A DNA stretch of 32,000 bases. It comes from Candidatus Saccharimonadota bacterium. Lineage in GTDB: Archaea; Nanohalarchaeota; Nanosalinia; Nanosalinales; Nanosalinaceae. Positions within the stretch are counted from its first letter, which is position 1, and every line of letters begins with the position of its first letter. The notes beneath the pieces are model-generated. The model did no database searches and was not told the origin of the DNA. It was given only the letters and a program-made list of their open reading frames with translations. A program made the position numbers and the translations under genes. The stretch is from contig NZ_CP107255.1 in assembly GCF_029232205.1 (NCBI RefSeq), forward strand, positions 330,001 to 362,000, given 5' to 3'. This document shows positions 1 to 32,000 of this stretch, one piece after another.

Positions 1-1034
1 ACCATCAACCGCTCGATGTGGTGAGCATATGCATCATCCAATGCGTGACGAATAGAATCATCAACGGGTGGAAGGCCTGTACTTGCGCTGTAAAACTCTT
101 CTGGCATCGAGTTATCCGCGTTCCAGAAGTTGGCTTCCCTCATCCCTGGCTCCAGCTCGTACATCGCCCGTATGAATTCTCGCCACCCGATGATCTGTCT
201 CAGGAAACCTTCAAGAGAATTCATGGGGTAATCTTTCTCTTCATGGGCCTGTAGAGTTTTCTCTACTATTTCTTCCGGCGTCAAGAGGCCTAAATTGATT
301 GAAGAGGATAGCAGAGAGTGGAAGCCGAACTTGAGGTCTGGATCAATCGCGTCCTGGTAGTCACCGAACTTCTCTAATCTATTCTCAAGGAAGTCTTCAA
401 GATTTTTCAGGGCCTGTTCGCGTGTTGCCGGCCAGAAAAAATCCTCGATTTTCCCAGGATTTTCCGGAAAGTTTTCCTCCACGTATTCTTTCGCATCTTC
501 GACGTGCTGAGAAGAAAACTGTGGTATCTCCGGTTTTTCAATATCTTCCGGCATTTTCTTCCTGTTTTCGGGATCGAAACTCCATTTGCCTCCTTCAGGC
601 TTTCCTTCATCATCTACCAGTATGTTGAACTTTTTCCGCATCTGTTTGTAGTAGTTCAACTGGAAGTACTTGTGTGAAGAGAAGTATTTCTGGTTGAAAT
701 CCATCGAGGCCATGAAACCTGGGTTCTCCTCGAAAACTAGCTCGACATCGAACTTTTCCGCTAGGCCTTCCAGCTGGTTCCTAGCTTTGTGGTCTACAGG
801 ATTGTATATCCTGATTTTATCTTCTTTCTGGAAGATCTCGGCGATATCCTGGTCGTATTCGAAGTATTCGACGTTAAATTTCTCTGAGTAGGCCTTCATT
901 GAGGCCCGGTGTAGTATTAGCTTTTTTCTGTGGAAGTTGAAGTCTGTGAAGTATCTTGAGTGCTCTACGAGGTATTTTATGTCTTCATCTACTGGTTCTG
1001 GGAAGAGCTGGTTTGGGAGGATGATGGAGGCCAT
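1..1034 (-). CDS. Cryptochrome/photolyase-family protein (photolyase-related, COG3046 / FeS-BCP-like); N-terminal part only, ORF runs off the left edge
   Basis: My own minus-strand translation from the ATG (complement of 1032-1034) reads MASIILPNQLFPEPVDEDIKYLVEHSRYFTDFNFHRKKLILHRASMKAY...GKPEGGKWSFDPENRKKMP...LEGFLRQIIGWREFIRAMY...AYAHHIERLM and stays open to nt 1. It is absent from the ORF track because no stop lies in the window. The GGKWxFDxENR and GWREF/HHIERLM motifs are typical of this family. Confidence 0.7.
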   Translation of the reverse strand, partial: MASIILPNQLFPEPVDEDIKYLVEHSRYFTDFNFHRKKLILHRASMKAYSEKFNVEYFEYDQDIAEIFQKEDKIRIYNPVDHKARNQLEGLAEKFDVELVFEENPGFMASMDFNQKYFSSHKYFQLNYYKQMRKKFNILVDDEGKPEGGKWSFDPENRKKMPEDIEKPEIPQFSSQHVEDAKEYVEENFPENPGKIEDFFWPATREQALKNLEDFLENRLEKFGDYQDAIDPDLKFGFHSLLSSSINLGLLTPEEIVEKTLQAHEEKDYPMNSLEGFLRQIIGWREFIRAMYELEPGMREANFWNADNSMPEEFYSASTGLPPVDDSIRHALDDAYAHHIERLM

Positions 1035-1290
1035 ACTGTAAGGTCTAATGCTGAGTTATTTGTCCTTTTTTGTTTCCTGTCTGGCCTTATCCCCAAACTG
1101 TTTTTCTTCTGATCGGCCGTCGTTAGTTTTTCTTTTTGGAGGTCTTATTCCCTGATTTTCTTGATTCTAATGCTGTTTCAGGCCTTGATTTCTGCAGTAA
1201 AGCTCTGTATCTATAGGGAAAAAGGTTTATAATTGATTTTGCAGAATTTCTGGCCTTGTTTTGATAAGTGAAAGGGTTACAGTTTGGTTT

Positions 1291-1506
1291 ATGGATTCAA
1301 CTCAAGCTAAGTTGCTTTTTCCAGTAGGTGCAGTACTGGAGTTTCTGGGAGCGCTGACATTAATCACCAACGATGGAGCCTTAATCTCCAAAGTTGATCT
1401 TGGATTTAGCATTCCAGCTATCCTGCCTGTAGAAGTTCAGGGGATAGGGCTCCTGGCTGCTGGAGGTCTACTAACGGCATTTGCCATAAAGGAGATAAGT
1501 AGCTAG
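1291..1506 (+). CDS. Small hydrophobic membrane protein, hypothetical (the ORF track starts at TTG 1261; ATG 1291 preferred)
   Basis: ORF 1261..1506. The part from MDSTQAKLLFPVGAVLEFLGALTLI... has two hydrophobic segments. A TATA-like TTTATAA lies at 1226-1232 upstream. Confidence 0.4.
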   Translation: MDSTQAKLLFPVGAVLEFLGALTLITNDGALISKVDLGFSIPAILPVEVQGIGLLAAGGLLTAFAIKEISS

Positions 1507-1595
1507 TTAAAACCCTAGACTCCTTACAAAAATTCTCTTCTTTTATCTTTACGCTATGAGAAAATAGGCCTAAAATTTGAGCTTTATATCTAATA

Positions 1596-1871
1596 ATGAG
1601 CGATCCAATTTATTCCAGCAAATTAAAAAGCATAGGCCCTTATTTTAGATGTATGAATACAAAACTGAAAGAGGCCATTCTCAGAGGCCTGTCTGCATCA
1701 GTTTTTTCGGCAGTAGCAACATATCTGGGCCTGAGAGCATGGATAACTCTAAGTATCAGTGTAGGGCCTGTGACAAAGCTTTACTCGCTGGTTGATGCGG
1801 CTACAGTTCTTGCAGCAGTGCTTGCCTTTTTCACTACGGCATTGGCATCGTATACTTCAATGGAGGAATGA
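1596..1871 (+). CDS. Small membrane protein, hypothetical
   Basis: 91-aa ORF with two hydrophobic helices (SASVFSAVATYLGL, AATVLAAVLAFFTTALA). Its stop overlaps the next gene's start (ATGA at 1868-1871). The start is uncertain; an alternative ATG lies at 1653. Confidence 0.4.
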   Translation: MSDPIYSSKLKSIGPYFRCMNTKLKEAILRGLSASVFSAVATYLGLRAWITLSISVGPVTKLYSLVDAATVLAAVLAFFTTALASYTSMEE

Positions 1872-2272
1872 TTTTTATCGGGTTTAGAGAGATTTTAGAG
1901 AGACGTAAAATAGAACTTGCCGGGCTTCTATCCCTTCTAGTAGTTACAGTGTTGAATCAAATAGCCCGAACTCCGTTAATTTACATATTTACGGTAATTG
2001 GGCTTATAGCAACAGTTTATGTCTCTAAAAAGTTCAAGGCCCAGTTTAATGTCAAGCTTTTCTTCAAGAGGACCGAGGGCTGGAACTGGTGGTCAGGCGC
2101 ATTTGCAGGGGTTCTGGCGTTCATGATGAGTACGTACGCCCAGACAATTGAAGCAGGATTTCCACAGGCCATGGCAGAGATTTCCGCAATCACAGTCTTC
2201 GTCACGCTGATGACCACGCTTTTGTACGGCTCAATCCTTCAGGACATCCAGAAAGAAGAAATAGAGTTATGA
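1868..2272 (+). CDS. Membrane protein, hypothetical (about 4 TM)
   Basis: 134-aa ORF with several hydrophobic stretches, translationally coupled to the upstream ORF. Confidence 0.5.
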   Translation: MIFIGFREILERRKIELAGLLSLLVVTVLNQIARTPLIYIFTVIGLIATVYVSKKFKAQFNVKLFFKRTEGWNWWSGAFAGVLAFMMSTYAQTIEAGFPQAMAEISAITVFVTLMTTLLYGSILQDIQKEEIEL

Positions 2273-2303
2273 AAAAGGGAGAGTTTTGTTACGGATTCTG
2301 GTG

Positions 2304-3077
2304 TCAGTAAGTGAAGTTTATGTCGGCTCTCACCTGTAAATCTTCTTCGGCTGCTGATCCAAAGTACGAGAATCTTTTGATCTTGCCGTTACCTCTGGAG
2401 ATCCATGCATAGGCCTTTGCCTCTTCAAAGCTTGACAGCTCCTGCTCGTCGTCCGTTGAGGCTTCATCATCGCTGACTACGTGGACCTCAAATATGTCTG
2501 CGTAATTTTCTAGGAGGTCTTCTTTGTCTGGCTGAATCTTAACGAGGATTTCCGAACTGTTTTCACCGGTTGTGCCAAGAACTGTACTGTTTCTAAAGTT
2601 AATTCTGTCGACCGCAGATACTGAAAGGCCTAACTCCTTCCTGCTTAAGGACTCAGATATTTTCTCCGAGCTATTTTCCATGTTAACAATTTCGGTTTCG
2701 GTTCTGTCAGGATAGGTTTCTATATTTTTCACAGGTTGAGGTGAATCTTTGGAGCTTTCTCCGAGACCGAAGCCGATACTGGTGATGGATGTAGTGTTCG
2801 AGTAGGATTTGTTGAAAACACCTTCAGAACTCAAATTTAATCTCATCGGAGCTACTGGTGTCCTCATCAAAACTTTGAACTCGGAGCTTATCTCGTAAAC
2901 ACTGTAATTCTGTGAAAAAGCATTATCAAGTAAAGAACCGGCAGATGAGTTAAAACTAATATCTTCATGGCCTGTATCAAAGTTTTTATTCAAGCTGGCA
3001 TCGCCTCCTGAAATACAGCCGGATGTAGCCACAACCAGAACCAAAATACAGATAGGAAACAGTTTTCTTCGTTCCAT
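2304..3077 (-). CDS. Secreted acidic lipoprotein with Tat-like signal, hypothetical (the ORF track extends to 3098)
   Basis: The N-terminus MERRKLFPICILVLVVATSGC combines a twin-arginine motif (RRKLF), a hydrophobic core and a lipobox-like TSGC. The rest is Ser/Glu/Asp-rich with no recognisable family. I chose the start at the Met preceding RR. Confidence 0.55.
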   Translation of the reverse strand: MERRKLFPICILVLVVATSGCISGGDASLNKNFDTGHEDISFNSSAGSLLDNAFSQNYSVYEISSEFKVLMRTPVAPMRLNLSSEGVFNKSYSNTTSITSIGFGLGESSKDSPQPVKNIETYPDRTETEIVNMENSSEKISESLSRKELGLSVSAVDRINFRNSTVLGTTGENSSEILVKIQPDKEDLLENYADIFEVHVVSDDEASTDDEQELSSFEEAKAYAWISRGNGKIKRFSYFGSAAEEDLQVRADINFTY

Positions 3078-3172
3078 AGACAAAAACATATTCTGCAAAA
3101 AATTTTTTCAATCAATTCCCTGGCCTAGAATCAATAACTCACATTTTTCAAAATCTGCCCAGAAACAAGTAC

Positions 3173-3895
3173 ATGGAAATCGATAACTCGGAAGAAAGAA
3201 TCAGAAACATCCATCAGGATCTCCTAGATGTGTATGGAGAACAGAACTGGCACGACAACGACGACGGCGTCAGACAGCTTCTCATAACAATACTCTCACA
3301 GAACGTAGCAGATACAAATACTGCCAGAGCAGCGGAAAATCTGTTCAACGACTTCAAAGACTACAAAGAAATCGAAGAGACCTCTATAGAAAAACTAGCA
3401 GAATCCATCAATCCAGCAGGCCTTCCAGAGACAAAAGCCAAGAGAATACAGAGAACACTGAAGGCCTTGAGGGAGCATGGAGATTCTGAGGATTACTCTG
3501 TGGACTTTCTCGGCGAGATGGAGGATTCGGATGCGCAGGCCTGGCTTGAAGAGATCAAAGGTATCGGCCCGAAGACTGCAAGCGTTTTACTGAATTTTCA
3601 CTTCGATGCGAACGTCATGCCTGTCGATACGCACGTGGAGAGGATTGCCAAAAGATTCAGGCTGATTCCATTTTCATCTTCAAATGGGAAGGCTCACGAA
3701 TTACTGAATGAGGCCGTTCCTCACGAGATCAAGAACAGCTTCCACATGCTGATGATTGAACATGGGAAGAACAACTGCACAGCCAGAAATCCTACATGCG
3801 AAAATACAAAGCTGAAAAAGTACTGCAGCTACTACGAAAAAGTTATCGAAGGCGATTTAACGCCTGAAGAGTATCCTCCGGAGGCCTGGGAATAG
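3173..3895 (+). CDS. nth: Endonuclease III-like HhH-GPD DNA glycosylase
   Basis: Motifs LLITILSQNVADTNTARAAENLF, the HhH segment IKGIGPKTASVLLNF, PVDTHVERIAKRF, and a C-terminal Cys cluster CTARNPTCENTKLKKYC. Confidence 0.8.
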   Translation: MEIDNSEERIRNIHQDLLDVYGEQNWHDNDDGVRQLLITILSQNVADTNTARAAENLFNDFKDYKEIEETSIEKLAESINPAGLPETKAKRIQRTLKALREHGDSEDYSVDFLGEMEDSDAQAWLEEIKGIGPKTASVLLNFHFDANVMPVDTHVERIAKRFRLIPFSSSNGKAHELLNEAVPHEIKNSFHMLMIEHGKNNCTARNPTCENTKLKKYCSYYEKVIEGDLTPEEYPPEAWE

Positions 3896-4501
3896 ATGGA
3901 TCTTGAAGAGGCACTGGAGAACTGGTCATCCATCAAGAAGTTCACGGATGAAGAAATAGAGGAAGGGAAACTTGAGAAAATTTTCGACTTAACCACTAAG
4001 GCTCCGACAGCTTTCAATTTACAGCCGTACAGATTTATCGTTCTGGACTCGGAAGAAGCGAAAGAAAAGGCCGTAGACTCTGCGATACCGGTCAACAGAT
4101 GGATCCAGTACGCCGACAAAATCGTGGTTCTAGTCGGAGATGAAGAAATAGATGTGAACGCCGATGAAGTCCTCAATCACAAGTTGGAGGAAGGAAAAAT
4201 CGACGAAGAGAAAGCAGAAAATCTTCGAGACATGTACGAGAGGTACAAGGCCCGTGATGAAGAATTCATGACGGGCTGGCTAACGAGAAACACGATGATT
4301 CCGGCGACGTTCTTCATGCTGGCCTGTAAAAATTATGGGGTCGGCTCATGCCCTGTCAGAGGCTTCAGCCAGCCAAAACTATCGGAAAAACTGGATCTGA
4401 AAGATTCTGAAAGGCCTATTCTGTTGATTCCTATCGGCTATCCTAATGAAGAAGATAGGAACTGGCGGAGAAAAGGAGAAGAAATTTTTGAGATTCGCTG
4501 A
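3896..4501 (+). CDS. Nitroreductase-family oxidoreductase
   Basis: The N-terminus LEEALENWSSIKKFTDEEIEEGKLEKIFDLTTKAPTAFNLQPYRFIVL is the classic nitroreductase signature. The ATG directly abuts the nth stop (TAGATG). Confidence 0.75.
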   Translation: MDLEEALENWSSIKKFTDEEIEEGKLEKIFDLTTKAPTAFNLQPYRFIVLDSEEAKEKAVDSAIPVNRWIQYADKIVVLVGDEEIDVNADEVLNHKLEEGKIDEEKAENLRDMYERYKARDEEFMTGWLTRNTMIPATFFMLACKNYGVGSCPVRGFSQPKLSEKLDLKDSERPILLIPIGYPNEEDRNWRRKGEEIFEIR

Positions 4502-4519
4502 CTTTTTATTTTCTGACAT

Positions 4520-4546
4520 CTGTCGAAGGCCTCGACAGGGTTTTTT
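4520..4546 (+). terminator. Hairpin plus T6 run downstream of the nitroreductase gene
   Basis: ctgtcga-aggcc-tcgacag forms a 7-bp perfect stem with a 5-nt loop (4520-4538), followed by gg and tttttt (4541-4546). It lies 19 nt after the stop codon. Confidence 0.5.
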
Positions 4547-4571
4547 ATCTTAGAGGTGGTATTTGTTGGGT

Positions 4572-5054
4572 ATGGATTTCAGGATTTGGGGAGGCCTTGT
4601 TTTTGTAGTGGTTGTTCTGGTTTCTGCTGGATTCTTGTTTTCTCAATCTTGGGAGAGAGGTTCCTCGGATCTTGTTAATGCAAGTTTTTCGGGTTCTTCA
4701 AGTGCGTGGGCGGTATTGGAGGTAGCTGATAATGATACTGAGAGGAGTGAAGGCCTTATGAATGTCTCGAGTATGGATGAGAGGAGAGGAATGCTCTTCG
4801 AATTTGAGGAAGAGGCCCAGAGAACTTTCTGGATGAAGAATACTCTTATTCCGCTGGATATGATTTTTCTGACTGAGGATAGAGATGTTATCAATGTTGA
4901 GACTGCTTATCCGGAACCGAATACAAGTGATGAGGATCTTGAGCGTTATAGCAGCGATGAGCCGGCAAAGTATGTTATAGAGGTTAATGCTGGGTTTGCA
5001 GAGAAGTATTCTATCGAGGAAGGTTCATCTGTAGAATGGAGTAAGTTGGAATAA
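4572..5054 (+). CDS. DUF192 (COG1430) domain protein with N-terminal membrane anchor
   Basis: RSEGLMNVSSMDERRGMLFEFEEEAQRTFWMKNTLIPLDMIFL...YVIEVNAGFAEKYSIEEGSSVEW matches the DUF192 pattern. ATG 4572 is preferred over the track's TTG 4563 because a TATA-like TTTTTATCT (4542-4550) sits about 26 nt upstream. Confidence 0.7.
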   Translation: MDFRIWGGLVFVVVVLVSAGFLFSQSWERGSSDLVNASFSGSSSAWAVLEVADNDTERSEGLMNVSSMDERRGMLFEFEEEAQRTFWMKNTLIPLDMIFLTEDRDVINVETAYPEPNTSDEDLERYSSDEPAKYVIEVNAGFAEKYSIEEGSSVEWSKLE

Positions 5055-5075
5055 TTAAAAAGAAAATATGTGTGG

Positions 5076-5094
5076 AAGGCCTTTTTGGGCCTTT
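5076..5094. terminator. Hairpin in a convergent intergenic region (possible bidirectional terminator)
   Basis: aaggcc-tttttg-ggcctt forms a 6-7 bp stem between the DUF192 stop (5054) and the RNase J stop (5093-5095). It is flanked by T-runs on one strand and A-runs on the other. Confidence 0.4.
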
Positions 5095-6406
5095 ACTGGT
5101 CCAGGTTGATGCATTTGCCGTTTTCGCTGACGAAAACGTCGTCGCCTAGACTGTATCCTTCTTCTCTTGCGAGTTCTACGTAGTCGCCGAGTTTCTGGAT
5201 TGTTCCGTGTGAAGGAATGATGTTGTCTGGCTGTAGGAAGTCGATGAAGTCTCTGTGGTCTTCCTTGTGTGCGTGACCTGTTGTGTGGATTCCTGGGTAG
5301 ATTCTGACACCTTTCTCTCTCATTTTCTCTTCAAGCTCGTATCTGTTGGCTTCGTTGACTGGGCTTGGAATTACCTGTGAGGAGAAGATTACGTGGTCGC
5401 CTTCGTTGAAGTCGAATCCGTATGTTCCGGATGCGATCTTGTCAAGCTGTGCGCCTTTCTCTCCCTGGTTTCCTGTTGCAACGACAAGCCATTCGTCTCT
5501 TTCGCCGTCAACACGGCTCATCAGGTCGTCACATTCGTCGAAGTATGAAACTACTTCGATCTGGCTTGTGTCGATCAGGTCTAGTTCTTCTGCTGATTCA
5601 ACGTATTCTCTGAGTGATCTTCCGACGAACGCGATCTTTCTGCGGCCGTTGTTGGCTTCGATGATCGAGTTCAGTCTGCTGATCTGGCTTGAGAATGTTG
5701 ACATGATTACTGCGCCGCCTGCCTGATAGCAGGAGTTCAGTACGTCTCCAAGTTCGACTTCGACAGATTTCTCTGATCGGGCCCTTCCTGGCTCTGAAAC
5801 TCTTGTTGTTCCAGGGATCATGGCCTTCACTCCTTCCTCTCCAACTTCCTTCAGTCTCTCGACATCGGTAGTTTTCTCGATTACAGGGCTTCTGTCGATC
5901 TTCATGTCGTTTCCGTAGACTACGTAGCCTTCGGAAGTGTCCAGAAGACTTAGAGTTGCGTCAGGGATTGAGTGGTTCACGTGAGCAAATTCAAGAGTGA
6001 ATTCGCCTGAGATCTCCATCTCATCTCCTTTCTCAACTGTAATCAACTGGTTGTCGACATTCTTGCGATCGTCGTCAATCATTCTTTCTACGATTTTACC
6101 GGTGTAAGGAGTGCAGTAGATAGGACAGTCGTGACTGCCGGCAAGCTTTGGAATGCCTCCGACGTGGTCAAGGTGTCCGTGACCTATTACAATTCCTACA
6201 ACGTTTTTATCAAGAACTGGCTCATCCTCAGGGACTGCGCCAATGTCTAAACTCTGGTTTGTTGTCATCTCGTCAACATGGCCTTCAGCAGAGACAACGC
6301 TCTCCATATCGTAACCCATGTCGAAAATGACTACTTCTCCGTTAACTTCTACGGCCGTCATGTTCTTTCCTACTTCTTCATAACCGCCAAGTGTGTAAAC
6401 TTTCAT
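5093..6406 (-). CDS. rnj: Archaeal RNase J (metallo-beta-lactamase / beta-CASP ribonuclease)
   Basis: MKVYTLGGYEEVGKNMTAVEVNGEVVIFDMG, the HGHLDHVGG metal motif, a length of about 437 aa, and a C-terminal HTTGHA..H motif. Confidence 0.85.
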   Translation of the reverse strand: MKVYTLGGYEEVGKNMTAVEVNGEVVIFDMGYDMESVVSAEGHVDEMTTNQSLDIGAVPEDEPVLDKNVVGIVIGHGHLDHVGGIPKLAGSHDCPIYCTPYTGKIVERMIDDDRKNVDNQLITVEKGDEMEISGEFTLEFAHVNHSIPDATLSLLDTSEGYVVYGNDMKIDRSPVIEKTTDVERLKEVGEEGVKAMIPGTTRVSEPGRARSEKSVEVELGDVLNSCYQAGGAVIMSTFSSQISRLNSIIEANNGRRKIAFVGRSLREYVESAEELDLIDTSQIEVVSYFDECDDLMSRVDGERDEWLVVATGNQGEKGAQLDKIASGTYGFDFNEGDHVIFSSQVIPSPVNEANRYELEEKMREKGVRIYPGIHTTGHAHKEDHRDFIDFLQPDNIIPSHGTIQKLGDYVELAREEGYSLGDDVFVSENGKCINLDQ

Positions 6407-6450
6407 AAAGTGATTTTCACCTTTTAATAGGAAAAGATTTCAATGCAAGT

Positions 6451-6458
6451 TTTATAAA
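6451..6458. promoter_or_regulatory. Palindromic TATA-like box TTTATAAA in the divergent rnj/gatD intergenic region
   Basis: It lies 45 nt upstream of the rnj ATG (6406). An SD-like AGGTGA (complement of 6417-6422) sits 10 nt before that ATG. Confidence 0.4.
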
Positions 6459-6491
6459 ACGGAATCTGGCCTCAGACCAAGCCCATACAGA

Positions 6492-6498
6492 TTATTAA
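6492..6498 (+). promoter_or_regulatory. TATA-like TTATTAA, about 29 nt upstream of the gatD ATG (leaderless configuration)
   Basis: The spacing to ATG 6524 matches the archaeal TATA-to-TSS distance, and there is no SD between them. Confidence 0.4.
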
Positions 6499-6523
6499 GC
6501 TTTCATATTCCACCACGATTTAG

Positions 6524-7816
6524 ATGTATTCTGAACAAATCCGAGGCCGACTGGAAGAGAAAGACATTGAAATCGGAGACACAATCAAAGTAAACGACAG
6601 AGAAGGACGATTAATGCCTAAACCAGAGAGCGGAGACCCTGCAGTAGTAGTTCTCAAACTTGAATCAGGATACAACGTAGGCCTCGAACCAGAAAACATC
6701 GAACTGGTAGAAAAAAACGAAAGCTCGGAGAGAGAAAGGCCTGAAATAGAACACGACGAAGAAAAACCAGATATTCTAATTCTACACACAGGAGGAACAA
6801 TCGCCTCCAGAGTATCATACGAGGAAGGAGGGGTAAAACCGGCCTTTGAACCAGAAGACCTTCTAGAAATGTATCCAGAACTTGCTGAAGAAGTCAATAT
6901 CCACAGCAAAGTAGTTGCACAGATGTTCTCGGAGGACATGGAGCCAGGCCACTGGCAGCAAATAGCAGAAAAAATAGTTGAAGAAAAAGACGACTACGAT
7001 GGAATAATTCTGGGCCACGGAACCGATACAATGGCCTATACAGGAGCAGCACTCAGCCTCATGCTTCAGAACATCGACACAGGAGTTATGATTGTAGGTT
7101 CTCAGAGATCCTCCGATAGGCCGAGCAGCGACGCCGCAATGAACATGTACTGTGCGTCAAGATTCCTGAATGAAACAGATTTCACAGGATTCGGAATCTG
7201 CATGCATGAATCAAGCAGCGACGACTACTGCACAATTCTGCCACCGCAGAAAACAAGAAAAATGCATACTTCCCGGAGAGATGCCTTCCAGGCCGTAAAC
7301 CAGACTCATCTTGGCCGCGTAAACTACGAAACAGGAGAAGTAGAGGAAAATTTCTCTCAGAAAAACGGCGAATTCAAGAAAAATACCGAACTTAACGAAA
7401 ACGTCGGCTTTCTGAAGACAAGGCCTGGAATGGGTCCTGAAGAGATCGAATTCTTGATTGAACAGGGCTACGATGGTGTTGTCCTGGAAGGAACAGGCCT
7501 AGGCCATCTGCCAGTTAACAATCTTGAGGATGGAAAGACAGGCCATCACGAAGAAATACTTGCAAAGCTAGAGGAACTTGCTGAAGATACAATGGTTGTA
7601 ATGACTTCTCAGTGTATCTTTGGCAGGATTGACATGGATGTGTATGATACAGGCCTCAAGATACAGGATGCTGGAGTAATCTCGGCTGAGGACATGCATC
7701 CTGAACTGGCCTACGTCAAGATGATGTGGGTTCTAGCGAATTCTGAAAATCCAGAAGAAGATTTCACCAGTAATTTCGCAGGAGAAGTAACGATGCGGTC
7801 GATGTACGATGAGTGA
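6524..7816 (+). CDS. gatD: Glu-tRNA(Gln) amidotransferase subunit D
   Basis: An N-terminal AD domain followed by an asparaginase-like core: ILHTGGTIAS, ILGHGTDTMAYT, VVLEGTGLGH. Confidence 0.9.
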   Translation: MYSEQIRGRLEEKDIEIGDTIKVNDREGRLMPKPESGDPAVVVLKLESGYNVGLEPENIELVEKNESSERERPEIEHDEEKPDILILHTGGTIASRVSYEEGGVKPAFEPEDLLEMYPELAEEVNIHSKVVAQMFSEDMEPGHWQQIAEKIVEEKDDYDGIILGHGTDTMAYTGAALSLMLQNIDTGVMIVGSQRSSDRPSSDAAMNMYCASRFLNETDFTGFGICMHESSSDDYCTILPPQKTRKMHTSRRDAFQAVNQTHLGRVNYETGEVEENFSQKNGEFKKNTELNENVGFLKTRPGMGPEEIEFLIEQGYDGVVLEGTGLGHLPVNNLEDGKTGHHEEILAKLEELAEDTMVVMTSQCIFGRIDMDVYDTGLKIQDAGVISAEDMHPELAYVKMMWVLANSENPEEDFTSNFAGEVTMRSMYDE

Positions 7817-8060
7817 TAACGAGATGCTGGATGAATTCGATAAAAAAGCAAAGAAATTTCTTGAAAGCGGAAAAAAGGAGAGAGTGCTTGATATCCTCAG
7901 AGAATTTGCATTAGTAGTCTCGTACGACAATGGAAAAGAGCTTGACAATCCTAAACGGTTTATGGACCAGCAGGGATTTGACGAAATAGAAATTGACGAC
8001 TTTACAGAGTACCAGGTTGCAAAATCAATGATAAGAGATCAGGTAAAGAGGTCAGCTTAA
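7809..8060 (+). CDS. Small acidic hypothetical protein (83 aa)
   Basis: Its ATG overlaps the gatD stop (ATGAGTGA) and its stop abuts the next ATG (TAAATG). I recognise no family. Confidence 0.5.
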   Translation: MSDNEMLDEFDKKAKKFLESGKKERVLDILREFALVVSYDNGKELDNPKRFMDQQGFDEIEIDDFTEYQVAKSMIRDQVKRSA

Positions 8061-8600
8061 ATGACAGATATCTATGGCGTAACTGGAATGCCTCTAGCAG
8101 GAAAAACTACAGTTGCAGAAATGATGAAAGACGAAGACTTCGTGGTCCTGGACATGGGCGACGTGGTCAGAACAGAGATGCAGAAAAGAAATATTGGAAC
8201 GGCCTCAACAGGAGACTTCGTGAACTCGATGAGAGATGAGCACGGCATGGATGCCATAGCACAGCTCAGCATACCGTACCTGGAAGAAATTATCGATGAA
8301 AAAGACAGGATAGTAATCACAGGAATGAGAGGCTGGAATGAGAAGAAAAGATTCGAGAAGGAAACAGGAGAGGAAATAGAAGTTCTTGGAGTCTGGGCCT
8401 CACGAGAGACCCGCAGAAAAAGAAGAGAAGAAAGACAGAGAGAAGAAGACATCGAGGGAGACGACTTCGAGGAAAGAGATATCAGAGAGATCGAGAACGG
8501 GGTTGGAAAACTAATGTCTCTCAGCGACTACATGATCAAAAACGACGGTATAACAGAAGAAAAACTAAGAGAGAAGGTGAAGAGCGTTGTCAGAAATTAA
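8061..8600 (+). CDS. P-loop nucleotide kinase, archaeal UPF0200 / dephospho-CoA-kinase-like family
   Basis: IYGVTGMPLAGKTTVAEMM (Walker A), MGDVVRTEM, VITGMRG, and a C-terminal SDYMIKNDGITEEKLREKV resemble archaeal UPF0200 proteins. Confidence 0.65.
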   Translation: MTDIYGVTGMPLAGKTTVAEMMKDEDFVVLDMGDVVRTEMQKRNIGTASTGDFVNSMRDEHGMDAIAQLSIPYLEEIIDEKDRIVITGMRGWNEKKRFEKETGEEIEVLGVWASRETRRKRREERQREEDIEGDDFEERDIREIENGVGKLMSLSDYMIKNDGITEEKLREKVKSVVRN

Positions 8601-10446
8601 CTACGAAGAACTAGGATTCAAATGCGGAATAGAAATACATCAACAACTTGCAACAGAAACAAAACTCTTCTGCGACTGCCCTGTAGATCTACAGGATGAG
8701 GCCGCAGACCACAGAGTACATCGATACCTTAGAGCAGTTGCAGGAGAGACAGGAGAAAAAGACGAGGCCGCAGAAGTCGCAGCAGAACAATCTAAGAAAT
8801 ACATCTACAAATACTACAACAGAAACAACTGCCTGGTAGAACTTGACGAAGAACCACCACACAGCATCGACGAAGAGGCCCTCAACACTGCATTAACATT
8901 TGCAAGAATGGTCAACGCGGAAATACCTGATGAAATACAGGTAATGCGTAAAATGGTGGTTGACGGATCCAACACTTCAGGATTCCAGAGAACAGCAATG
9001 ATAGGCCTGGAAGGAGAACTAGAAACTGATACCGGTACAGTAAATATCGATGATATTGAGCTAGAGGAGGAATCAGCAGGAATCCACGAAAGGGACGAGA
9101 ACAAGGCCCTTTATGACCTCAACAGGCTTGGAGTTCCTCTGGTAGAAGTAGGTACAGACGCATCAATCGAGAACCCTGAGCACGCAAGAGAGGTAGCGAA
9201 GAAAATCGGAATGCTACTCAGATCCACAGGTAAGGCCAGAAGAGGAATCGGTACGATCAGACAGGACGTCAACGTATCAATAGAAGATGGCTCACGTGTA
9301 GAAATCAAGGGGTTCCAGGATGTAGAAAATATCGACAAAGTAATCGAAAACGAGGTTAAGAGGCAGAAAAACCTTGTAGAACTAGGAGAGGAACTTGAAA
9401 AACAGGAAATTGTGGCTGACAATGTCACACACCACTTTGAGGAAACAGATAACCAGATAATCTCGACAGTACTGGAAAACGACGGCGCGGTCTACGCAAT
9501 GAAACTTCCGGGCCTCACAGGAAAAATGAAGCAGAAAATATCAGGCGACAGATATGTGGCCAAAGAACTGGTAGACTACGCAAAATCCAGGGGCGTACAG
9601 GGAATACTGCATACAGATGAAGATATTGAGAACTACCAGCTAGTAGAGGAATTCGAGAAGGTAGCAGATGACTTCGACAAAGAAGATGAAGACGTAATAG
9701 CTGTAATAGCAGCAGGAAAAGACCAGGCCAAGGCCGCAGCACAGGCAGTAAGAGACAGAGCCCGACTACTCTACGAAGGAGAAGTACCGGAAGAAACAAG
9801 AACTGCAGAACAGGACTTCACCACCAGCTACGCAAGGCCTCTACCAGGAAGCGCAAGAATGTATCCTGAAACCGATATTCCGGCTGTAAGAGTCACGGAG
9901 GGAGATGTAGAGGAAATAGATCAGGATCTGCCGGAAACACTTGAGGAAAGAGAAGAAAAATACTCTGAAGAAATCGGAGAAGAACTGGCCTCACAGATAG
10001 TATACAGCGAAAGACTGCCACTATTCGAAAAATTCAAGGCAGAATACGATACAAAACTTGTAGCAAACTTCTTCACAAATATTTACTCAGGCCTGGAAAA
10101 AGAAGTTGATCTTCAAGGCCTTGAAGAAGAACACTATGGCCAGATACTGGAAGCTCTCGATAATGAAGAGATAACTAACGATGATCTGGAAAAACTGATA
10201 TCGGAATTCAACGAAACAGGCCAAAGTATCGAAGAAATTGTTGAAGAGATCGCAGACAGCAAGACATCGGAAGAAGAGATCAGAGAAGTAGTCAAGGAAG
10301 TAGTCGAACAGAATAAAGGCATGATTGAAGAACAGGGAATGCATGCGCAGGGAGCTCTCATGGGCCAGGTAATGGGCCGTGTAGAAGCCGACGGAGGAAC
10401 AGTCTCCAGAATCCTTCAGGAAGAACTCCAGAAAGAAGCCGAGTAA
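8587..10446 (+). CDS. gatE: Glu-tRNA(Gln) amidotransferase subunit E
   Basis: The conserved N-terminus is LGFKCGIEIHQQL. The GatB/E core and C-terminal YqeY-like tail are present. The TTG start at 8587 is forced by an in-frame TGA at 8578-8580. Confidence 0.9.
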   Translation: MSEINYEELGFKCGIEIHQQLATETKLFCDCPVDLQDEAADHRVHRYLRAVAGETGEKDEAAEVAAEQSKKYIYKYYNRNNCLVELDEEPPHSIDEEALNTALTFARMVNAEIPDEIQVMRKMVVDGSNTSGFQRTAMIGLEGELETDTGTVNIDDIELEEESAGIHERDENKALYDLNRLGVPLVEVGTDASIENPEHAREVAKKIGMLLRSTGKARRGIGTIRQDVNVSIEDGSRVEIKGFQDVENIDKVIENEVKRQKNLVELGEELEKQEIVADNVTHHFEETDNQIISTVLENDGAVYAMKLPGLTGKMKQKISGDRYVAKELVDYAKSRGVQGILHTDEDIENYQLVEEFEKVADDFDKEDEDVIAVIAAGKDQAKAAAQAVRDRARLLYEGEVPEETRTAEQDFTTSYARPLPGSARMYPETDIPAVRVTEGDVEEIDQDLPETLEEREEKYSEEIGEELASQIVYSERLPLFEKFKAEYDTKLVANFFTNIYSGLEKEVDLQGLEEEHYGQILEALDNEEITNDDLEKLISEFNETGQSIEEIVEEIADSKTSEEEIREVVKEVVEQNKGMIEEQGMHAQGALMGQVMGRVEADGGTVSRILQEELQKEAE

Positions 10447-10461
10447 AGACCTCTCAGCCTC

Positions 10462-10479
10462 TTTTTCCTGTCATTTTTT
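10462..10479 (+). terminator. Oligo-T tracts (T5, T6) after gatE
   Basis: ctttttcctgtcattttttc lies 16-33 nt after the TAA. Archaeal termination typically uses T-runs. Confidence 0.4.
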
Positions 10480-10496
10480 CTCGGTAACAGGCAATC

Positions 10497-10508
10497 TTAT
10501 AATTTTTT
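10497..10508 (+). promoter_or_regulatory. Thermosome promoter: TATA-like TTATAATTTTTT, with SD-like AGGTGA at 10527-10532
   Basis: The TATA box is about 40 nt upstream of ATG 10541, and AGGTGA lies 8 nt before the ATG. Confidence 0.5.
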
Positions 10509-10540
10509 GTACATGTCTATGAAAATAGGTGAACTAATTT

Positions 10541-12214
10541 ATGCCAGGCTTAGGAGGACAACCAATTTTCGTAATGTCAGAAGATACACAAAGACAATCA
10601 GGAGAAGACGCACAAGAAAACAATATTAACGCGTGCAAAACCGTGGCAAAGGCCGTAAGAACAACCCTAGGCCCTAAAGGAATGGACAAAATGATGGTAG
10701 ATTCCGTAGGAGACCTAGTAGTCACAAACGACGGTGTAACAATACTAGAAGAAATGGATCTCGAACATCCAGCGGCCAAAATGATGGTCGAAGTCGCACA
10801 GACACAGGAAGAAGAAGTCGGCGACGGAACCACGACAGCAGTCGTCCTCTCAGGAGAACTACTAAAACAGGCAGAAGGCCTTCTAGACCAGGAAATCCAC
10901 CCAACAATAATCACAAAAGGATACAGACAGGCCCGAGAAAAATCTGTAGAAGTCCTCAATGACATCGCTGAAGATGTATCTCTCAATGACGATGATACTC
11001 TTGAAAAGGTAGCAATGACTTCTATGACAGGTAAATCCGCTGAGACAGCAAGAGACTACCTGGCAGAAATCGCTGTAGATGCAATCAAGCAGGTTGCGGA
11101 GGAAAGAGAACATGAATTTGTTATTGATAGAGAAATGATCAAGCTAGAGAAAAGCCAGGGAGGCACAGTCGAAGATACTGAATTAGTGCAGGGAGTAATT
11201 CTGAACAAGGATAGAGTGCACTCTGGTATGCCAACAGAAGTAGAGGATGCAAATATCGCACTTCTCAACGCCGCAATCGAAGTTAAGGAGACAGAGACTG
11301 ATGCAGAAATCAATATCTCTGATCCAAGCCAGATGAAGAACTTTGTTGAACAGGAAGAAAGACAGCTCAAGGAGATGGTAGAGGCTCTGGACGATGCTGG
11401 AGCAGATGTAGTCCTCTGTCAGAAAGGGATCGACGATATCGCACAGCACTACCTCGCCAAGAAAGGAATAACAGCCATCAGAAGAGTATCCACCAAAGAC
11501 ATCGAAAAGCTCTCCCGCGCAACAGGAGCAAACATAGTAACTAATGTAGAAGACATTGAGGCCTCCGATCTAGGAAAAGCAGGATCTGTAGAAGAAAGAA
11601 ATATTGGAGGCAACGCCATGACATTCGTACAGGACTGTCCAGAGGCCAAGTCTGTCTCAATCCTTATTAGAGGAGGAACAGAACATGTAGTGGACGAAAT
11701 CGAACGCGCAATGGAAGACGCAATCGGTGGAGCTGCATCCGCACTCCGAAACGGAAAAGTAGTAGGAGGTGGCGGAGCCACAGAAGTAGAGCTCGCACAG
11801 GAACTCCGCAACTACGCAGACTCCGTAGGCGGCCGCGAACAACTTGCGATCAATGCATTCGCAGACGCCCTCGAAGTAGTACCACGGACACTGGCAGAAA
11901 ACGCAGGATACGATCCAATAGACTCGCTGGTCGATCTCAGAAACAAGCACGACGAAGGAGAAGTATGGGCCGGCCTCGATGTAACTTCAGGTAGCTCACA
12001 GAAACTCTTCGACCAGGGAGTAGTCGAACCACTACAGATCAAGACACAGGCCGTGACATCAGCATCAGAATCCGCAGAAATGATCCTTAGAATCGACGAT
12101 GTCATCTCGGCCTCAGGATTCTCCTCCGATGACAATGAACCACAAGGCCCTCCATCAGGAGGCGCAGGCGGAATGCCTGGCGGAGGAATGGGCGGTATGG
12201 GAGGAATGATGTAG
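10541..12214 (+). CDS. ths: Thermosome subunit (group II chaperonin)
   Basis: [38 protein letters not shown], and a C-terminal GGM tail ([18 protein letters not shown]). Confidence 0.95.
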
Positions 12215-12257
12215 GCCTTCCATTTCCTCTGTTTTTCTCTTCTAATTCTTCCCCTGA

Positions 12258-12266
12258 TTATAAATA
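12258..12266 (+). promoter_or_regulatory. TATA-like TTATAAATA upstream of the pilus-operon leader gene
   Basis: It lies about 45-50 nt upstream of ATG 12310. A T5 run at 12232-12236 follows the thermosome stop, and GAGAGGT lies about 10 nt before the ATG. Confidence 0.4.
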
Positions 12267-12309
12267 CCGGTTTCTACCTATTTTTTCAATAAGAGAGGTT
12301 CTCCTAACT

Positions 12310-12924
12310 ATGTCAAAAAGAAGCGAGGTCGAACTGGGCGACGATGAGGGCTATGATGATTATGAAATGGTCCCTGTAGGCCCAATCAGAAAACTTGAGA
12401 GAAGAATTGATGAACTCCAAGAACAGAATGCACAACAGGCTGGCGGAGGTAATGACGAGCTTATCCGCGATGTTCTTGATATAATGAAGTCCAACCAGAA
12501 AATTGTCAATGATATGACAGAGTCTACACATGAGCTGAAGAACTCTGTCGAAGACCTGACGCACAAGATGGATGAGGTAGTCGACAACATGAACGCGTTC
12601 ATGGATCTACTTCACGAGGCCTCCGAAATGGACATGGAAGGAGAAATGGTTGGCGACATGGAACAGAGAATCGCAGAAGCCATTGGAACAAAAATGGATG
12701 ATGTGGCAAACAATATCCAGAGCTCCAATGAAGAAGTAATCAACCATCTACAAAACATCAATAATAATCTAAGACAGGCTGGCATGCAGGGTAGAAGAAG
12801 GCCTCAACAACAAGCACAGGATAATCCTTCTGGAGGCCAGCAACAAGGCTCAAATCAAAGTTCTGAAAGGGTTAGACAATTAAAAGAAAGATTCGGCTCA
12901 GGAAATGGCAATAACCAAGGCTAG
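12310..12924 (+). CDS. Acidic coiled-coil protein with a Gln/Gly/Asn-rich tail, hypothetical
   Basis: 204 aa with heptad-like stretches (IRKLERRIDELQEQNAQ; ELKNSVEDLTHKMDEVVDNMNAFMDLL) and no hydrophobic segment. It overlaps the first pilin gene by 20 nt. Confidence 0.6.
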   Translation: MSKRSEVELGDDEGYDDYEMVPVGPIRKLERRIDELQEQNAQQAGGGNDELIRDVLDIMKSNQKIVNDMTESTHELKNSVEDLTHKMDEVVDNMNAFMDLLHEASEMDMEGEMVGDMEQRIAEAIGTKMDDVANNIQSSNEEVINHLQNINNNLRQAGMQGRRRPQQQAQDNPSGGQQQGSNQSSERVRQLKERFGSGNGNNQG

Positions 12925-13408
12925 AACAAGAAAGGGCGTTACGCCTGTAGTAGCAACTTCTCTTCTTCTATTAATTAGCGTTGCAACTGTTTCTTCTTCT
13001 GCTATCTTTCTAAGCGGCACTATTGATGACGTGGGCGAAGGAGTCAAGGATAGACTGGGTGTTGATAGTCAAAGAGAAAATGCAGAATTGAGCATTGACT
13101 ATGGTTATAATGGTTCTGATGGCGATATTTGGCTGGATATAACCAATGATGGCAGTATTACGCTAGCTTTACAGGAAGATTCTGTTGATCTATGGAACTT
13201 CTACATAGATGGTCAAAAAGTTAATAACTGGGGTTATGCTTATGGTTTACCCTCTCAAAACGCTATTAATCCGGGAGATACCGTAACAATAGATACTAAC
13301 AGGTCTTATCCTTATTTAACCAACTCTAAGACAGTTACTTTGAGAGGCCAGTATGAGACGTCATCCTCTATAGTATGTAGCAATAGCAATGGAGAGCAAT
13401 CCTGCTAG
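12905..13408 (+). CDS. Archaeal type IV pilin-like protein (class III signal peptide)
   Basis: The N-terminus is MAITKARTRKG|VTPVVATSLLLLISVATVSSSAIFL: a basic leader, Gly, then a hydrophobic helix of the archaeal pilin-N/DUF1628 type. The protein ends ...IVCSNSNGEQSC. Confidence 0.7.
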   Translation: MAITKARTRKGVTPVVATSLLLLISVATVSSSAIFLSGTIDDVGEGVKDRLGVDSQRENAELSIDYGYNGSDGDIWLDITNDGSITLALQEDSVDLWNFYIDGQKVNNWGYAYGLPSQNAINPGDTVTIDTNRSYPYLTNSKTVTLRGQYETSSSIVCSNSNGEQSC

Positions 13409-13458
13409 GCCTAATAAACTATTTAAGTAAGGACGGGGAAACCAAAAATAGTGGTAAT

Positions 13459-13998
13459 ATGTTAACCAAGAGAAAAGGTATCACACCGGTTATTGCTATT
13501 GTGCTCCTATTGCTTATTACTGTAGGAGCTGTCGGTGTTGTATACACGCAGTTCCAGAGCCTTTTAGGTAATCCTGGTGAGCAGGTTGATCAGCAGCAGC
13601 AGGTAAGGCAGACGGAAATACGATTTGACTCCGCATACAAAGCTCAGGACGCAAGCGGCGAGTACTACGTCAATCTCACAGTCACAAATGTCGGGGCTGT
13701 CGCGTGGAATACTTCTGACTTTACCTTGTCTTATGTTCCTGAAGGTACTGGTTCCGCAGTCTCTGGACAGGCACTCCAAGCCACAAAATTCAGTTACAAT
13801 GAAACCAGTGACAACTGCTTCAGCGAGGACAACTCATCACAACTAGTAGACCCTGAAAATGGATACACCTGCAACACAGGCGTAAAATGGCCTAGCGCTA
13901 CAACAACCATAGGATTCTCAATTTCAATGAACAGCGCATCAAAAAGCTGGGGAGTATACACCTGTACACCATCAACTACCAGCTCTGTAGGCTGTTAA
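13459..13998 (+). CDS. Archaeal type IV pilin-like protein (class III signal peptide)
   Basis: MLTKRKG|ITPVIAIVLLLLITVGAVGVVY closely matches the archaeal pilin N-terminal motif. The protein ends ...YTCTPSTTSSVGC. Confidence 0.75.
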   Translation: MLTKRKGITPVIAIVLLLLITVGAVGVVYTQFQSLLGNPGEQVDQQQQVRQTEIRFDSAYKAQDASGEYYVNLTVTNVGAVAWNTSDFTLSYVPEGTGSAVSGQALQATKFSYNETSDNCFSEDNSSQLVDPENGYTCNTGVKWPSATTTIGFSISMNSASKSWGVYTCTPSTTSSVGC

Positions 13999-14021
13999 AC
14001 CGAGAAGTCAAAAGCCACTTA

Positions 14022-14030
14022 TTTTATATT
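14022..14030 (+). promoter_or_regulatory. TATA-like TTTTATATT, about 28 nt upstream of ATG 14054 (leaderless configuration)
   Basis: Position and composition fit. It would drive the tightly coupled 14054-22485 gene string. Confidence 0.45.
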
Positions 14031-14053
14031 CTACCGGAGAACTATGAATAGAT

Positions 14054-14737
14054 ATGAAAGGCCAAACCACAGCAGTCTCTGCAATTCTAGTAACTGGCCT
14101 AACAATTGGCGCAGTAGCATCAGTATATGTATGGGGCTCACCGATTCTGGAAAAAAGAGAAAGCCAGGCCCAGGTCTCAAACATTGAAGGAAACATGGTA
14201 GGCCTTTACGACGAAATAGTCAGTGTCAAGGAATCAGGAGAAGGAACTATAACTCCGTACGAACTTTCCTTATCTAGCTCAGGTTCAGAGATACAGAGCG
14301 TGACCTTAGATCCTGATAATGACTATATCAATATCTCGGTCAGCACAAACGGCGCGGCACCTTACGCAAATAGATGGAGCTTTCTGAAAGGCAATACTCT
14401 ACAAAATATTACTATAGAGCCTGGTGCCGAGACAGGGGCCTACGCAATAAAAGGAAAGGATCTCCCTGGAGTTGTAATGGTAAAATCCTTAGGCAGTTCG
14501 GCCTCACTAATCACATACCGCGTGGAATTCAGAAACATGTACGCAGAAACTCCTTCCGGACCGCAACTAGAGAAAATTGACCTGGTTGCAGCTGGAGGAA
14601 CAGAGGCAGCAGGAGATGTCACAATCAGAATAAGAAATCGCGGGGTAGAAAGAGACACTGGCGCAAATGCTGTAAAACTTCCTTCTGGACGCGAGATTGA
14701 ACGCCAGAGGAATGTCATAAGCCTGGATCTACAATGA
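14054..14737 (+). CDS. Prepilin-like protein (class III signal peptide), 227 aa
   Basis: MKGQ|TTAVSAILVTGLTIGAVASVYVW is followed by a beta-rich soluble domain. Confidence 0.65.
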   Translation: MKGQTTAVSAILVTGLTIGAVASVYVWGSPILEKRESQAQVSNIEGNMVGLYDEIVSVKESGEGTITPYELSLSSSGSEIQSVTLDPDNDYINISVSTNGAAPYANRWSFLKGNTLQNITIEPGAETGAYAIKGKDLPGVVMVKSLGSSASLITYRVEFRNMYAETPSGPQLEKIDLVAAGGTEAAGDVTIRIRNRGVERDTGANAVKLPSGREIERQRNVISLDLQ

Positions 14738-15144
14738 AAGGACAGTTTATAGCTGTTGAAGCAGTAATGTCATTAGGAATAGGCCTTATAGTTGCACTAG
14801 GAATTCTCACAGCTTTCACAGCATTTCAAGGCAGCATAATGGACGACGTAGAAAGAGCCCAGATAAACTCGGTTGAATCCGAAATAAGCGTGGCCCTGAT
14901 GCAGATAGGCTCAACAAATGTCAGCTACGGAGAAGTCTCCTTGGATCTTCCAGAGACACTGGGAGACAGAAGCTACCAGTTGAACTTCGAGAACGGATCT
15001 CTATATATTTTATCCAGCGGAGAGCAGTACAGATCCACATTCGAAAACCTGAATAACACCTACCGATTCACAGGATCGGCCTCCGGAGGAGAAGTAAGTA
15101 TTTTGAAGGAGGGAAACAATTTGATAATAAGTGATAGCGGATGA
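14734..15144 (+). CDS. Prepilin-like protein (class III signal peptide), 136 aa
   Basis: MKGQ|FIAVEAVMSLGIGLIVALGILTAF resembles the QxSxExxxL type. The start forms an ATGA overlap with the upstream gene. Confidence 0.65.
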   Translation: MKGQFIAVEAVMSLGIGLIVALGILTAFTAFQGSIMDDVERAQINSVESEISVALMQIGSTNVSYGEVSLDLPETLGDRSYQLNFENGSLYILSSGEQYRSTFENLNNTYRFTGSASGGEVSILKEGNNLIISDSG

Positions 15145-16853
15145 GTGCAAACTTCAACGGCCTGATCGGTAAGCTTCGAAAGATGAAGCACCCAGAATGG
15201 TACGAAGATGAAGAAGACGAGAGCTCAGGAAACAGTGAAGGAATAGGAGTACCAACACCTGGAGAGTTCAGGCCTGAAATGATAGATGAAGGACAGGAAG
15301 AGGCCGACCTGACAGATGTAGATGTAACTTATCCACTGGTGCCAGCAGATCCAGACGAAGGAGAAGTGGTGTACGCATGGGCCCATATCTACTGGAGTGA
15401 TGAAAAAGAAGAACTGGTTTACAAGATAGTGGAGCCAGAACTAACTCCTAATACCGAACGTCTACTCGACAAGATTCACTCTATAATGCAGAGAAGCTTT
15501 GACATAGACTTCAATAATTTGGAGACAGGAGAGGCCGACGAATATCTTGAAGAGAAGATTGATACCATCGTGGATAAGTACGATCTGAATGTAGATAATA
15601 AACAGAAAGAAGTAATTCGATACTATACTAAAAGGGACTTTGCGGGCCTCGGAAAGCTTCAGCCGCTGATGAACGATACAGAAGTAGAGGATATCTCATG
15701 CGACGGTAGAGGAATCCCGGTTTACGCTTACCACAGAAATCCAAAGTATGGTTCTGTTAAGACGGATATTGTGTGGGAGGATAAGGACGAGCTAGATGCC
15801 TTCGTTATGAAGCTGGCTCAGAGATGTGGAAGATCTATCTCTGTATCCAGTCCGCTTCTTGACGGTTCTCTCCCTGATGGATCTCGTGTCCAGGCCACAT
15901 TGGCAACGGACATTGCCCGTAAAGGATCGAACTTTACAATCAGACGTTTCACAGAGGACCCATTGACGCCTATCCACATGATGGACTACGAGACAGAGAA
16001 TGCACAGATGTACAGTTATCTTTGGACTCTCGTAGAACACGGAAAATCAATACTAATCTCAGGAACAACAGGATCCGGTAAAACATCTCAGCTAAACGCT
16101 TTATCTCTTTTCATCAGGCCTGACAAGAAAATTGTATCGATCGAGGACACGCCTGAACTCAGACTACCTCACGAACACTGGGTGCCGGAAGTAGCTCGTT
16201 CAGGATTCGGATCCTCAGCAGAGGAAGGAGGAGAAGTATCAATGGACAACCTGCTCAAGGAATCCCTCCGTCAGAGACCAGAATACATTATCGTTGGTGA
16301 GGTCCGTGGTGAAGAGGCCTATATTCTATTCCAGCAGATGGCAACAGGCCACACAGGCCTATCTACGATCCACGCCGACAGCCTTGACATGCTTATGGAT
16401 CGTCTGACCACAGAACCAATTAATCTGTCGGGAAGCCTTATTGAGACTCTTGACGTGGTAATGCTTATCTCCAGAATCAGGAGAGACGGAAGCTACATCA
16501 GAAGAATTAACGGAATCTTCGAGGTTATGGGGTACGACGACAGAACAGGGATCGATGCCAACAAAGTATTCGGCTGGGATCCACAGGAAGACGAGTACAC
16601 CATCGAAAATAACTCTCTAATTCTCAAGGATATCGCAGATCAGAGCGGAATGGACTACCAAGACCTGAAAAACGAGGTCAGAAACAGACAACACGTCCTC
16701 AACTACATGCAGGACCAGCAGATCAAACACTACAGAGATGTAGGAGACATGATCTCAAGATACTACTCCAACCCACAGAGAGTAATGGAGAAGATCGGGC
16801 AAACATTTAATGCTGAGAAGGAAGAAGTAGAAAGTAATGCTCGAGAAGTATAA
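15141..16853 (+). CDS. Type IV pilus/archaellum-type secretion ATPase (FlaI/ArlI/PilB, VirB11-like)
   Basis: Walker A is ILISGTTGSGKTSQLNAL, Walker B/Asp box is EYIIVGEVRGEEA, and the His box is ATGHTGLSTIHA. The FlaI-like N-domain carries YKIVEPELT. The N-terminus has an acidic extension. Confidence 0.9.
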   Translation: MSANFNGLIGKLRKMKHPEWYEDEEDESSGNSEGIGVPTPGEFRPEMIDEGQEEADLTDVDVTYPLVPADPDEGEVVYAWAHIYWSDEKEELVYKIVEPELTPNTERLLDKIHSIMQRSFDIDFNNLETGEADEYLEEKIDTIVDKYDLNVDNKQKEVIRYYTKRDFAGLGKLQPLMNDTEVEDISCDGRGIPVYAYHRNPKYGSVKTDIVWEDKDELDAFVMKLAQRCGRSISVSSPLLDGSLPDGSRVQATLATDIARKGSNFTIRRFTEDPLTPIHMMDYETENAQMYSYLWTLVEHGKSILISGTTGSGKTSQLNALSLFIRPDKKIVSIEDTPELRLPHEHWVPEVARSGFGSSAEEGGEVSMDNLLKESLRQRPEYIIVGEVRGEEAYILFQQMATGHTGLSTIHADSLDMLMDRLTTEPINLSGSLIETLDVVMLISRIRRDGSYIRRINGIFEVMGYDDRTGIDANKVFGWDPQEDEYTIENNSLILKDIADQSGMDYQDLKNEVRNRQHVLNYMQDQQIKHYRDVGDMISRYYSNPQRVMEKIGQTFNAEKEEVESNAREV

Positions 16854-17709
16854 AGACTTCTGTTTCAATTTCGCAGGAAAATACGCGCTAGACTCCCTCG
16901 AGTACTTCGAAGGCCTAAGACCACAACTAACAAAAGCCGGCCTCGACATATCCCTCCCGGAATACCTGAGCATGATGTACGTATCAACAGGAGCAACATT
17001 CCTGGGAATATTTCTGTTTATAGGAAGTCTAATGGCCTTAACTACAGGCATAACAGGCCTCATGATAGGCCTGATATTTGCAATACTTACATCAGTATTT
17101 ATTTTCGTTGGATTCTACCTATACCCGAAAATTTTGATCAGCAACAGATCCTCTCAGATCAGGGACACTCTTCCCTTCGCAACAATGTATCTATCAACGC
17201 TTGCAGGAACAGGATCATCTCTTCCAGAAATCTTCCAGAACCTTTCAGAAGTAGACGAATACGGAGAAGTATCAAAAGAGGCCCAGAAAATCAGCAGAGA
17301 TGTAAACAGCCTTGGAATGGATATGACAGAGGCCTTGAAAAGAGCAGCTGAGAGAACGCCGAGCGATGACTTTGAGGAACTTGTGTGGGGAATCAACCAC
17401 TCAATTACAACAGGAGGATCTCTTAGAGAGTTCCTAAGACAGAGAGCAGAAGGCCTGATGAATGATTATCAGAGAAGAGTAAGAGAATTCGCTGACTCGC
17501 TCTCTCTGCTCGTTGAAATGTACATTACGATTGTTATTGTAGGTTCAATTATTTTCACATCGATGAGCGCCGTTATGAGCTCATTCGCATCAATGTCGCC
17601 AGATCTAGTGGTTACGGTACAGGTAATATCGATATTCATAGGCCTTCCTTTAATTTCTGGCATGTTCATAATATTCGTTAGAGGAATCGCGCCAGGAGGA
17701 ATAAGGTGA
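16837..17709 (+). CDS. Pilus platform membrane protein, FlaJ/TadC-like, single T2SSF domain (first half)
   Basis: RDTLPFATMYLSTLAGTGSSLPEIFQNLSE...MTEALKRAAERTPSDDFEELVWGINHSITTGGSLREFL with flanking TM helices. Confidence 0.8.
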   Translation: MLEKYKDFCFNFAGKYALDSLEYFEGLRPQLTKAGLDISLPEYLSMMYVSTGATFLGIFLFIGSLMALTTGITGLMIGLIFAILTSVFIFVGFYLYPKILISNRSSQIRDTLPFATMYLSTLAGTGSSLPEIFQNLSEVDEYGEVSKEAQKISRDVNSLGMDMTEALKRAAERTPSDDFEELVWGINHSITTGGSLREFLRQRAEGLMNDYQRRVREFADSLSLLVEMYITIVIVGSIIFTSMSAVMSSFASMSPDLVVTVQVISIFIGLPLISGMFIIFVRGIAPGGIR

Positions 17710-17716
17710 TGCCAAG

Positions 17717-18769
17717 ATGTTAGACTTTTTCCAGGAAGAAGACTTTCAACCAGGATACTCCCTGACCAAGAAGATAATCTATGGTTCGATGGCTGTAGGA
17801 GCAGCAATAGTCATGGTAGGAGTATTTCTGTACATTCAGGGAGCTGATAGAATCGGTGGAACAGCATTCCTGCTAGGCCTGATGATAGGAGTAGTACCTT
17901 TCGGTATTCTATCCTTCCTCAGAAACAGGGCAGTAAGACAGATGGAGGACCAGTTCCCCTCATTCCTGAAGGATCTGGCAGAGTCCAAGAGAGGAGGCAT
18001 GACAATTATGAAGGCCTTCGAATCCGCAAAAGAGACGGACTACGGCCGATTGAACAGCGAAATTGAGAAAATACACTACGAGCTTACATGGGGAATTCCC
18101 TTCCCTGAAGTAATGGAAAGATTCTCAAAAAGAATGAAAGACTCCGCAGTAATCCAGGAATCCACATCTATTATTATCCAGAGCTTTGAGAGTGGAGGAG
18201 AAATCACAAAGACAATTGAGTCGGTAGGAGACGACGCAACCAAGCTTAAAGAAGTAATACAGGAGAAAGACGCCAAACTAAGACAGCAACTGGTTATCAT
18301 GTACGTCATTTACTTCCTATTCATCGGAATCACTATTGGAATCTACACAATGCTTGCACAGCTACTAGGCCTCGGCAGCCCAGATCCGGGAGCACTCTCC
18401 GGAGTAAAAGAAGTACTCAGCCAGAGTGGAAGCGGAGGAGGCGGAGGATCAGGCCCAACAAACTACTGCAGTGGCAGCATCGCCGCAGCACAACCATTCT
18501 GCTCCACCGCAAAAATCTTCGGATTCGTACCCGCAAACGTAACATCAGACCTTGCAAGCGAATACGCAAACCAGTACAGCTATGGAAGAATGGCTTATTA
18601 CAAATCACTCCTATTCACAATGCTTATGATCCAGGGAGCATGCACCGCAGCAGTAGCAGGTCAGGTATCAGAAGGAAGCCCCAGCGCAGGAGTAAAACAC
18701 GCACTAATCATGCTTCCGCTGGCATTCATCGCATTCATGGTAGCGGTTGCCTCTGCAGGTGTACCATAA
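17717..18769 (+). CDS. Pilus platform membrane protein, FlaJ/TadC-like, single T2SSF domain (second half) with a C-terminal extension
   Basis: EDQFPSFLKDLAESKRGGMTIMKAFESAKE...FPEVMERFSKRMKDSAVIQESTSIIIQSFESGGEITKTIE is followed by a Gly run, a Cys pair and more TM helices. AGGTGA at 17704-17709 lies 7 nt before the ATG. Confidence 0.8.
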   Translation: MLDFFQEEDFQPGYSLTKKIIYGSMAVGAAIVMVGVFLYIQGADRIGGTAFLLGLMIGVVPFGILSFLRNRAVRQMEDQFPSFLKDLAESKRGGMTIMKAFESAKETDYGRLNSEIEKIHYELTWGIPFPEVMERFSKRMKDSAVIQESTSIIIQSFESGGEITKTIESVGDDATKLKEVIQEKDAKLRQQLVIMYVIYFLFIGITIGIYTMLAQLLGLGSPDPGALSGVKEVLSQSGSGGGGGSGPTNYCSGSIAAAQPFCSTAKIFGFVPANVTSDLASEYANQYSYGRMAYYKSLLFTMLMIQGACTAAVAGQVSEGSPSAGVKHALIMLPLAFIAFMVAVASAGVP

Positions 18770-19632
18770 TGAAAGGCCAGTTCAGCATAGAATACTTCGG
18801 ATCAATGGTACTATTTCTCGTAGCGGTCGTAGGCCTATCAACTATCGGAGCCAACCAGGTTCCAAACTTCAGAGACGACGTCCATCAGGCCTCACTTAAT
18901 CTAGAGGCCTATACTCTATCTTCAAGACTTATGAGCCAGCCGGGATATCACAACTTCGATGATGGTGGAACGAACTGGGAGAAAAATATTTCCACTATAC
19001 GGAATACCGAGCAGGTAGGCCTTGCTAACGAGTACAGGGTACTACAGAAAAGAAAGATCGACCAGCTGACAACAGTAGCAGATGACGATCTAAACTACAG
19101 TATTTTCACTGACTCATTTAACCTGGAAAATGACTACAGGATGCGTTTTACGTGGTTCCCTGTAATAACAACCACAAAATCATTCACTAGGACACAGTCT
19201 CCACCAGAAATACAAGAGCCAGCTGACTTCAATTTCGGAAGCTACGACGACGCAGACAATACAGTACATTATAACACCTATGAGTTCATGTCTACAAAAT
19301 ACTGCTTCCTGACAGTCTCTCACAACGGCGTATACGACACAGTCTACAAAACAGAATACAACAGCTCCAGCATATACCCATGCGAATTCAATACAGACAC
19401 TGTTCGCGTGGGCGCAGGAGGCCCAATCACCTTATCAGGATACCAGTTCAGAATAGAGGAAATACAGAACAGGCCTGACCAGCAGGGATCTATGTTTATA
19501 CTGAGAAGACAGATACGTACTTTTGGCGCATCCTTTGATAGAAACGCCAGAACAATCAAACTTAACAGGTATGCGGTTTTAGATGCAAAAGGAGAAATAC
19601 AACCGCTAAGAATAGAGGTGTGGGCATGGTAA
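18769..19632 (+). CDS. Prepilin-like protein (class III signal peptide), 287 aa
   Basis: The internal Met of track ORF 18640..19632 gives MKGQ|FSIEYFGSMVLFLVAVVGLSTIG, a QxSxE motif. Its ATG overlaps the upstream stop (TAATG). The 43 codons upstream encode an Arg/Ser-rich out-of-frame overlap with the platform gene. Confidence 0.65.
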   Translation: MKGQFSIEYFGSMVLFLVAVVGLSTIGANQVPNFRDDVHQASLNLEAYTLSSRLMSQPGYHNFDDGGTNWEKNISTIRNTEQVGLANEYRVLQKRKIDQLTTVADDDLNYSIFTDSFNLENDYRMRFTWFPVITTTKSFTRTQSPPEIQEPADFNFGSYDDADNTVHYNTYEFMSTKYCFLTVSHNGVYDTVYKTEYNSSSIYPCEFNTDTVRVGAGGPITLSGYQFRIEEIQNRPDQQGSMFILRRQIRTFGASFDRNARTIKLNRYAVLDAKGEIQPLRIEVWAW

Positions 19633-22157
19633 GTAGAAAAGGAGCAGGATATGCAATTGAACTAATGGTATCAATATTTGTATTACTGGCCTTTGCAGCA
19701 GGAAGCTTCAATATTCCTGAAAATCAGGACTGGTCCAGCTATCAGGAAGAGATAGCAGCTCAGGATCTCAGCTACTCTCTGAAGAGGACAGGCCACACTA
19801 CTCATTTCCTGAAAAACAGTGAGACAGGATCTCTGAAAACTGCAATTCAAACAATCTCCGCCAGGGATATGCAGGTCTCTGGAACAGTTTCAAATCTTCC
19901 TATCCTCGAAACAGTGGTAGGATATCACACACTGCCCAAGAGAAGATATCCTAATCAGGAACTTCAGAACACGATAACCGACTGTTCGGGAGACCTGGAT
20001 GAACTGGAAAGCGAAGTCGAGTCCGGAGTTCCGATACTACAGACAGATCCTGGAAACTCGAGAGAAGGCCTTCATGACGTAACGCTGTACGTCGGGGACA
20101 CAGATCCAAAAGTATCGGGAGGATTCAACGGCAACACAGATTACGATACTGTGTGGGTTGATAACGGAACAGAATGCCAGTTCACCTCAGATCAAGGCCC
20201 ATTCTACCTTGAGGACTTCTTCCTATGGGGGAACACAACAGAAGACACGCCAGACACATACTACGATATCAAATCAATCAACTCCAATGAAATACAGCTT
20301 TACAAAGCAGATCAGCCTGTAGAAATGCAAAAAATGCTTTCCAACAGAGTTAACGGCATAAAAACACAGACATCTGTTGATACGCTAGCTTTAAACAACG
20401 CAAATCTCTCAAATTACGATATACTAGTATTCAGGGAAGAAGAATCGCTGGATGATATCCAGAACTCAAGAACAAAAATAGAAGACTTCATGAATAGAGG
20501 ATCTGTTCTACTGCTGATGAACTTGCAGGAGACAGATACCAATCACCCATTCGTAGAGGATGTAGGCCTTGAATGGACCTCCTTAAGTCAGGGAGATAAA
20601 ACCACTAGCTGCCCTCACACAGGAGATGTCGTAATCGATGGATCAAACTCGCCATGCACATTCGGGCCAGGAAAACACTTCATGAACAGCCTGGAAATAC
20701 AGGCAACAGGTCAGGTAAACATAAATAGCCAGCCAAGAGCATGTGAAAACATTTTCAGAGGAAGAGGATGCAACGAAACTGACTACGCTCAGTACTCTCC
20801 GAAACTGGTTGTGGAAGGCCCGGTAAACATAGAAGGAACCATAAACGGCGTAGGAGAAGGATTCCAGGCAGACTCTGGAGGACCTTACGGCCCAGGAGCA
20901 GGCTCAAACGGGAGCGATGCTGGTGGCGGAGCCTACGGGGGCGATGGAGGAGGCCCTGGAGGCGGCGATGAGTATGGATTGAGCTTTGGTGCTGACAGAC
21001 TTGGATCTGCAGGAGGATATGACACTGATGGGTTCTACGGTGGAGATGGCGGTGGCAGCGTCTGGATTCAGAGCGAGAGCTTCAGTCTAACCGGACAAAT
21101 TAATGTGGATGGAGAAGATGGAGCCAGCGATGCTGGTGGCGGAGCTGGTGGAAGCGTAAAAATACAATCAGATGAAGTATCCGGCACAGGAGATATCACT
21201 GCTAACGGCGGAGACTCATCTTCAAGCGGCGGTGGTGGTGCAGGAGGCCGAGTACTGGTAAAAAGTGGTTCAGGAGATAACAACTTTAATATTGAAACAG
21301 CAGGAGGCTCCGGAGTCTCTACAGCGTCAGGAGGCTCGGTTGAAAGCCCTCCAGGAATACCAGAGCTAGATAACATGATCGCAGGATTCACAACCACGGT
21401 CTCCGATGAAGCAGATTCCTACTTCAAAGGCCTGAACGGAGATCAGAGAAAGATTTCACTGGTTCCTGGAGGCTGGATAAAATCAGGCGGAGCAGAAACC
21501 GTGACCTCGGATGAAAACTTTTTGTACACAATCAACCAAAGATACAACTCCAACGACTGGAACGCTACCTCAAGAAACATGAACTATCTCTCATCAAGGC
21601 CTCCAGGAGCACCACAGGGAGACCTATACTCTGAAGACGTTCTAACATTCCCTGGCCCAGCCTGCAACGGAAACACATCCTGTGAAGTTGTAAATACCTG
21701 CCTAGGCAACTGTGGATCAGATAGAATAAGAGGCCTGAACGTGGACTTTGATGAGGACGATGACTACAGTGATCCAGGAGAAGGCCCTTTCCTCCAGAGT
21801 GAGAGAGTGGTGATCGCCAACAGAAGCTACCGTGTATCTTTCAACCATAGCTCTGCATGTAACGACGGAAGAGACTGTGCGGGATTTGTGTTTGCTGGCT
21901 CAGATGAGATAGAGCTAATTAACCATAGAACTGATTTCGAAGGATTTCAGGGCCAGAGACTTGCTAGAGCAGCTTATGAGCAAGAATTTGAAACAGATGA
22001 TCTTAAGACATTGGCCTCGACTATTTACTGGTTGAGAGGAGATCAGCTAACATTTTCGCAGGAAGATCAACCTGAATACTCCACAGGAGTGGTAGGAAGC
22101 GTCAAGGAAGAGGTATTTATGCCCTACAAACTGAATCTAAGGTGGTCTAATGAGTAA
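19626..22157 (+). CDS. Large secreted prepilin-like protein with Cys-rich and glycine-run repeat domains (candidate adhesin)
   Basis: MVSRKG|AGYAIELMVSIFVLLAFAAGSF at the N-terminus; the ATG forms an ATGGTAA overlap with the upstream stop. A central Gly-rich repeat region spans about 20850-21350, and Cys clusters lie on both sides of it. Confidence 0.7.
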   Translation: MVSRKGAGYAIELMVSIFVLLAFAAGSFNIPENQDWSSYQEEIAAQDLSYSLKRTGHTTHFLKNSETGSLKTAIQTISARDMQVSGTVSNLPILETVVGYHTLPKRRYPNQELQNTITDCSGDLDELESEVESGVPILQTDPGNSREGLHDVTLYVGDTDPKVSGGFNGNTDYDTVWVDNGTECQFTSDQGPFYLEDFFLWGNTTEDTPDTYYDIKSINSNEIQLYKADQPVEMQKMLSNRVNGIKTQTSVDTLALNNANLSNYDILVFREEESLDDIQNSRTKIEDFMNRGSVLLLMNLQETDTNHPFVEDVGLEWTSLSQGDKTTSCPHTGDVVIDGSNSPCTFGPGKHFMNSLEIQATGQVNINSQPRACENIFRGRGCNETDYAQYSPKLVVEGPVNIEGTINGVGEGFQADSGGPYGPGAGSNGSDAGGGAYGGDGGGPGGGDEYGLSFGADRLGSAGGYDTDGFYGGDGGGSVWIQSESFSLTGQINVDGEDGASDAGGGAGGSVKIQSDEVSGTGDITANGGDSSSSGGGGAGGRVLVKSGSGDNNFNIETAGGSGVSTASGGSVESPPGIPELDNMIAGFTTTVSDEADSYFKGLNGDQRKISLVPGGWIKSGGAETVTSDENFLYTINQRYNSNDWNATSRNMNYLSSRPPGAPQGDLYSEDVLTFPGPACNGNTSCEVVNTCLGNCGSDRIRGLNVDFDEDDDYSDPGEGPFLQSERVVIANRSYRVSFNHSSACNDGRDCAGFVFAGSDEIELINHRTDFEGFQGQRLARAAYEQEFETDDLKTLASTIYWLRGDQLTFSQEDQPEYSTGVVGSVKEEVFMPYKLNLRWSNE
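20850..21350 (+). repeat. Glycine-run coding repeats inside the 845-aa gene, including an exact 20-nt direct repeat
   Basis: There are about three units of about 30 aa: GGDGGGSVWIQSESFSLTGQINVDGEDGAS / DAGGGAGGSVKIQSDEVSGTGDITANGGDSSS / GGGGAGGRVLVKSGSGDNNFNIETAGGSG. The 20-mer agcgatgctggtggcggagc occurs at 20913-20932 and again at 21126-21145. Confidence 0.75.
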
Positions 22158-22485
22158 AAGAAGTAAAGGCCAGTTCATGGTTATCTCGTCTATAATAATC
22201 AGCCTTATTCTAATGGCGACATCTGCTGCAATCACGGATGTTCAAAAGGAGAAGCATACTCCAACGGATAGAGGGCAGTATGTTCAGATGATTAAGAATG
22301 AAGCTAAGGAGGTGGATGCAGGCAATCCTAAAGATATCAGAAACTTCAATAAAATGGTGAACTCCATCGATAAGTATACAGTTAATTCTCAGTACTGGAA
22401 CAGGGATTCGGCAACAGACTGCTTTAATGTAACAATGAGAAGCTCGGATACCGATTTCGATCTAGGTTGCGTGCCTATTGATTGA
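22150..22485 (+). CDS. Prepilin-like protein (class III signal peptide), 111 aa
   Basis: MSKRSKGQ|FMVISSIIISLILMATSAAI. The start forms an ATGAGTAA overlap with the upstream gene. The 3' end overlaps the convergent rfcL by 11 nt. Confidence 0.6.
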   Translation: MSKRSKGQFMVISSIIISLILMATSAAITDVQKEKHTPTDRGQYVQMIKNEAKEVDAGNPKDIRNFNKMVNSIDKYTVNSQYWNRDSATDCFNVTMRSSDTDFDLGCVPID

Positions 22486-23668
22486 ACTTTCTGATAAATT
22501 CAACTTCATCCTCTTCAAGCTCCAGTTCCTCTATAACCTCGCTATCACCGCTCTCTATCATTTCAGCTATGAAAGGCAGCTCTCTAACAGACTCACGTCC
22601 AGAAATATGAAGTTTCTCTCCTAGCTTGGAAGATATAGATTTCAACTTGTTCCTAGAAGCTCGAGACTGACCCATCTTCTTAATCTTCGAAGGATACTGA
22701 TACTTGGTCCAACCACTGTACTTTTCGGCCTTGCTCAACGCAACACCAACAGTTGAGAAACTGTAGACATACTTCAGAAGCTTCCAGTTCTGGCTCTTCA
22801 TAATCCTGCCGTTAAACAGATCTGCCTTTGAAACATATTCGTAGGCATTCGCAATATCCTCTTTCCTCTTGTACTCGCGGGGAACATTCTCTCTAATCCA
22901 CTGCATAAACGTCTCTGCATCTTCATCAAGATTTTCTGTGGCCTGACGAGCATTGTCAGGATTCTTGGTCTTGAAAATAATCTTCAGAGAATCAAAAATC
23001 TCCTGACGATTATCTCTGCTAGCAATAACGTCAAGATCATCAGTAGTAATTTTATCCTTGCCAAGGGCCACGGCCTCAAGATCGTTAATCGCTGAACGCA
23101 TCTGCCCACCGGCCTGACGAGCAATCCTCTTCGGCACACCATCCTCATATTCAATTCCTTCTTCCTCCAGAATCTCCTTCAGATGGGCCGCAATCGAATT
23201 AGTATGCACAGAATCAAGCTTTACAGTCTTGGAAATATTTCTGAGATTTCTGATACTGTTAGCGTAAGCATCGTTAGCTGTCATAACTACAGGGAAACGA
23301 GACTCCTGGACAATCCTCTTCAGCTCGGCAGCTCCTCCGCGATCAGTAGAACTCATGCCATCAACTTCATCAATTAAAATCAGTTTCTGACCGCCAAAGA
23401 AAGAGGCCTGACGGGTAGCTTCTTTCAACTCTTCCTTTAACTTGGACTTTGTACGTACATCGGATGCATTAGTCTCGACAAGCTCGTAACCTAGATCGTT
23501 AGCCAGGGCCTCAACAAGAGAAGTCTTCCCTGTACCGGCCTGACCATGCAGAAGAACAGGTTTGTCTCCACTCTCCCAGTCTTTAATCCATTCCTGCAGC
23601 TCCTTCTTCTGATTCGAAGCTCCACGATATTCTGAAAGACTTTCAGGCCTGTATTTTTCTACCCACAT
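22475..23668 (-). CDS. rfcL: Replication factor C large subunit
   Basis: MWVEKYRPESL, Walker A LLHGQAGTGKTSLVEALA, LILIDEVDGM, and the typical archaeal RFC-L length and C-terminal acidic tail. Confidence 0.9.
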   Translation of the reverse strand: MWVEKYRPESLSEYRGASNQKKELQEWIKDWESGDKPVLLHGQAGTGKTSLVEALANDLGYELVETNASDVRTKSKLKEELKEATRQASFFGGQKLILIDEVDGMSSTDRGGAAELKRIVQESRFPVVMTANDAYANSIRNLRNISKTVKLDSVHTNSIAAHLKEILEEEGIEYEDGVPKRIARQAGGQMRSAINDLEAVALGKDKITTDDLDVIASRDNRQEIFDSLKIIFKTKNPDNARQATENLDEDAETFMQWIRENVPREYKRKEDIANAYEYVSKADLFNGRIMKSQNWKLLKYVYSFSTVGVALSKAEKYSGWTKYQYPSKIKKMGQSRASRNKLKSISSKLGEKLHISGRESVRELPFIAEMIESGDSEVIEELELEEDEVEFIRKFNQ

Positions 23669-23692
23669 GGTGTTACGCTACCATCACGCAAT

Positions 23693-23711
23693 AAGCCGCA
23701 CTGAGCGGCTT
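23693..23711 (-). other. Perfect 7-bp hairpin between rfcS and rfcL
   Basis: aagccgc-actga-gcggctt lies in the 63-nt rfcS-rfcL spacer, about 24 nt upstream of the rfcL ATG. Confidence 0.5.
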
Positions 23712-23731
23712 CTGATTCTTGATTTTATCAT

Positions 23732-24682
23732 TTAATTATTCTCCAGGTTTCCGATTTTGGCCAAGAGAGATTCGATCTGGATGTCGCTGCTTCCTCCTTC
23801 TGCAATCCTGAATTCGAACTCCCCGAGATGTTCAACGATCTCAAGCTTGGCATCATCGCTGATATCAAGGTCAAAAACCTCTCTGTGAATCGAATTAATC
23901 ACATCCTGGCCATCAAGGCCTCTGTTGATCATTATCTCGGCAAGATCTTCACGAGCCTCAATAAAGTCGCCGGCAAGAGCCTTATCAAGTATTTCTCTGA
24001 TTTCATCAGGTCTAAGAGAGGCTGCAACTGCGTAAATATCTTTTTCCTCTATTTCATCGTTCTGTATGGACGCGGTCTGAAGCACGTTGGTAACTCTTCT
24101 TAGATCACCGTCCGAGACTCGCATGATTGCGTCGATAGCGTCTTCTGAAATTTTGAAGCCTTCTTCTTTTCCAAGTCTCTGGATGTACTCCTCAACTTTA
24201 TCCTGTTCCAACCTGTTAAATCTGAATACTGCGCACCTGGACTGTATAGGGTCGATTATCTTTGAAGAGTAATTACATGAAAGTATGAAACGGCAGTTAT
24301 CTGAGAACTGTTCCATTGTTCTTCTCAAGGCCTGTTGTGCATCAGAAGTAAGTGCGTCGGCCTCATCAAGGAAAATAATCTTGTAATCTGCATTAATAGG
24401 TTTTGTACGGGCAAAGTCCTTGATTTTTTCTCTTACTACGTTGATTCCTCTCTCGTCGGAGGCGTTAGTTTCCATAAAATTCTGTTTCCACTCATCGCCG
24501 TAGAGATCTTTAGCCATGGCAATAGCGGATGTGGTTTTACCTGTTCCTGCAGGCCCTGCAAACAGGATGTGCGGTACTGAGTCCTCCTCTACGAAAGCGC
24601 TCAGTCTGTCAACAATGTTGTCCTGTCCAACTACTTCATCAAGGCTGTCAGGCCTGTACTTTTCTGTCCAGATGCTTATCAA
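23732..24682 (-). CDS. rfcS: Replication factor C small subunit
   Basis: IWTEKYRPDSLDEVVGQ, Walker A LFAGPAGTGKTT, IIFLDEADALT, and SRC (QSRCAVFRF). The TTG start is forced because an in-frame TAA lies two codons upstream. Confidence 0.92.
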   Translation of the reverse strand: MISIWTEKYRPDSLDEVVGQDNIVDRLSAFVEEDSVPHILFAGPAGTGKTTSAIAMAKDLYGDEWKQNFMETNASDERGINVVREKIKDFARTKPINADYKIIFLDEADALTSDAQQALRRTMEQFSDNCRFILSCNYSSKIIDPIQSRCAVFRFNRLEQDKVEEYIQRLGKEEGFKISEDAIDAIMRVSDGDLRRVTNVLQTASIQNDEIEEKDIYAVAASLRPDEIREILDKALAGDFIEAREDLAEIMINRGLDGQDVINSIHREVFDLDISDDAKLEIVEHLGEFEFRIAEGGSSDIQIESLLAKIGNLENN

Positions 24683-24749
24683 GAGTTAATTCCCCTCAAG
24701 AATCAAGGTGTGATTCAAACTTTTATGTCTACGCCGACCAGTTCTCGAT

Positions 24750-25250
24750 GTGAAAATAACAATAACAGGGACTCCAGGAACAGGAAAAACAACAGTATCA
24801 GACAATCTGGACATACCGGTAATACATCTCACAGAATTCGTTAAGGAAAAAGGCCTCGGCGAACAGAAAGAAGAGTTCGAAGTAGACATCCCTGCAATGG
24901 TAGAGGCCCTGGAAGAAGAAACAGATGATTACGAAGACGTCGTGATAGAAGGCCACCTCGCACACTACTATCCGTCCGATCTATGTATCGTACTGCGCTG
25001 TGACCCTGAGGTCCTTGACGAGAGACTTGAGGAAAGAGAGTACTCTGAAGCAAAAGTCAGGGAGAATCTGGAATCCGAGGCCCTCGATATCGTACTTGCA
25101 CAGGCCATAGAGAATCAGGAAACAGTTATAGAGATAGACACAACCAACCTCTCGAGGGAAGAAGTTATCGAGAAAATGGAAGAGAAAATTGAGAAATGGC
25201 CTGAAGTAGAATCAGACTACGGAAAAGTAGACTGGAGCGAATGGTTATAG
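24750..25250 (+). CDS. Fap7 / adenylate kinase isoenzyme 6-like P-loop kinase
   Basis: (GTG)KITITGTPGTGKTTVS, VVIEGHLAHYY, LRCDPEVLDERLEEREYSEAKVRENLESEALD. The GTG start is forced: an in-frame TGA lies at 24711-24713 and no ATG precedes the P-loop. Confidence 0.8.
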   Translation: MKITITGTPGTGKTTVSDNLDIPVIHLTEFVKEKGLGEQKEEFEVDIPAMVEALEEETDDYEDVVIEGHLAHYYPSDLCIVLRCDPEVLDERLEEREYSEAKVRENLESEALDIVLAQAIENQETVIEIDTTNLSREEVIEKMEEKIEKWPEVESDYGKVDWSEWL

Positions 25251-25577
25251 GCTGGAGTTAATCCAGTCCATCAAATCGGCCTTATTCATAGCGCCGGACT
25301 TTCTTGCGATCTCTTCACCATCTCTAACAATTACAAGTGTGGGAAGAGCTCTAACACCCATCTCGGTGCCGATTCCCTGGTGTTCCTCCATATCAACCTT
25401 TCCAAAGTGAATGTCATCCATTTCTTCGGAAGCCTCCTCAAAGTGAGGTGCCAGCATCTTACAAGGTTGACACCAGTCGGCCCAGAAATCAATTATCCAG
25501 GTCTCTTCGCTGTTTTTAATATCTTCCATCTTCTCAGGGTCGATATCTGTTGGCATACCAACAACAGTGAAATCCAC
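25245..25577 (-). CDS. trxA: Thioredoxin
   Basis: The active site is WADWCQPCKMLAP (a WCxPC motif) in a protein of thioredoxin length. The start is either GTG 25577 or the in-frame ATG 21 nt downstream. Confidence 0.85.
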   Translation of the reverse strand: MDFTVVGMPTDIDPEKMEDIKNSEETWIIDFWADWCQPCKMLAPHFEEASEEMDDIHFGKVDMEEHQGIGTEMGVRALPTLVIVRDGEEIARKSGAMNKADLMDWINSSL

Positions 25578-25643
25578 TCTTAAGAAGAAACCGGTAACAA
25601 AAAATAAAGAAAGAAGAAGGCCCTGAAAATTCCAGTAAAGGCC

Positions 25644-26474
25644 TTACTCCTCCATGTAAATAGTTCTGATCGGGTAAGGAATATCGATACCTGCATCATC
25701 ATACTTGTCCTTAACAAGCTGAGTGACTTCCGAAGAGGCCTTAACCATGTTTGCCTTCGAAGGCTTGGTCCATCCACGAAGCTTCAAGTTCACTGAAGAA
25801 CCTCCAAGCTCATGAACAAGAACCTGAGGCTCTGGATCATCCTCAGTCATCTCGGCCTCCTCCAAGGTCTCCATAGCAAGATCCTTAGCCTTCTCAACAT
25901 CGTCATCGTATCCAACTCCTACAACAACCTCGAAACGTCTCTCATCATAAGCAGTGTTGTTAATCACTGTATTGCTGTAAAGCGTGGAGTTAGGAACGAT
26001 AACCTTTCTTCCATCGTACGTCTTGATCTCGCTCGCACGGATCTTGATATCTCTAACCGTACCGGCCTCGCCAGAAACCTCAATCTGGTCTCCAATCTTG
26101 AAAGGCCTGTTAATCATGATCAAAAGACCTGAAATAAAGTTCGCAATCATATCCTTCAACGCGAAGGACAGGCCTAGACCAATCAACCCTACCATAGTTC
26201 CCAGAGCTGAAAGAGGCACTCCGAAAACACCGAGTAAGGCGACTGCGGTTAGAGAGTAAATGACATAGGATGAAATTCTTTGAGAAGTCTTTGTAACATG
26301 CTTGTCGCCGTTTCGTCTTTCAATAGACTTGGCGATCAGGTAATCGGAAAGCTTATTCACTCCCCATCCAGCAAACATAACTGCAGCCGCTGCAATAACA
26401 AGTTCTGGACCAATATTTACTGAAGGCAGAGGAATACCCGACAGACTTGATGTCAAAGTTCCAATAATTGCCAT
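25644..26474 (-). CDS. Small-conductance mechanosensitive channel (MscS family)
   Basis: ALKDMIANFISGLLIMINRPFKIGDQIEVSGEAGTVRDIKIRASEIKTYDGRKVIVPNSTLYSNTVINNT. I trimmed the start to ATG 26474 (MAIIGTL...). The track's longer N-terminus (to 26579) would overlap the divergent gene and lies upstream of the TATA-like box. Confidence 0.85.
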   Translation of the reverse strand: MAIIGTLTSSLSGIPLPSVNIGPELVIAAAAVMFAGWGVNKLSDYLIAKSIERRNGDKHVTKTSQRISSYVIYSLTAVALLGVFGVPLSALGTMVGLIGLGLSFALKDMIANFISGLLIMINRPFKIGDQIEVSGEAGTVRDIKIRASEIKTYDGRKVIVPNSTLYSNTVINNTAYDERRFEVVVGVGYDDDVEKAKDLAMETLEEAEMTEDDPEPQVLVHELGGSSVNLKLRGWTKPSKANMVKASSEVTQLVKDKYDDAGIDIPYPIRTIYMEE

Positions 26475-26494
26475 GTAAGACAAATCCTCTGGAA

Positions 26495-26506
26495 TTAATA
26501 AAAATT
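26495..26506. promoter_or_regulatory. A/T box TTAATAAAAATT midway between divergent start codons (candidate bidirectional leaderless promoter)
   Basis: Its centre (about 26500) is about 26 nt from both ATG 26474 (minus strand, MscS) and GTG 26526 (plus strand, ThiF-like). Confidence 0.4.
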
Positions 26507-26525
26507 CTTTCGCAACTCTCAAACT

Positions 26526-27464
26526 GTGTACTCGCGATTTCAAGCACTGGAAAATTACGGAAAAAAGCAGAGACAGCAACTTGAGAACTCTGCAGTAGCT
26601 ATAGTAGGTCTAGGAGCAACAGGATCAGTAATAGCTGAAAACCTGGCCAGACACGGAATAAAACTAAAGATAATAGACCGAGATTATCTCGAAGAAAACG
26701 ACGTCTACTCCTCAAATATCTATACACCAGAACAATGCAAAAAATCTCTTCCAAAAGCAGAGGCCGCAAAGGATTATCTTAACCAGTTCACAGAAGTAGA
26801 GGCAAAGGTAGAAAGCCTGAAATCCGAAAATATATCAATTCTTGAAGACGCAGACATAATACTCGATGGAACCGACAACCTCGCAACAAGATTTCTGATC
26901 TCAGAATACTCCCAGAAAAAAGAAACTCCATGGATATACACTGCAGCGATAGCAGAAAAAGGATACTCAATGTTCTTCCAGGACAAATGCTTCAACTGCA
27001 TCTTCGAAAAAGTAAGCACTGGAAAACTTGAAACATGCGAAACAGCAGGAGTAATGAGAGAAATATCAGGCCAGGCCGCCTTAAAATCAAGTCTCAAAGC
27101 AGTAGAATATCTTACAGGCCAGAAAGTAGAGGAAAAACTGGATGTAGTACACAAGGAAGAATCTCTTAACGTCGAATCCTCTGGTTGTCCGGTCTGCAGA
27201 GGAGAAAAATATCCTCATCTCGAAGAGAAAACCGGTACTACTGCAGTCTGCGGAGAAAACAAGTACCAGGTAGAAATACAGATGCAGGAAGGCCTCGAAG
27301 AAAAACTCAGAGAACTTGGAAAAATCAAAGCAGACAACAAATACCTGATCAGAGCCGAAGTAAAAGGAAAAGAATTCACACTATTCAAGGATGGAAGAGT
27401 AATTCTCCGGGCCAGAGACCGAGGCCACGCAGAATCACTGGTCTCAGAAGTACTGGGAATATAA
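26526..27464 (+). CDS. ThiF/MoeB/HesA-family E1-like adenylyltransferase with a C-terminal extra domain
   Basis: YSRFQALENYG...VAIVGLGATGSVIAENLARHG (Rossmann GxGxxG), two CxxC pairs (CFNC, CPVC), and a C-terminal segment of about 90 aa ending EFTLFKDGRVILRARDRGHAESLVSEVLGI. The start is GTG; an in-frame TAA lies at 26499-26501. Confidence 0.8.
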   Translation: MYSRFQALENYGKKQRQQLENSAVAIVGLGATGSVIAENLARHGIKLKIIDRDYLEENDVYSSNIYTPEQCKKSLPKAEAAKDYLNQFTEVEAKVESLKSENISILEDADIILDGTDNLATRFLISEYSQKKETPWIYTAAIAEKGYSMFFQDKCFNCIFEKVSTGKLETCETAGVMREISGQAALKSSLKAVEYLTGQKVEEKLDVVHKEESLNVESSGCPVCRGEKYPHLEEKTGTTAVCGENKYQVEIQMQEGLEEKLRELGKIKADNKYLIRAEVKGKEFTLFKDGRVILRARDRGHAESLVSEVLGI

Positions 27465-27468
27465 AAAC
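27458..27468 (+). promoter_or_regulatory. TATA-like AATATAAAAAC, about 29 nt upstream of ATG 27492
   Basis: It overlaps the ThiF-like stop codon, and its spacing fits a leaderless transcript. Confidence 0.4.
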
Positions 27469-27491
27469 AATTCTCAAAAAACCGTTACTGT

Positions 27492-28331
27492 ATGAATAGA
27501 ACCTATGCAGAGGCCTCAATCACGTTAACACTTGGACTTCTAACAGTAATAACAGGTTACATAGCCGGTTTCTCAAGGCCCGCTGCATACTTCATGATAC
27601 TACCGATATGCGCCTCATTCGGATTCGCAGCATACATCTCCAGCGAAGGATTCAACAAGGCCTCACTAACAGCACTACCATTACTTGTTTTCGCACTACT
27701 CGGTGGCCCTACAGCAATCTACGCAGGAATCACCGCAGTAGGGGTAGTACTTACATCAGTCTTCGCAGGAGGAGAAAAATTCCGATCCTACTACGCATCC
27801 ACAAGAGTACCTCTAGCAGTCATAGGAGTAGGCCTCTCAGTAATCATAGTTTTCACTGTAATGACCAACGCAGGCCTCCAGCAAAAAGTTACTGACACAA
27901 CAGCGGATCTGGTAGGCAGCGAGGCAGAAAGAGCCCTCAACAAAAGTAATGTTGTGTCCTCGCAACGCCAGCAGTACAAAAGTCTTGTAGGTTCAACAGC
28001 AAATACAACCATTATCTACACAAAGGCCTACGTGCTCAATGATACTAGAGATGATCTCAGCGGATCAGATCTTCAGGCAGTGAACACAGCCTTCGATGAT
28101 GCAAGAGACAGGGTCTCAGAAAGAATGACAAACAGCACTGCATCAAGCGCTCAATCTTTGGATGTCTCCGAAAGAGTCTCCGATGTAGTCAAAGGAGAGC
28201 TCAAAGGAATGAGATTTCTGATCTTTATACCATTCATTCTCTCCTCTGTAATGCTTATGCAGCCAGTAATAGGCCTTTTAACAGCATTATTTGCTAAAAT
28301 TTACGCTACAGCGGAGACAAAACTGATCTAG
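27492..28331 (+). CDS. Integral membrane protein, hypothetical
   Basis: 279 aa with 4-5 N-terminal TM helices, a polar Ser/Thr/Asp-rich loop of about 110 aa, and a C-terminal TM helix. I recognise no family. Confidence 0.55.
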   Translation: MNRTYAEASITLTLGLLTVITGYIAGFSRPAAYFMILPICASFGFAAYISSEGFNKASLTALPLLVFALLGGPTAIYAGITAVGVVLTSVFAGGEKFRSYYASTRVPLAVIGVGLSVIIVFTVMTNAGLQQKVTDTTADLVGSEAERALNKSNVVSSQRQQYKSLVGSTANTTIIYTKAYVLNDTRDDLSGSDLQAVNTAFDDARDRVSERMTNSTASSAQSLDVSERVSDVVKGELKGMRFLIFIPFILSSVMLMQPVIGLLTALFAKIYATAETKLI

Positions 28332-28338
28332 CTCAGCC

Positions 28339-28346
28339 TATTAAAG
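28339..28346 (+). promoter_or_regulatory. TATA-like TATTAAAG, about 26 nt upstream of the lhr ATG
   Basis: The spacing to ATG 28368 fits a leaderless transcript. Confidence 0.4.
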
Positions 28347-28367
28347 ATTGGATCTCATGTCAGATTC

Positions 28368-31055
28368 ATGACTGAAATAAAATTCGCAGATGAAGAACAG
28401 GCCTCGGAAACCCTCCCAGAAGACTTCGAGCCCTACGTAAAGGAATGGTTCAACAACAAGTTTCCAGGCCTCTCCGCCCCACAGAAATACTCCTTCGACC
28501 TGATCAATGATCATGAAAACTCGCTTATCTGCGCACCAACAGGATCAGGAAAAACGCTTTCCGCATTTCTATCAATACTCAACGACCTTTACAGAAAAGG
28601 CGATGAAGGAGAACTAGAAGACAAAGTATACGCAATATATGTCTCCCCGCTGAAGGCCCTGAACAACGACATCCAGAGAAATCTACAGGACCCGCTGGCA
28701 GAAATCAAGGAGACAGCGGAGGAAAACGGCAGAGAAGTACCGGAAGTCAGATCAGCGGTCAGAACTGGCGATACGACAGACGCAGAAAAATCAAAGATGC
28801 TGAAAACACCGCCGCACATACTAATCACAACTCCTGAAAGCCTTGGAATTCTAATCAACTCACCAAAGTTCAAGGAACACCTCAGAGACGTTGAATACCT
28901 GATAACAGATGAGATTCACTCTCTGAGCGAAAACAAGAGAGGAGTACATCTCTCAATGTCAATGGAGCGACTGGAAGACATGGCCAACACCTCACCAACC
29001 AGAATAGGCCTCTCCGCAACACAGGCCCCAATCGACGAAATCGCAAAGTTCCTGGTAGGTTATGAGGCCAACGAAGACATAGAGATAGAAGAGACCGAAT
29101 ACGAGGATATAGAGAAGGCAGATGAGGTGCCGGATGAGGAGTTCGAATCCAGAGGGTGCACTATTGTAGATGTAGCGGCCTCAAAAGAGATAGATCTGGA
29201 AACAGTTTCTCCGGTAGAAGACCTGATTCACACACCTGCCGATGAAATACAGGAAGCACTTTACGACCAACTGCATAACCTGATCCAGGACCACGAAACC
29301 ACAATAATATTCACCAACACGCGCTCCGCCACGGAAAGAATAGTTAACGGCCTTAAAGGGAGATTCGAGGATCACTATGATGAAAATATCGGAGCACACC
29401 ACTCCTCAATGAGCCGAGAAGTAAGACTCGACGTAGAAGAAAGACTGAAGAAAGGAGAAATGAAGGTAGCAGTAACATCCACCTCTCTCGAACTCGGAGT
29501 CGACATCGGAACAGTAGACCTCGTACTACAACTAGGATCTCCGAAAGGAGTAGCAAGAGGAATCCAGAGAATAGGCCGCTCAGGCCACAAAATTGGGGAA
29601 AAGGCCAAAGGAAAAATGATTGTAACAGACAGAGACGACGCAATGGAGTGCTCAGTACTTACAAAATGCGCCAAAGAAGATGATCTCGACAAAATACAGA
29701 TACCAACGCATGCACTCGACGTACTATCACAACACATGGTGGGGATGGCCTGTAACCACCGCTGGGACATCGACCACGCATACAATGTCATAAGAAAAAG
29801 CTACTGCTACAAAGGCCTCAGCAGAGAGGACTTTGAATCAGTGATGAAGTATCTCGGCGGCGAGTTCGAGGAACTCGAGGATCAAAACGTTTACAGAAAG
29901 ATCTGGATAGACAGAGAGGAAAACAGGTTCGGCCGCTCCGGAAAAATGACGCGCGTCATCTACATGACAAACATCGGCACTATACCTGACGAAACCGGGT
30001 ACGACGTCAAGACGCGTGGAGAAGGAAAGTTTGTCGGATCGCTGGATGAAGAGTTCCTTGACCGTTTGACCAAGGGAGATATATTCACTCTTGGAGGAAA
30101 AACCTACCAGTTCAGCTACGCAAAAGGTATGAAAGTTTTCGTTGATCCAAAACCAAACCGTTCTCCTACTGTACCTTCCTGGTACTCTGAAAGGCTGCCG
30201 CTGAGTTATGATCTAGGCCTTAAAATTGGCAAGTTCCGCCAGCAAGTAGCTCAACAGCTAGAGATGGGTGCTGGAGATGACGACATCGTTGAATGGATCA
30301 TGCACAACTACTATCTAGATGAAAACACGGCCAGAGCAATCTTCGGATACATTAAAGAGCAGTACCAGTTTACAGGAGAAGTCTCCAGTCACGAAGAGAT
30401 AACTGTCGAGAAATACATCGACGACGATAACAGGCAGAACCTGATCTTCCAGACAATCTACGGCCGCAGAGCCCACGATGCAATCGCGAGAATCCTGGCC
30501 AACATGCTGCAGAAGAAGTTCGGCTCCAACATTGGCATGGTAATTGACGACAATGGATTCATACTTGTAACTCCAAGAAGACCTGTCGACCTCGACGGTC
30601 TCATGGATGATCTAGCAGCATGCAATCCTGAAGAACAGTTAAAGGAGGCCGTCAGGAAGACAGAGCTGATGAAGAGAAGATTCCGGCACGTAGCAGGAAG
30701 ATCACTTATGATTCTCAGAAACTACGCCGGCAACTCGAAGACAGTCGGACAGCAACAGATGAAAGGCCACTTCCTTCTCTCAGCGATCAGAAACGAGTAT
30801 GGTGAGGACTTCCCAATGGTGAAGGAAACCTATAGAGAGATCATGGAGGATGCTATGGATATCAAGCATGCTGAAGAAGTGATTGAAGGCCTTGGCTCCG
30901 ACGAAATAACTTATGATTTGAGGGAGGCCAGTATTCCATCTCCTTTCAGCCACAACCTGCTGCTACAGGGAAGTACTGATGTCATCAAGATGGAGGATAG
31001 AAAGGAGAGGCTTCAGCAAATGCATCAACAGGTCATGGACAGGATCGAAGACTGA
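28368..31055 (+). CDS. lhr: Lhr-like ATP-dependent DEAD/DEAH-box helicase
   Basis: Motif I is CAPTGSGKTLSAF, motif II is TDEIHSL, then SATQ and a motif VI-like GRSGH. The long C-terminal Lhr/DEAD-associated region gives a length of 895 aa. An acidic insertion (EANEDIEIEETEYEDIEKADEVPDEEFE) is present. Confidence 0.85.
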   Translation: MTEIKFADEEQASETLPEDFEPYVKEWFNNKFPGLSAPQKYSFDLINDHENSLICAPTGSGKTLSAFLSILNDLYRKGDEGELEDKVYAIYVSPLKALNNDIQRNLQDPLAEIKETAEENGREVPEVRSAVRTGDTTDAEKSKMLKTPPHILITTPESLGILINSPKFKEHLRDVEYLITDEIHSLSENKRGVHLSMSMERLEDMANTSPTRIGLSATQAPIDEIAKFLVGYEANEDIEIEETEYEDIEKADEVPDEEFESRGCTIVDVAASKEIDLETVSPVEDLIHTPADEIQEALYDQLHNLIQDHETTIIFTNTRSATERIVNGLKGRFEDHYDENIGAHHSSMSREVRLDVEERLKKGEMKVAVTSTSLELGVDIGTVDLVLQLGSPKGVARGIQRIGRSGHKIGEKAKGKMIVTDRDDAMECSVLTKCAKEDDLDKIQIPTHALDVLSQHMVGMACNHRWDIDHAYNVIRKSYCYKGLSREDFESVMKYLGGEFEELEDQNVYRKIWIDREENRFGRSGKMTRVIYMTNIGTIPDETGYDVKTRGEGKFVGSLDEEFLDRLTKGDIFTLGGKTYQFSYAKGMKVFVDPKPNRSPTVPSWYSERLPLSYDLGLKIGKFRQQVAQQLEMGAGDDDIVEWIMHNYYLDENTARAIFGYIKEQYQFTGEVSSHEEITVEKYIDDDNRQNLIFQTIYGRRAHDAIARILANMLQKKFGSNIGMVIDDNGFILVTPRRPVDLDGLMDDLAACNPEEQLKEAVRKTELMKRRFRHVAGRSLMILRNYAGNSKTVGQQQMKGHFLLSAIRNEYGEDFPMVKETYREIMEDAMDIKHAEEVIEGLGSDEITYDLREASIPSPFSHNLLLQGSTDVIKMEDRKERLQQMHQQVMDRIED

Positions 31056-31058
31056 TTG

Positions 31059-31065
31059 TTTAAAT
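31059..31065 (+). promoter_or_regulatory. TATA-like TTTAAAT, about 29 nt upstream of ATG 31091
   Basis: Spacing and composition fit. It lies just after the lhr stop. Confidence 0.35.
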
Positions 31066-31090
31066 GTTCAGATAGAACTGTTATACAGGG

Positions 31091-32000
31091 ATGCTAACCG
31101 CATTAAGCAATTCGGCGTTAAGCAATTATTTTCTTGATCCGGCCTGGGTACTGGCGCTAGCAGCCCTAATACCGCTGATCATATTCTACCTGGTAAAGCC
31201 CAAGCCTGATGAAAAGATGATGCCCTCAATCCGGTTCTTCATGAAGGACAGGAAGGAAGGCAGGATAAAACAGGCCATATCAAAAATTCTGCAAAACCTC
31301 ATGCTGATATTCCATATACTCTTTGTCATAGCAGTGGTAGCGGCAGTAGCAAATCCTTTCATCAATGGCCCTTCAACTGCGGATAGGTCCGTAGTTGTAA
31401 TTGATAACTCTGCAAGTATGGAAGGATCTCTAGAAGATGCCAAGAACTTTGCAGTAGATAGGCTTGGAGGAACAAATACTGTAATCCTAGTAAACGATGA
31501 CGTAAAGGTTATAGCCAATGAAGCAACCAGGGCCTCAGCAAGAAGAGCAATTAATAATGTAGAACTGGAGGAAACTCCTACAGATCTCGCAAGAGCCCTG
31601 CAGATATCAAGAAACTATCGGGGCCAGCTAGTTCTTGCGAGCGACACAGATCACACGGCAAGCTCTAGAGAAACAACATCTGTAATACAGAATATCAAGG
31701 CCAATAGAGAAGTATACGTAATGGATGCAAAGACATCCAACTCCTGGGGATTCGCAGACCTAAACGTCAAAGAATCGTGGGTGGAAGTCAAAAACTATGA
31801 CGACAGTCAGCAACAGGTAAACATAGAGCTTGATGGCACAGCTGAGAGCGTTACACTCCAACCTGGAGAGGCCCGAAGAGTAGACATCGATCTAGAAAAA
31901 GGAGAGAACACAGTCTCGCTGCCAGAAGATGGAATGGCTGCAGACAACACTCTCTCAGTATACAGGCCTGAACAGTCAACACTTGAAGTAGCAGTAATAG
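31091..32000 (+). CDS. BatA-N (aerotolerance-regulator N-terminal) / von Willebrand factor A domain membrane protein; partial, runs off the right edge
   Basis: My own translation reads MLTALSNSALSNYFLDPAWVLALAALIPLIIFYLVKPKPDEKMMPSIRFF...SVVVIDNSASMEGS (a vWA MIDAS-like DxSxS) and stays open to nt 32000. It is not in the ORF track because no stop lies in the window. The track's minus ORF 31186..31518 is antisense to it. Confidence 0.7.
   Translation, partial: MLTALSNSALSNYFLDPAWVLALAALIPLIIFYLVKPKPDEKMMPSIRFFMKDRKEGRIKQAISKILQNLMLIFHILFVIAVVAAVANPFINGPSTADRSVVVIDNSASMEGSLEDAKNFAVDRLGGTNTVILVNDDVKVIANEATRASARRAINNVELEETPTDLARALQISRNYRGQLVLASDTDHTASSRETTSVIQNIKANREVYVMDAKTSNSWGFADLNVKESWVEVKNYDDSQQQVNIELDGTAESVTLQPGEARRVDIDLEKGENTVSLPEDGMAADNTLSVYRPEQSTLEVAVI

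Follow-up and report, generated by a model that had tools for sequence, protein, structure and literature searches.

The window, which is the whole stretch of DNA analysed (32,000 nucleotides), derives from a nanohaloarchaeon, that is, a tiny, symbiotic, salt-loving archaeon of the DPANN. Archaeal genes for GatD/GatE, thermosome, RFC and Lhr were identified in it, and the thermosome is 94% identical to that of Ca. Nanohaloarchaea archaeon M3_22. The GC content was computed to be 45.0%, replacing a figure of about 43% that had been estimated by eye in the initial annotation. Exact matching gave 82 copies of the palindrome AGGCCT, more than of any other hexamer in the window; the count by hand had also been about 82. 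The sites, to which no strand is assigned, are distributed over the three codon phases as AGG CCT (phase 1, 13 sites), xAG GCC Txx (phase 2, 19 sites) and xxA GGC CTx (phase 3, 43 sites), the other seven being intergenic or at gene ends.

Genes on both strands carry the hexamer. In the first 10 kb or so, ORF 3-1034(-) contains sites 73-78, 286-291 and 763-768 (phase 3) and 890-895 (phase 2), ORF 1596-1871(+) site 1685-1690 (phase 3), and ORF 2304-3098(-) sites 2411-2416 (phase 2) and 2626-2631 (phase 3). ORF 3173-3895(+) has one site in phase 3 (3418-3423) and three in phase 2 (3462-3467, 3537-3542 and 3882-3887). It is followed by ORF 3896-4501(+) with 4412-4417 (phase 1) and ORF 4563-5054(+) with 4592-4597 and 4751-4756 (phase 3). 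Sites 6679-6684, 7495-7500 and 7651-7656 (phase 3) and 6737-6742 and 7421-7426 (phase 1) are located in ORF 6524-7816(+), while 9003-9008, 10089-10094 and 10116-10121 (phase 3) and 9835-9840 (phase 1) are located in ORF 8587-10446(+).

Further along, sites were assigned to ORF 10541-12214(+) (10876-10881, phase 3; 11559-11564, phase 2), ORF 12310-12924(+) (12617-12622, phase 2; 12799-12804, phase 1), ORF 14054-14737(+) (14200-14205, phase 3) and ORF 14734-15144(+) (14781-14786, phase 3). All three phases are represented in ORF 15141-16853(+), with 15270-15275 and 16116-16121 in phase 1, 16315-16320 in phase 2 and 16355-16360 in phase 3. ORF 16837-17709(+) contains 16911-16916, 17055-17060, 17067-17072 (only 12 nt after site 17055), 17451-17456 and 17640-17645 in phase 3 and 17330-17335 in phase 2. 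Sites 17875-17880 and 18367-18372 (phase 3) and 18012-18017 (phase 2) were found in ORF 17717-18769(+), and 18831-18836 and 19017-19022 (phase 3), 18887-18892 and 18905-18910 (phase 2) and 19471-19476 (phase 1) in ORF 18640-19632(+). In ORF 19620-22157(+), sites 20066-20071, 20564-20569, 21428-21433 and 21731-21736 are in phase 3 and 21597-21602 is in phase 1.

Three minus-strand genes follow, namely ORF 22475-23668(-) (23404-23409, phase 2; 23645-23650, phase 1), ORF 23732-24682(-) (23916-23921, phase 3; 24328-24333, phase 2; 24650-24655, phase 1) and ORF 25644-26579(-) (25736-25741, phase 2; 26103-26108, phase 1; 26170-26175, phase 3). The remaining genes are on the plus strand. ORF 24750-25250(+) has 24851-24856 and ORF 26526-27464(+) has 27290-27295, both in phase 3. 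Sites 27511-27516, 27658-27663 and 28024-28029 (phase 2) and 27830-27835, 27872-27877 and 28271-28276 (phase 3) are in ORF 27492-28331(+). ORF 28368-31055(+) contains 28399-28404 (phase 2) and 28466-28471, 29006-29011, 29813-29818, 30215-30220 and 30887-30892 (phase 3), and ORF 31091-31999(+) contains 31964-31969 (phase 1).

Of the seven other sites, 1180-1185 and 1566-1571 are intergenic. In intergenic site 4527-4532, AGGCC makes up the loop of a terminator-like hairpin (4515-4542) with a T run after it, and site 5077-5082, between convergent genes, lies in the left arm of a hairpin at 5075-5094 (GAAGGCCU/GGGCCUUU). Site 12213-12218 overlaps the stop codon of the thermosome gene (TAG, 12212-12214), and site 13407-13412 that of ORF 12905-13408 (TAG, 13406-13408). 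Site 25639-25644, at the 3' end of ORF 25644-26579(-), belongs to one arm of a terminator-like hairpin (25609-25653, minus strand), the other arm of which has GGCC at 25619. The intergenic site given as 1567 in the initial annotation starts at 1566.

Based upon base composition (order 0), 6.1 copies of AGGCCT were expected, so that the claimed excess of more than 10-fold holds. Markov models of order 1, 2, 3 and 4 gave expectations of 7.3, 22.6, 50.8 and 84.6, respectively; the excess therefore stands at orders 0-3 and is gone at order 4, but only because the pentamers AGGCC (157 on the plus strand of the whole window) and GGCCT (131) already hold the signal. At maximal order, AGGCC was found 157 times versus 119 expected and GGCC 243 times versus 137.7. 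The hand counts of GGCC were exact (13 in 1-1200, 14 in 10501-12240 and 11 in 15121-16860), as were those of the control palindromes in 1-1200 (CCGG 6, CGCG 3, GCGC 1).

Bare GGCC, which had been described as the core of the signal, proved to be an imprecise definition and was rejected as the enriched unit: lacking both the 5' A and the 3' T ([CGT]GGCC[ACG]), it was observed 36 times in the window versus 32.5 expected. Relative to the direction of transcription, AGGCC (160 versus 40.6 expected) and GGCCT (108 versus 29.0) are strand-symmetric. In the lineage of the window, the unit is AGGCC, a pentamer that may lie on either strand, and the palindrome is consequently favoured where two pentamers overlap. 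Half-sites are enriched 2.1-2.7x in the clade of the window and 0.9-1.6x elsewhere, and the strict hexamer is enriched in three other nanohaloarchaeal clades, so that different "dialects" can be distinguished. No flanking consensus was found around the AGGCCT sites, which are thus not part of a longer repeat.

The contribution of protein sequence and codon usage was assessed by shuffling synonymous codons inside each gene, with the proteins and per-gene codon usage fixed. Coding AGGCCT was observed 75 times in the window versus 13.0+-3.1 after shuffling (z 19.8), and coding GGCC 229 times versus 89.6 (z 19.5). The 19 control 4- and 6-mers gave 0.6-2.1x (|z| <= 2.2), with palindromes other than AGGCCT near 1.0. 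A slot was defined as a coding position where the protein permits AGGCCT synonymously. Over positions 1-32,000, 75 of the 114 slots (66%) are filled, compared with 74% in the three other enriched clades and 8% in the controls (non-enriched relatives). Odds ratios versus controls in the three codon phases were 44, 25 and 24. A preference for one codon pair, which the initial annotation had discounted, is ruled out as the cause. In non-coding DNA, 49 sites were found in 8.4 kb, which is 44x composition versus 0.7x in controls, and the enrichment holds regardless of frame, strand or coding status, as had been proposed.

Slot occupancy did not depend on local site density (rho 0.05, p 0.18 against distance to the nearest other site). 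For slots common to independently enriched clades, joint occupancy was as expected from multiplying the marginals (8/8.4, 12/11.4 and 10/9.6). The pressure on the DNA sequence itself is strong, uniform and selection-like, placing AGGCCT in about two-thirds of the positions that the proteins tolerate, with a comparable excess in spacers. Amino-acid sequences have also been altered so as to admit the hexamer: slots number 3.8 versus 2.6 per kb (p 6e-5), and in orthologue alignments 308 slots were window-only versus 178 control-only.

The enrichment is patchy among nanohaloarchaea. AGGCCT is 7-20x over composition in the window and in loci L002, L004-L006, L011, L013, L032, L045, L046 and L206, and about 20x in both of two 21-kb regions of Nanosalina VS9-1. 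It stands at 0-2.7x in most other nanohaloarchaea, including the cultured Nanohalobium constans (1.8x). In neighbouring lineages, the enrichment is absent or GGCC is avoided. The strongly enriched taxa fell in one clade in 0 of 200 bootstraps of a 7-protein tree. GGCC is avoided throughout the phylum, suggesting that enzymes acting on it are an active source of selection there.

A Vsr-like very-short-patch repair bias regenerating the site had been suggested, with depletion of single-mutation neighbours as its signature. The deamination neighbours are not depleted in the window (AGGTCT 6 versus 5.3 expected; AGACCT 18 versus 14.1). Their share of unfilled slots was 0.13-0.14 in the pooled enriched genomes versus 0.115 in controls, and that of AAGCCT/AGGCTT was 0.075-0.135 versus 0.063. 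The non-motif synonymous codons GGA, GGG and GGT were all lowered about equally (0.30, 0.44 and 0.33 of control). A T:G repair bias of the Vsr/Mig type was rejected.

AGGCCT recalls the still unexplained HIP1 repeats of cyanobacteria, and the analogy drawn earlier holds for hyper-abundance, occurrence in spacers as well as in every frame, and the concentration of one-off variants at the outer positions, a bias common to the cyanobacterial HIPs (PMC4390886). The best reading is that AGGCCT is here a HIP-type "highly iterated palindrome" kept by a genome-wide, selection-like pressure at the DNA level. No archaeal precedent for such an AGGCCT palindrome was found in the literature searched. Alternate HIPs of cyanobacteria are found together with a methyltransferase whose specificity matches (PMC4390886), and an octamer with an AGGCCT core, CAGGCCTG, is over-represented in Synechococcus PCC 6312 (PMC5861425).

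The likeliest cause of the pressure is a candidate lineage-specific enzyme of the restriction-modification world recognising AGGCCT, or AGGCC in the lineage of the window, most probably an orphan DNA methyltransferase without a partner nuclease. In favour of such an enzyme, AGGCCT belongs to the classical type II specificities, being that of StuI, and the avoidance of GGCC in the phylum and the parallels with cyanobacterial HIPs, namely the matching methyltransferases and the outer-position variants, point the same way. If the cell used the mark of this enzyme, mutations creating sites would be preferentially fixed and existing sites preferentially retained, either by ordinary selection for marked sites or by a methyl-directed ratchet indifferent to mismatch type, which Elhai is said to have proposed for HIPs. 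Nanohaloarchaea are not known to possess methyl-directed mismatch repair, a point against this proposal. Gain, loss or transfer of the enzyme would explain the patchiness, and differing specificity the dialects of pentamer and hexamer. Direct selection would account for the sequence patterns just as well, and so would an uptake-type drive. A HIP-type palindrome under DNA-level pressure exerted via a lineage-specific recognising enzyme is the best explanation as a whole, and is put forward tentatively, at somewhat less than an even chance. The window and about 1.3 Mb of related loci yielded no methyltransferase gene. As only about 2-4% of each genome is represented in these loci, this is of little weight in either direction.

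Elhai's model reportedly predicts that sites saturate at about one per kb. The density here is higher, reaching 2.6 hexamers per kb and about 9 pentamers per kb, and this, together with the irrelevance of local density, counts against a ratchet of that type. The non-palindromic pentamer of the window clade is an unusual unit for a type II methyltransferase and counts against such an enzyme. The only nanohaloarchaeal methylome found, from a different genus, has the motif GDGCHC (PMC10266531).

The hexamer AGGCCT was found exactly 82 times in the window, in agreement with the hand count of about 82 in the initial annotation, and was its commonest hexamer, GAAGAA being second-placed with 68 copies. 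The GC content, which had been put at about 43% by eye, was computed to be 45.0%. On recount, the numbers earlier reported for GGCC in three regions (13, 14 and 11) and for CCGG, CGCG and GCGC in nt 1-1200 (6, 3 and 1) were exact. Over the whole window GGCC occurred 243 times versus 65, 31 and 35 for CCGG, CGCG and GCGC, respectively. Based on Markov models of orders 0, 1, 2, 3 and 4, the expected numbers of AGGCCT were 6.1, 7.3, 22.6, 50.8 and 84.6. The excess over base composition is 13.5-fold, in keeping with the figure of more than 10-fold claimed before; it was kept at orders 0-3 and gone at order 4, since the overlapping pentamers already carry the signal. At maximal order AGGCC was found 157 times (119 expected) and GGCC 243 times (137.7 expected). 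Distances between AGGCCT sites in the 32 kb were approximately exponential, with a CV of 0.90.

A set of 34 non-overlapping ORFs covered 94% of the window. AGGCCT was present in the codon phases AGG CCT (13 copies), xAG GCC Txx (19) and xxA GGC CTx (43), in genes of both strands, and seven copies lay in spacers or gene ends, which bears out the earlier statement that all frames, both strands and intergenic DNA are affected. Synonymous codons were permuted within each gene, leaving the proteins and the per-gene codon usage unchanged. The 75 coding copies of AGGCCT compare with 13.0±3.1 expected from this shuffle (z 19.8), and the 229 coding copies of GGCC with 89.6±7.2 (z 19.5). In the same shuffle the palindrome controls, from a set of 19 other 4- and 6-mers that includes the themselves enriched AGGCC and GGCCT, were at 0.6-2.1x with |z| ≤ 2.2, so that the signal is, as proposed, not a general effect of GC palindromes. 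An origin in codon-pair or dipeptide preference, also doubted by the initial annotation, was ruled out by the synonymous and whole-codon shuffles, the distribution over three phases and the enrichment in non-coding DNA (44x). The initial annotation had stated that its claim would fail if the count came near the Markov expectation or if the excess were lost given codon-pair usage. The excess held at orders 0-3, and with 75 coding copies against 13.0 and the controls flat, neither outcome was observed.

The reading that there is no DNA-level signal, and that an assembly artefact or a halophilic proteome, through its amino-acid composition, codon usage or codon pairs, produced the counts, can be dismissed with near certainty. 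Lower-order composition does explain part of the 13.5-fold excess, as seen in the order 2 and order 3 expectations, but the excess stays with proteins and codon usage fixed (z ~20), and it extends to three phases, both strands and non-coding DNA. Relatives of like proteome and gene order lack it, and fill far fewer of the positions at which their peptides would allow the hexamer. In addition, an independent Logan assembly (L001) was 100% identical to the window over 2350 bp, which rules out an assembly artefact.

The initial annotation referred to a GGCC core. When all words of the form NGGCCN were tabulated, AGGCCA, AGGCCC and AGGCCG were found 33, 27 and 25 times (12.9, 7.1 and 7.9 expected) and CGGCCT, GGGCCT and TGGCCT 11, 9 and 13 times (4.4, 5.1 and 6.8 expected), with AGGCCT itself at 75 (12.7 expected). 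The nine words [CGT]GGCC[ACG] pooled were at expectation (36 versus 32.5). Enrichment is limited to GGCC sites preceded by A or followed by T, and the label "GGCC core" is therefore wrong; the enriched unit in the window lineage is the pentamer AGGCC, on either strand. In the pooled data of the window clade, the excess of the hexamer was about what two half-units acting independently would give (2.7 × 2.1 ≈ 5.8). The other three enriched clades (hexamer clades) are unlike the window clade in this respect, with a strict hexamer at 6.8-7.1x and the half-sites at just 0.9-1.6x. One-off variants were at 2.6-3.8x (AGGCCV) and 1.8-2.5x (BGGCCT), and those altered at inner positions at ~1x or below. 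Relative to the coding strand, AGGCC (3.9x) and GGCCT (3.7x) were symmetric, which does not match a strand-skewed signal of the Chi or KOPS type. Neither a consensus beyond six bases nor an 8-mer palindrome was found around AGGCCT, which is thus not a repeat element; with Rfam and tRNA scans of the window also empty, a longer repeat, a mobile element and an 8-mer palindrome were ruled out. Two other pentamers, CAGGA (136 versus 96, z 5.9) and ACAGG (114 versus 77, z 6.3), together with ACAGGA, were enriched window-wide beyond codon usage and do not overlap GGCC.

The gene content is archaeal: besides a type IV pilus-like operon, the window encodes GatD/GatE, the thermosome, the small and large RFC subunits, Lhr and aRNase J. 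For the thermosome, identity is 94% with 'Ca. Nanohaloarchaea archaeon M3_22' and 78-84% with most of about 40 other Nanohaloarchaeota. Among relatives, where the counts are not fully independent because enriched and control (non-enriched) loci mostly represent one syntenic neighbourhood, AGGCCT exceeded base composition 7.3x and 9.4x in L002 and L045, 17.9x, 16.3x and 9.0x in L004 (SG9), L005 and L006, 16.8x and 18.1x in L011 and L013, and 16.5x and 20.5x in L032 and L046 (Nanosalina VS9-1). A further enriched lineage was represented by L206 (9.3x). A second, separate 21-kb region of VS9-1 gave 19.3x, so the enrichment is not confined to one neighbourhood. Intermediate levels were obtained for L008 (5.5x) and L010 (5.0x), and most other nanohaloarchaea were at 0-2.7x, among them the cultured Nanohalobium constans LC1Nh (1.8x). 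An alternative iterated palindrome was sought in the non-enriched lineages and not found, their top hexamers being ordinary acidic-codon repeats.

Trees were constructed by neighbour-joining from one to seven proteins. The comparisons as a whole drew on 20-32 kb per genome, with genes in the related loci taken from greedy ORF calls. The enriched genomes formed several separate groups on the thermosome tree and on the seven-protein tree. On the latter, the strongly enriched taxa were recovered as one clade in 0 of 200 bootstraps, and the non-enriched L003 fell inside the group of the window, L002 and L004 in 199 of 200. The scattered groups and the placement of L003 indicate that the trait was gained or lost several times. 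L003 (JBDGSE010000031.1) has a GC content of 56% versus 45-48% in its neighbours; in this lineage a change in base composition may have accompanied loss of the motif. Another locus, L020 (JBLGBK010000003.1), is titled 'MAG: Colwellia polaris', a bacterium, and carries a syntenic thermosome locus of nanohaloarchaeal type (79% identical); the bin looks mislabelled or contaminated.

AGGCCT is of the same sequence class as the type II palindromes subject to restriction-site avoidance (e.g. GGCC of HaeIII). Such avoidance was seen in relatives, with GGCC at 0.1-0.6x in many nanohaloarchaea and at 0.04-0.19x in some methanogen outgroups, whereas in the window the sign is reversed and AGGCCT is the commonest hexamer. 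For individual nanohaloarchaeal loci GGCC was 0.11x (L022), 0.19x (L014), 0.41x (L028) and 0.38x (L029) of composition, and for the methanogen MAGs L051-L053 and L063 it was 0-0.19x, values which are consistent with GGCC-specific restriction pressure there.

The strength of the pressure was assessed at slots, i.e. positions whose encoded peptide allows AGGCCT via synonymous codons. The window had 114 slots, of which 75 (66%) were filled, and other hexamer palindromes there mostly occupied 0-20% of theirs. The three hexamer clades filled 74% of slots versus 8% in 15 non-enriched relatives, and across the enriched genomes the filled share of permitted positions was 66-90%. A mismatch at a single position accounted for 25 of the 39 unfilled slots, and 29 of the 56 mismatches in all 39 were at position 1 or 6. 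The codon chosen differed accordingly between enriched and control genomes: GGC for Gly after xxA and before C (72% versus 15%), GCC for Ala after xAG (64% versus 17%) and AGG for AGR-Arg before CC (87% versus 22%). Odds ratios relative to controls were 44, 25 and 24 for the three codon phases. The non-coding DNA of the enriched genomes contained 49 copies of AGGCCT in 8.4 kb, or 44x composition, and that of the controls 0.7x. A single multiplicative factor of ~25-45 fits both coding and non-coding sequence, which places the pressure on DNA and not on RNA or protein.

Protein sequences were shifted. Enriched genomes had 3.8 slots per kb versus 2.6 (p 6e-5), and in orthologue alignments 308 slots were found in the window alone and 178 in controls alone (Wilcoxon p 2e-4); the same comparison of enriched with enriched orthologues was symmetric (119 versus 134). 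The aRNase J gene (5093-6406, minus strand, 437 aa) has neither AGGCCT nor a permitted slot, although a gene of this size should offer about five. There are likewise none in the short ORFs 7809-8060, 8061-8600, 12905-13408 and 22150-22485, which may represent chance or protein-level avoidance in some genes.

Occupancy was independent of the distance to the closest other site (rho 0.05, p 0.18, 621 slots) and AGGCCT sites were as close as 12-27 nt, so that no requirement for spacing or density, and no saturation, applies. At slots common to independently enriched clades, joint occupancy equalled the product of the marginals (8 observed and 8.4 expected, 12 and 11.4, 10 and 9.6). A small excess was confined to the close pair of the window and L002, which jointly filled 17 slots versus 13.0 expected, with synonymous sites near saturation (76% nucleotide identity). 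The motif is a highly iterated palindrome (HIP) type of sequence under a uniform, selection-like pressure that acts at the DNA level and differs between lineages.

One source of such a pressure would be direct selection on AGGCC(T) as the site at which a lineage-specific protein binds DNA, with no methylation needed. A small benefit per site might lie in nucleoid organisation, segregation or the distinction of self from imported host DNA. The uniformity of the pressure speaks for this explanation, in that non-motif alternatives were cut proportionally and the odds ratio was alike in frames and spacers, and the effect on proteins agrees with it. Xu, Lawrence and Durand favour selection for HIP1 of cyanobacteria, which is reportedly kept by it (PMC5861425). 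Nanohaloarchaea have been proposed to import and degrade host DNA (Hamm et al., PMC6642349), in which case a self-mark would be useful. Direct selection is possible but doubtful: the lack of local-density dependence among such close sites is unlike a spacing or structural role, conservation between clades is no higher than independent filling, close relatives of the same biology lack the trait, and no candidate reader protein is known.

One cause suggested in the initial annotation was an orphan methyltransferase for AGGCCT or GGCC with a Vsr-like repair bias that regenerates the site. In the form assessed here, an m5C methyltransferase would act with Vsr- or Mig-type T:G repair that regenerates and multiplies the site; deamination products and near-cognate T:G mismatches would revert to C:G. 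An archaeal precedent exists in the GGCC system MthTI with its T/G glycosylase Mig.MthI, and the window encodes an HhH-GPD glycosylase (3173-3895) which matches the PADLOC model 'type II nicking endonuclease' (E 1.4e-10) and PDB entry 1kea (Mig.MthI; E 6.5e-8). The predicted depletion of C-to-T neighbours was, however, absent from the window, AGGTCT being found 6 times (5.3 expected) and AGACCT 18 times (14.1 expected). Among unfilled slots the share of AGACCT/AGGTCT was 0.126-0.138 versus 0.115 in controls, and that of AAGCCT/AGGCTT 0.075-0.135 versus 0.063. GGT did not fall further than its A- or G-ending counterparts, the pooled shares of GGA, GGG and GGT being 0.30, 0.44 and 0.33 of the control. 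Many sites must have required transversions, and the most depleted tetramer was a transversion neighbour, GGAC (0.58x). Since neighbours are undepleted and alternatives equally reduced, the force acts on the whole motif irrespective of mismatch type. The repair model is disfavoured and appears highly improbable.

The glycosylase itself has only weak similarity to Mig.MthI, and Deinococcus EndoIII-1 is a far better match (E 3.5e-29). Among the 120 homologues listed, identity to it ranged from 66 to 96% and all those named by organism were nanohaloarchaeal, and the same nitroreductase gene adjoins it in the non-enriched N. constans and SW_7_43_1. A lineage-specific Mig-like role was thus ruled out, and as the gene is conserved in non-enriched relatives it is not the determinant of AGGCCT enrichment. 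The comparison with Dcm/Vsr of E. coli and MthTI/Mig of Methanothermobacter holds insofar as the target is of restriction-modification type, its abundance could be altered by repair, partial sites are affected too and, in MthTI, the GGCC core is shared. It differs in that C-to-T neighbours of AGGCCT are not depleted, the VSP effect in E. coli is weaker than the present enrichment by a factor of ten or more, and the window glycosylase is a phylum-wide EndoIII-1 homologue, with no Mig orthologue specific to enriched lineages. In DNA, the segment 3171-4492 with the EndoIII-like and nitroreductase genes shares 88% identity with Nanosalina VS9-1, against 70-78% in its flanks. Between the two genomes the EndoIII-like proteins are 96% identical and the thermosomes just 79%, and the segment may reflect recombination between two AGGCCT-enriched lineages.

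The likeness to HIP1 proposed in the initial annotation holds for the hyper-abundance, the presence in all frames and spacers and the outer-position variants, and does not extend to HIP1 proper (GCGATCGC, cyanobacterial), the present motif being AGGCCT in a nanohaloarchaeon. Both are short, GC-rich palindromes in many-fold excess (82 versus 6.1 by composition and 75 versus 13.0 when shuffled in the window, 7-20x in enriched relatives), the enrichment being reportedly 15-300x for HIP1 and 13-20x, with 44x in spacers, for AGGCCT (PMC5861425; PMC4390886). Both appear in every reading frame and between genes, outside any longer repeat, both have one-off variants gathered at the outermost positions (PMC4390886), and both show lineage-specific variants, with some lineages lacking the motif. 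They are unlike in host (archaeal, DPANN, versus cyanobacterial) and in length, HIP1 having 8 nt and AGGCCT 6 nt (5 nt in the window lineage) with no C...G flank preference. AGGCCT is also far denser, with 2.6 hexamers per kb and 66-90% of slots filled. HIP1 is reported to be conserved, whereas the joint occupancy of AGGCCT is close to independent filling, though synonymous sites are near saturation.

The pressure may come from a lineage-specific enzyme with the recognition sequence AGGCCT (AGGCC in the window clade), most probably an orphan methyltransferase, and this explanation is tentatively preferred. AGGCCT is a classical type II specificity, that of StuI, the GGCC core is avoided across the phylum, and the trait is patchy with "dialects" of specificity. 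Cyanobacterial alternate HIPs co-occur with a methyltransferase of matching specificity and have outer-position variants as found here (PMC4390886), and an octamer with an AGGCCT core, CAGGCCTG, is over-represented in Synechococcus sp. PCC 6312 (PMC5861425). The mark of the candidate methyltransferase would bias which strand is retained where bases are mismatched, a ratchet that works alike for every mismatch type and that Elhai proposed for HIPs (PMC4390886); alternatively, the marked sites might themselves be selected. A weak point is that the saturation near 1 site per kb predicted by the model of Elhai was not observed, the density in the window being 2.6 hexamers per kb. Direct selection or an uptake-like drive would give the same sequence patterns as the enzyme. 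No DNA methyltransferase was found by motif regex in all ORFs of 81 loci (~20-30 kb per genome), by Pfam on the 34 window ORFs, by NCBIfam and PADLOC on ORF subsets, or in the Pfam lists of six further loci. The sole nanohaloarchaeal methylome found, with the motif GDGCHC, is from another genus (PMC10266531).

In an uptake-type molecular drive, DNA of the organism's own kind carrying AGGCC(T) would be preferentially taken up or recombined, and motif-bearing alleles would replace motif-less ones, as with DUS of Neisseria and USS of Pasteurellaceae. These show a genome-wide excess through a selection-like drive, lineage dialects, coding copies that constrain peptides, and paired copies in terminator hairpins; USS and DUS are known to sit in such hairpins. 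The additive, density-independent filling, the lineage dialects, the patchy phyletic pattern and the forcing of the motif onto proteins all fit this scheme. So does the location of three of the seven intergenic sites in terminator-like hairpins made of motif copies. The window also has a type IV pilus-like locus, and the 1.3-kb segment shared with VS9-1 hints at recombination between lineages. Uptake drive nevertheless seems improbable. Known uptake sequences are 9-12 nt long, non-palindromic, present about once per kb and embedded in an extended flanking consensus, whereas AGGCC(T) is a palindrome or half-palindrome of 5-6 nt, which discriminates poorly, without flank consensus. The pilus locus is also kept in non-enriched relatives, and neither a receptor nor signs of competence were found. 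To our knowledge, neither sequence-specific DNA uptake nor DNA uptake sequences have been described in any archaeon.

In the hairpin at 4515-4542 (plus strand) the AGGCC at 4527 forms the loop, while in those at 5075-5094 (plus) and 25609-25653 (minus) the stem is built from a pair of motif copies (AAGGCC...GGGCCTT), one per arm; all three are followed by T/U runs. In a comparison with shuffled sequence only 25609-25653 was clearly better folded (z -2.8). The type IV pilus-like operon (12310-22485) encodes pilin-like proteins, a PilB3-type ATPase and two T2SSF proteins. Two further products, one of 330 aa (18640-19632) and one of 845 aa (19620-22157), had no Pfam, NCBIfam or PADLOC match.

Carrying the enzyme-based explanation further, AGGCC(T) could be a self-propagating "sequence ratchet" of DPANN symbionts, although in this full form the idea is unlikely. 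A mobile orphan methyltransferase, or another reader of AGGCCT, would have been gained repeatedly by nanohaloarchaeal lineages, and the whole genome, proteins included, would then have been rewritten until nearly all tolerated positions were filled. The dense mark might separate symbiont DNA from imported host DNA. If true, this would be the first archaeal HIP, and the origin of HIPs could be found by way of closely related genomes with and without the trait.

The searched literature yielded no paper on AGGCCT, or on iterated palindromes of any kind, in Nanohaloarchaeota or other archaea. The preprint on the SG9 genome and the paper of Hamm et al. on Ca. Nanohaloarchaeum antarcticus (PMC6642349) mention neither methylation nor k-mer bias. 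The HIP phenomenon is known; the present case differs in the archaeal domain, the shorter motif, the unusually high saturation, the measurable effect on protein sequences, and the repeated gain or loss among close relatives. The origin and function of HIPs have been open for nearly 30 years, since HIP1 was described, and comparison within cyanobacteria is weak because HIPs are nearly universal there. Nanohaloarchaea are better suited, with genomes of ~1 Mb, a very strong pressure that fills 66-90% of permitted positions, at least four separate enriched groups, two dialects, and close relatives in which the trait is missing or GGCC is avoided; with such a contrast the cause can be tested by comparison. 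In practical terms, the AGGCCT bias alters proteins and distorts analyses of codon usage, k-mer binning and selection.

Viral contigs scanned for AGGCCT clusters yielded, among the matches listed, mostly tandem repeats and unrelated low-GC contigs. In three IMG/VR contigs from unrelated low-GC sources (L083, L125 and L158; GC ~36%), GGCC was at 4-7x and AGGCCT at 15-33x composition in short stretches, figures which are biased upward because these loci were picked for AGGCCT clusters. In the window, the motif overlaps the TAG stop codon of two genes (T-AGGCCT, 12212-12218 and 13406-13412), and TAGGCC was found 24 times in coding DNA versus 4.8 expected.

Follow-up and report, generated by a model that had tools for sequence, protein, structure and literature searches.

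What does the eleven-gene locus at positions 12310-22485 of this window (the whole 32,000-nucleotide stretch of DNA analysed) assemble, and what would its product do for the cell? The window ATPase is 100% identical to that of Ca. Nanohalovita haloferacivicina, a symbiotic nanohaloarchaeon and the source of the DNA, which matches the guess of an earlier note, made from the sequence letters, of a small halophilic, possibly symbiotic archaeon. The locus is an eleven-gene type IV pilus-like assembly locus of this organism. All eleven ORFs are present on the + strand, and ORFs and family matches agree with the co-directional composition that the note had described. Seven of the products have class III (prepilin-like) N-termini; the other four are a coiled-coil protein, an ATPase of PilB/VirB11 type and a pair of half-size TadC/FlaJ platform proteins. 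The genes are as follows (a slash marks the predicted cleavage site).

12310..12924, + strand: g1, soluble coiled-coil protein of 204 aa, the 'CCP' of Hamm et al. 2024
12905..13408, + strand: g2, prepilin-like protein of 167 aa, RKG/VTPVVA, with a C-terminal Cys pair; paralogue of g3
13459..13998, + strand: g3, prepilin of 179 aa, RKG/ITPVIA; best candidate for the major filament subunit
14054..14737, + strand: g4, minor-pilin-like protein of 227 aa, MKG/QTTAVSA, DUF7289-like
14734..15144, + strand: g5, minor-pilin-like protein of 136 aa, MKG/QFIAVE, Glu at +6, DUF7266 family
15141..16853, + strand: g6, PilB/VirB11-family assembly ATPase of 570 aa
16837..17709, + strand: g7, TadC/FlaJ-like platform protein of 290 aa, N-terminal-half type
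17717..18769, + strand: g8, TadC/FlaJ-like platform protein of 350 aa, C-terminal-half type
18769..19632, + strand: g9, minor-pilin-like protein of 287 aa, MKG/QFSIEYF, QxSxE motif, Glu at +5
19626..22157, + strand: g10, large modular prepilin-like protein of 843 aa, MVSRKG/AGYAIE; alternative GTG start at 19620
22150..22485, + strand: g11, minor-pilin-like protein of 111 aa, MSKRSKG/QFMVISS

We explain the region best as a system for assembling a type IV (pilus-like) filament, inherited vertically and of the same kind as the published DPANN 'Locus 1'. DPANN archaea have small cells and genomes and are mostly symbionts. We are highly confident that the eleven genes encode a type IV pilus-type assembly machine, and host attachment is probably its role, the most plausible one for such a putative pilus locus. 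Taken jointly, a machine of this type with host adhesion as its main function is favoured only moderately, because the adhesive function is less certain than the machine.

Domain matches, intact ATPase motifs and the seven class III-like N-termini all agree with the note's term 'type IV pilus-like operon'. The HMM searches it had proposed matched g6 to T2SSE (E 2.3e-33), g7 and g8 to T2SSF (E 6e-19 and 1.7e-14), and g3 to Pilin_N and TIGR02537. The ATPase g6 also matches PilB3_C (30.7 bits, cut-off 27) and retains its Walker A (GTTGSGKT), Asp box, Walker B (IIVGEVRG) and His box. Among the platform proteins, g7 aligns with positions 6-234 of the 555-position ArlJ model, and g8 with 187-382 of 465 and 266-460 of 555 in the ArlJ models; judged from these alignments, they are complementary ArlJ halves that together would cover one FlaJ/PilC. 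In all orthologues and most relatives g7 is a separate gene. A g6 hexamer would drive subunit insertion, and g7 and g8 may form a heterodimeric platform, like TadB/TadC.

Could this machine be a reduced or divergent archaellum, rotating and serving motility? Databases label the genes FlaI, FlaJ and FlaF, the genome paper mentions archaella genes, and the FlaI equivalog is the best NCBIfam match of g6. However, g6 scores 407.5 against that model, under the cut-off of 550, and the 20 relatives' ATPases tested (362-457), from non-archaellum-type contexts, all fall below it too; the best PDB match of g6 is A. fulgidus GspE (2OAP, 371 bits), ahead of S. acidocaldarius FlaI (268 bits). Family searches of the window found no KaiC-like ArlH, no ArlC/D/E and no archaellin (Arch_flagellin 14.6 bits against 29.5). 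We rejected an archaellum identity on the FlaI score, the missing ArlH and archaellin, and the split of the platform into two genes, and regard it as very improbable; Hamm et al. 2019 also concluded that it is not an archaellum. The note's statement that archaellum accessory genes are absent stands for the KaiC-like ArlH and needs qualifying for FlaF/G-like genes, since the best fold matches of g2 are FlaG and FlaF.

The locus is embedded among housekeeping genes, as had been proposed, with GatD, GatE and the thermosome upstream and the RFC large and small subunits downstream; the 3' end of g11 and the convergent RFC large-subunit gene share 11 nt. Of 15 Nanohaloarchaeota loci, all complete ones share this gene order and these flanks. 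The thermosome also lies beside the coiled-coil gene in non-halophilic metagenomic relatives, and the core architecture beside the thermosome recurs in distant relatives. A pilus island recently acquired from the haloarchaeal host by horizontal transfer is suggested by PilB3_C, DUF7289 and DUF7266, which also occur in haloarchaeal PilB/PilC loci, yet we consider it extremely unlikely: GC content resembles that of the flanks, and the thermosome-RFC position is fixed phylum-wide and in non-halophilic relatives. The ATPase placement that the note had called for, a neighbour-joining tree, sets haloarchaeal PilB (~40% identity) in a different clade; the sister group in this tree is formed by the ATPases of the distant relatives. 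Moreover, PilC is fused in haloarchaeal loci, whereas the Nanohaloarchaeota platform is split into g7 and g8. Across Nanohaloarchaeota, g6 identity is 70-91% compared with 26-72% for the pilin-like genes, and the same pattern of conserved scaffold and variable pilins has been reported (10.1101/2025.08.05.668663).

The locus corresponds to 'Locus 1' of cluster-2 DPANN, described across related archaea by Hamm et al. 2024 (PMC11291902), who found that its proteins, coiled-coil proteins included, are synthesised, being present in a proteome. The Ca. Nha. antarcticus proteome contains proteins annotated as FlaI, FlaJ and archaellin (Hamm et al. 2019), and all 11 positional orthologues are transcribed in co-cultured Ca. 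Nanohalococcus. The novelty implied by the earlier note is therefore lost, the gene order being invariant in complete Nanohaloarchaeota loci, its core present in other metagenomic lineages, and the whole already described as Locus 1. The note had staked its claim on the order not being already common and characterised; it is common and described, short of experimental characterisation. The published accounts consulted here do not include the DUF7289/DUF7266 membership, the paralogy and fold of g2/g3, the three TATA-like promoters, the lack of a membrane segment in g1 or the lineage-specific Gly-rich insert of g10.

To evaluate the seven proposed class III signal peptides, we scanned every possible start of all 95 window ORFs of at least 60 aa for a leader of 3-15 aa ending in K or R plus G or A, followed by 22 residues with at most one charged and at least 10 strongly hydrophobic. 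All seven named proteins match; beyond them the scan picked up just three ORFs, two antisense and one of 72 aa. This enrichment over the rest of the window bears out the proposal, with cleavage as a prediction. Orthologues keep these N-termini in up to 14 further genomes per family, K-A replacing K-G in some lineages. As the note had observed, the window holds no prepilin peptidase: Peptidase_A24 families have no match among its ORFs of at least 110 aa. Processing must rely on a peptidase acting in trans, which makes the label 'self-contained' wrong. A peptidase encoded elsewhere would cleave after K-G.

Which of the seven would build the filament? The best candidate for the major subunit is g3, which matches the TIGR02537 archaellin/pilin N-terminal domain (22 bits, cut-off 20), UpsA (1.2e-5) and Pilin_N (6e-3), and whose N-terminal helix is almost invariant phylum-wide. 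It occurs in three tandem copies in the relative L064, and SVXNc_0825, the Ca. Nanohalococcus gene at the g3 position (orthology by position), reaches 4503 RPKM, more than any other gene of the locus. With its own putative promoter and the top transcript at the same position in a relative, g3 would be the major subunit, and its paralogue g2 a second, less abundant one. Homologues of g2 show no variation in the N-terminus or in the C158/C167 pair, and hhalign aligns g2 with g3 at 99.7%. The AF2 model of g2 is a beta-sandwich (pLDDT >90 over residues 60-167) whose closest PDB folds are FlaG 5TUH (E 2.5e-6) and the FlaF/FlaG complex 6PBK, then archaellins and archaeal pilins, which match almost as well (E 1e-4 to 1e-2). 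By alignment and model, g2 and g3 are paralogous pilins of FlaG/FlaF-like fold. The top g2 matches are archaellum stator proteins and not filament subunits, an observation that runs against our best explanation.

These fold matches raise the alternative that g2 and g3 form an ArlF/ArlG-like pair that ties the assembly machine to the S-layer, and that the gene for the filament subunit lies in another part of the genome. The published annotation 'FlaF', weak NCBIfam matches to ArlF and ArlG, and the adjacency of the two paralogues, like that of ArlF and ArlG, point the same way, as do the relatives L022 and L023, where no g2/g3-like gene separates the coiled-coil gene from g4, so that a filament subunit can be encoded elsewhere. 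Nevertheless, we judge this improbable, given the canonical K-G motif and pilin-type N-terminal helix in both proteins, ArlF and ArlG scores of about 20 bits, far under the cut-off of 110, the nearly equal fit of archaellins and archaeal pilins, the tandem g3 copies and the high expression of its positional orthologue.

The remaining prepilin-like proteins resemble minor pilins, and the note's view that the subunit set matches no archaeal pilus locus does not hold for part of the set, since g4 and g5 belong to families, DUF7289 and DUF7266, that follow PilB-PilC in haloarchaeal loci. The window g4 matches PF23960 just below threshold (E 8e-6, 26.0 bits, cut-off 27); eight scanned family members match DUF7289 (best E 7e-7), and a haloarchaeal-DUF7289 profile matches 12 of 14 g4 sequences, the window's included, with hhalign to haloarchaeal DUF7289 at 42% only. 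The window g5 matches PF23928 (E 9e-5), twelve scanned members match DUF7266 (best E 1.1e-8), and hhalign to haloarchaeal DUF7266 gives 92.9% over the full length. Links of g9, g10 and g11 to DUF7287, DUF7288 and DUF7261 are weak. The N-termini of g9 and g11 are conserved in orthologues. Pfam and NCBIfam gave no match for g9; a profile from two haloarchaeal DUF7287 proteins weakly matches its orthologues (E 0.0065-0.012, 93-sequence set), and Pfam DUF7287 is matched by two scanned members of unstated gene family. A second TadC followed by a g9-like gene is found in L022, L024, L064 and L101. Four g11 orthologues (L004, L005, L014, L016) are longer, at 285-313 aa, and an ILEI domain (PF15711) was identified in three scanned members (best E 5.3e-9). 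Together with the large g10, g4, g5, g9 and g11 may form a minor-pilin initiation or tip complex, in which we infer a place for g9, g10 and g11 by analogy and position.

Both the gene callers and NCBI place the start of g10 at the ATG at 19626, so the protein has 843 aa instead of the 845 aa first reported. Across 26 homologues, most of them 569-611 aa long, its N- and C-terminal domains are conserved. Family searches found no match for g10, and its AF2 model, of moderate quality (pLDDT 65), has no significant PDB fold match and resembles no known adhesin fold. The protein also carries an insert.

20604..21377, + strand: lineage-specific Gly-rich insert of 258 aa in g10, residues 327-584

This insert occurs in the window protein and seven more of the 26 aligned homologues (8 in all) and is missing from the short forms; P0293 carries a different insert at another site. 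Glycine makes up 25.6% of it compared with 13.3% of the whole protein, AF2 predicts strand-rich repeats, and one of its weak sequence matches is a bacterial 'beta strand repeat-containing protein'. We regard g10 as a candidate tip or adhesin subunit, whose variable inserts may contact the haloarchaeal host.

Alternatively, the same machine might build only a short pseudopilus, a secretion piston or conduit or a device for DNA, lipid or nutrient uptake at the host contact site, comparable to type II secretion or competence systems as opposed to a long adhesive pilus. The minor-pilin-like set is large (five genes) relative to one or two major-type genes, g5, g9 and g10 carry Glu at +5/+6, some relatives lack a major pilin gene in the locus, the organism must obtain lipids, nucleotides and amino acids from its host (Hamm et al. 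2019), and DNA import has been proposed for pili of other DPANN archaea. However, the g3-position gene is the most transcribed of the locus in a relative, its triplication in L064 is usual for major filament subunits, and family searches revealed neither a secreted substrate nor a DNA-binding component in the locus. We consider this reading unlikely and retain the adhesive pilus.

How the genes are expressed bears on the note's proposal of one translationally coupled unit from 14054 to 22485. The junction types had been described correctly. Gene pairs g1/g2 overlap by 20 nt, g2/g3 and g3/g4 are separated by 50 and 55 nt, g4/g5 and g5/g6 overlap in ATGA, g6/g7 by 17 nt, g8/g9 in TAATG, g9/g10 in ATGGTAA (given the g10 ATG at 19626) and g10/g11 in ATGAGTAA; the 7-nt gap of g7/g8 contains aaggtga. 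The locus as a whole is not a single unit, given three conserved TATA-like promoters.

12256..12268, + strand: TATA-like promoter element gattataaatacc, about 45 nt upstream of g1, putative function
13417..13428, + strand: TATA-like element aactatttaagt upstream of g3, putative
14018..14031, + strand: TATA-like element cttattttatattc, about 25 nt upstream of g4, putative promoter of g4-g11

The motif ATTATAAATA(C/G) precedes g1 in 11 of 12 compared loci (L006 has the divergent ttatttatacc), within otherwise unconserved intergenic sequence. A TTAT(A/T)TAA-type motif is recognisable before g3 in most orthologous loci, at varying distance from the start codon, and is not evident in L011 and L016, where the g3 start is uncertain. 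In the 13 loci compared, g4 is preceded at about 25-45 nt by TTT(T/A)ATAT(T)C or a sequence close to it. This conservation suggests three transcription units: g1-g2, g3 and g4-g11.

The coiled-coil protein g1 has no hydrophobic segment (maximum Kyte-Doolittle 19-residue mean 0.07, and at most 0.28 in 13 orthologues) and consists of a nearly invariant core, a variable Q/S/G-rich linker and a conserved C-terminus; Pfam and PDB searches returned generic coiled-coil matches only. It is probably cytoplasmic, because it lacks a membrane segment and is strongly conserved, and this soluble protein may act at the cytoplasmic side of the machine. The thermosome gene adjoins g1 homologues in L022, L023 and L064 (HMM E 1e-14 to 2e-25), and in L101 the homologue lies one small ORF further downstream of the thermosome (E 1e-9).

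Candidatus Nanohalovita haloferacivicina (genome of 1.047 Mb) encodes a protein with 100% identity to the g6 ATPase. Housekeeping genes flank g1-g11 on both sides: upstream are those for GatD, a P-loop kinase-like protein, GatE and the thermosome, and downstream are those for the large and small subunits of RFC (opposite strand) as well as a kinase, thioredoxin, MscS, ThiF and Lhr. The GC content is uniform over the whole window, in which no tRNA or Rfam family was found. The eleven co-directional open reading frames (ORFs) that an earlier note had placed between 12310 and 22485 are all present:

g1, 12310-12924, + strand: 204 aa, coiled coil
g2, 12905-13408, + strand: 167 aa, prepilin-like, N-terminus RKG/VTPVVA (slash, predicted cleavage site)
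g3, 13459-13998, + strand: 179 aa, prepilin-like, N-terminus RKG/ITPVIA
g4, 14054-14737, + strand: 227 aa, prepilin-like, N-terminus MKG/QTTAVSA
g5, 14734-15144, + strand: 136 aa, prepilin-like, N-terminus MKG/QFIAVEA
g6, 15141-16853, + strand: 570 aa, ATPase
g7, 16837-17709, + strand: 290 aa, platform
g8, 17717-18769, + strand: 350 aa, platform
g9, 18769-19632, + strand: 287 aa, prepilin-like, N-terminus MKG/QFSIEYF
g10, 19626-22157, + strand: 843 aa counted from ATG, prepilin-like, N-terminus RKG/AGYAIE
g11, 22150-22485, + strand: 111 aa, prepilin-like, N-terminus SKG/QFMVISS

The gene junctions are exactly as the note had described them, and its recognition of a pilus-type system in a symbiotic halophile was correct; its length of 845 aa for g10 becomes 843 aa according to the gene callers and NCBI. 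When a pattern for class III (prepilin-type) signal peptides was applied to all possible starts of the window's 95 ORFs with 60 or more residues, it picked all seven N-termini proposed from the sequence and only three other ORFs, two of them antisense. These N-termini, whose cleavage is predicted, are conserved in the orthologues and uncommon in the rest of the window, and they mark seven putative class III substrates of the kind expected of a type IV filament system.

The assembly machine of such a system is encoded alongside them. The g6 product matches T2SSE (E 2.3e-33), carries a PilB3_C domain (30.7 bits; cut-off 27) and retains all of its nucleotide-binding motifs (Walker A, Asp box, Walker B and His box), as a PilB/VirB11-family ATPase should. 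Both g7 and g8 match T2SSF (E 6e-19 and 1.7e-14, respectively), and g7 aligns to the N half and g8 to the C half of the ArlJ models; the two therefore jointly correspond to one platform of the PilC/TadC/FlaJ family. The description of the locus as self-contained did not hold, because no A24-family prepilin peptidase (Peptidase_A24) was matched among the window ORFs of at least 110 aa. The papers searched for this nanohaloarchaeal group, and the supplements of two papers, do not mention such a peptidase. Two further proteins encoded in the window, an acidic protein of 264 aa whose N-terminus resembles a lipobox (VATSGC; 2304-3098, - strand) and a 279-aa membrane protein with a polar middle and hydrophobic ends (27492-28331, + strand), have no family match, and neither resembles a prepilin peptidase.

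An archaellum (ArlA/B, C-E or X, F, G, H, I, J) has a homologous ATPase and platform, class III N-termini and the archaellin-type beta-sandwich of g2/g3, but we consider it very improbable that the locus encodes one. The curated ArlI and ArlJ thresholds are failed, and the platform is split. Against the FlaI/ArlI equivalog NF058587 (NCBIfam), g6 scores 407.5 bits with a cut-off of 550, and 20 related ATPases, drawn from an exhaustive representative search and from metagenomic loci, score 362-457 bits with none of the 20 at the cut-off, in a comparison run without a bona fide ArlI control. In PDB, g6 matches Archaeoglobus fulgidus GspE (371 bits) better than Sulfolobus acidocaldarius FlaI (268 bits). 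Furthermore, KaiC-like ArlH, ArlC/D/E and the archaellin families have no match in the window; for the archaellin family PF01917, g2 reaches 14.6 bits against a cut-off of 29.5 (three scanned members match, with a best E of 4.6e-4). Given the failed thresholds and the missing ArlH, ArlC/D/E and archaellins, we reject this alternative. The earlier note had reported archaellum accessory genes as missing, which is borne out for the KaiC-like ArlH but not for FlaF/G, since a FlaF/G-like protein is present. A second locus of Ca. Nanohalococcus occultus, SVXNc_0962-0965 (supplement, PMC10266531), encodes FlaI, a RecA-superfamily (KaiC-like) ATPase and two FlaJ proteins; the KaiC-like partner absent from the window may therefore belong to this other pilus-type locus ('Locus 2').

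The genes g2 and g3 are clear paralogues (hhalign 99.7%) that share a conserved Cys pair at the C-terminal end. The AlphaFold model of g2 is a confident beta-sandwich (pLDDT >90 over residues 60-167). In PDB this model is closest to FlaG (5TUH, E 2.5e-6) and FlaF, the stator proteins of the archaellum, followed by archaellins and archaeal type IV pilins (E 1e-4 to 1e-2). We read both proteins as pilins because they have the canonical K-G motif and a pilin-type helix, and because g3 also reaches the TIGR02537 cut-off. The closeness of the g2 fold to FlaG/FlaF could instead be taken to mean that g2 and g3 are S-layer anchors and that the filament subunit is encoded elsewhere; although the fold is nearest to these proteins, the sequences score about 20 bits with ArlF/ArlG, where the cut-off is 110, pilin-type cleavage motifs are present, and we find this reading doubtful. 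The related metagenomic locus L064 contains three copies of g3.

Among the remaining prepilin-like proteins, g4 belongs to Pfam DUF7289 and g5 to DUF7266. Eight scanned members of the g4 family match DUF7289 and 12 of the g5 family match DUF7266, the window's own proteins falling slightly under the Pfam cut-offs; a DUF7289 profile derived from haloarchaea matches 12 g4 sequences, and g5 aligns with haloarchaeal DUF7266 over its full length (hhalign 92.9%). A literature search by the DUF family names found nothing. In haloarchaeal plasmid loci (for example those of Haloferax mediterranei pHME505 and of a plasmid in Halobaculum halophilum), DUF7266 and DUF7289 are the last two of a five-gene set, DUF7287-DUF7288-DUF7261-DUF7266-DUF7289, located behind a long PilB and a fused PilC, an arrangement that is probably one euryarchaeal type with its own pilin set (Makarova et al. 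2016). These loci and ours have in common a PilB3_C ATPase, Pilin_N-type pilins, DUF7266 (g5) and DUF7289 (g4) homologues and five non-major class III proteins. In contrast, the haloarchaeal loci have ATPases of about 830-990 aa, a single fused PilC, all five accessory genes downstream and no coiled-coil gene, whereas the window has a split platform, g4 and g5 on the upstream side of the ATPase gene, and an ATPase that is only about 40% identical to the haloarchaeal ones and falls in another clade of the tree. A correspondence of g9, g10 and g11 to DUF7287, DUF7288 and DUF7261 is not established, since hhalign probabilities are at most 8% and small haloarchaeal profiles match (E 6e-4 to 1e-2) in single orthologues only; these weak, scattered matches are to g9 and g11.

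Two separate TadC-like genes beside the ATPase and a QxSxE-type class III motif in g9, a motif that we attribute to Pfam PF04021, are likenesses to the Epd pili of Methanococcus maripaludis and to bacterial Tad pili. Unlike in Tad/Epd systems, no FleN/TadZ-type ATPase or peptidase family is matched in the locus, and bacterial CpaF scores 146 bits with g6, far below the 371 bits of archaeal GspE. Two TadC components have been described in clade 1 and many clade 2 loci, and many euryarchaeal loci contain two tadC genes, with at least five minor pilins per locus (Makarova et al. 2016). For archaeal loci with five or more minor pilins, the same study drew an analogy to the bacterial minor-pilin/PilY1 and GspH-K complexes. 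The four small and one large prepilin-like proteins encoded with the machine, some with Glu at +5/+6, resemble in this respect the minor-pilin/PilY1 priming complex of bacterial type IVa pili and GspH-K of type II secretion systems, an analogy that we infer at the level of function, as no sequence or fold similarity to PilY1/GspH-K-type proteins was detected. A pseudopilus for secretion or uptake is a much less probable alternative to a pilus.

The N- and C-terminal domains of g10 are conserved among the aligned homologues, and a 258-aa Gly-rich insert (residues 327-584) is found in the window protein and in 7 of the 25 other aligned homologues; one homologue has a different insert at another site. 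Neither Pfam nor a PDB fold search gave an explanatory match for g10. Some lineages have gained a C-terminal extension of g11, and an ILEI domain (PF15711, best E 5.3e-9) occurs in three scanned members of the family; this extension is a second variable surface module of the locus. In four homologous loci (L004, L005, L014 and L016), g11 is lengthened about threefold, to 285-313 aa.

The coiled-coil protein g1 lacks any export signal, and no orthologue contains a hydrophobic segment; its core is nearly invariant, with a variable low-complexity stretch as linker. When the g1 family profile was compared with PDB sequences, only generic coiled coils were retrieved, with sigma-1 at E 0.31, no better than other coiled coils. 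ArlX is matched as a coiled coil (E 0.017); ArlX has a membrane segment, whereas g1 has none. Given the missing hydrophobic segment, the near-invariant core and a sigma-1 match that is not special, a cytoplasmic role fits g1 better than that of a surface attachment fibre. The coiled-coil proteins of related loci have been likened to the viral attachment protein sigma-1 (PMC11291902), and an intracellular coiled-coil protein has been described in one haloarchaeal pilus type (Makarova et al. 2016).

All 11 positional orthologues are transcribed in the sister species Ca. Nanohalococcus occultus, where the gene at the g3 position, its orthology assigned by position, reaches 4503 RPKM; the gene at the g2 position has 334 and the thermosome gene 2695. 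TATA-like motifs precede g1, g3 and g4 and are conserved within otherwise unconserved spacers in most compared loci, the exceptions being L006 at g1 and L011 and L016 at g3. This conservation, which fits the RPKM profile, suggests three putative transcription units, g1-g2, g3 and g4-g11. These units also agree with the translational coupling that the note had claimed for g4 to g11. A scan for sigma-70 promoters and intrinsic terminators returned counts at chance level and is not meaningful for an archaeon.

Using one genome per species, we found 15 Nanohaloarchaeota loci, and wherever the flanks are complete, the order from g1 to g11 between the thermosome and RFC genes is identical. Compared with the window, the ATPase shows 70-91% identity, the platform 54-90% and g1 50-85%, and the seven prepilin-like genes reach only 26-72%. 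The record of one complete nanohaloarchaeal locus with flanks (L014, JBLGBK010000003.1; ATPase 79% identical) is titled 'MAG: Colwellia polaris', and this bin is probably mislabelled or contaminated. Another locus (L015, Ca. Nanosalinarum sp. J07AB56, GL982569.1) contains a truncated 390-aa ATPase, a partial g7 and g10/g11-like fragments between the expected flanks, where g1-g5, g8 and g9 were not detected; its gaps could be an assembly defect or genuine decay of the locus.

A metagenome scan with a distant-ATPase profile yielded 80 loci, five of which (L022, L023, L024, L064 and L101) contain parts of the same array: a coiled-coil gene, pilin genes in some loci, g4-like and g5-like genes, the ATPase, two TadC genes, a g9-like gene and a large prepilin-like gene. 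Their ATPases share 44-50% identity with the query, an Aenigmarchaeota ATPase, and, in a neighbour-joining tree without support values, form the sister group of the nanohaloarchaeal ones, with haloarchaeal PilB proteins placed elsewhere. In four of the five loci the coiled-coil gene has the thermosome gene on its upstream side, directly adjacent in three, and two RFC genes lie downstream of the array in L101. Thus, the core recurs in distant relatives, and together with the invariant order and flanks of the complete nanohaloarchaeal loci this makes the locus the most conserved surface-machine candidate of Nanohaloarchaeota and DPANN. We also reject a recent transfer of the locus from the host, which has next to no probability in our assessment, given the composition, the deep synteny and the tree of the ATPases. 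Lengths of 1000-2100 aa are found for many related ATPases, with the query matched in two or three separate stretches, and the RFC small-subunit ORF of L006 (17899-21087) is 1062 aa long, which suggests inteins.

The flanks themselves extend beyond halophiles: the placement of the pilus genes between thermosome and RFC (window 10541-12214 and 22475-24682) is also kept in the non-halophilic loci L022, L023, L064 and L101, whose thermosomes are only 56-59% identical to that of the window. The RFC large and small subunit genes are convergent with the pilus locus. This is unusually deep synteny for archaea, without an apparent functional reason.

DPANN archaea have small cells and small genomes and are mostly symbionts; Nanohaloarchaeota and other DPANN need physical contact with a host. 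Cluster-2 DPANN lineages share two conserved type IV pilus-like loci (Hamm et al. 2024, Nat Commun, PMC11291902, Fig. 4). Of these, 'Locus 1' comprises five component types as named in the main text of that paper, a coiled-coil protein, FlaF, PilA, CpaF and TadC, with GroEL (thermosome), GatE, an NTP hydrolase and Mpg as neighbours, and several of its products were found by proteomics in Ca. Nanohaloarchaeum antarcticus. The component types and the GatE, P-loop NTP hydrolase and thermosome neighbours are all found in the window and in the Nanohaloarchaeota loci that are complete, and partly in L022, L023, L064 and L101; the window locus does not differ in kind from 'Locus 1'. FlaI, FlaJ and archaellin-annotated proteins in the Ca. 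Nha. antarcticus proteome had previously been read as pilus homologues rather than an archaellum (Hamm et al. 2019), and a paper on this very genome counted ten 'archaella and filament' genes without analysis. Our locus is the orthologue, in another cultivated species with a published genome, of a published and widely conserved locus; it is therefore already known and not a new kind of system. Our study contributes incremental details and sharper testable predictions.

From the observed components, their conservation and their expression, a most likely mechanism can be proposed for processing, the filament itself, the individual subunit roles and host binding. A peptidase encoded elsewhere would trim the short leaders, and the g7/g8 platform and the g6 ATPase would build a filament mainly of g3, the predicted major subunit. 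The five accessory prepilin-like proteins, g4, g5, g9, g11 and the large g10, are predicted to form an initiation or tip complex, partly related to haloarchaeal DUF7266/DUF7289, that would prime or cap assembly. The variable inserts of g10 may bind the host, which would make g10 the determinant of host specificity, and g1 would work at the cytoplasmic face as an intracellular protein, not as a viral-type attachment fibre. A more speculative and rather unlikely reading is that the locus goes beyond an adhesion pilus and is a conserved host-contact machine of cluster-2 DPANN, of a dynamic or pseudopilus type, in which g10 selects the host and g1 controls or couples the machine; it would help to open or feed a cell-cell connection that supplies the symbiont with lipids, nucleotides or DNA. 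If so, a position so deeply conserved beside thermosome and RFC would point to one of the oldest symbiosis-specific gene sets in archaea.

Elsewhere in the window, a 72-aa ORF whose N-terminal region is hydrophobic (1653-1871) overlaps by 4 nt a 134-aa ORF (1868-2272) with a sub-threshold match to UbiA (25.8 bits against 34.2), and the pair may represent a prenyltransferase gene that has been split or frameshifted.

Follow-up and report, generated by a model that had tools for sequence, protein, structure and literature searches.

A prepilin-like gene within a conserved pilus-like operon

The window, i.e., the whole 32,000-nucleotide stretch of DNA that was analysed, contains on its forward strand an open reading frame at 19626–22157 (stop codon included) that encodes 843 amino acids from the ATG at 19626. 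Its product is 100% identical to a deposited protein of the same length (P0001), annotated as a hypothetical protein of Ca. Nanohalovita haloferacivicina (Nanohaloarchaeota). An earlier, sequence-only reading had found the correct frame but arrived at 845 aa because its count began at a GTG at 19620, a start that homologues do not use. The protein is acidic, has nine N-x-S/T sequons and carries 12 cysteines (residues 120, 184, 329, 344, 373, 382, 680, 686, 692, 696, 745, and 751), and its sole hydrophobic segment covers residues about 7–28.

The class III-type start MVSRKG|AGYAIELMVSIFVLLAFAAGSF, as proposed from the sequence alone, was confirmed, with K5, G6, G8, Y9, and E12 invariant or almost so in an alignment of 21 homologues. 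A predicted leader peptide, MVSRKG (19626–19643), with a putative cut after the family-conserved K5 and G6, is followed by a hydrophobic N-terminal helix (residues 7–28; 19644–19709) that holds the conserved G8, Y9, and E12. After the predicted cut, Gly stands at +2 and the conserved Glu at +6, not +5, both of which are atypical for prepilin motifs. The AF2 model of the protein has a helix at residues 8–25, further helices, and strands at 83–114, with pLDDT below 50 for residues 1–80 and, by approximate bounds, about 1–90. No match to Pilin_N (PF07790), TIGR02537, or Arch_flagellin was found for the protein at E≤1, while its 179-aa neighbour does match. When a prepilin rule (a leader no longer than 13 aa that ends in [KR][GA], then 22 hydrophobic residues without K, R, or D) was applied to the 214 candidate ORFs on both strands of the window, it selected six, all of them in the same operon and the 843-aa protein among them. 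No prepilin peptidase gene was identified within the 32-kb window.

The operon consists of seven prepilin-like genes (the 843-aa protein included), a FlaI/PilB3-type ATPase, and a split TadC, all on the forward strand and linked via overlapping start and stop codons. It opens with a 167-aa prepilin-like gene (12905–13408; RKG|VTPVVATSLLLL) with weak Arch_flagellin and ArlF/ArlG-like matches, followed by a probable major pilin of 179 aa (13459–13998; RKG|ITPVIAIVLLLLITVGAV) that matches TIGR02537 at 22 bits against a cutoff of 20 and, weakly, Pilin_N and UpsA. Prepilin-like genes of 227 aa (14054–14737; MKG|QTTAV; DUF7289, E = 8e-6) and 136 aa (14734–15144; MKG|QFIAVE; DUF7266, E = 9e-5) precede a 570-aa type IV filament assembly ATPase (15141–16853; T2SSE, E = 2e-33; PilB3_C). 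The TadC/FlaJ-like platform protein is encoded in two halves, an N-terminal one of 290 aa (16837–17709; T2SSF, E = 6e-19; ArlJ positions 6–234) and a C-terminal one of 350 aa (17717–18769; T2SSF, E = 1.7e-14; C-terminal part of ArlJ models). A 287-aa prepilin-like gene (18769–19632; MKG|QFSIEY, Glu at +5) then overlaps the start of the 843-aa protein by 7 nt, and a 111-aa prepilin-like gene (22150–22485; SKG|QFMVISS) overlaps its stop by 8 nt and is the operon's last gene. A [KR]G leader also occurs in six of these neighbouring genes. Translation of the 843-aa protein is coupled to that of the other six prepilin-like genes as well as the ATPase and the split TadC platform, and its gene is penultimate in the operon rather than at its distal end, where it had been placed initially.

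Gene order was identical in all four of the other nanohaloarchaeal loci inspected (L001, L003, L004, and L005): thermosome, pilins, ATPase, two TadC genes, a gene of ∼290 aa, the counterpart of the 843-aa protein, a gene of ∼107 aa, and RFC. The N-termini of the seven pilin-like genes are conserved between these loci. Because linkage to the pilus genes is kept in these four other loci, the objection that the gene might prove unlinked to pili in related genomes, raised by the sequence-only reading against itself, fails. A rival reading, in which the protein would be a common S-layer protein or surface glycoprotein that lies beside pilus genes by accident, draws on its large size, acidity, cysteines, and sequons. 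It is already disfavoured, however, and we find it very improbable, as the linkage with overlapping frames recurs in 5 of 5 loci, the N-terminus is prepilin-like and not Sec-type, the only hydrophobic segment is N-terminal with no C-terminal anchor in the protein, and no S-layer family or PGF-CTERM match was obtained.

An archaellum operon was considered and rejected: with 407 bits the ATPase falls short of the FlaI cutoff (550), none of the operon's genes matches an ArlH (KaiC-like), ArlC/D/E, or ArlX family, and the major subunit is PilA-like. The BasE and BasF models also pick up the ATPase and the platform protein, with scores under the cutoff. In the Sulfolobus bindosome, sugar-binding proteins carry class III signals, and the 843-aa protein might likewise be a surface-displayed or secreted binding protein or enzyme, exported by type IV machinery and working outside any pilus. 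Its class III-like signal and operon context fit such a role equally well, and the BasE and BasF matches also speak for it; however, the operon has typical PilA-like major pilin genes, and family-model and PDB searches detected no substrate-binding or catalytic family in the protein. We therefore regard a bindosome-like role as unlikely.

An orphan core interrupted by a glycine-rich module

Behind the N-terminus, as judged by sequence comparison, is a ∼570-aa acidic, Cys-containing body without known relatives. Pfam and PDB searches gave none for the core, and no ligand-binding domain was recognised in the protein. The family to which it belongs has a core of ∼600 aa and a typical member length of 570–610 aa; its named members are all Nanohaloarchaea. 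Family alignments delimit an N-terminal part of the core at residues 31–321 (19716–20588), with invariant C120 and C184 and a pLDDT mostly of 73–93, with short dips, for residues about 100–320, and a C-terminal part at residues 593–843 (21402–22154), with Cys 680, 686, 692, 696, 745, and 751.

Between these two halves lies a Cys-capped, Gly-rich, solenoid-like module of ∼270 aa (residues 322–592; 20589–21401). Within the family this repeat-bearing part is optional: of the 68 members found, 9 carry the module and 58, the majority, lack it. It is always inserted at the same site, and its carriers are scattered over the core tree; one member, P0034, bears a different insertion. The four Cys segments reported from the sequence alone are all present. 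The first two lie in a cap at the N-terminal end of the module (20610–20771), whose cysteines C329, C344, C373, and C382 are invariant in the seven module-bearing homologues, and the last two belong to the C-terminal core of the family.

Downstream of the cap, residues 411–575 are 33% Gly and 64% Gly, Ser, Asp, and Ala. A Gly-rich segment (residues 411–471; 20856–21038) with conserved GPGAG, GGGxYGG, YG, and GSAGG motifs is modelled with high pLDDT and no regular DSSP elements. It is followed by three rungs of 32 residues (472–503, 504–535, and 536–567; 21039–21326), in each of which a Gly run leads into a long strand and, past a turn, a short one. The Gly runs begin at residues 472, 504, and 536, and the periodicity of about 30 residues noticed earlier thus holds, with an exact value of 32; rungs one and two are identical at 16 of 32 residues by hand count. 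Rather than the disorder that would have told against the earlier reading, the AF2 model of the module (pLDDT 94.4, pTM 0.92) shows ordered, periodic β-strand pairs. These lie at module residues 71–86, 157–172, 189–204, and 221–236 and, as read from the secondary-structure output, recur every 32, 32, and 29 residues, a regularity consistent with a β-solenoid. Foldseek returned no significant match in the PDB, all β-helix matches to the module model being non-significant (best E = 0.38, TM≤0.24), and PDB sequence searches gave no match, whether started with the protein itself or with the profiles of the family and the module. The module is not an RTX calcium-binding β-roll, which is defined by tandem GGxGxDxUx nonapeptides with a period of 9; its period is 32, its rung motif is GGGxGGS-V-x-I, and it has no RTX family match.

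The exact 20-nt direct repeat within this region (20913–20932, encoding SDAGGGA, and 21126–21145, both on the forward strand) was confirmed, with an in-frame spacing of 213 nt and no tandem DNA array. Shuffling synonymous codons while leaving the protein unchanged produced a repeat of at least 20 nt in 9 of 500 trials, so that the observed one is just mildly above chance. The length variation by slippage or recombination that the repeat had seemed to permit is unsupported: the repeat is not conserved in the orthologues of L004 and L005, and the module is full-length in 7 of 7 aligned module-bearing homologues, with no length variants among them.

The sequence-only reading had not recognised the repeat family, and the module proved to have thousands of relatives, mostly in giant surface proteins. 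With a full-length profile and a threshold of E≤0.001, 7461 matches came up in a set of 50%-identity representatives; the top matches listed from outside the family align to the module positions, often 4–12 times, in proteins of 1000–7000 aa. Named relatives are nearly all bacterial, and the module co-occurs with Ig, dockerin, G8, DUF2341, and Por_Secre_tail domains, i.e., in extracellular contexts. A minority of bacterial relatives reach into the region of the cap, and the cap cysteines are missing from them in the 35-sequence alignment. Giant-virus proteins have predicted folds similar to the module. There is no Pfam model for the module, and the sole curated model to overlap it, in part, is that of the AgmC N-terminal domain (NF047640), positions ∼235–409 of which were matched by 12 of 35 module sequences (best E = 1.2e-13). 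The module studied here scored 13.7 bits (E = 0.023, positions 235–409 only) against a cutoff of 275 over the 412-position model and is therefore not an AgmC equivalog.

A candidate for host contact

Taken together, these observations may well point to a modular minor pilin of a conserved nanohaloarchaeal type IV pilus-like filament, located at the tip and in contact with the host, and we hold this reading with moderate confidence. Prepilin peptidase would cleave the protein after Gly6, and its N-terminal helix would dock into the filament. The bulk of its body would keep it out of the shaft, so that it would probably sit at the tip, along with other minor pilins, and structural papers have drawn the same conclusion for bacterial GspK, ComZ, and PilB (PMC6561018, PMC8179133). 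The source organism, a tiny halophilic archaeon, lives as an ectosymbiont in tight attachment to Haloferax, also an archaeon, and the microscopy paper that describes it makes no mention of pili (PMC10443357). This silence counts against the minor-pilin reading, as do the missing match to a pilin family model, the atypical +2 and +6 residues, the low pLDDT of the N-terminal region, and the failure to identify a peptidase gene in the window or a ligand-binding domain in the protein. The exposed body, lengthened by the solenoid module, would touch the envelope of the Haloferax host, and the optional module may tune this contact. By analogy we infer both the tip location and adhesion; with a conserved pilus operon and an optional Gly-rich module, the protein is a reasonable candidate for host attachment.

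The gene is single-copy in each genome and keeps its place within the operon in all loci examined, which would also fit a structural role in the machinery rather than host recognition. The protein could then be a membrane-anchored part of the pilus machinery, held at the filament base by its N-terminal helix irrespective of cleavage, its body bridging to the envelope or forming a collar like ArlF/ArlG and its module acting as a spacer. ArlF and ArlG have similar pilin-like N-terminal helices, the 167-aa neighbour weakly matches their models, and the core has no recognisable binding domain. However, the invariant Lys-Gly leader and helix Glu typify processed, polymerising subunits, and neither the gain and loss of a 270-aa module nor the different insertion of P0034 would be expected of such a part, so that we think a basal role rather doubtful.

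Returning to the minor pilin, the module also occurs independently in non-pilin proteins, as is expected of a modular pilin, and a bacterial prepilin (N_methyl plus fn3), independent of the nanohaloarchaeal family, carries one or two copies of it. CPR-like bacteria appear to have built this prepilin-plus-module design independently. We tentatively suggest, as a possibility, that the module is an uncatalogued fold family, widespread in giant surface proteins, which serves as a gain-and-loss cassette on the nanohaloarchaeal tip pilin and determines the choice of haloarchaeal host envelope.

To our knowledge, how DPANN such as Nanohaloarchaeota recognise and hold their hosts is largely unexplained. 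Work on DPANN attachment has centred on giant SPEARE-type proteins, and pilus genes are usually labelled “archaella-like.” The locus described here offers a concrete candidate for host attachment: the protein is conserved, bulky, and pilin-like, and lineages differ by whole modules in its putatively exposed part. The analysis also defines a Gly-rich, solenoid-like module of ∼190–270 aa with a very confident model, thousands of homologues, and no domain-database entry, a description of which would help annotate many of the giant surface proteins found in bacteria, as well as AgmC, the gliding protein of Myxococcus.

Comparison with known systems

An adhesin or minor-pilin role has been predicted for large class III signal proteins of archaeal type IV pilus loci (Makarova et al. 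2016, PMC4858521), and the 843-aa protein resembles them in being a big protein with a prepilin-like signal beside an ATPase, TadC, and small pilins. Those proteins contain DUF2341 or fall into other arCOGs, whereas the core family described here matches no model, although some bacterial proteins combine DUF2341 with the Gly-rich module. Nanohaloarchaeota and DPANN have no occurrences in that paper (PMC4858521). As for AgmC, the adventurous gliding motility protein of Myxococcus, just part of its NF047640 model corresponds to the module, and our literature search did not find an open paper on it.

PilB and PilC of Streptococcus sanguinis, CofB, and GspK are modular type IV pilins, likely exposed at the tip, where they are proposed to add functions to the filament (PMC8179133). 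The 843-aa protein would share their design of a class III signal and pilin N-terminus with a bulky module found beyond pilus biology. The survey that described them covered bacterial proteins with the IPR012902 N-terminal domain (PMC8179133); the protein studied here has no N_methyl (PF07963/IPR012902) match, and a survey built on that domain would therefore miss it. The vWA module of PilB is a demonstrated adhesin (PMC8179133), whereas the role proposed here is that of a candidate. PDB sequence searches and Foldseek gave no homology to the PilB vWA domain, the ComZ solenoid, the GspK α-domain, or CofB.

ComZ, a minor pilin of the Thermus thermophilus competence pilus, has a β-solenoid inserted in the pilin, a DNA-binding triangular helix of ∼380 residues that resembles ice-binding proteins; its gene adjoins other minor-pilin genes, and its authors argued for a tip position on steric grounds (PMC6561018). 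The two proteins are alike in their solenoid-type insertion (predicted in the nanohaloarchaeal protein) and in being encoded among minor pilins. They differ in that ComZ is bacterial and has no sequence or significant structural similarity to the archaeal protein in PDB searches, in that the archaeal module is rich in Gly and repeats every 32 residues, and in that the ComZ solenoid sits in the pilin itself, whereas the archaeal module sits inside an orphan ∼570-aa body with a putative pilin β-sheet. By this analogy, the protein would best be read as the archaeal equivalent of the bacterial proteins ComZ, PilB, and GspK.

A prepilin-like gene in a conserved pilus operon

The window is archaeal, encoding GatD/GatE, a thermosome, the small and large RFC subunits and an Lhr-type helicase, and the protein under study has an exact counterpart (100% identity across 843 aa) in a hypothetical protein from Candidatus Nanohalovita haloferacivicina, a nanohaloarchaeon that lives tightly attached to Haloferax (PMC10443357). 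The literature on this organism, which names "archaella and filament" genes, makes no mention of the protein. Its ORF (19626-22157, + strand) is real and begins at ATG 19626, where the homologues start; the upstream GTG 19620 is thereby ruled out, and the length of 845 aa proposed in the sequence-only reading becomes 843 aa. The class III-type signal proposed in the same reading is present (MVSRKG/AGYAIELMVSIFVLLAFAAGSF), with K5, G6, G8, Y9 and E12 fully or almost fully conserved across 21 homologues, and this N-terminal segment is the only hydrophobic one, the rest of the protein being acidic (pI 4.2). The two strands of the window together contain 214 Met-initiated ORFs of 90 aa or more, of which a simple prepilin rule picked six, all of them within the pilus operon and this gene among them; a seventh operon gene, at 14054 (MKG/QTTAV), has the same type of leader.

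The operon occupies 12905-22485 of the + strand, with overlaps of 1-20 nt between most adjacent genes. Two PilA-like pilin genes (one at the TIGR02537 cutoff) stand at its start and are followed by DUF7289-like and DUF7266-like prepilin genes, a T2SSE/PilB3_C ATPase gene whose score falls short of the FlaI cutoff, and two genes (16837-17709 and 17717-18769) that together encode a TadC/FlaJ platform, the first matching the N-terminal and the second the C-terminal half of the ArlJ models. At its end lie a 287-aa prepilin-like gene, the 843-aa gene and a 111-aa prepilin-like gene, so the large protein is not encoded at the distal end, as had been supposed. Its linkage to pilus genes held: the gene order is identical in all four other nanohaloarchaeal loci inspected (L001, L003, L004 and L005), always flanked by thermosome and RFC genes, and the prepilin-like N-termini are kept across them. 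No operon gene matched the ArlH, ArlC/D/E or ArlX families. We therefore consider this a pilus-type system and rule out an archaellum, for which the accessory genes were not found in the operon and the ATPase was under cutoff.

The split of the platform gene is kept in all four related loci, and the C-terminal part of the second half (17717-18769) contains a Gly run together with a Cys-bearing stretch (GSGGGGGSGPTNYCSG...FCST). At the head of the cluster lies a gene (12310-12924) for a 204-aa acidic protein with a Q/N/G-rich tail and without a hydrophobic segment; its positional counterpart in every related locus, ahead of the pilin genes, is a gene of 204-252 aa without Pfam hits. Homologue N-termini place the start of the prepilin-like gene after the platform genes at ATG 18769 (MKGQFSIEY), with a 1-nt overlap with the preceding stop codon, and rule out the longer ATG start at 18640 (mechanical ORF 18640-19632). 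In its product, positions +1, +3 and +5 are Gln, Ser and Glu, a pattern that resembles the QxSxE motif of EppA type in methanococcal pilins. A tandem pair of ~178-aa major-pilin-like genes is found in L005, a close relative (3245-3781 and 3831-4367), and a single such gene in the window (13459-13998).

A protein family with an optional module

All homologues with a source name are from Nanohaloarchaea, and most family members are 570-610 aa long. Query residues ~322-592, containing the first two Cys segments and every Gly run of the protein, are absent from the short forms at one constant site. This Gly-rich, Cys-capped module is present in 9 of the 68 family members that have both halves of the remaining core. 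One of the 68, P0034 (740 aa), is without it and has a different insertion elsewhere (~150 aa, Cys/Trp-rich, at residues ~205-350 of the N-terminal core, without a Pfam match); set beside the module, this insertion makes the core seem tolerant of different grafted domains. On a neighbour-joining tree of the core columns, built without bootstrap, module-bearing members are scattered, with the short P0007 inside the query's clade and the short P0010 sister to the long P0006. The Cys cap is specific to, and common among, nanohaloarchaeal modules, whose identity (44-57%, versus 45-65% for the whole protein) indicates similar divergence. Because the module is patchy on the tree, the cap is shared and the module diverges about as the core does, we infer that the module was probably acquired once and then repeatedly lost.

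Searches of the whole protein against Pfam and NCBIfam gave nothing above noise (Phage_connector, E = 0.23; AgmC_N, E = 0.56), the family profile had no match in Pfam, and no PDB sequence was a meaningful match, the best being a herpesvirus capsid protein for the query (E = 3.2) and a membrane-fusion protein for the family profile (E = 0.056). In the whole-chain AlphaFold2 model (pLDDT 71.7), residues ~100-320 and ~590-800 are mostly confident and residues 1-90 poor; its best Foldseek E against the PDB was no lower than 0.35, a failure for which orphan folds and the mediocre quality of the model are the probable reasons. In the N-terminal core, the segment YDILVFRE...helix...GSVLLLMN (20415-20525, residues ~264-300) presumably resembles a beta-alpha-beta unit of GATase1-like or GldG/DUF4350-type domains, a likeness supported by no database hit.

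The exact 20-nt direct repeat noted earlier exists, its copies lying 213 nt apart and each encoding SDAGGGA. The accompanying suggestion of slippage and length variation was set aside as unsupported: exact repeats of 13 nt or longer are missing from the orthologous genes of L004 and L005, the 71-residue deletion expected from recombination between the copies was seen in no homologue, and the module is full-length in all seven aligned homologues that bear it. Tandem Repeats Finder detected no tandem DNA array, and 1.8% of synonymous shuffles with the protein held fixed yield a repeat of equal or greater length. In our view the DNA repeat follows from the repetition in the peptide and is not a device for variation.

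Predicted fold and relatives of the module

An AlphaFold2 model of the module, run with a 35-sequence alignment, was highly confident (pLDDT 94.4, pTM 0.92). The strand-rich Cys cap comes first; long and short strand pairs lie at module residues 71-86, 157-172, 189-204 and 221-236, and the Gly-rich residues 87-156 are confident without regular secondary structure. Gly-run rungs begin at residues 472, 504 and 536 of the protein, confirming the repeats with a period of exactly 32 instead of the ~30 claimed. By this model and these rungs, disorder is refuted and a beta-solenoid would fit. Foldseek with the module model found nothing significant in the PDB (best E = 0.38), which places the module outside the solved beta-helix families; among the weak hits, beta-helix adhesins, pectate lyases and phage gp38 are over-represented. 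An RTX-like calcium beta-roll was ruled out by period and motif. Significant matches to the model (E = 1.7e-8 to 6.5e-4) came from predicted giant-virus and prasinovirus proteins in BFVD, which suggests that the predicted fold may occur also in giant-virus surface proteins. The matches at E = 1.7e-8 to 3e-5 are to predicted structures of prasinovirus (PA14 domain-containing), pandoravirus and orpheovirus "collagen-like" proteins.

A profile built from seven full-length proteins matched 7461 representatives at E <= 0.001. The top matches listed outside the family are proteins of 1000-7000 aa that align to module positions ~325/390-590, usually 4-12 times each. Named carriers include cyanobacteria, Bdellovibrio, Planctomycetes, Verrucomicrobia, Myxococcota and Patescibacteria, among others, and the partner domains are extracellular (Ig, dockerin, G8, DUF2341, Por_Secre_tail and Golvesin_C). 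No Pfam family covers the module (0 of 35 aligned module sequences), and its profile had zero matches among PDB sequences. Among curated models, only the NCBIfam AgmC N-terminal domain overlaps the module, through its C-terminal part (matched by 12 of 35 module sequences); the query module scores far under that model's cutoff, and we found no open paper on AgmC.

A proposed modular minor pilin and its parallels

The best-supported reading of the 843-aa protein is a modular minor pilin. Its prepilin-like N-terminus, once processed, would dock it into the filament, followed by an orphan acidic body into which, in this lineage, the Gly-rich solenoid-like module is inserted; the protein may sit at the tip and bind the host. 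Two other readings are live, that it is a structural part at the filament base or that it belongs to a bindosome-like surface display. The bulk of the protein points to the tip, as do the precedents of ComZ, which has an inserted beta-solenoid (PMC6561018), and of PilB, GspK and CofB (PMC8179133).

The proposed design also has an independent bacterial parallel. P0284 (495 aa), encoded at 6001-7488 of the metagenomic contig L006, is a bacterial prepilin (KGFTLLE, Pfam N_methyl) with fn3 and one copy of the module, and P0293 (815 aa), a member of the same cluster, has two. The P0284 gene stands alone amid housekeeping genes on a compact contig of 140 kb, which looks to us to be of CPR/Patescibacteria type.

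For archaeal pilus loci, an earlier prediction was that large proteins with class III signals act as adhesins or minor pilins (PMC4858521). Large or modular pilin-like proteins in type IV pilus loci are already known as a kind; new here are the archaeal family, the behaviour of its insert as an optional cassette, and the uncatalogued module itself.
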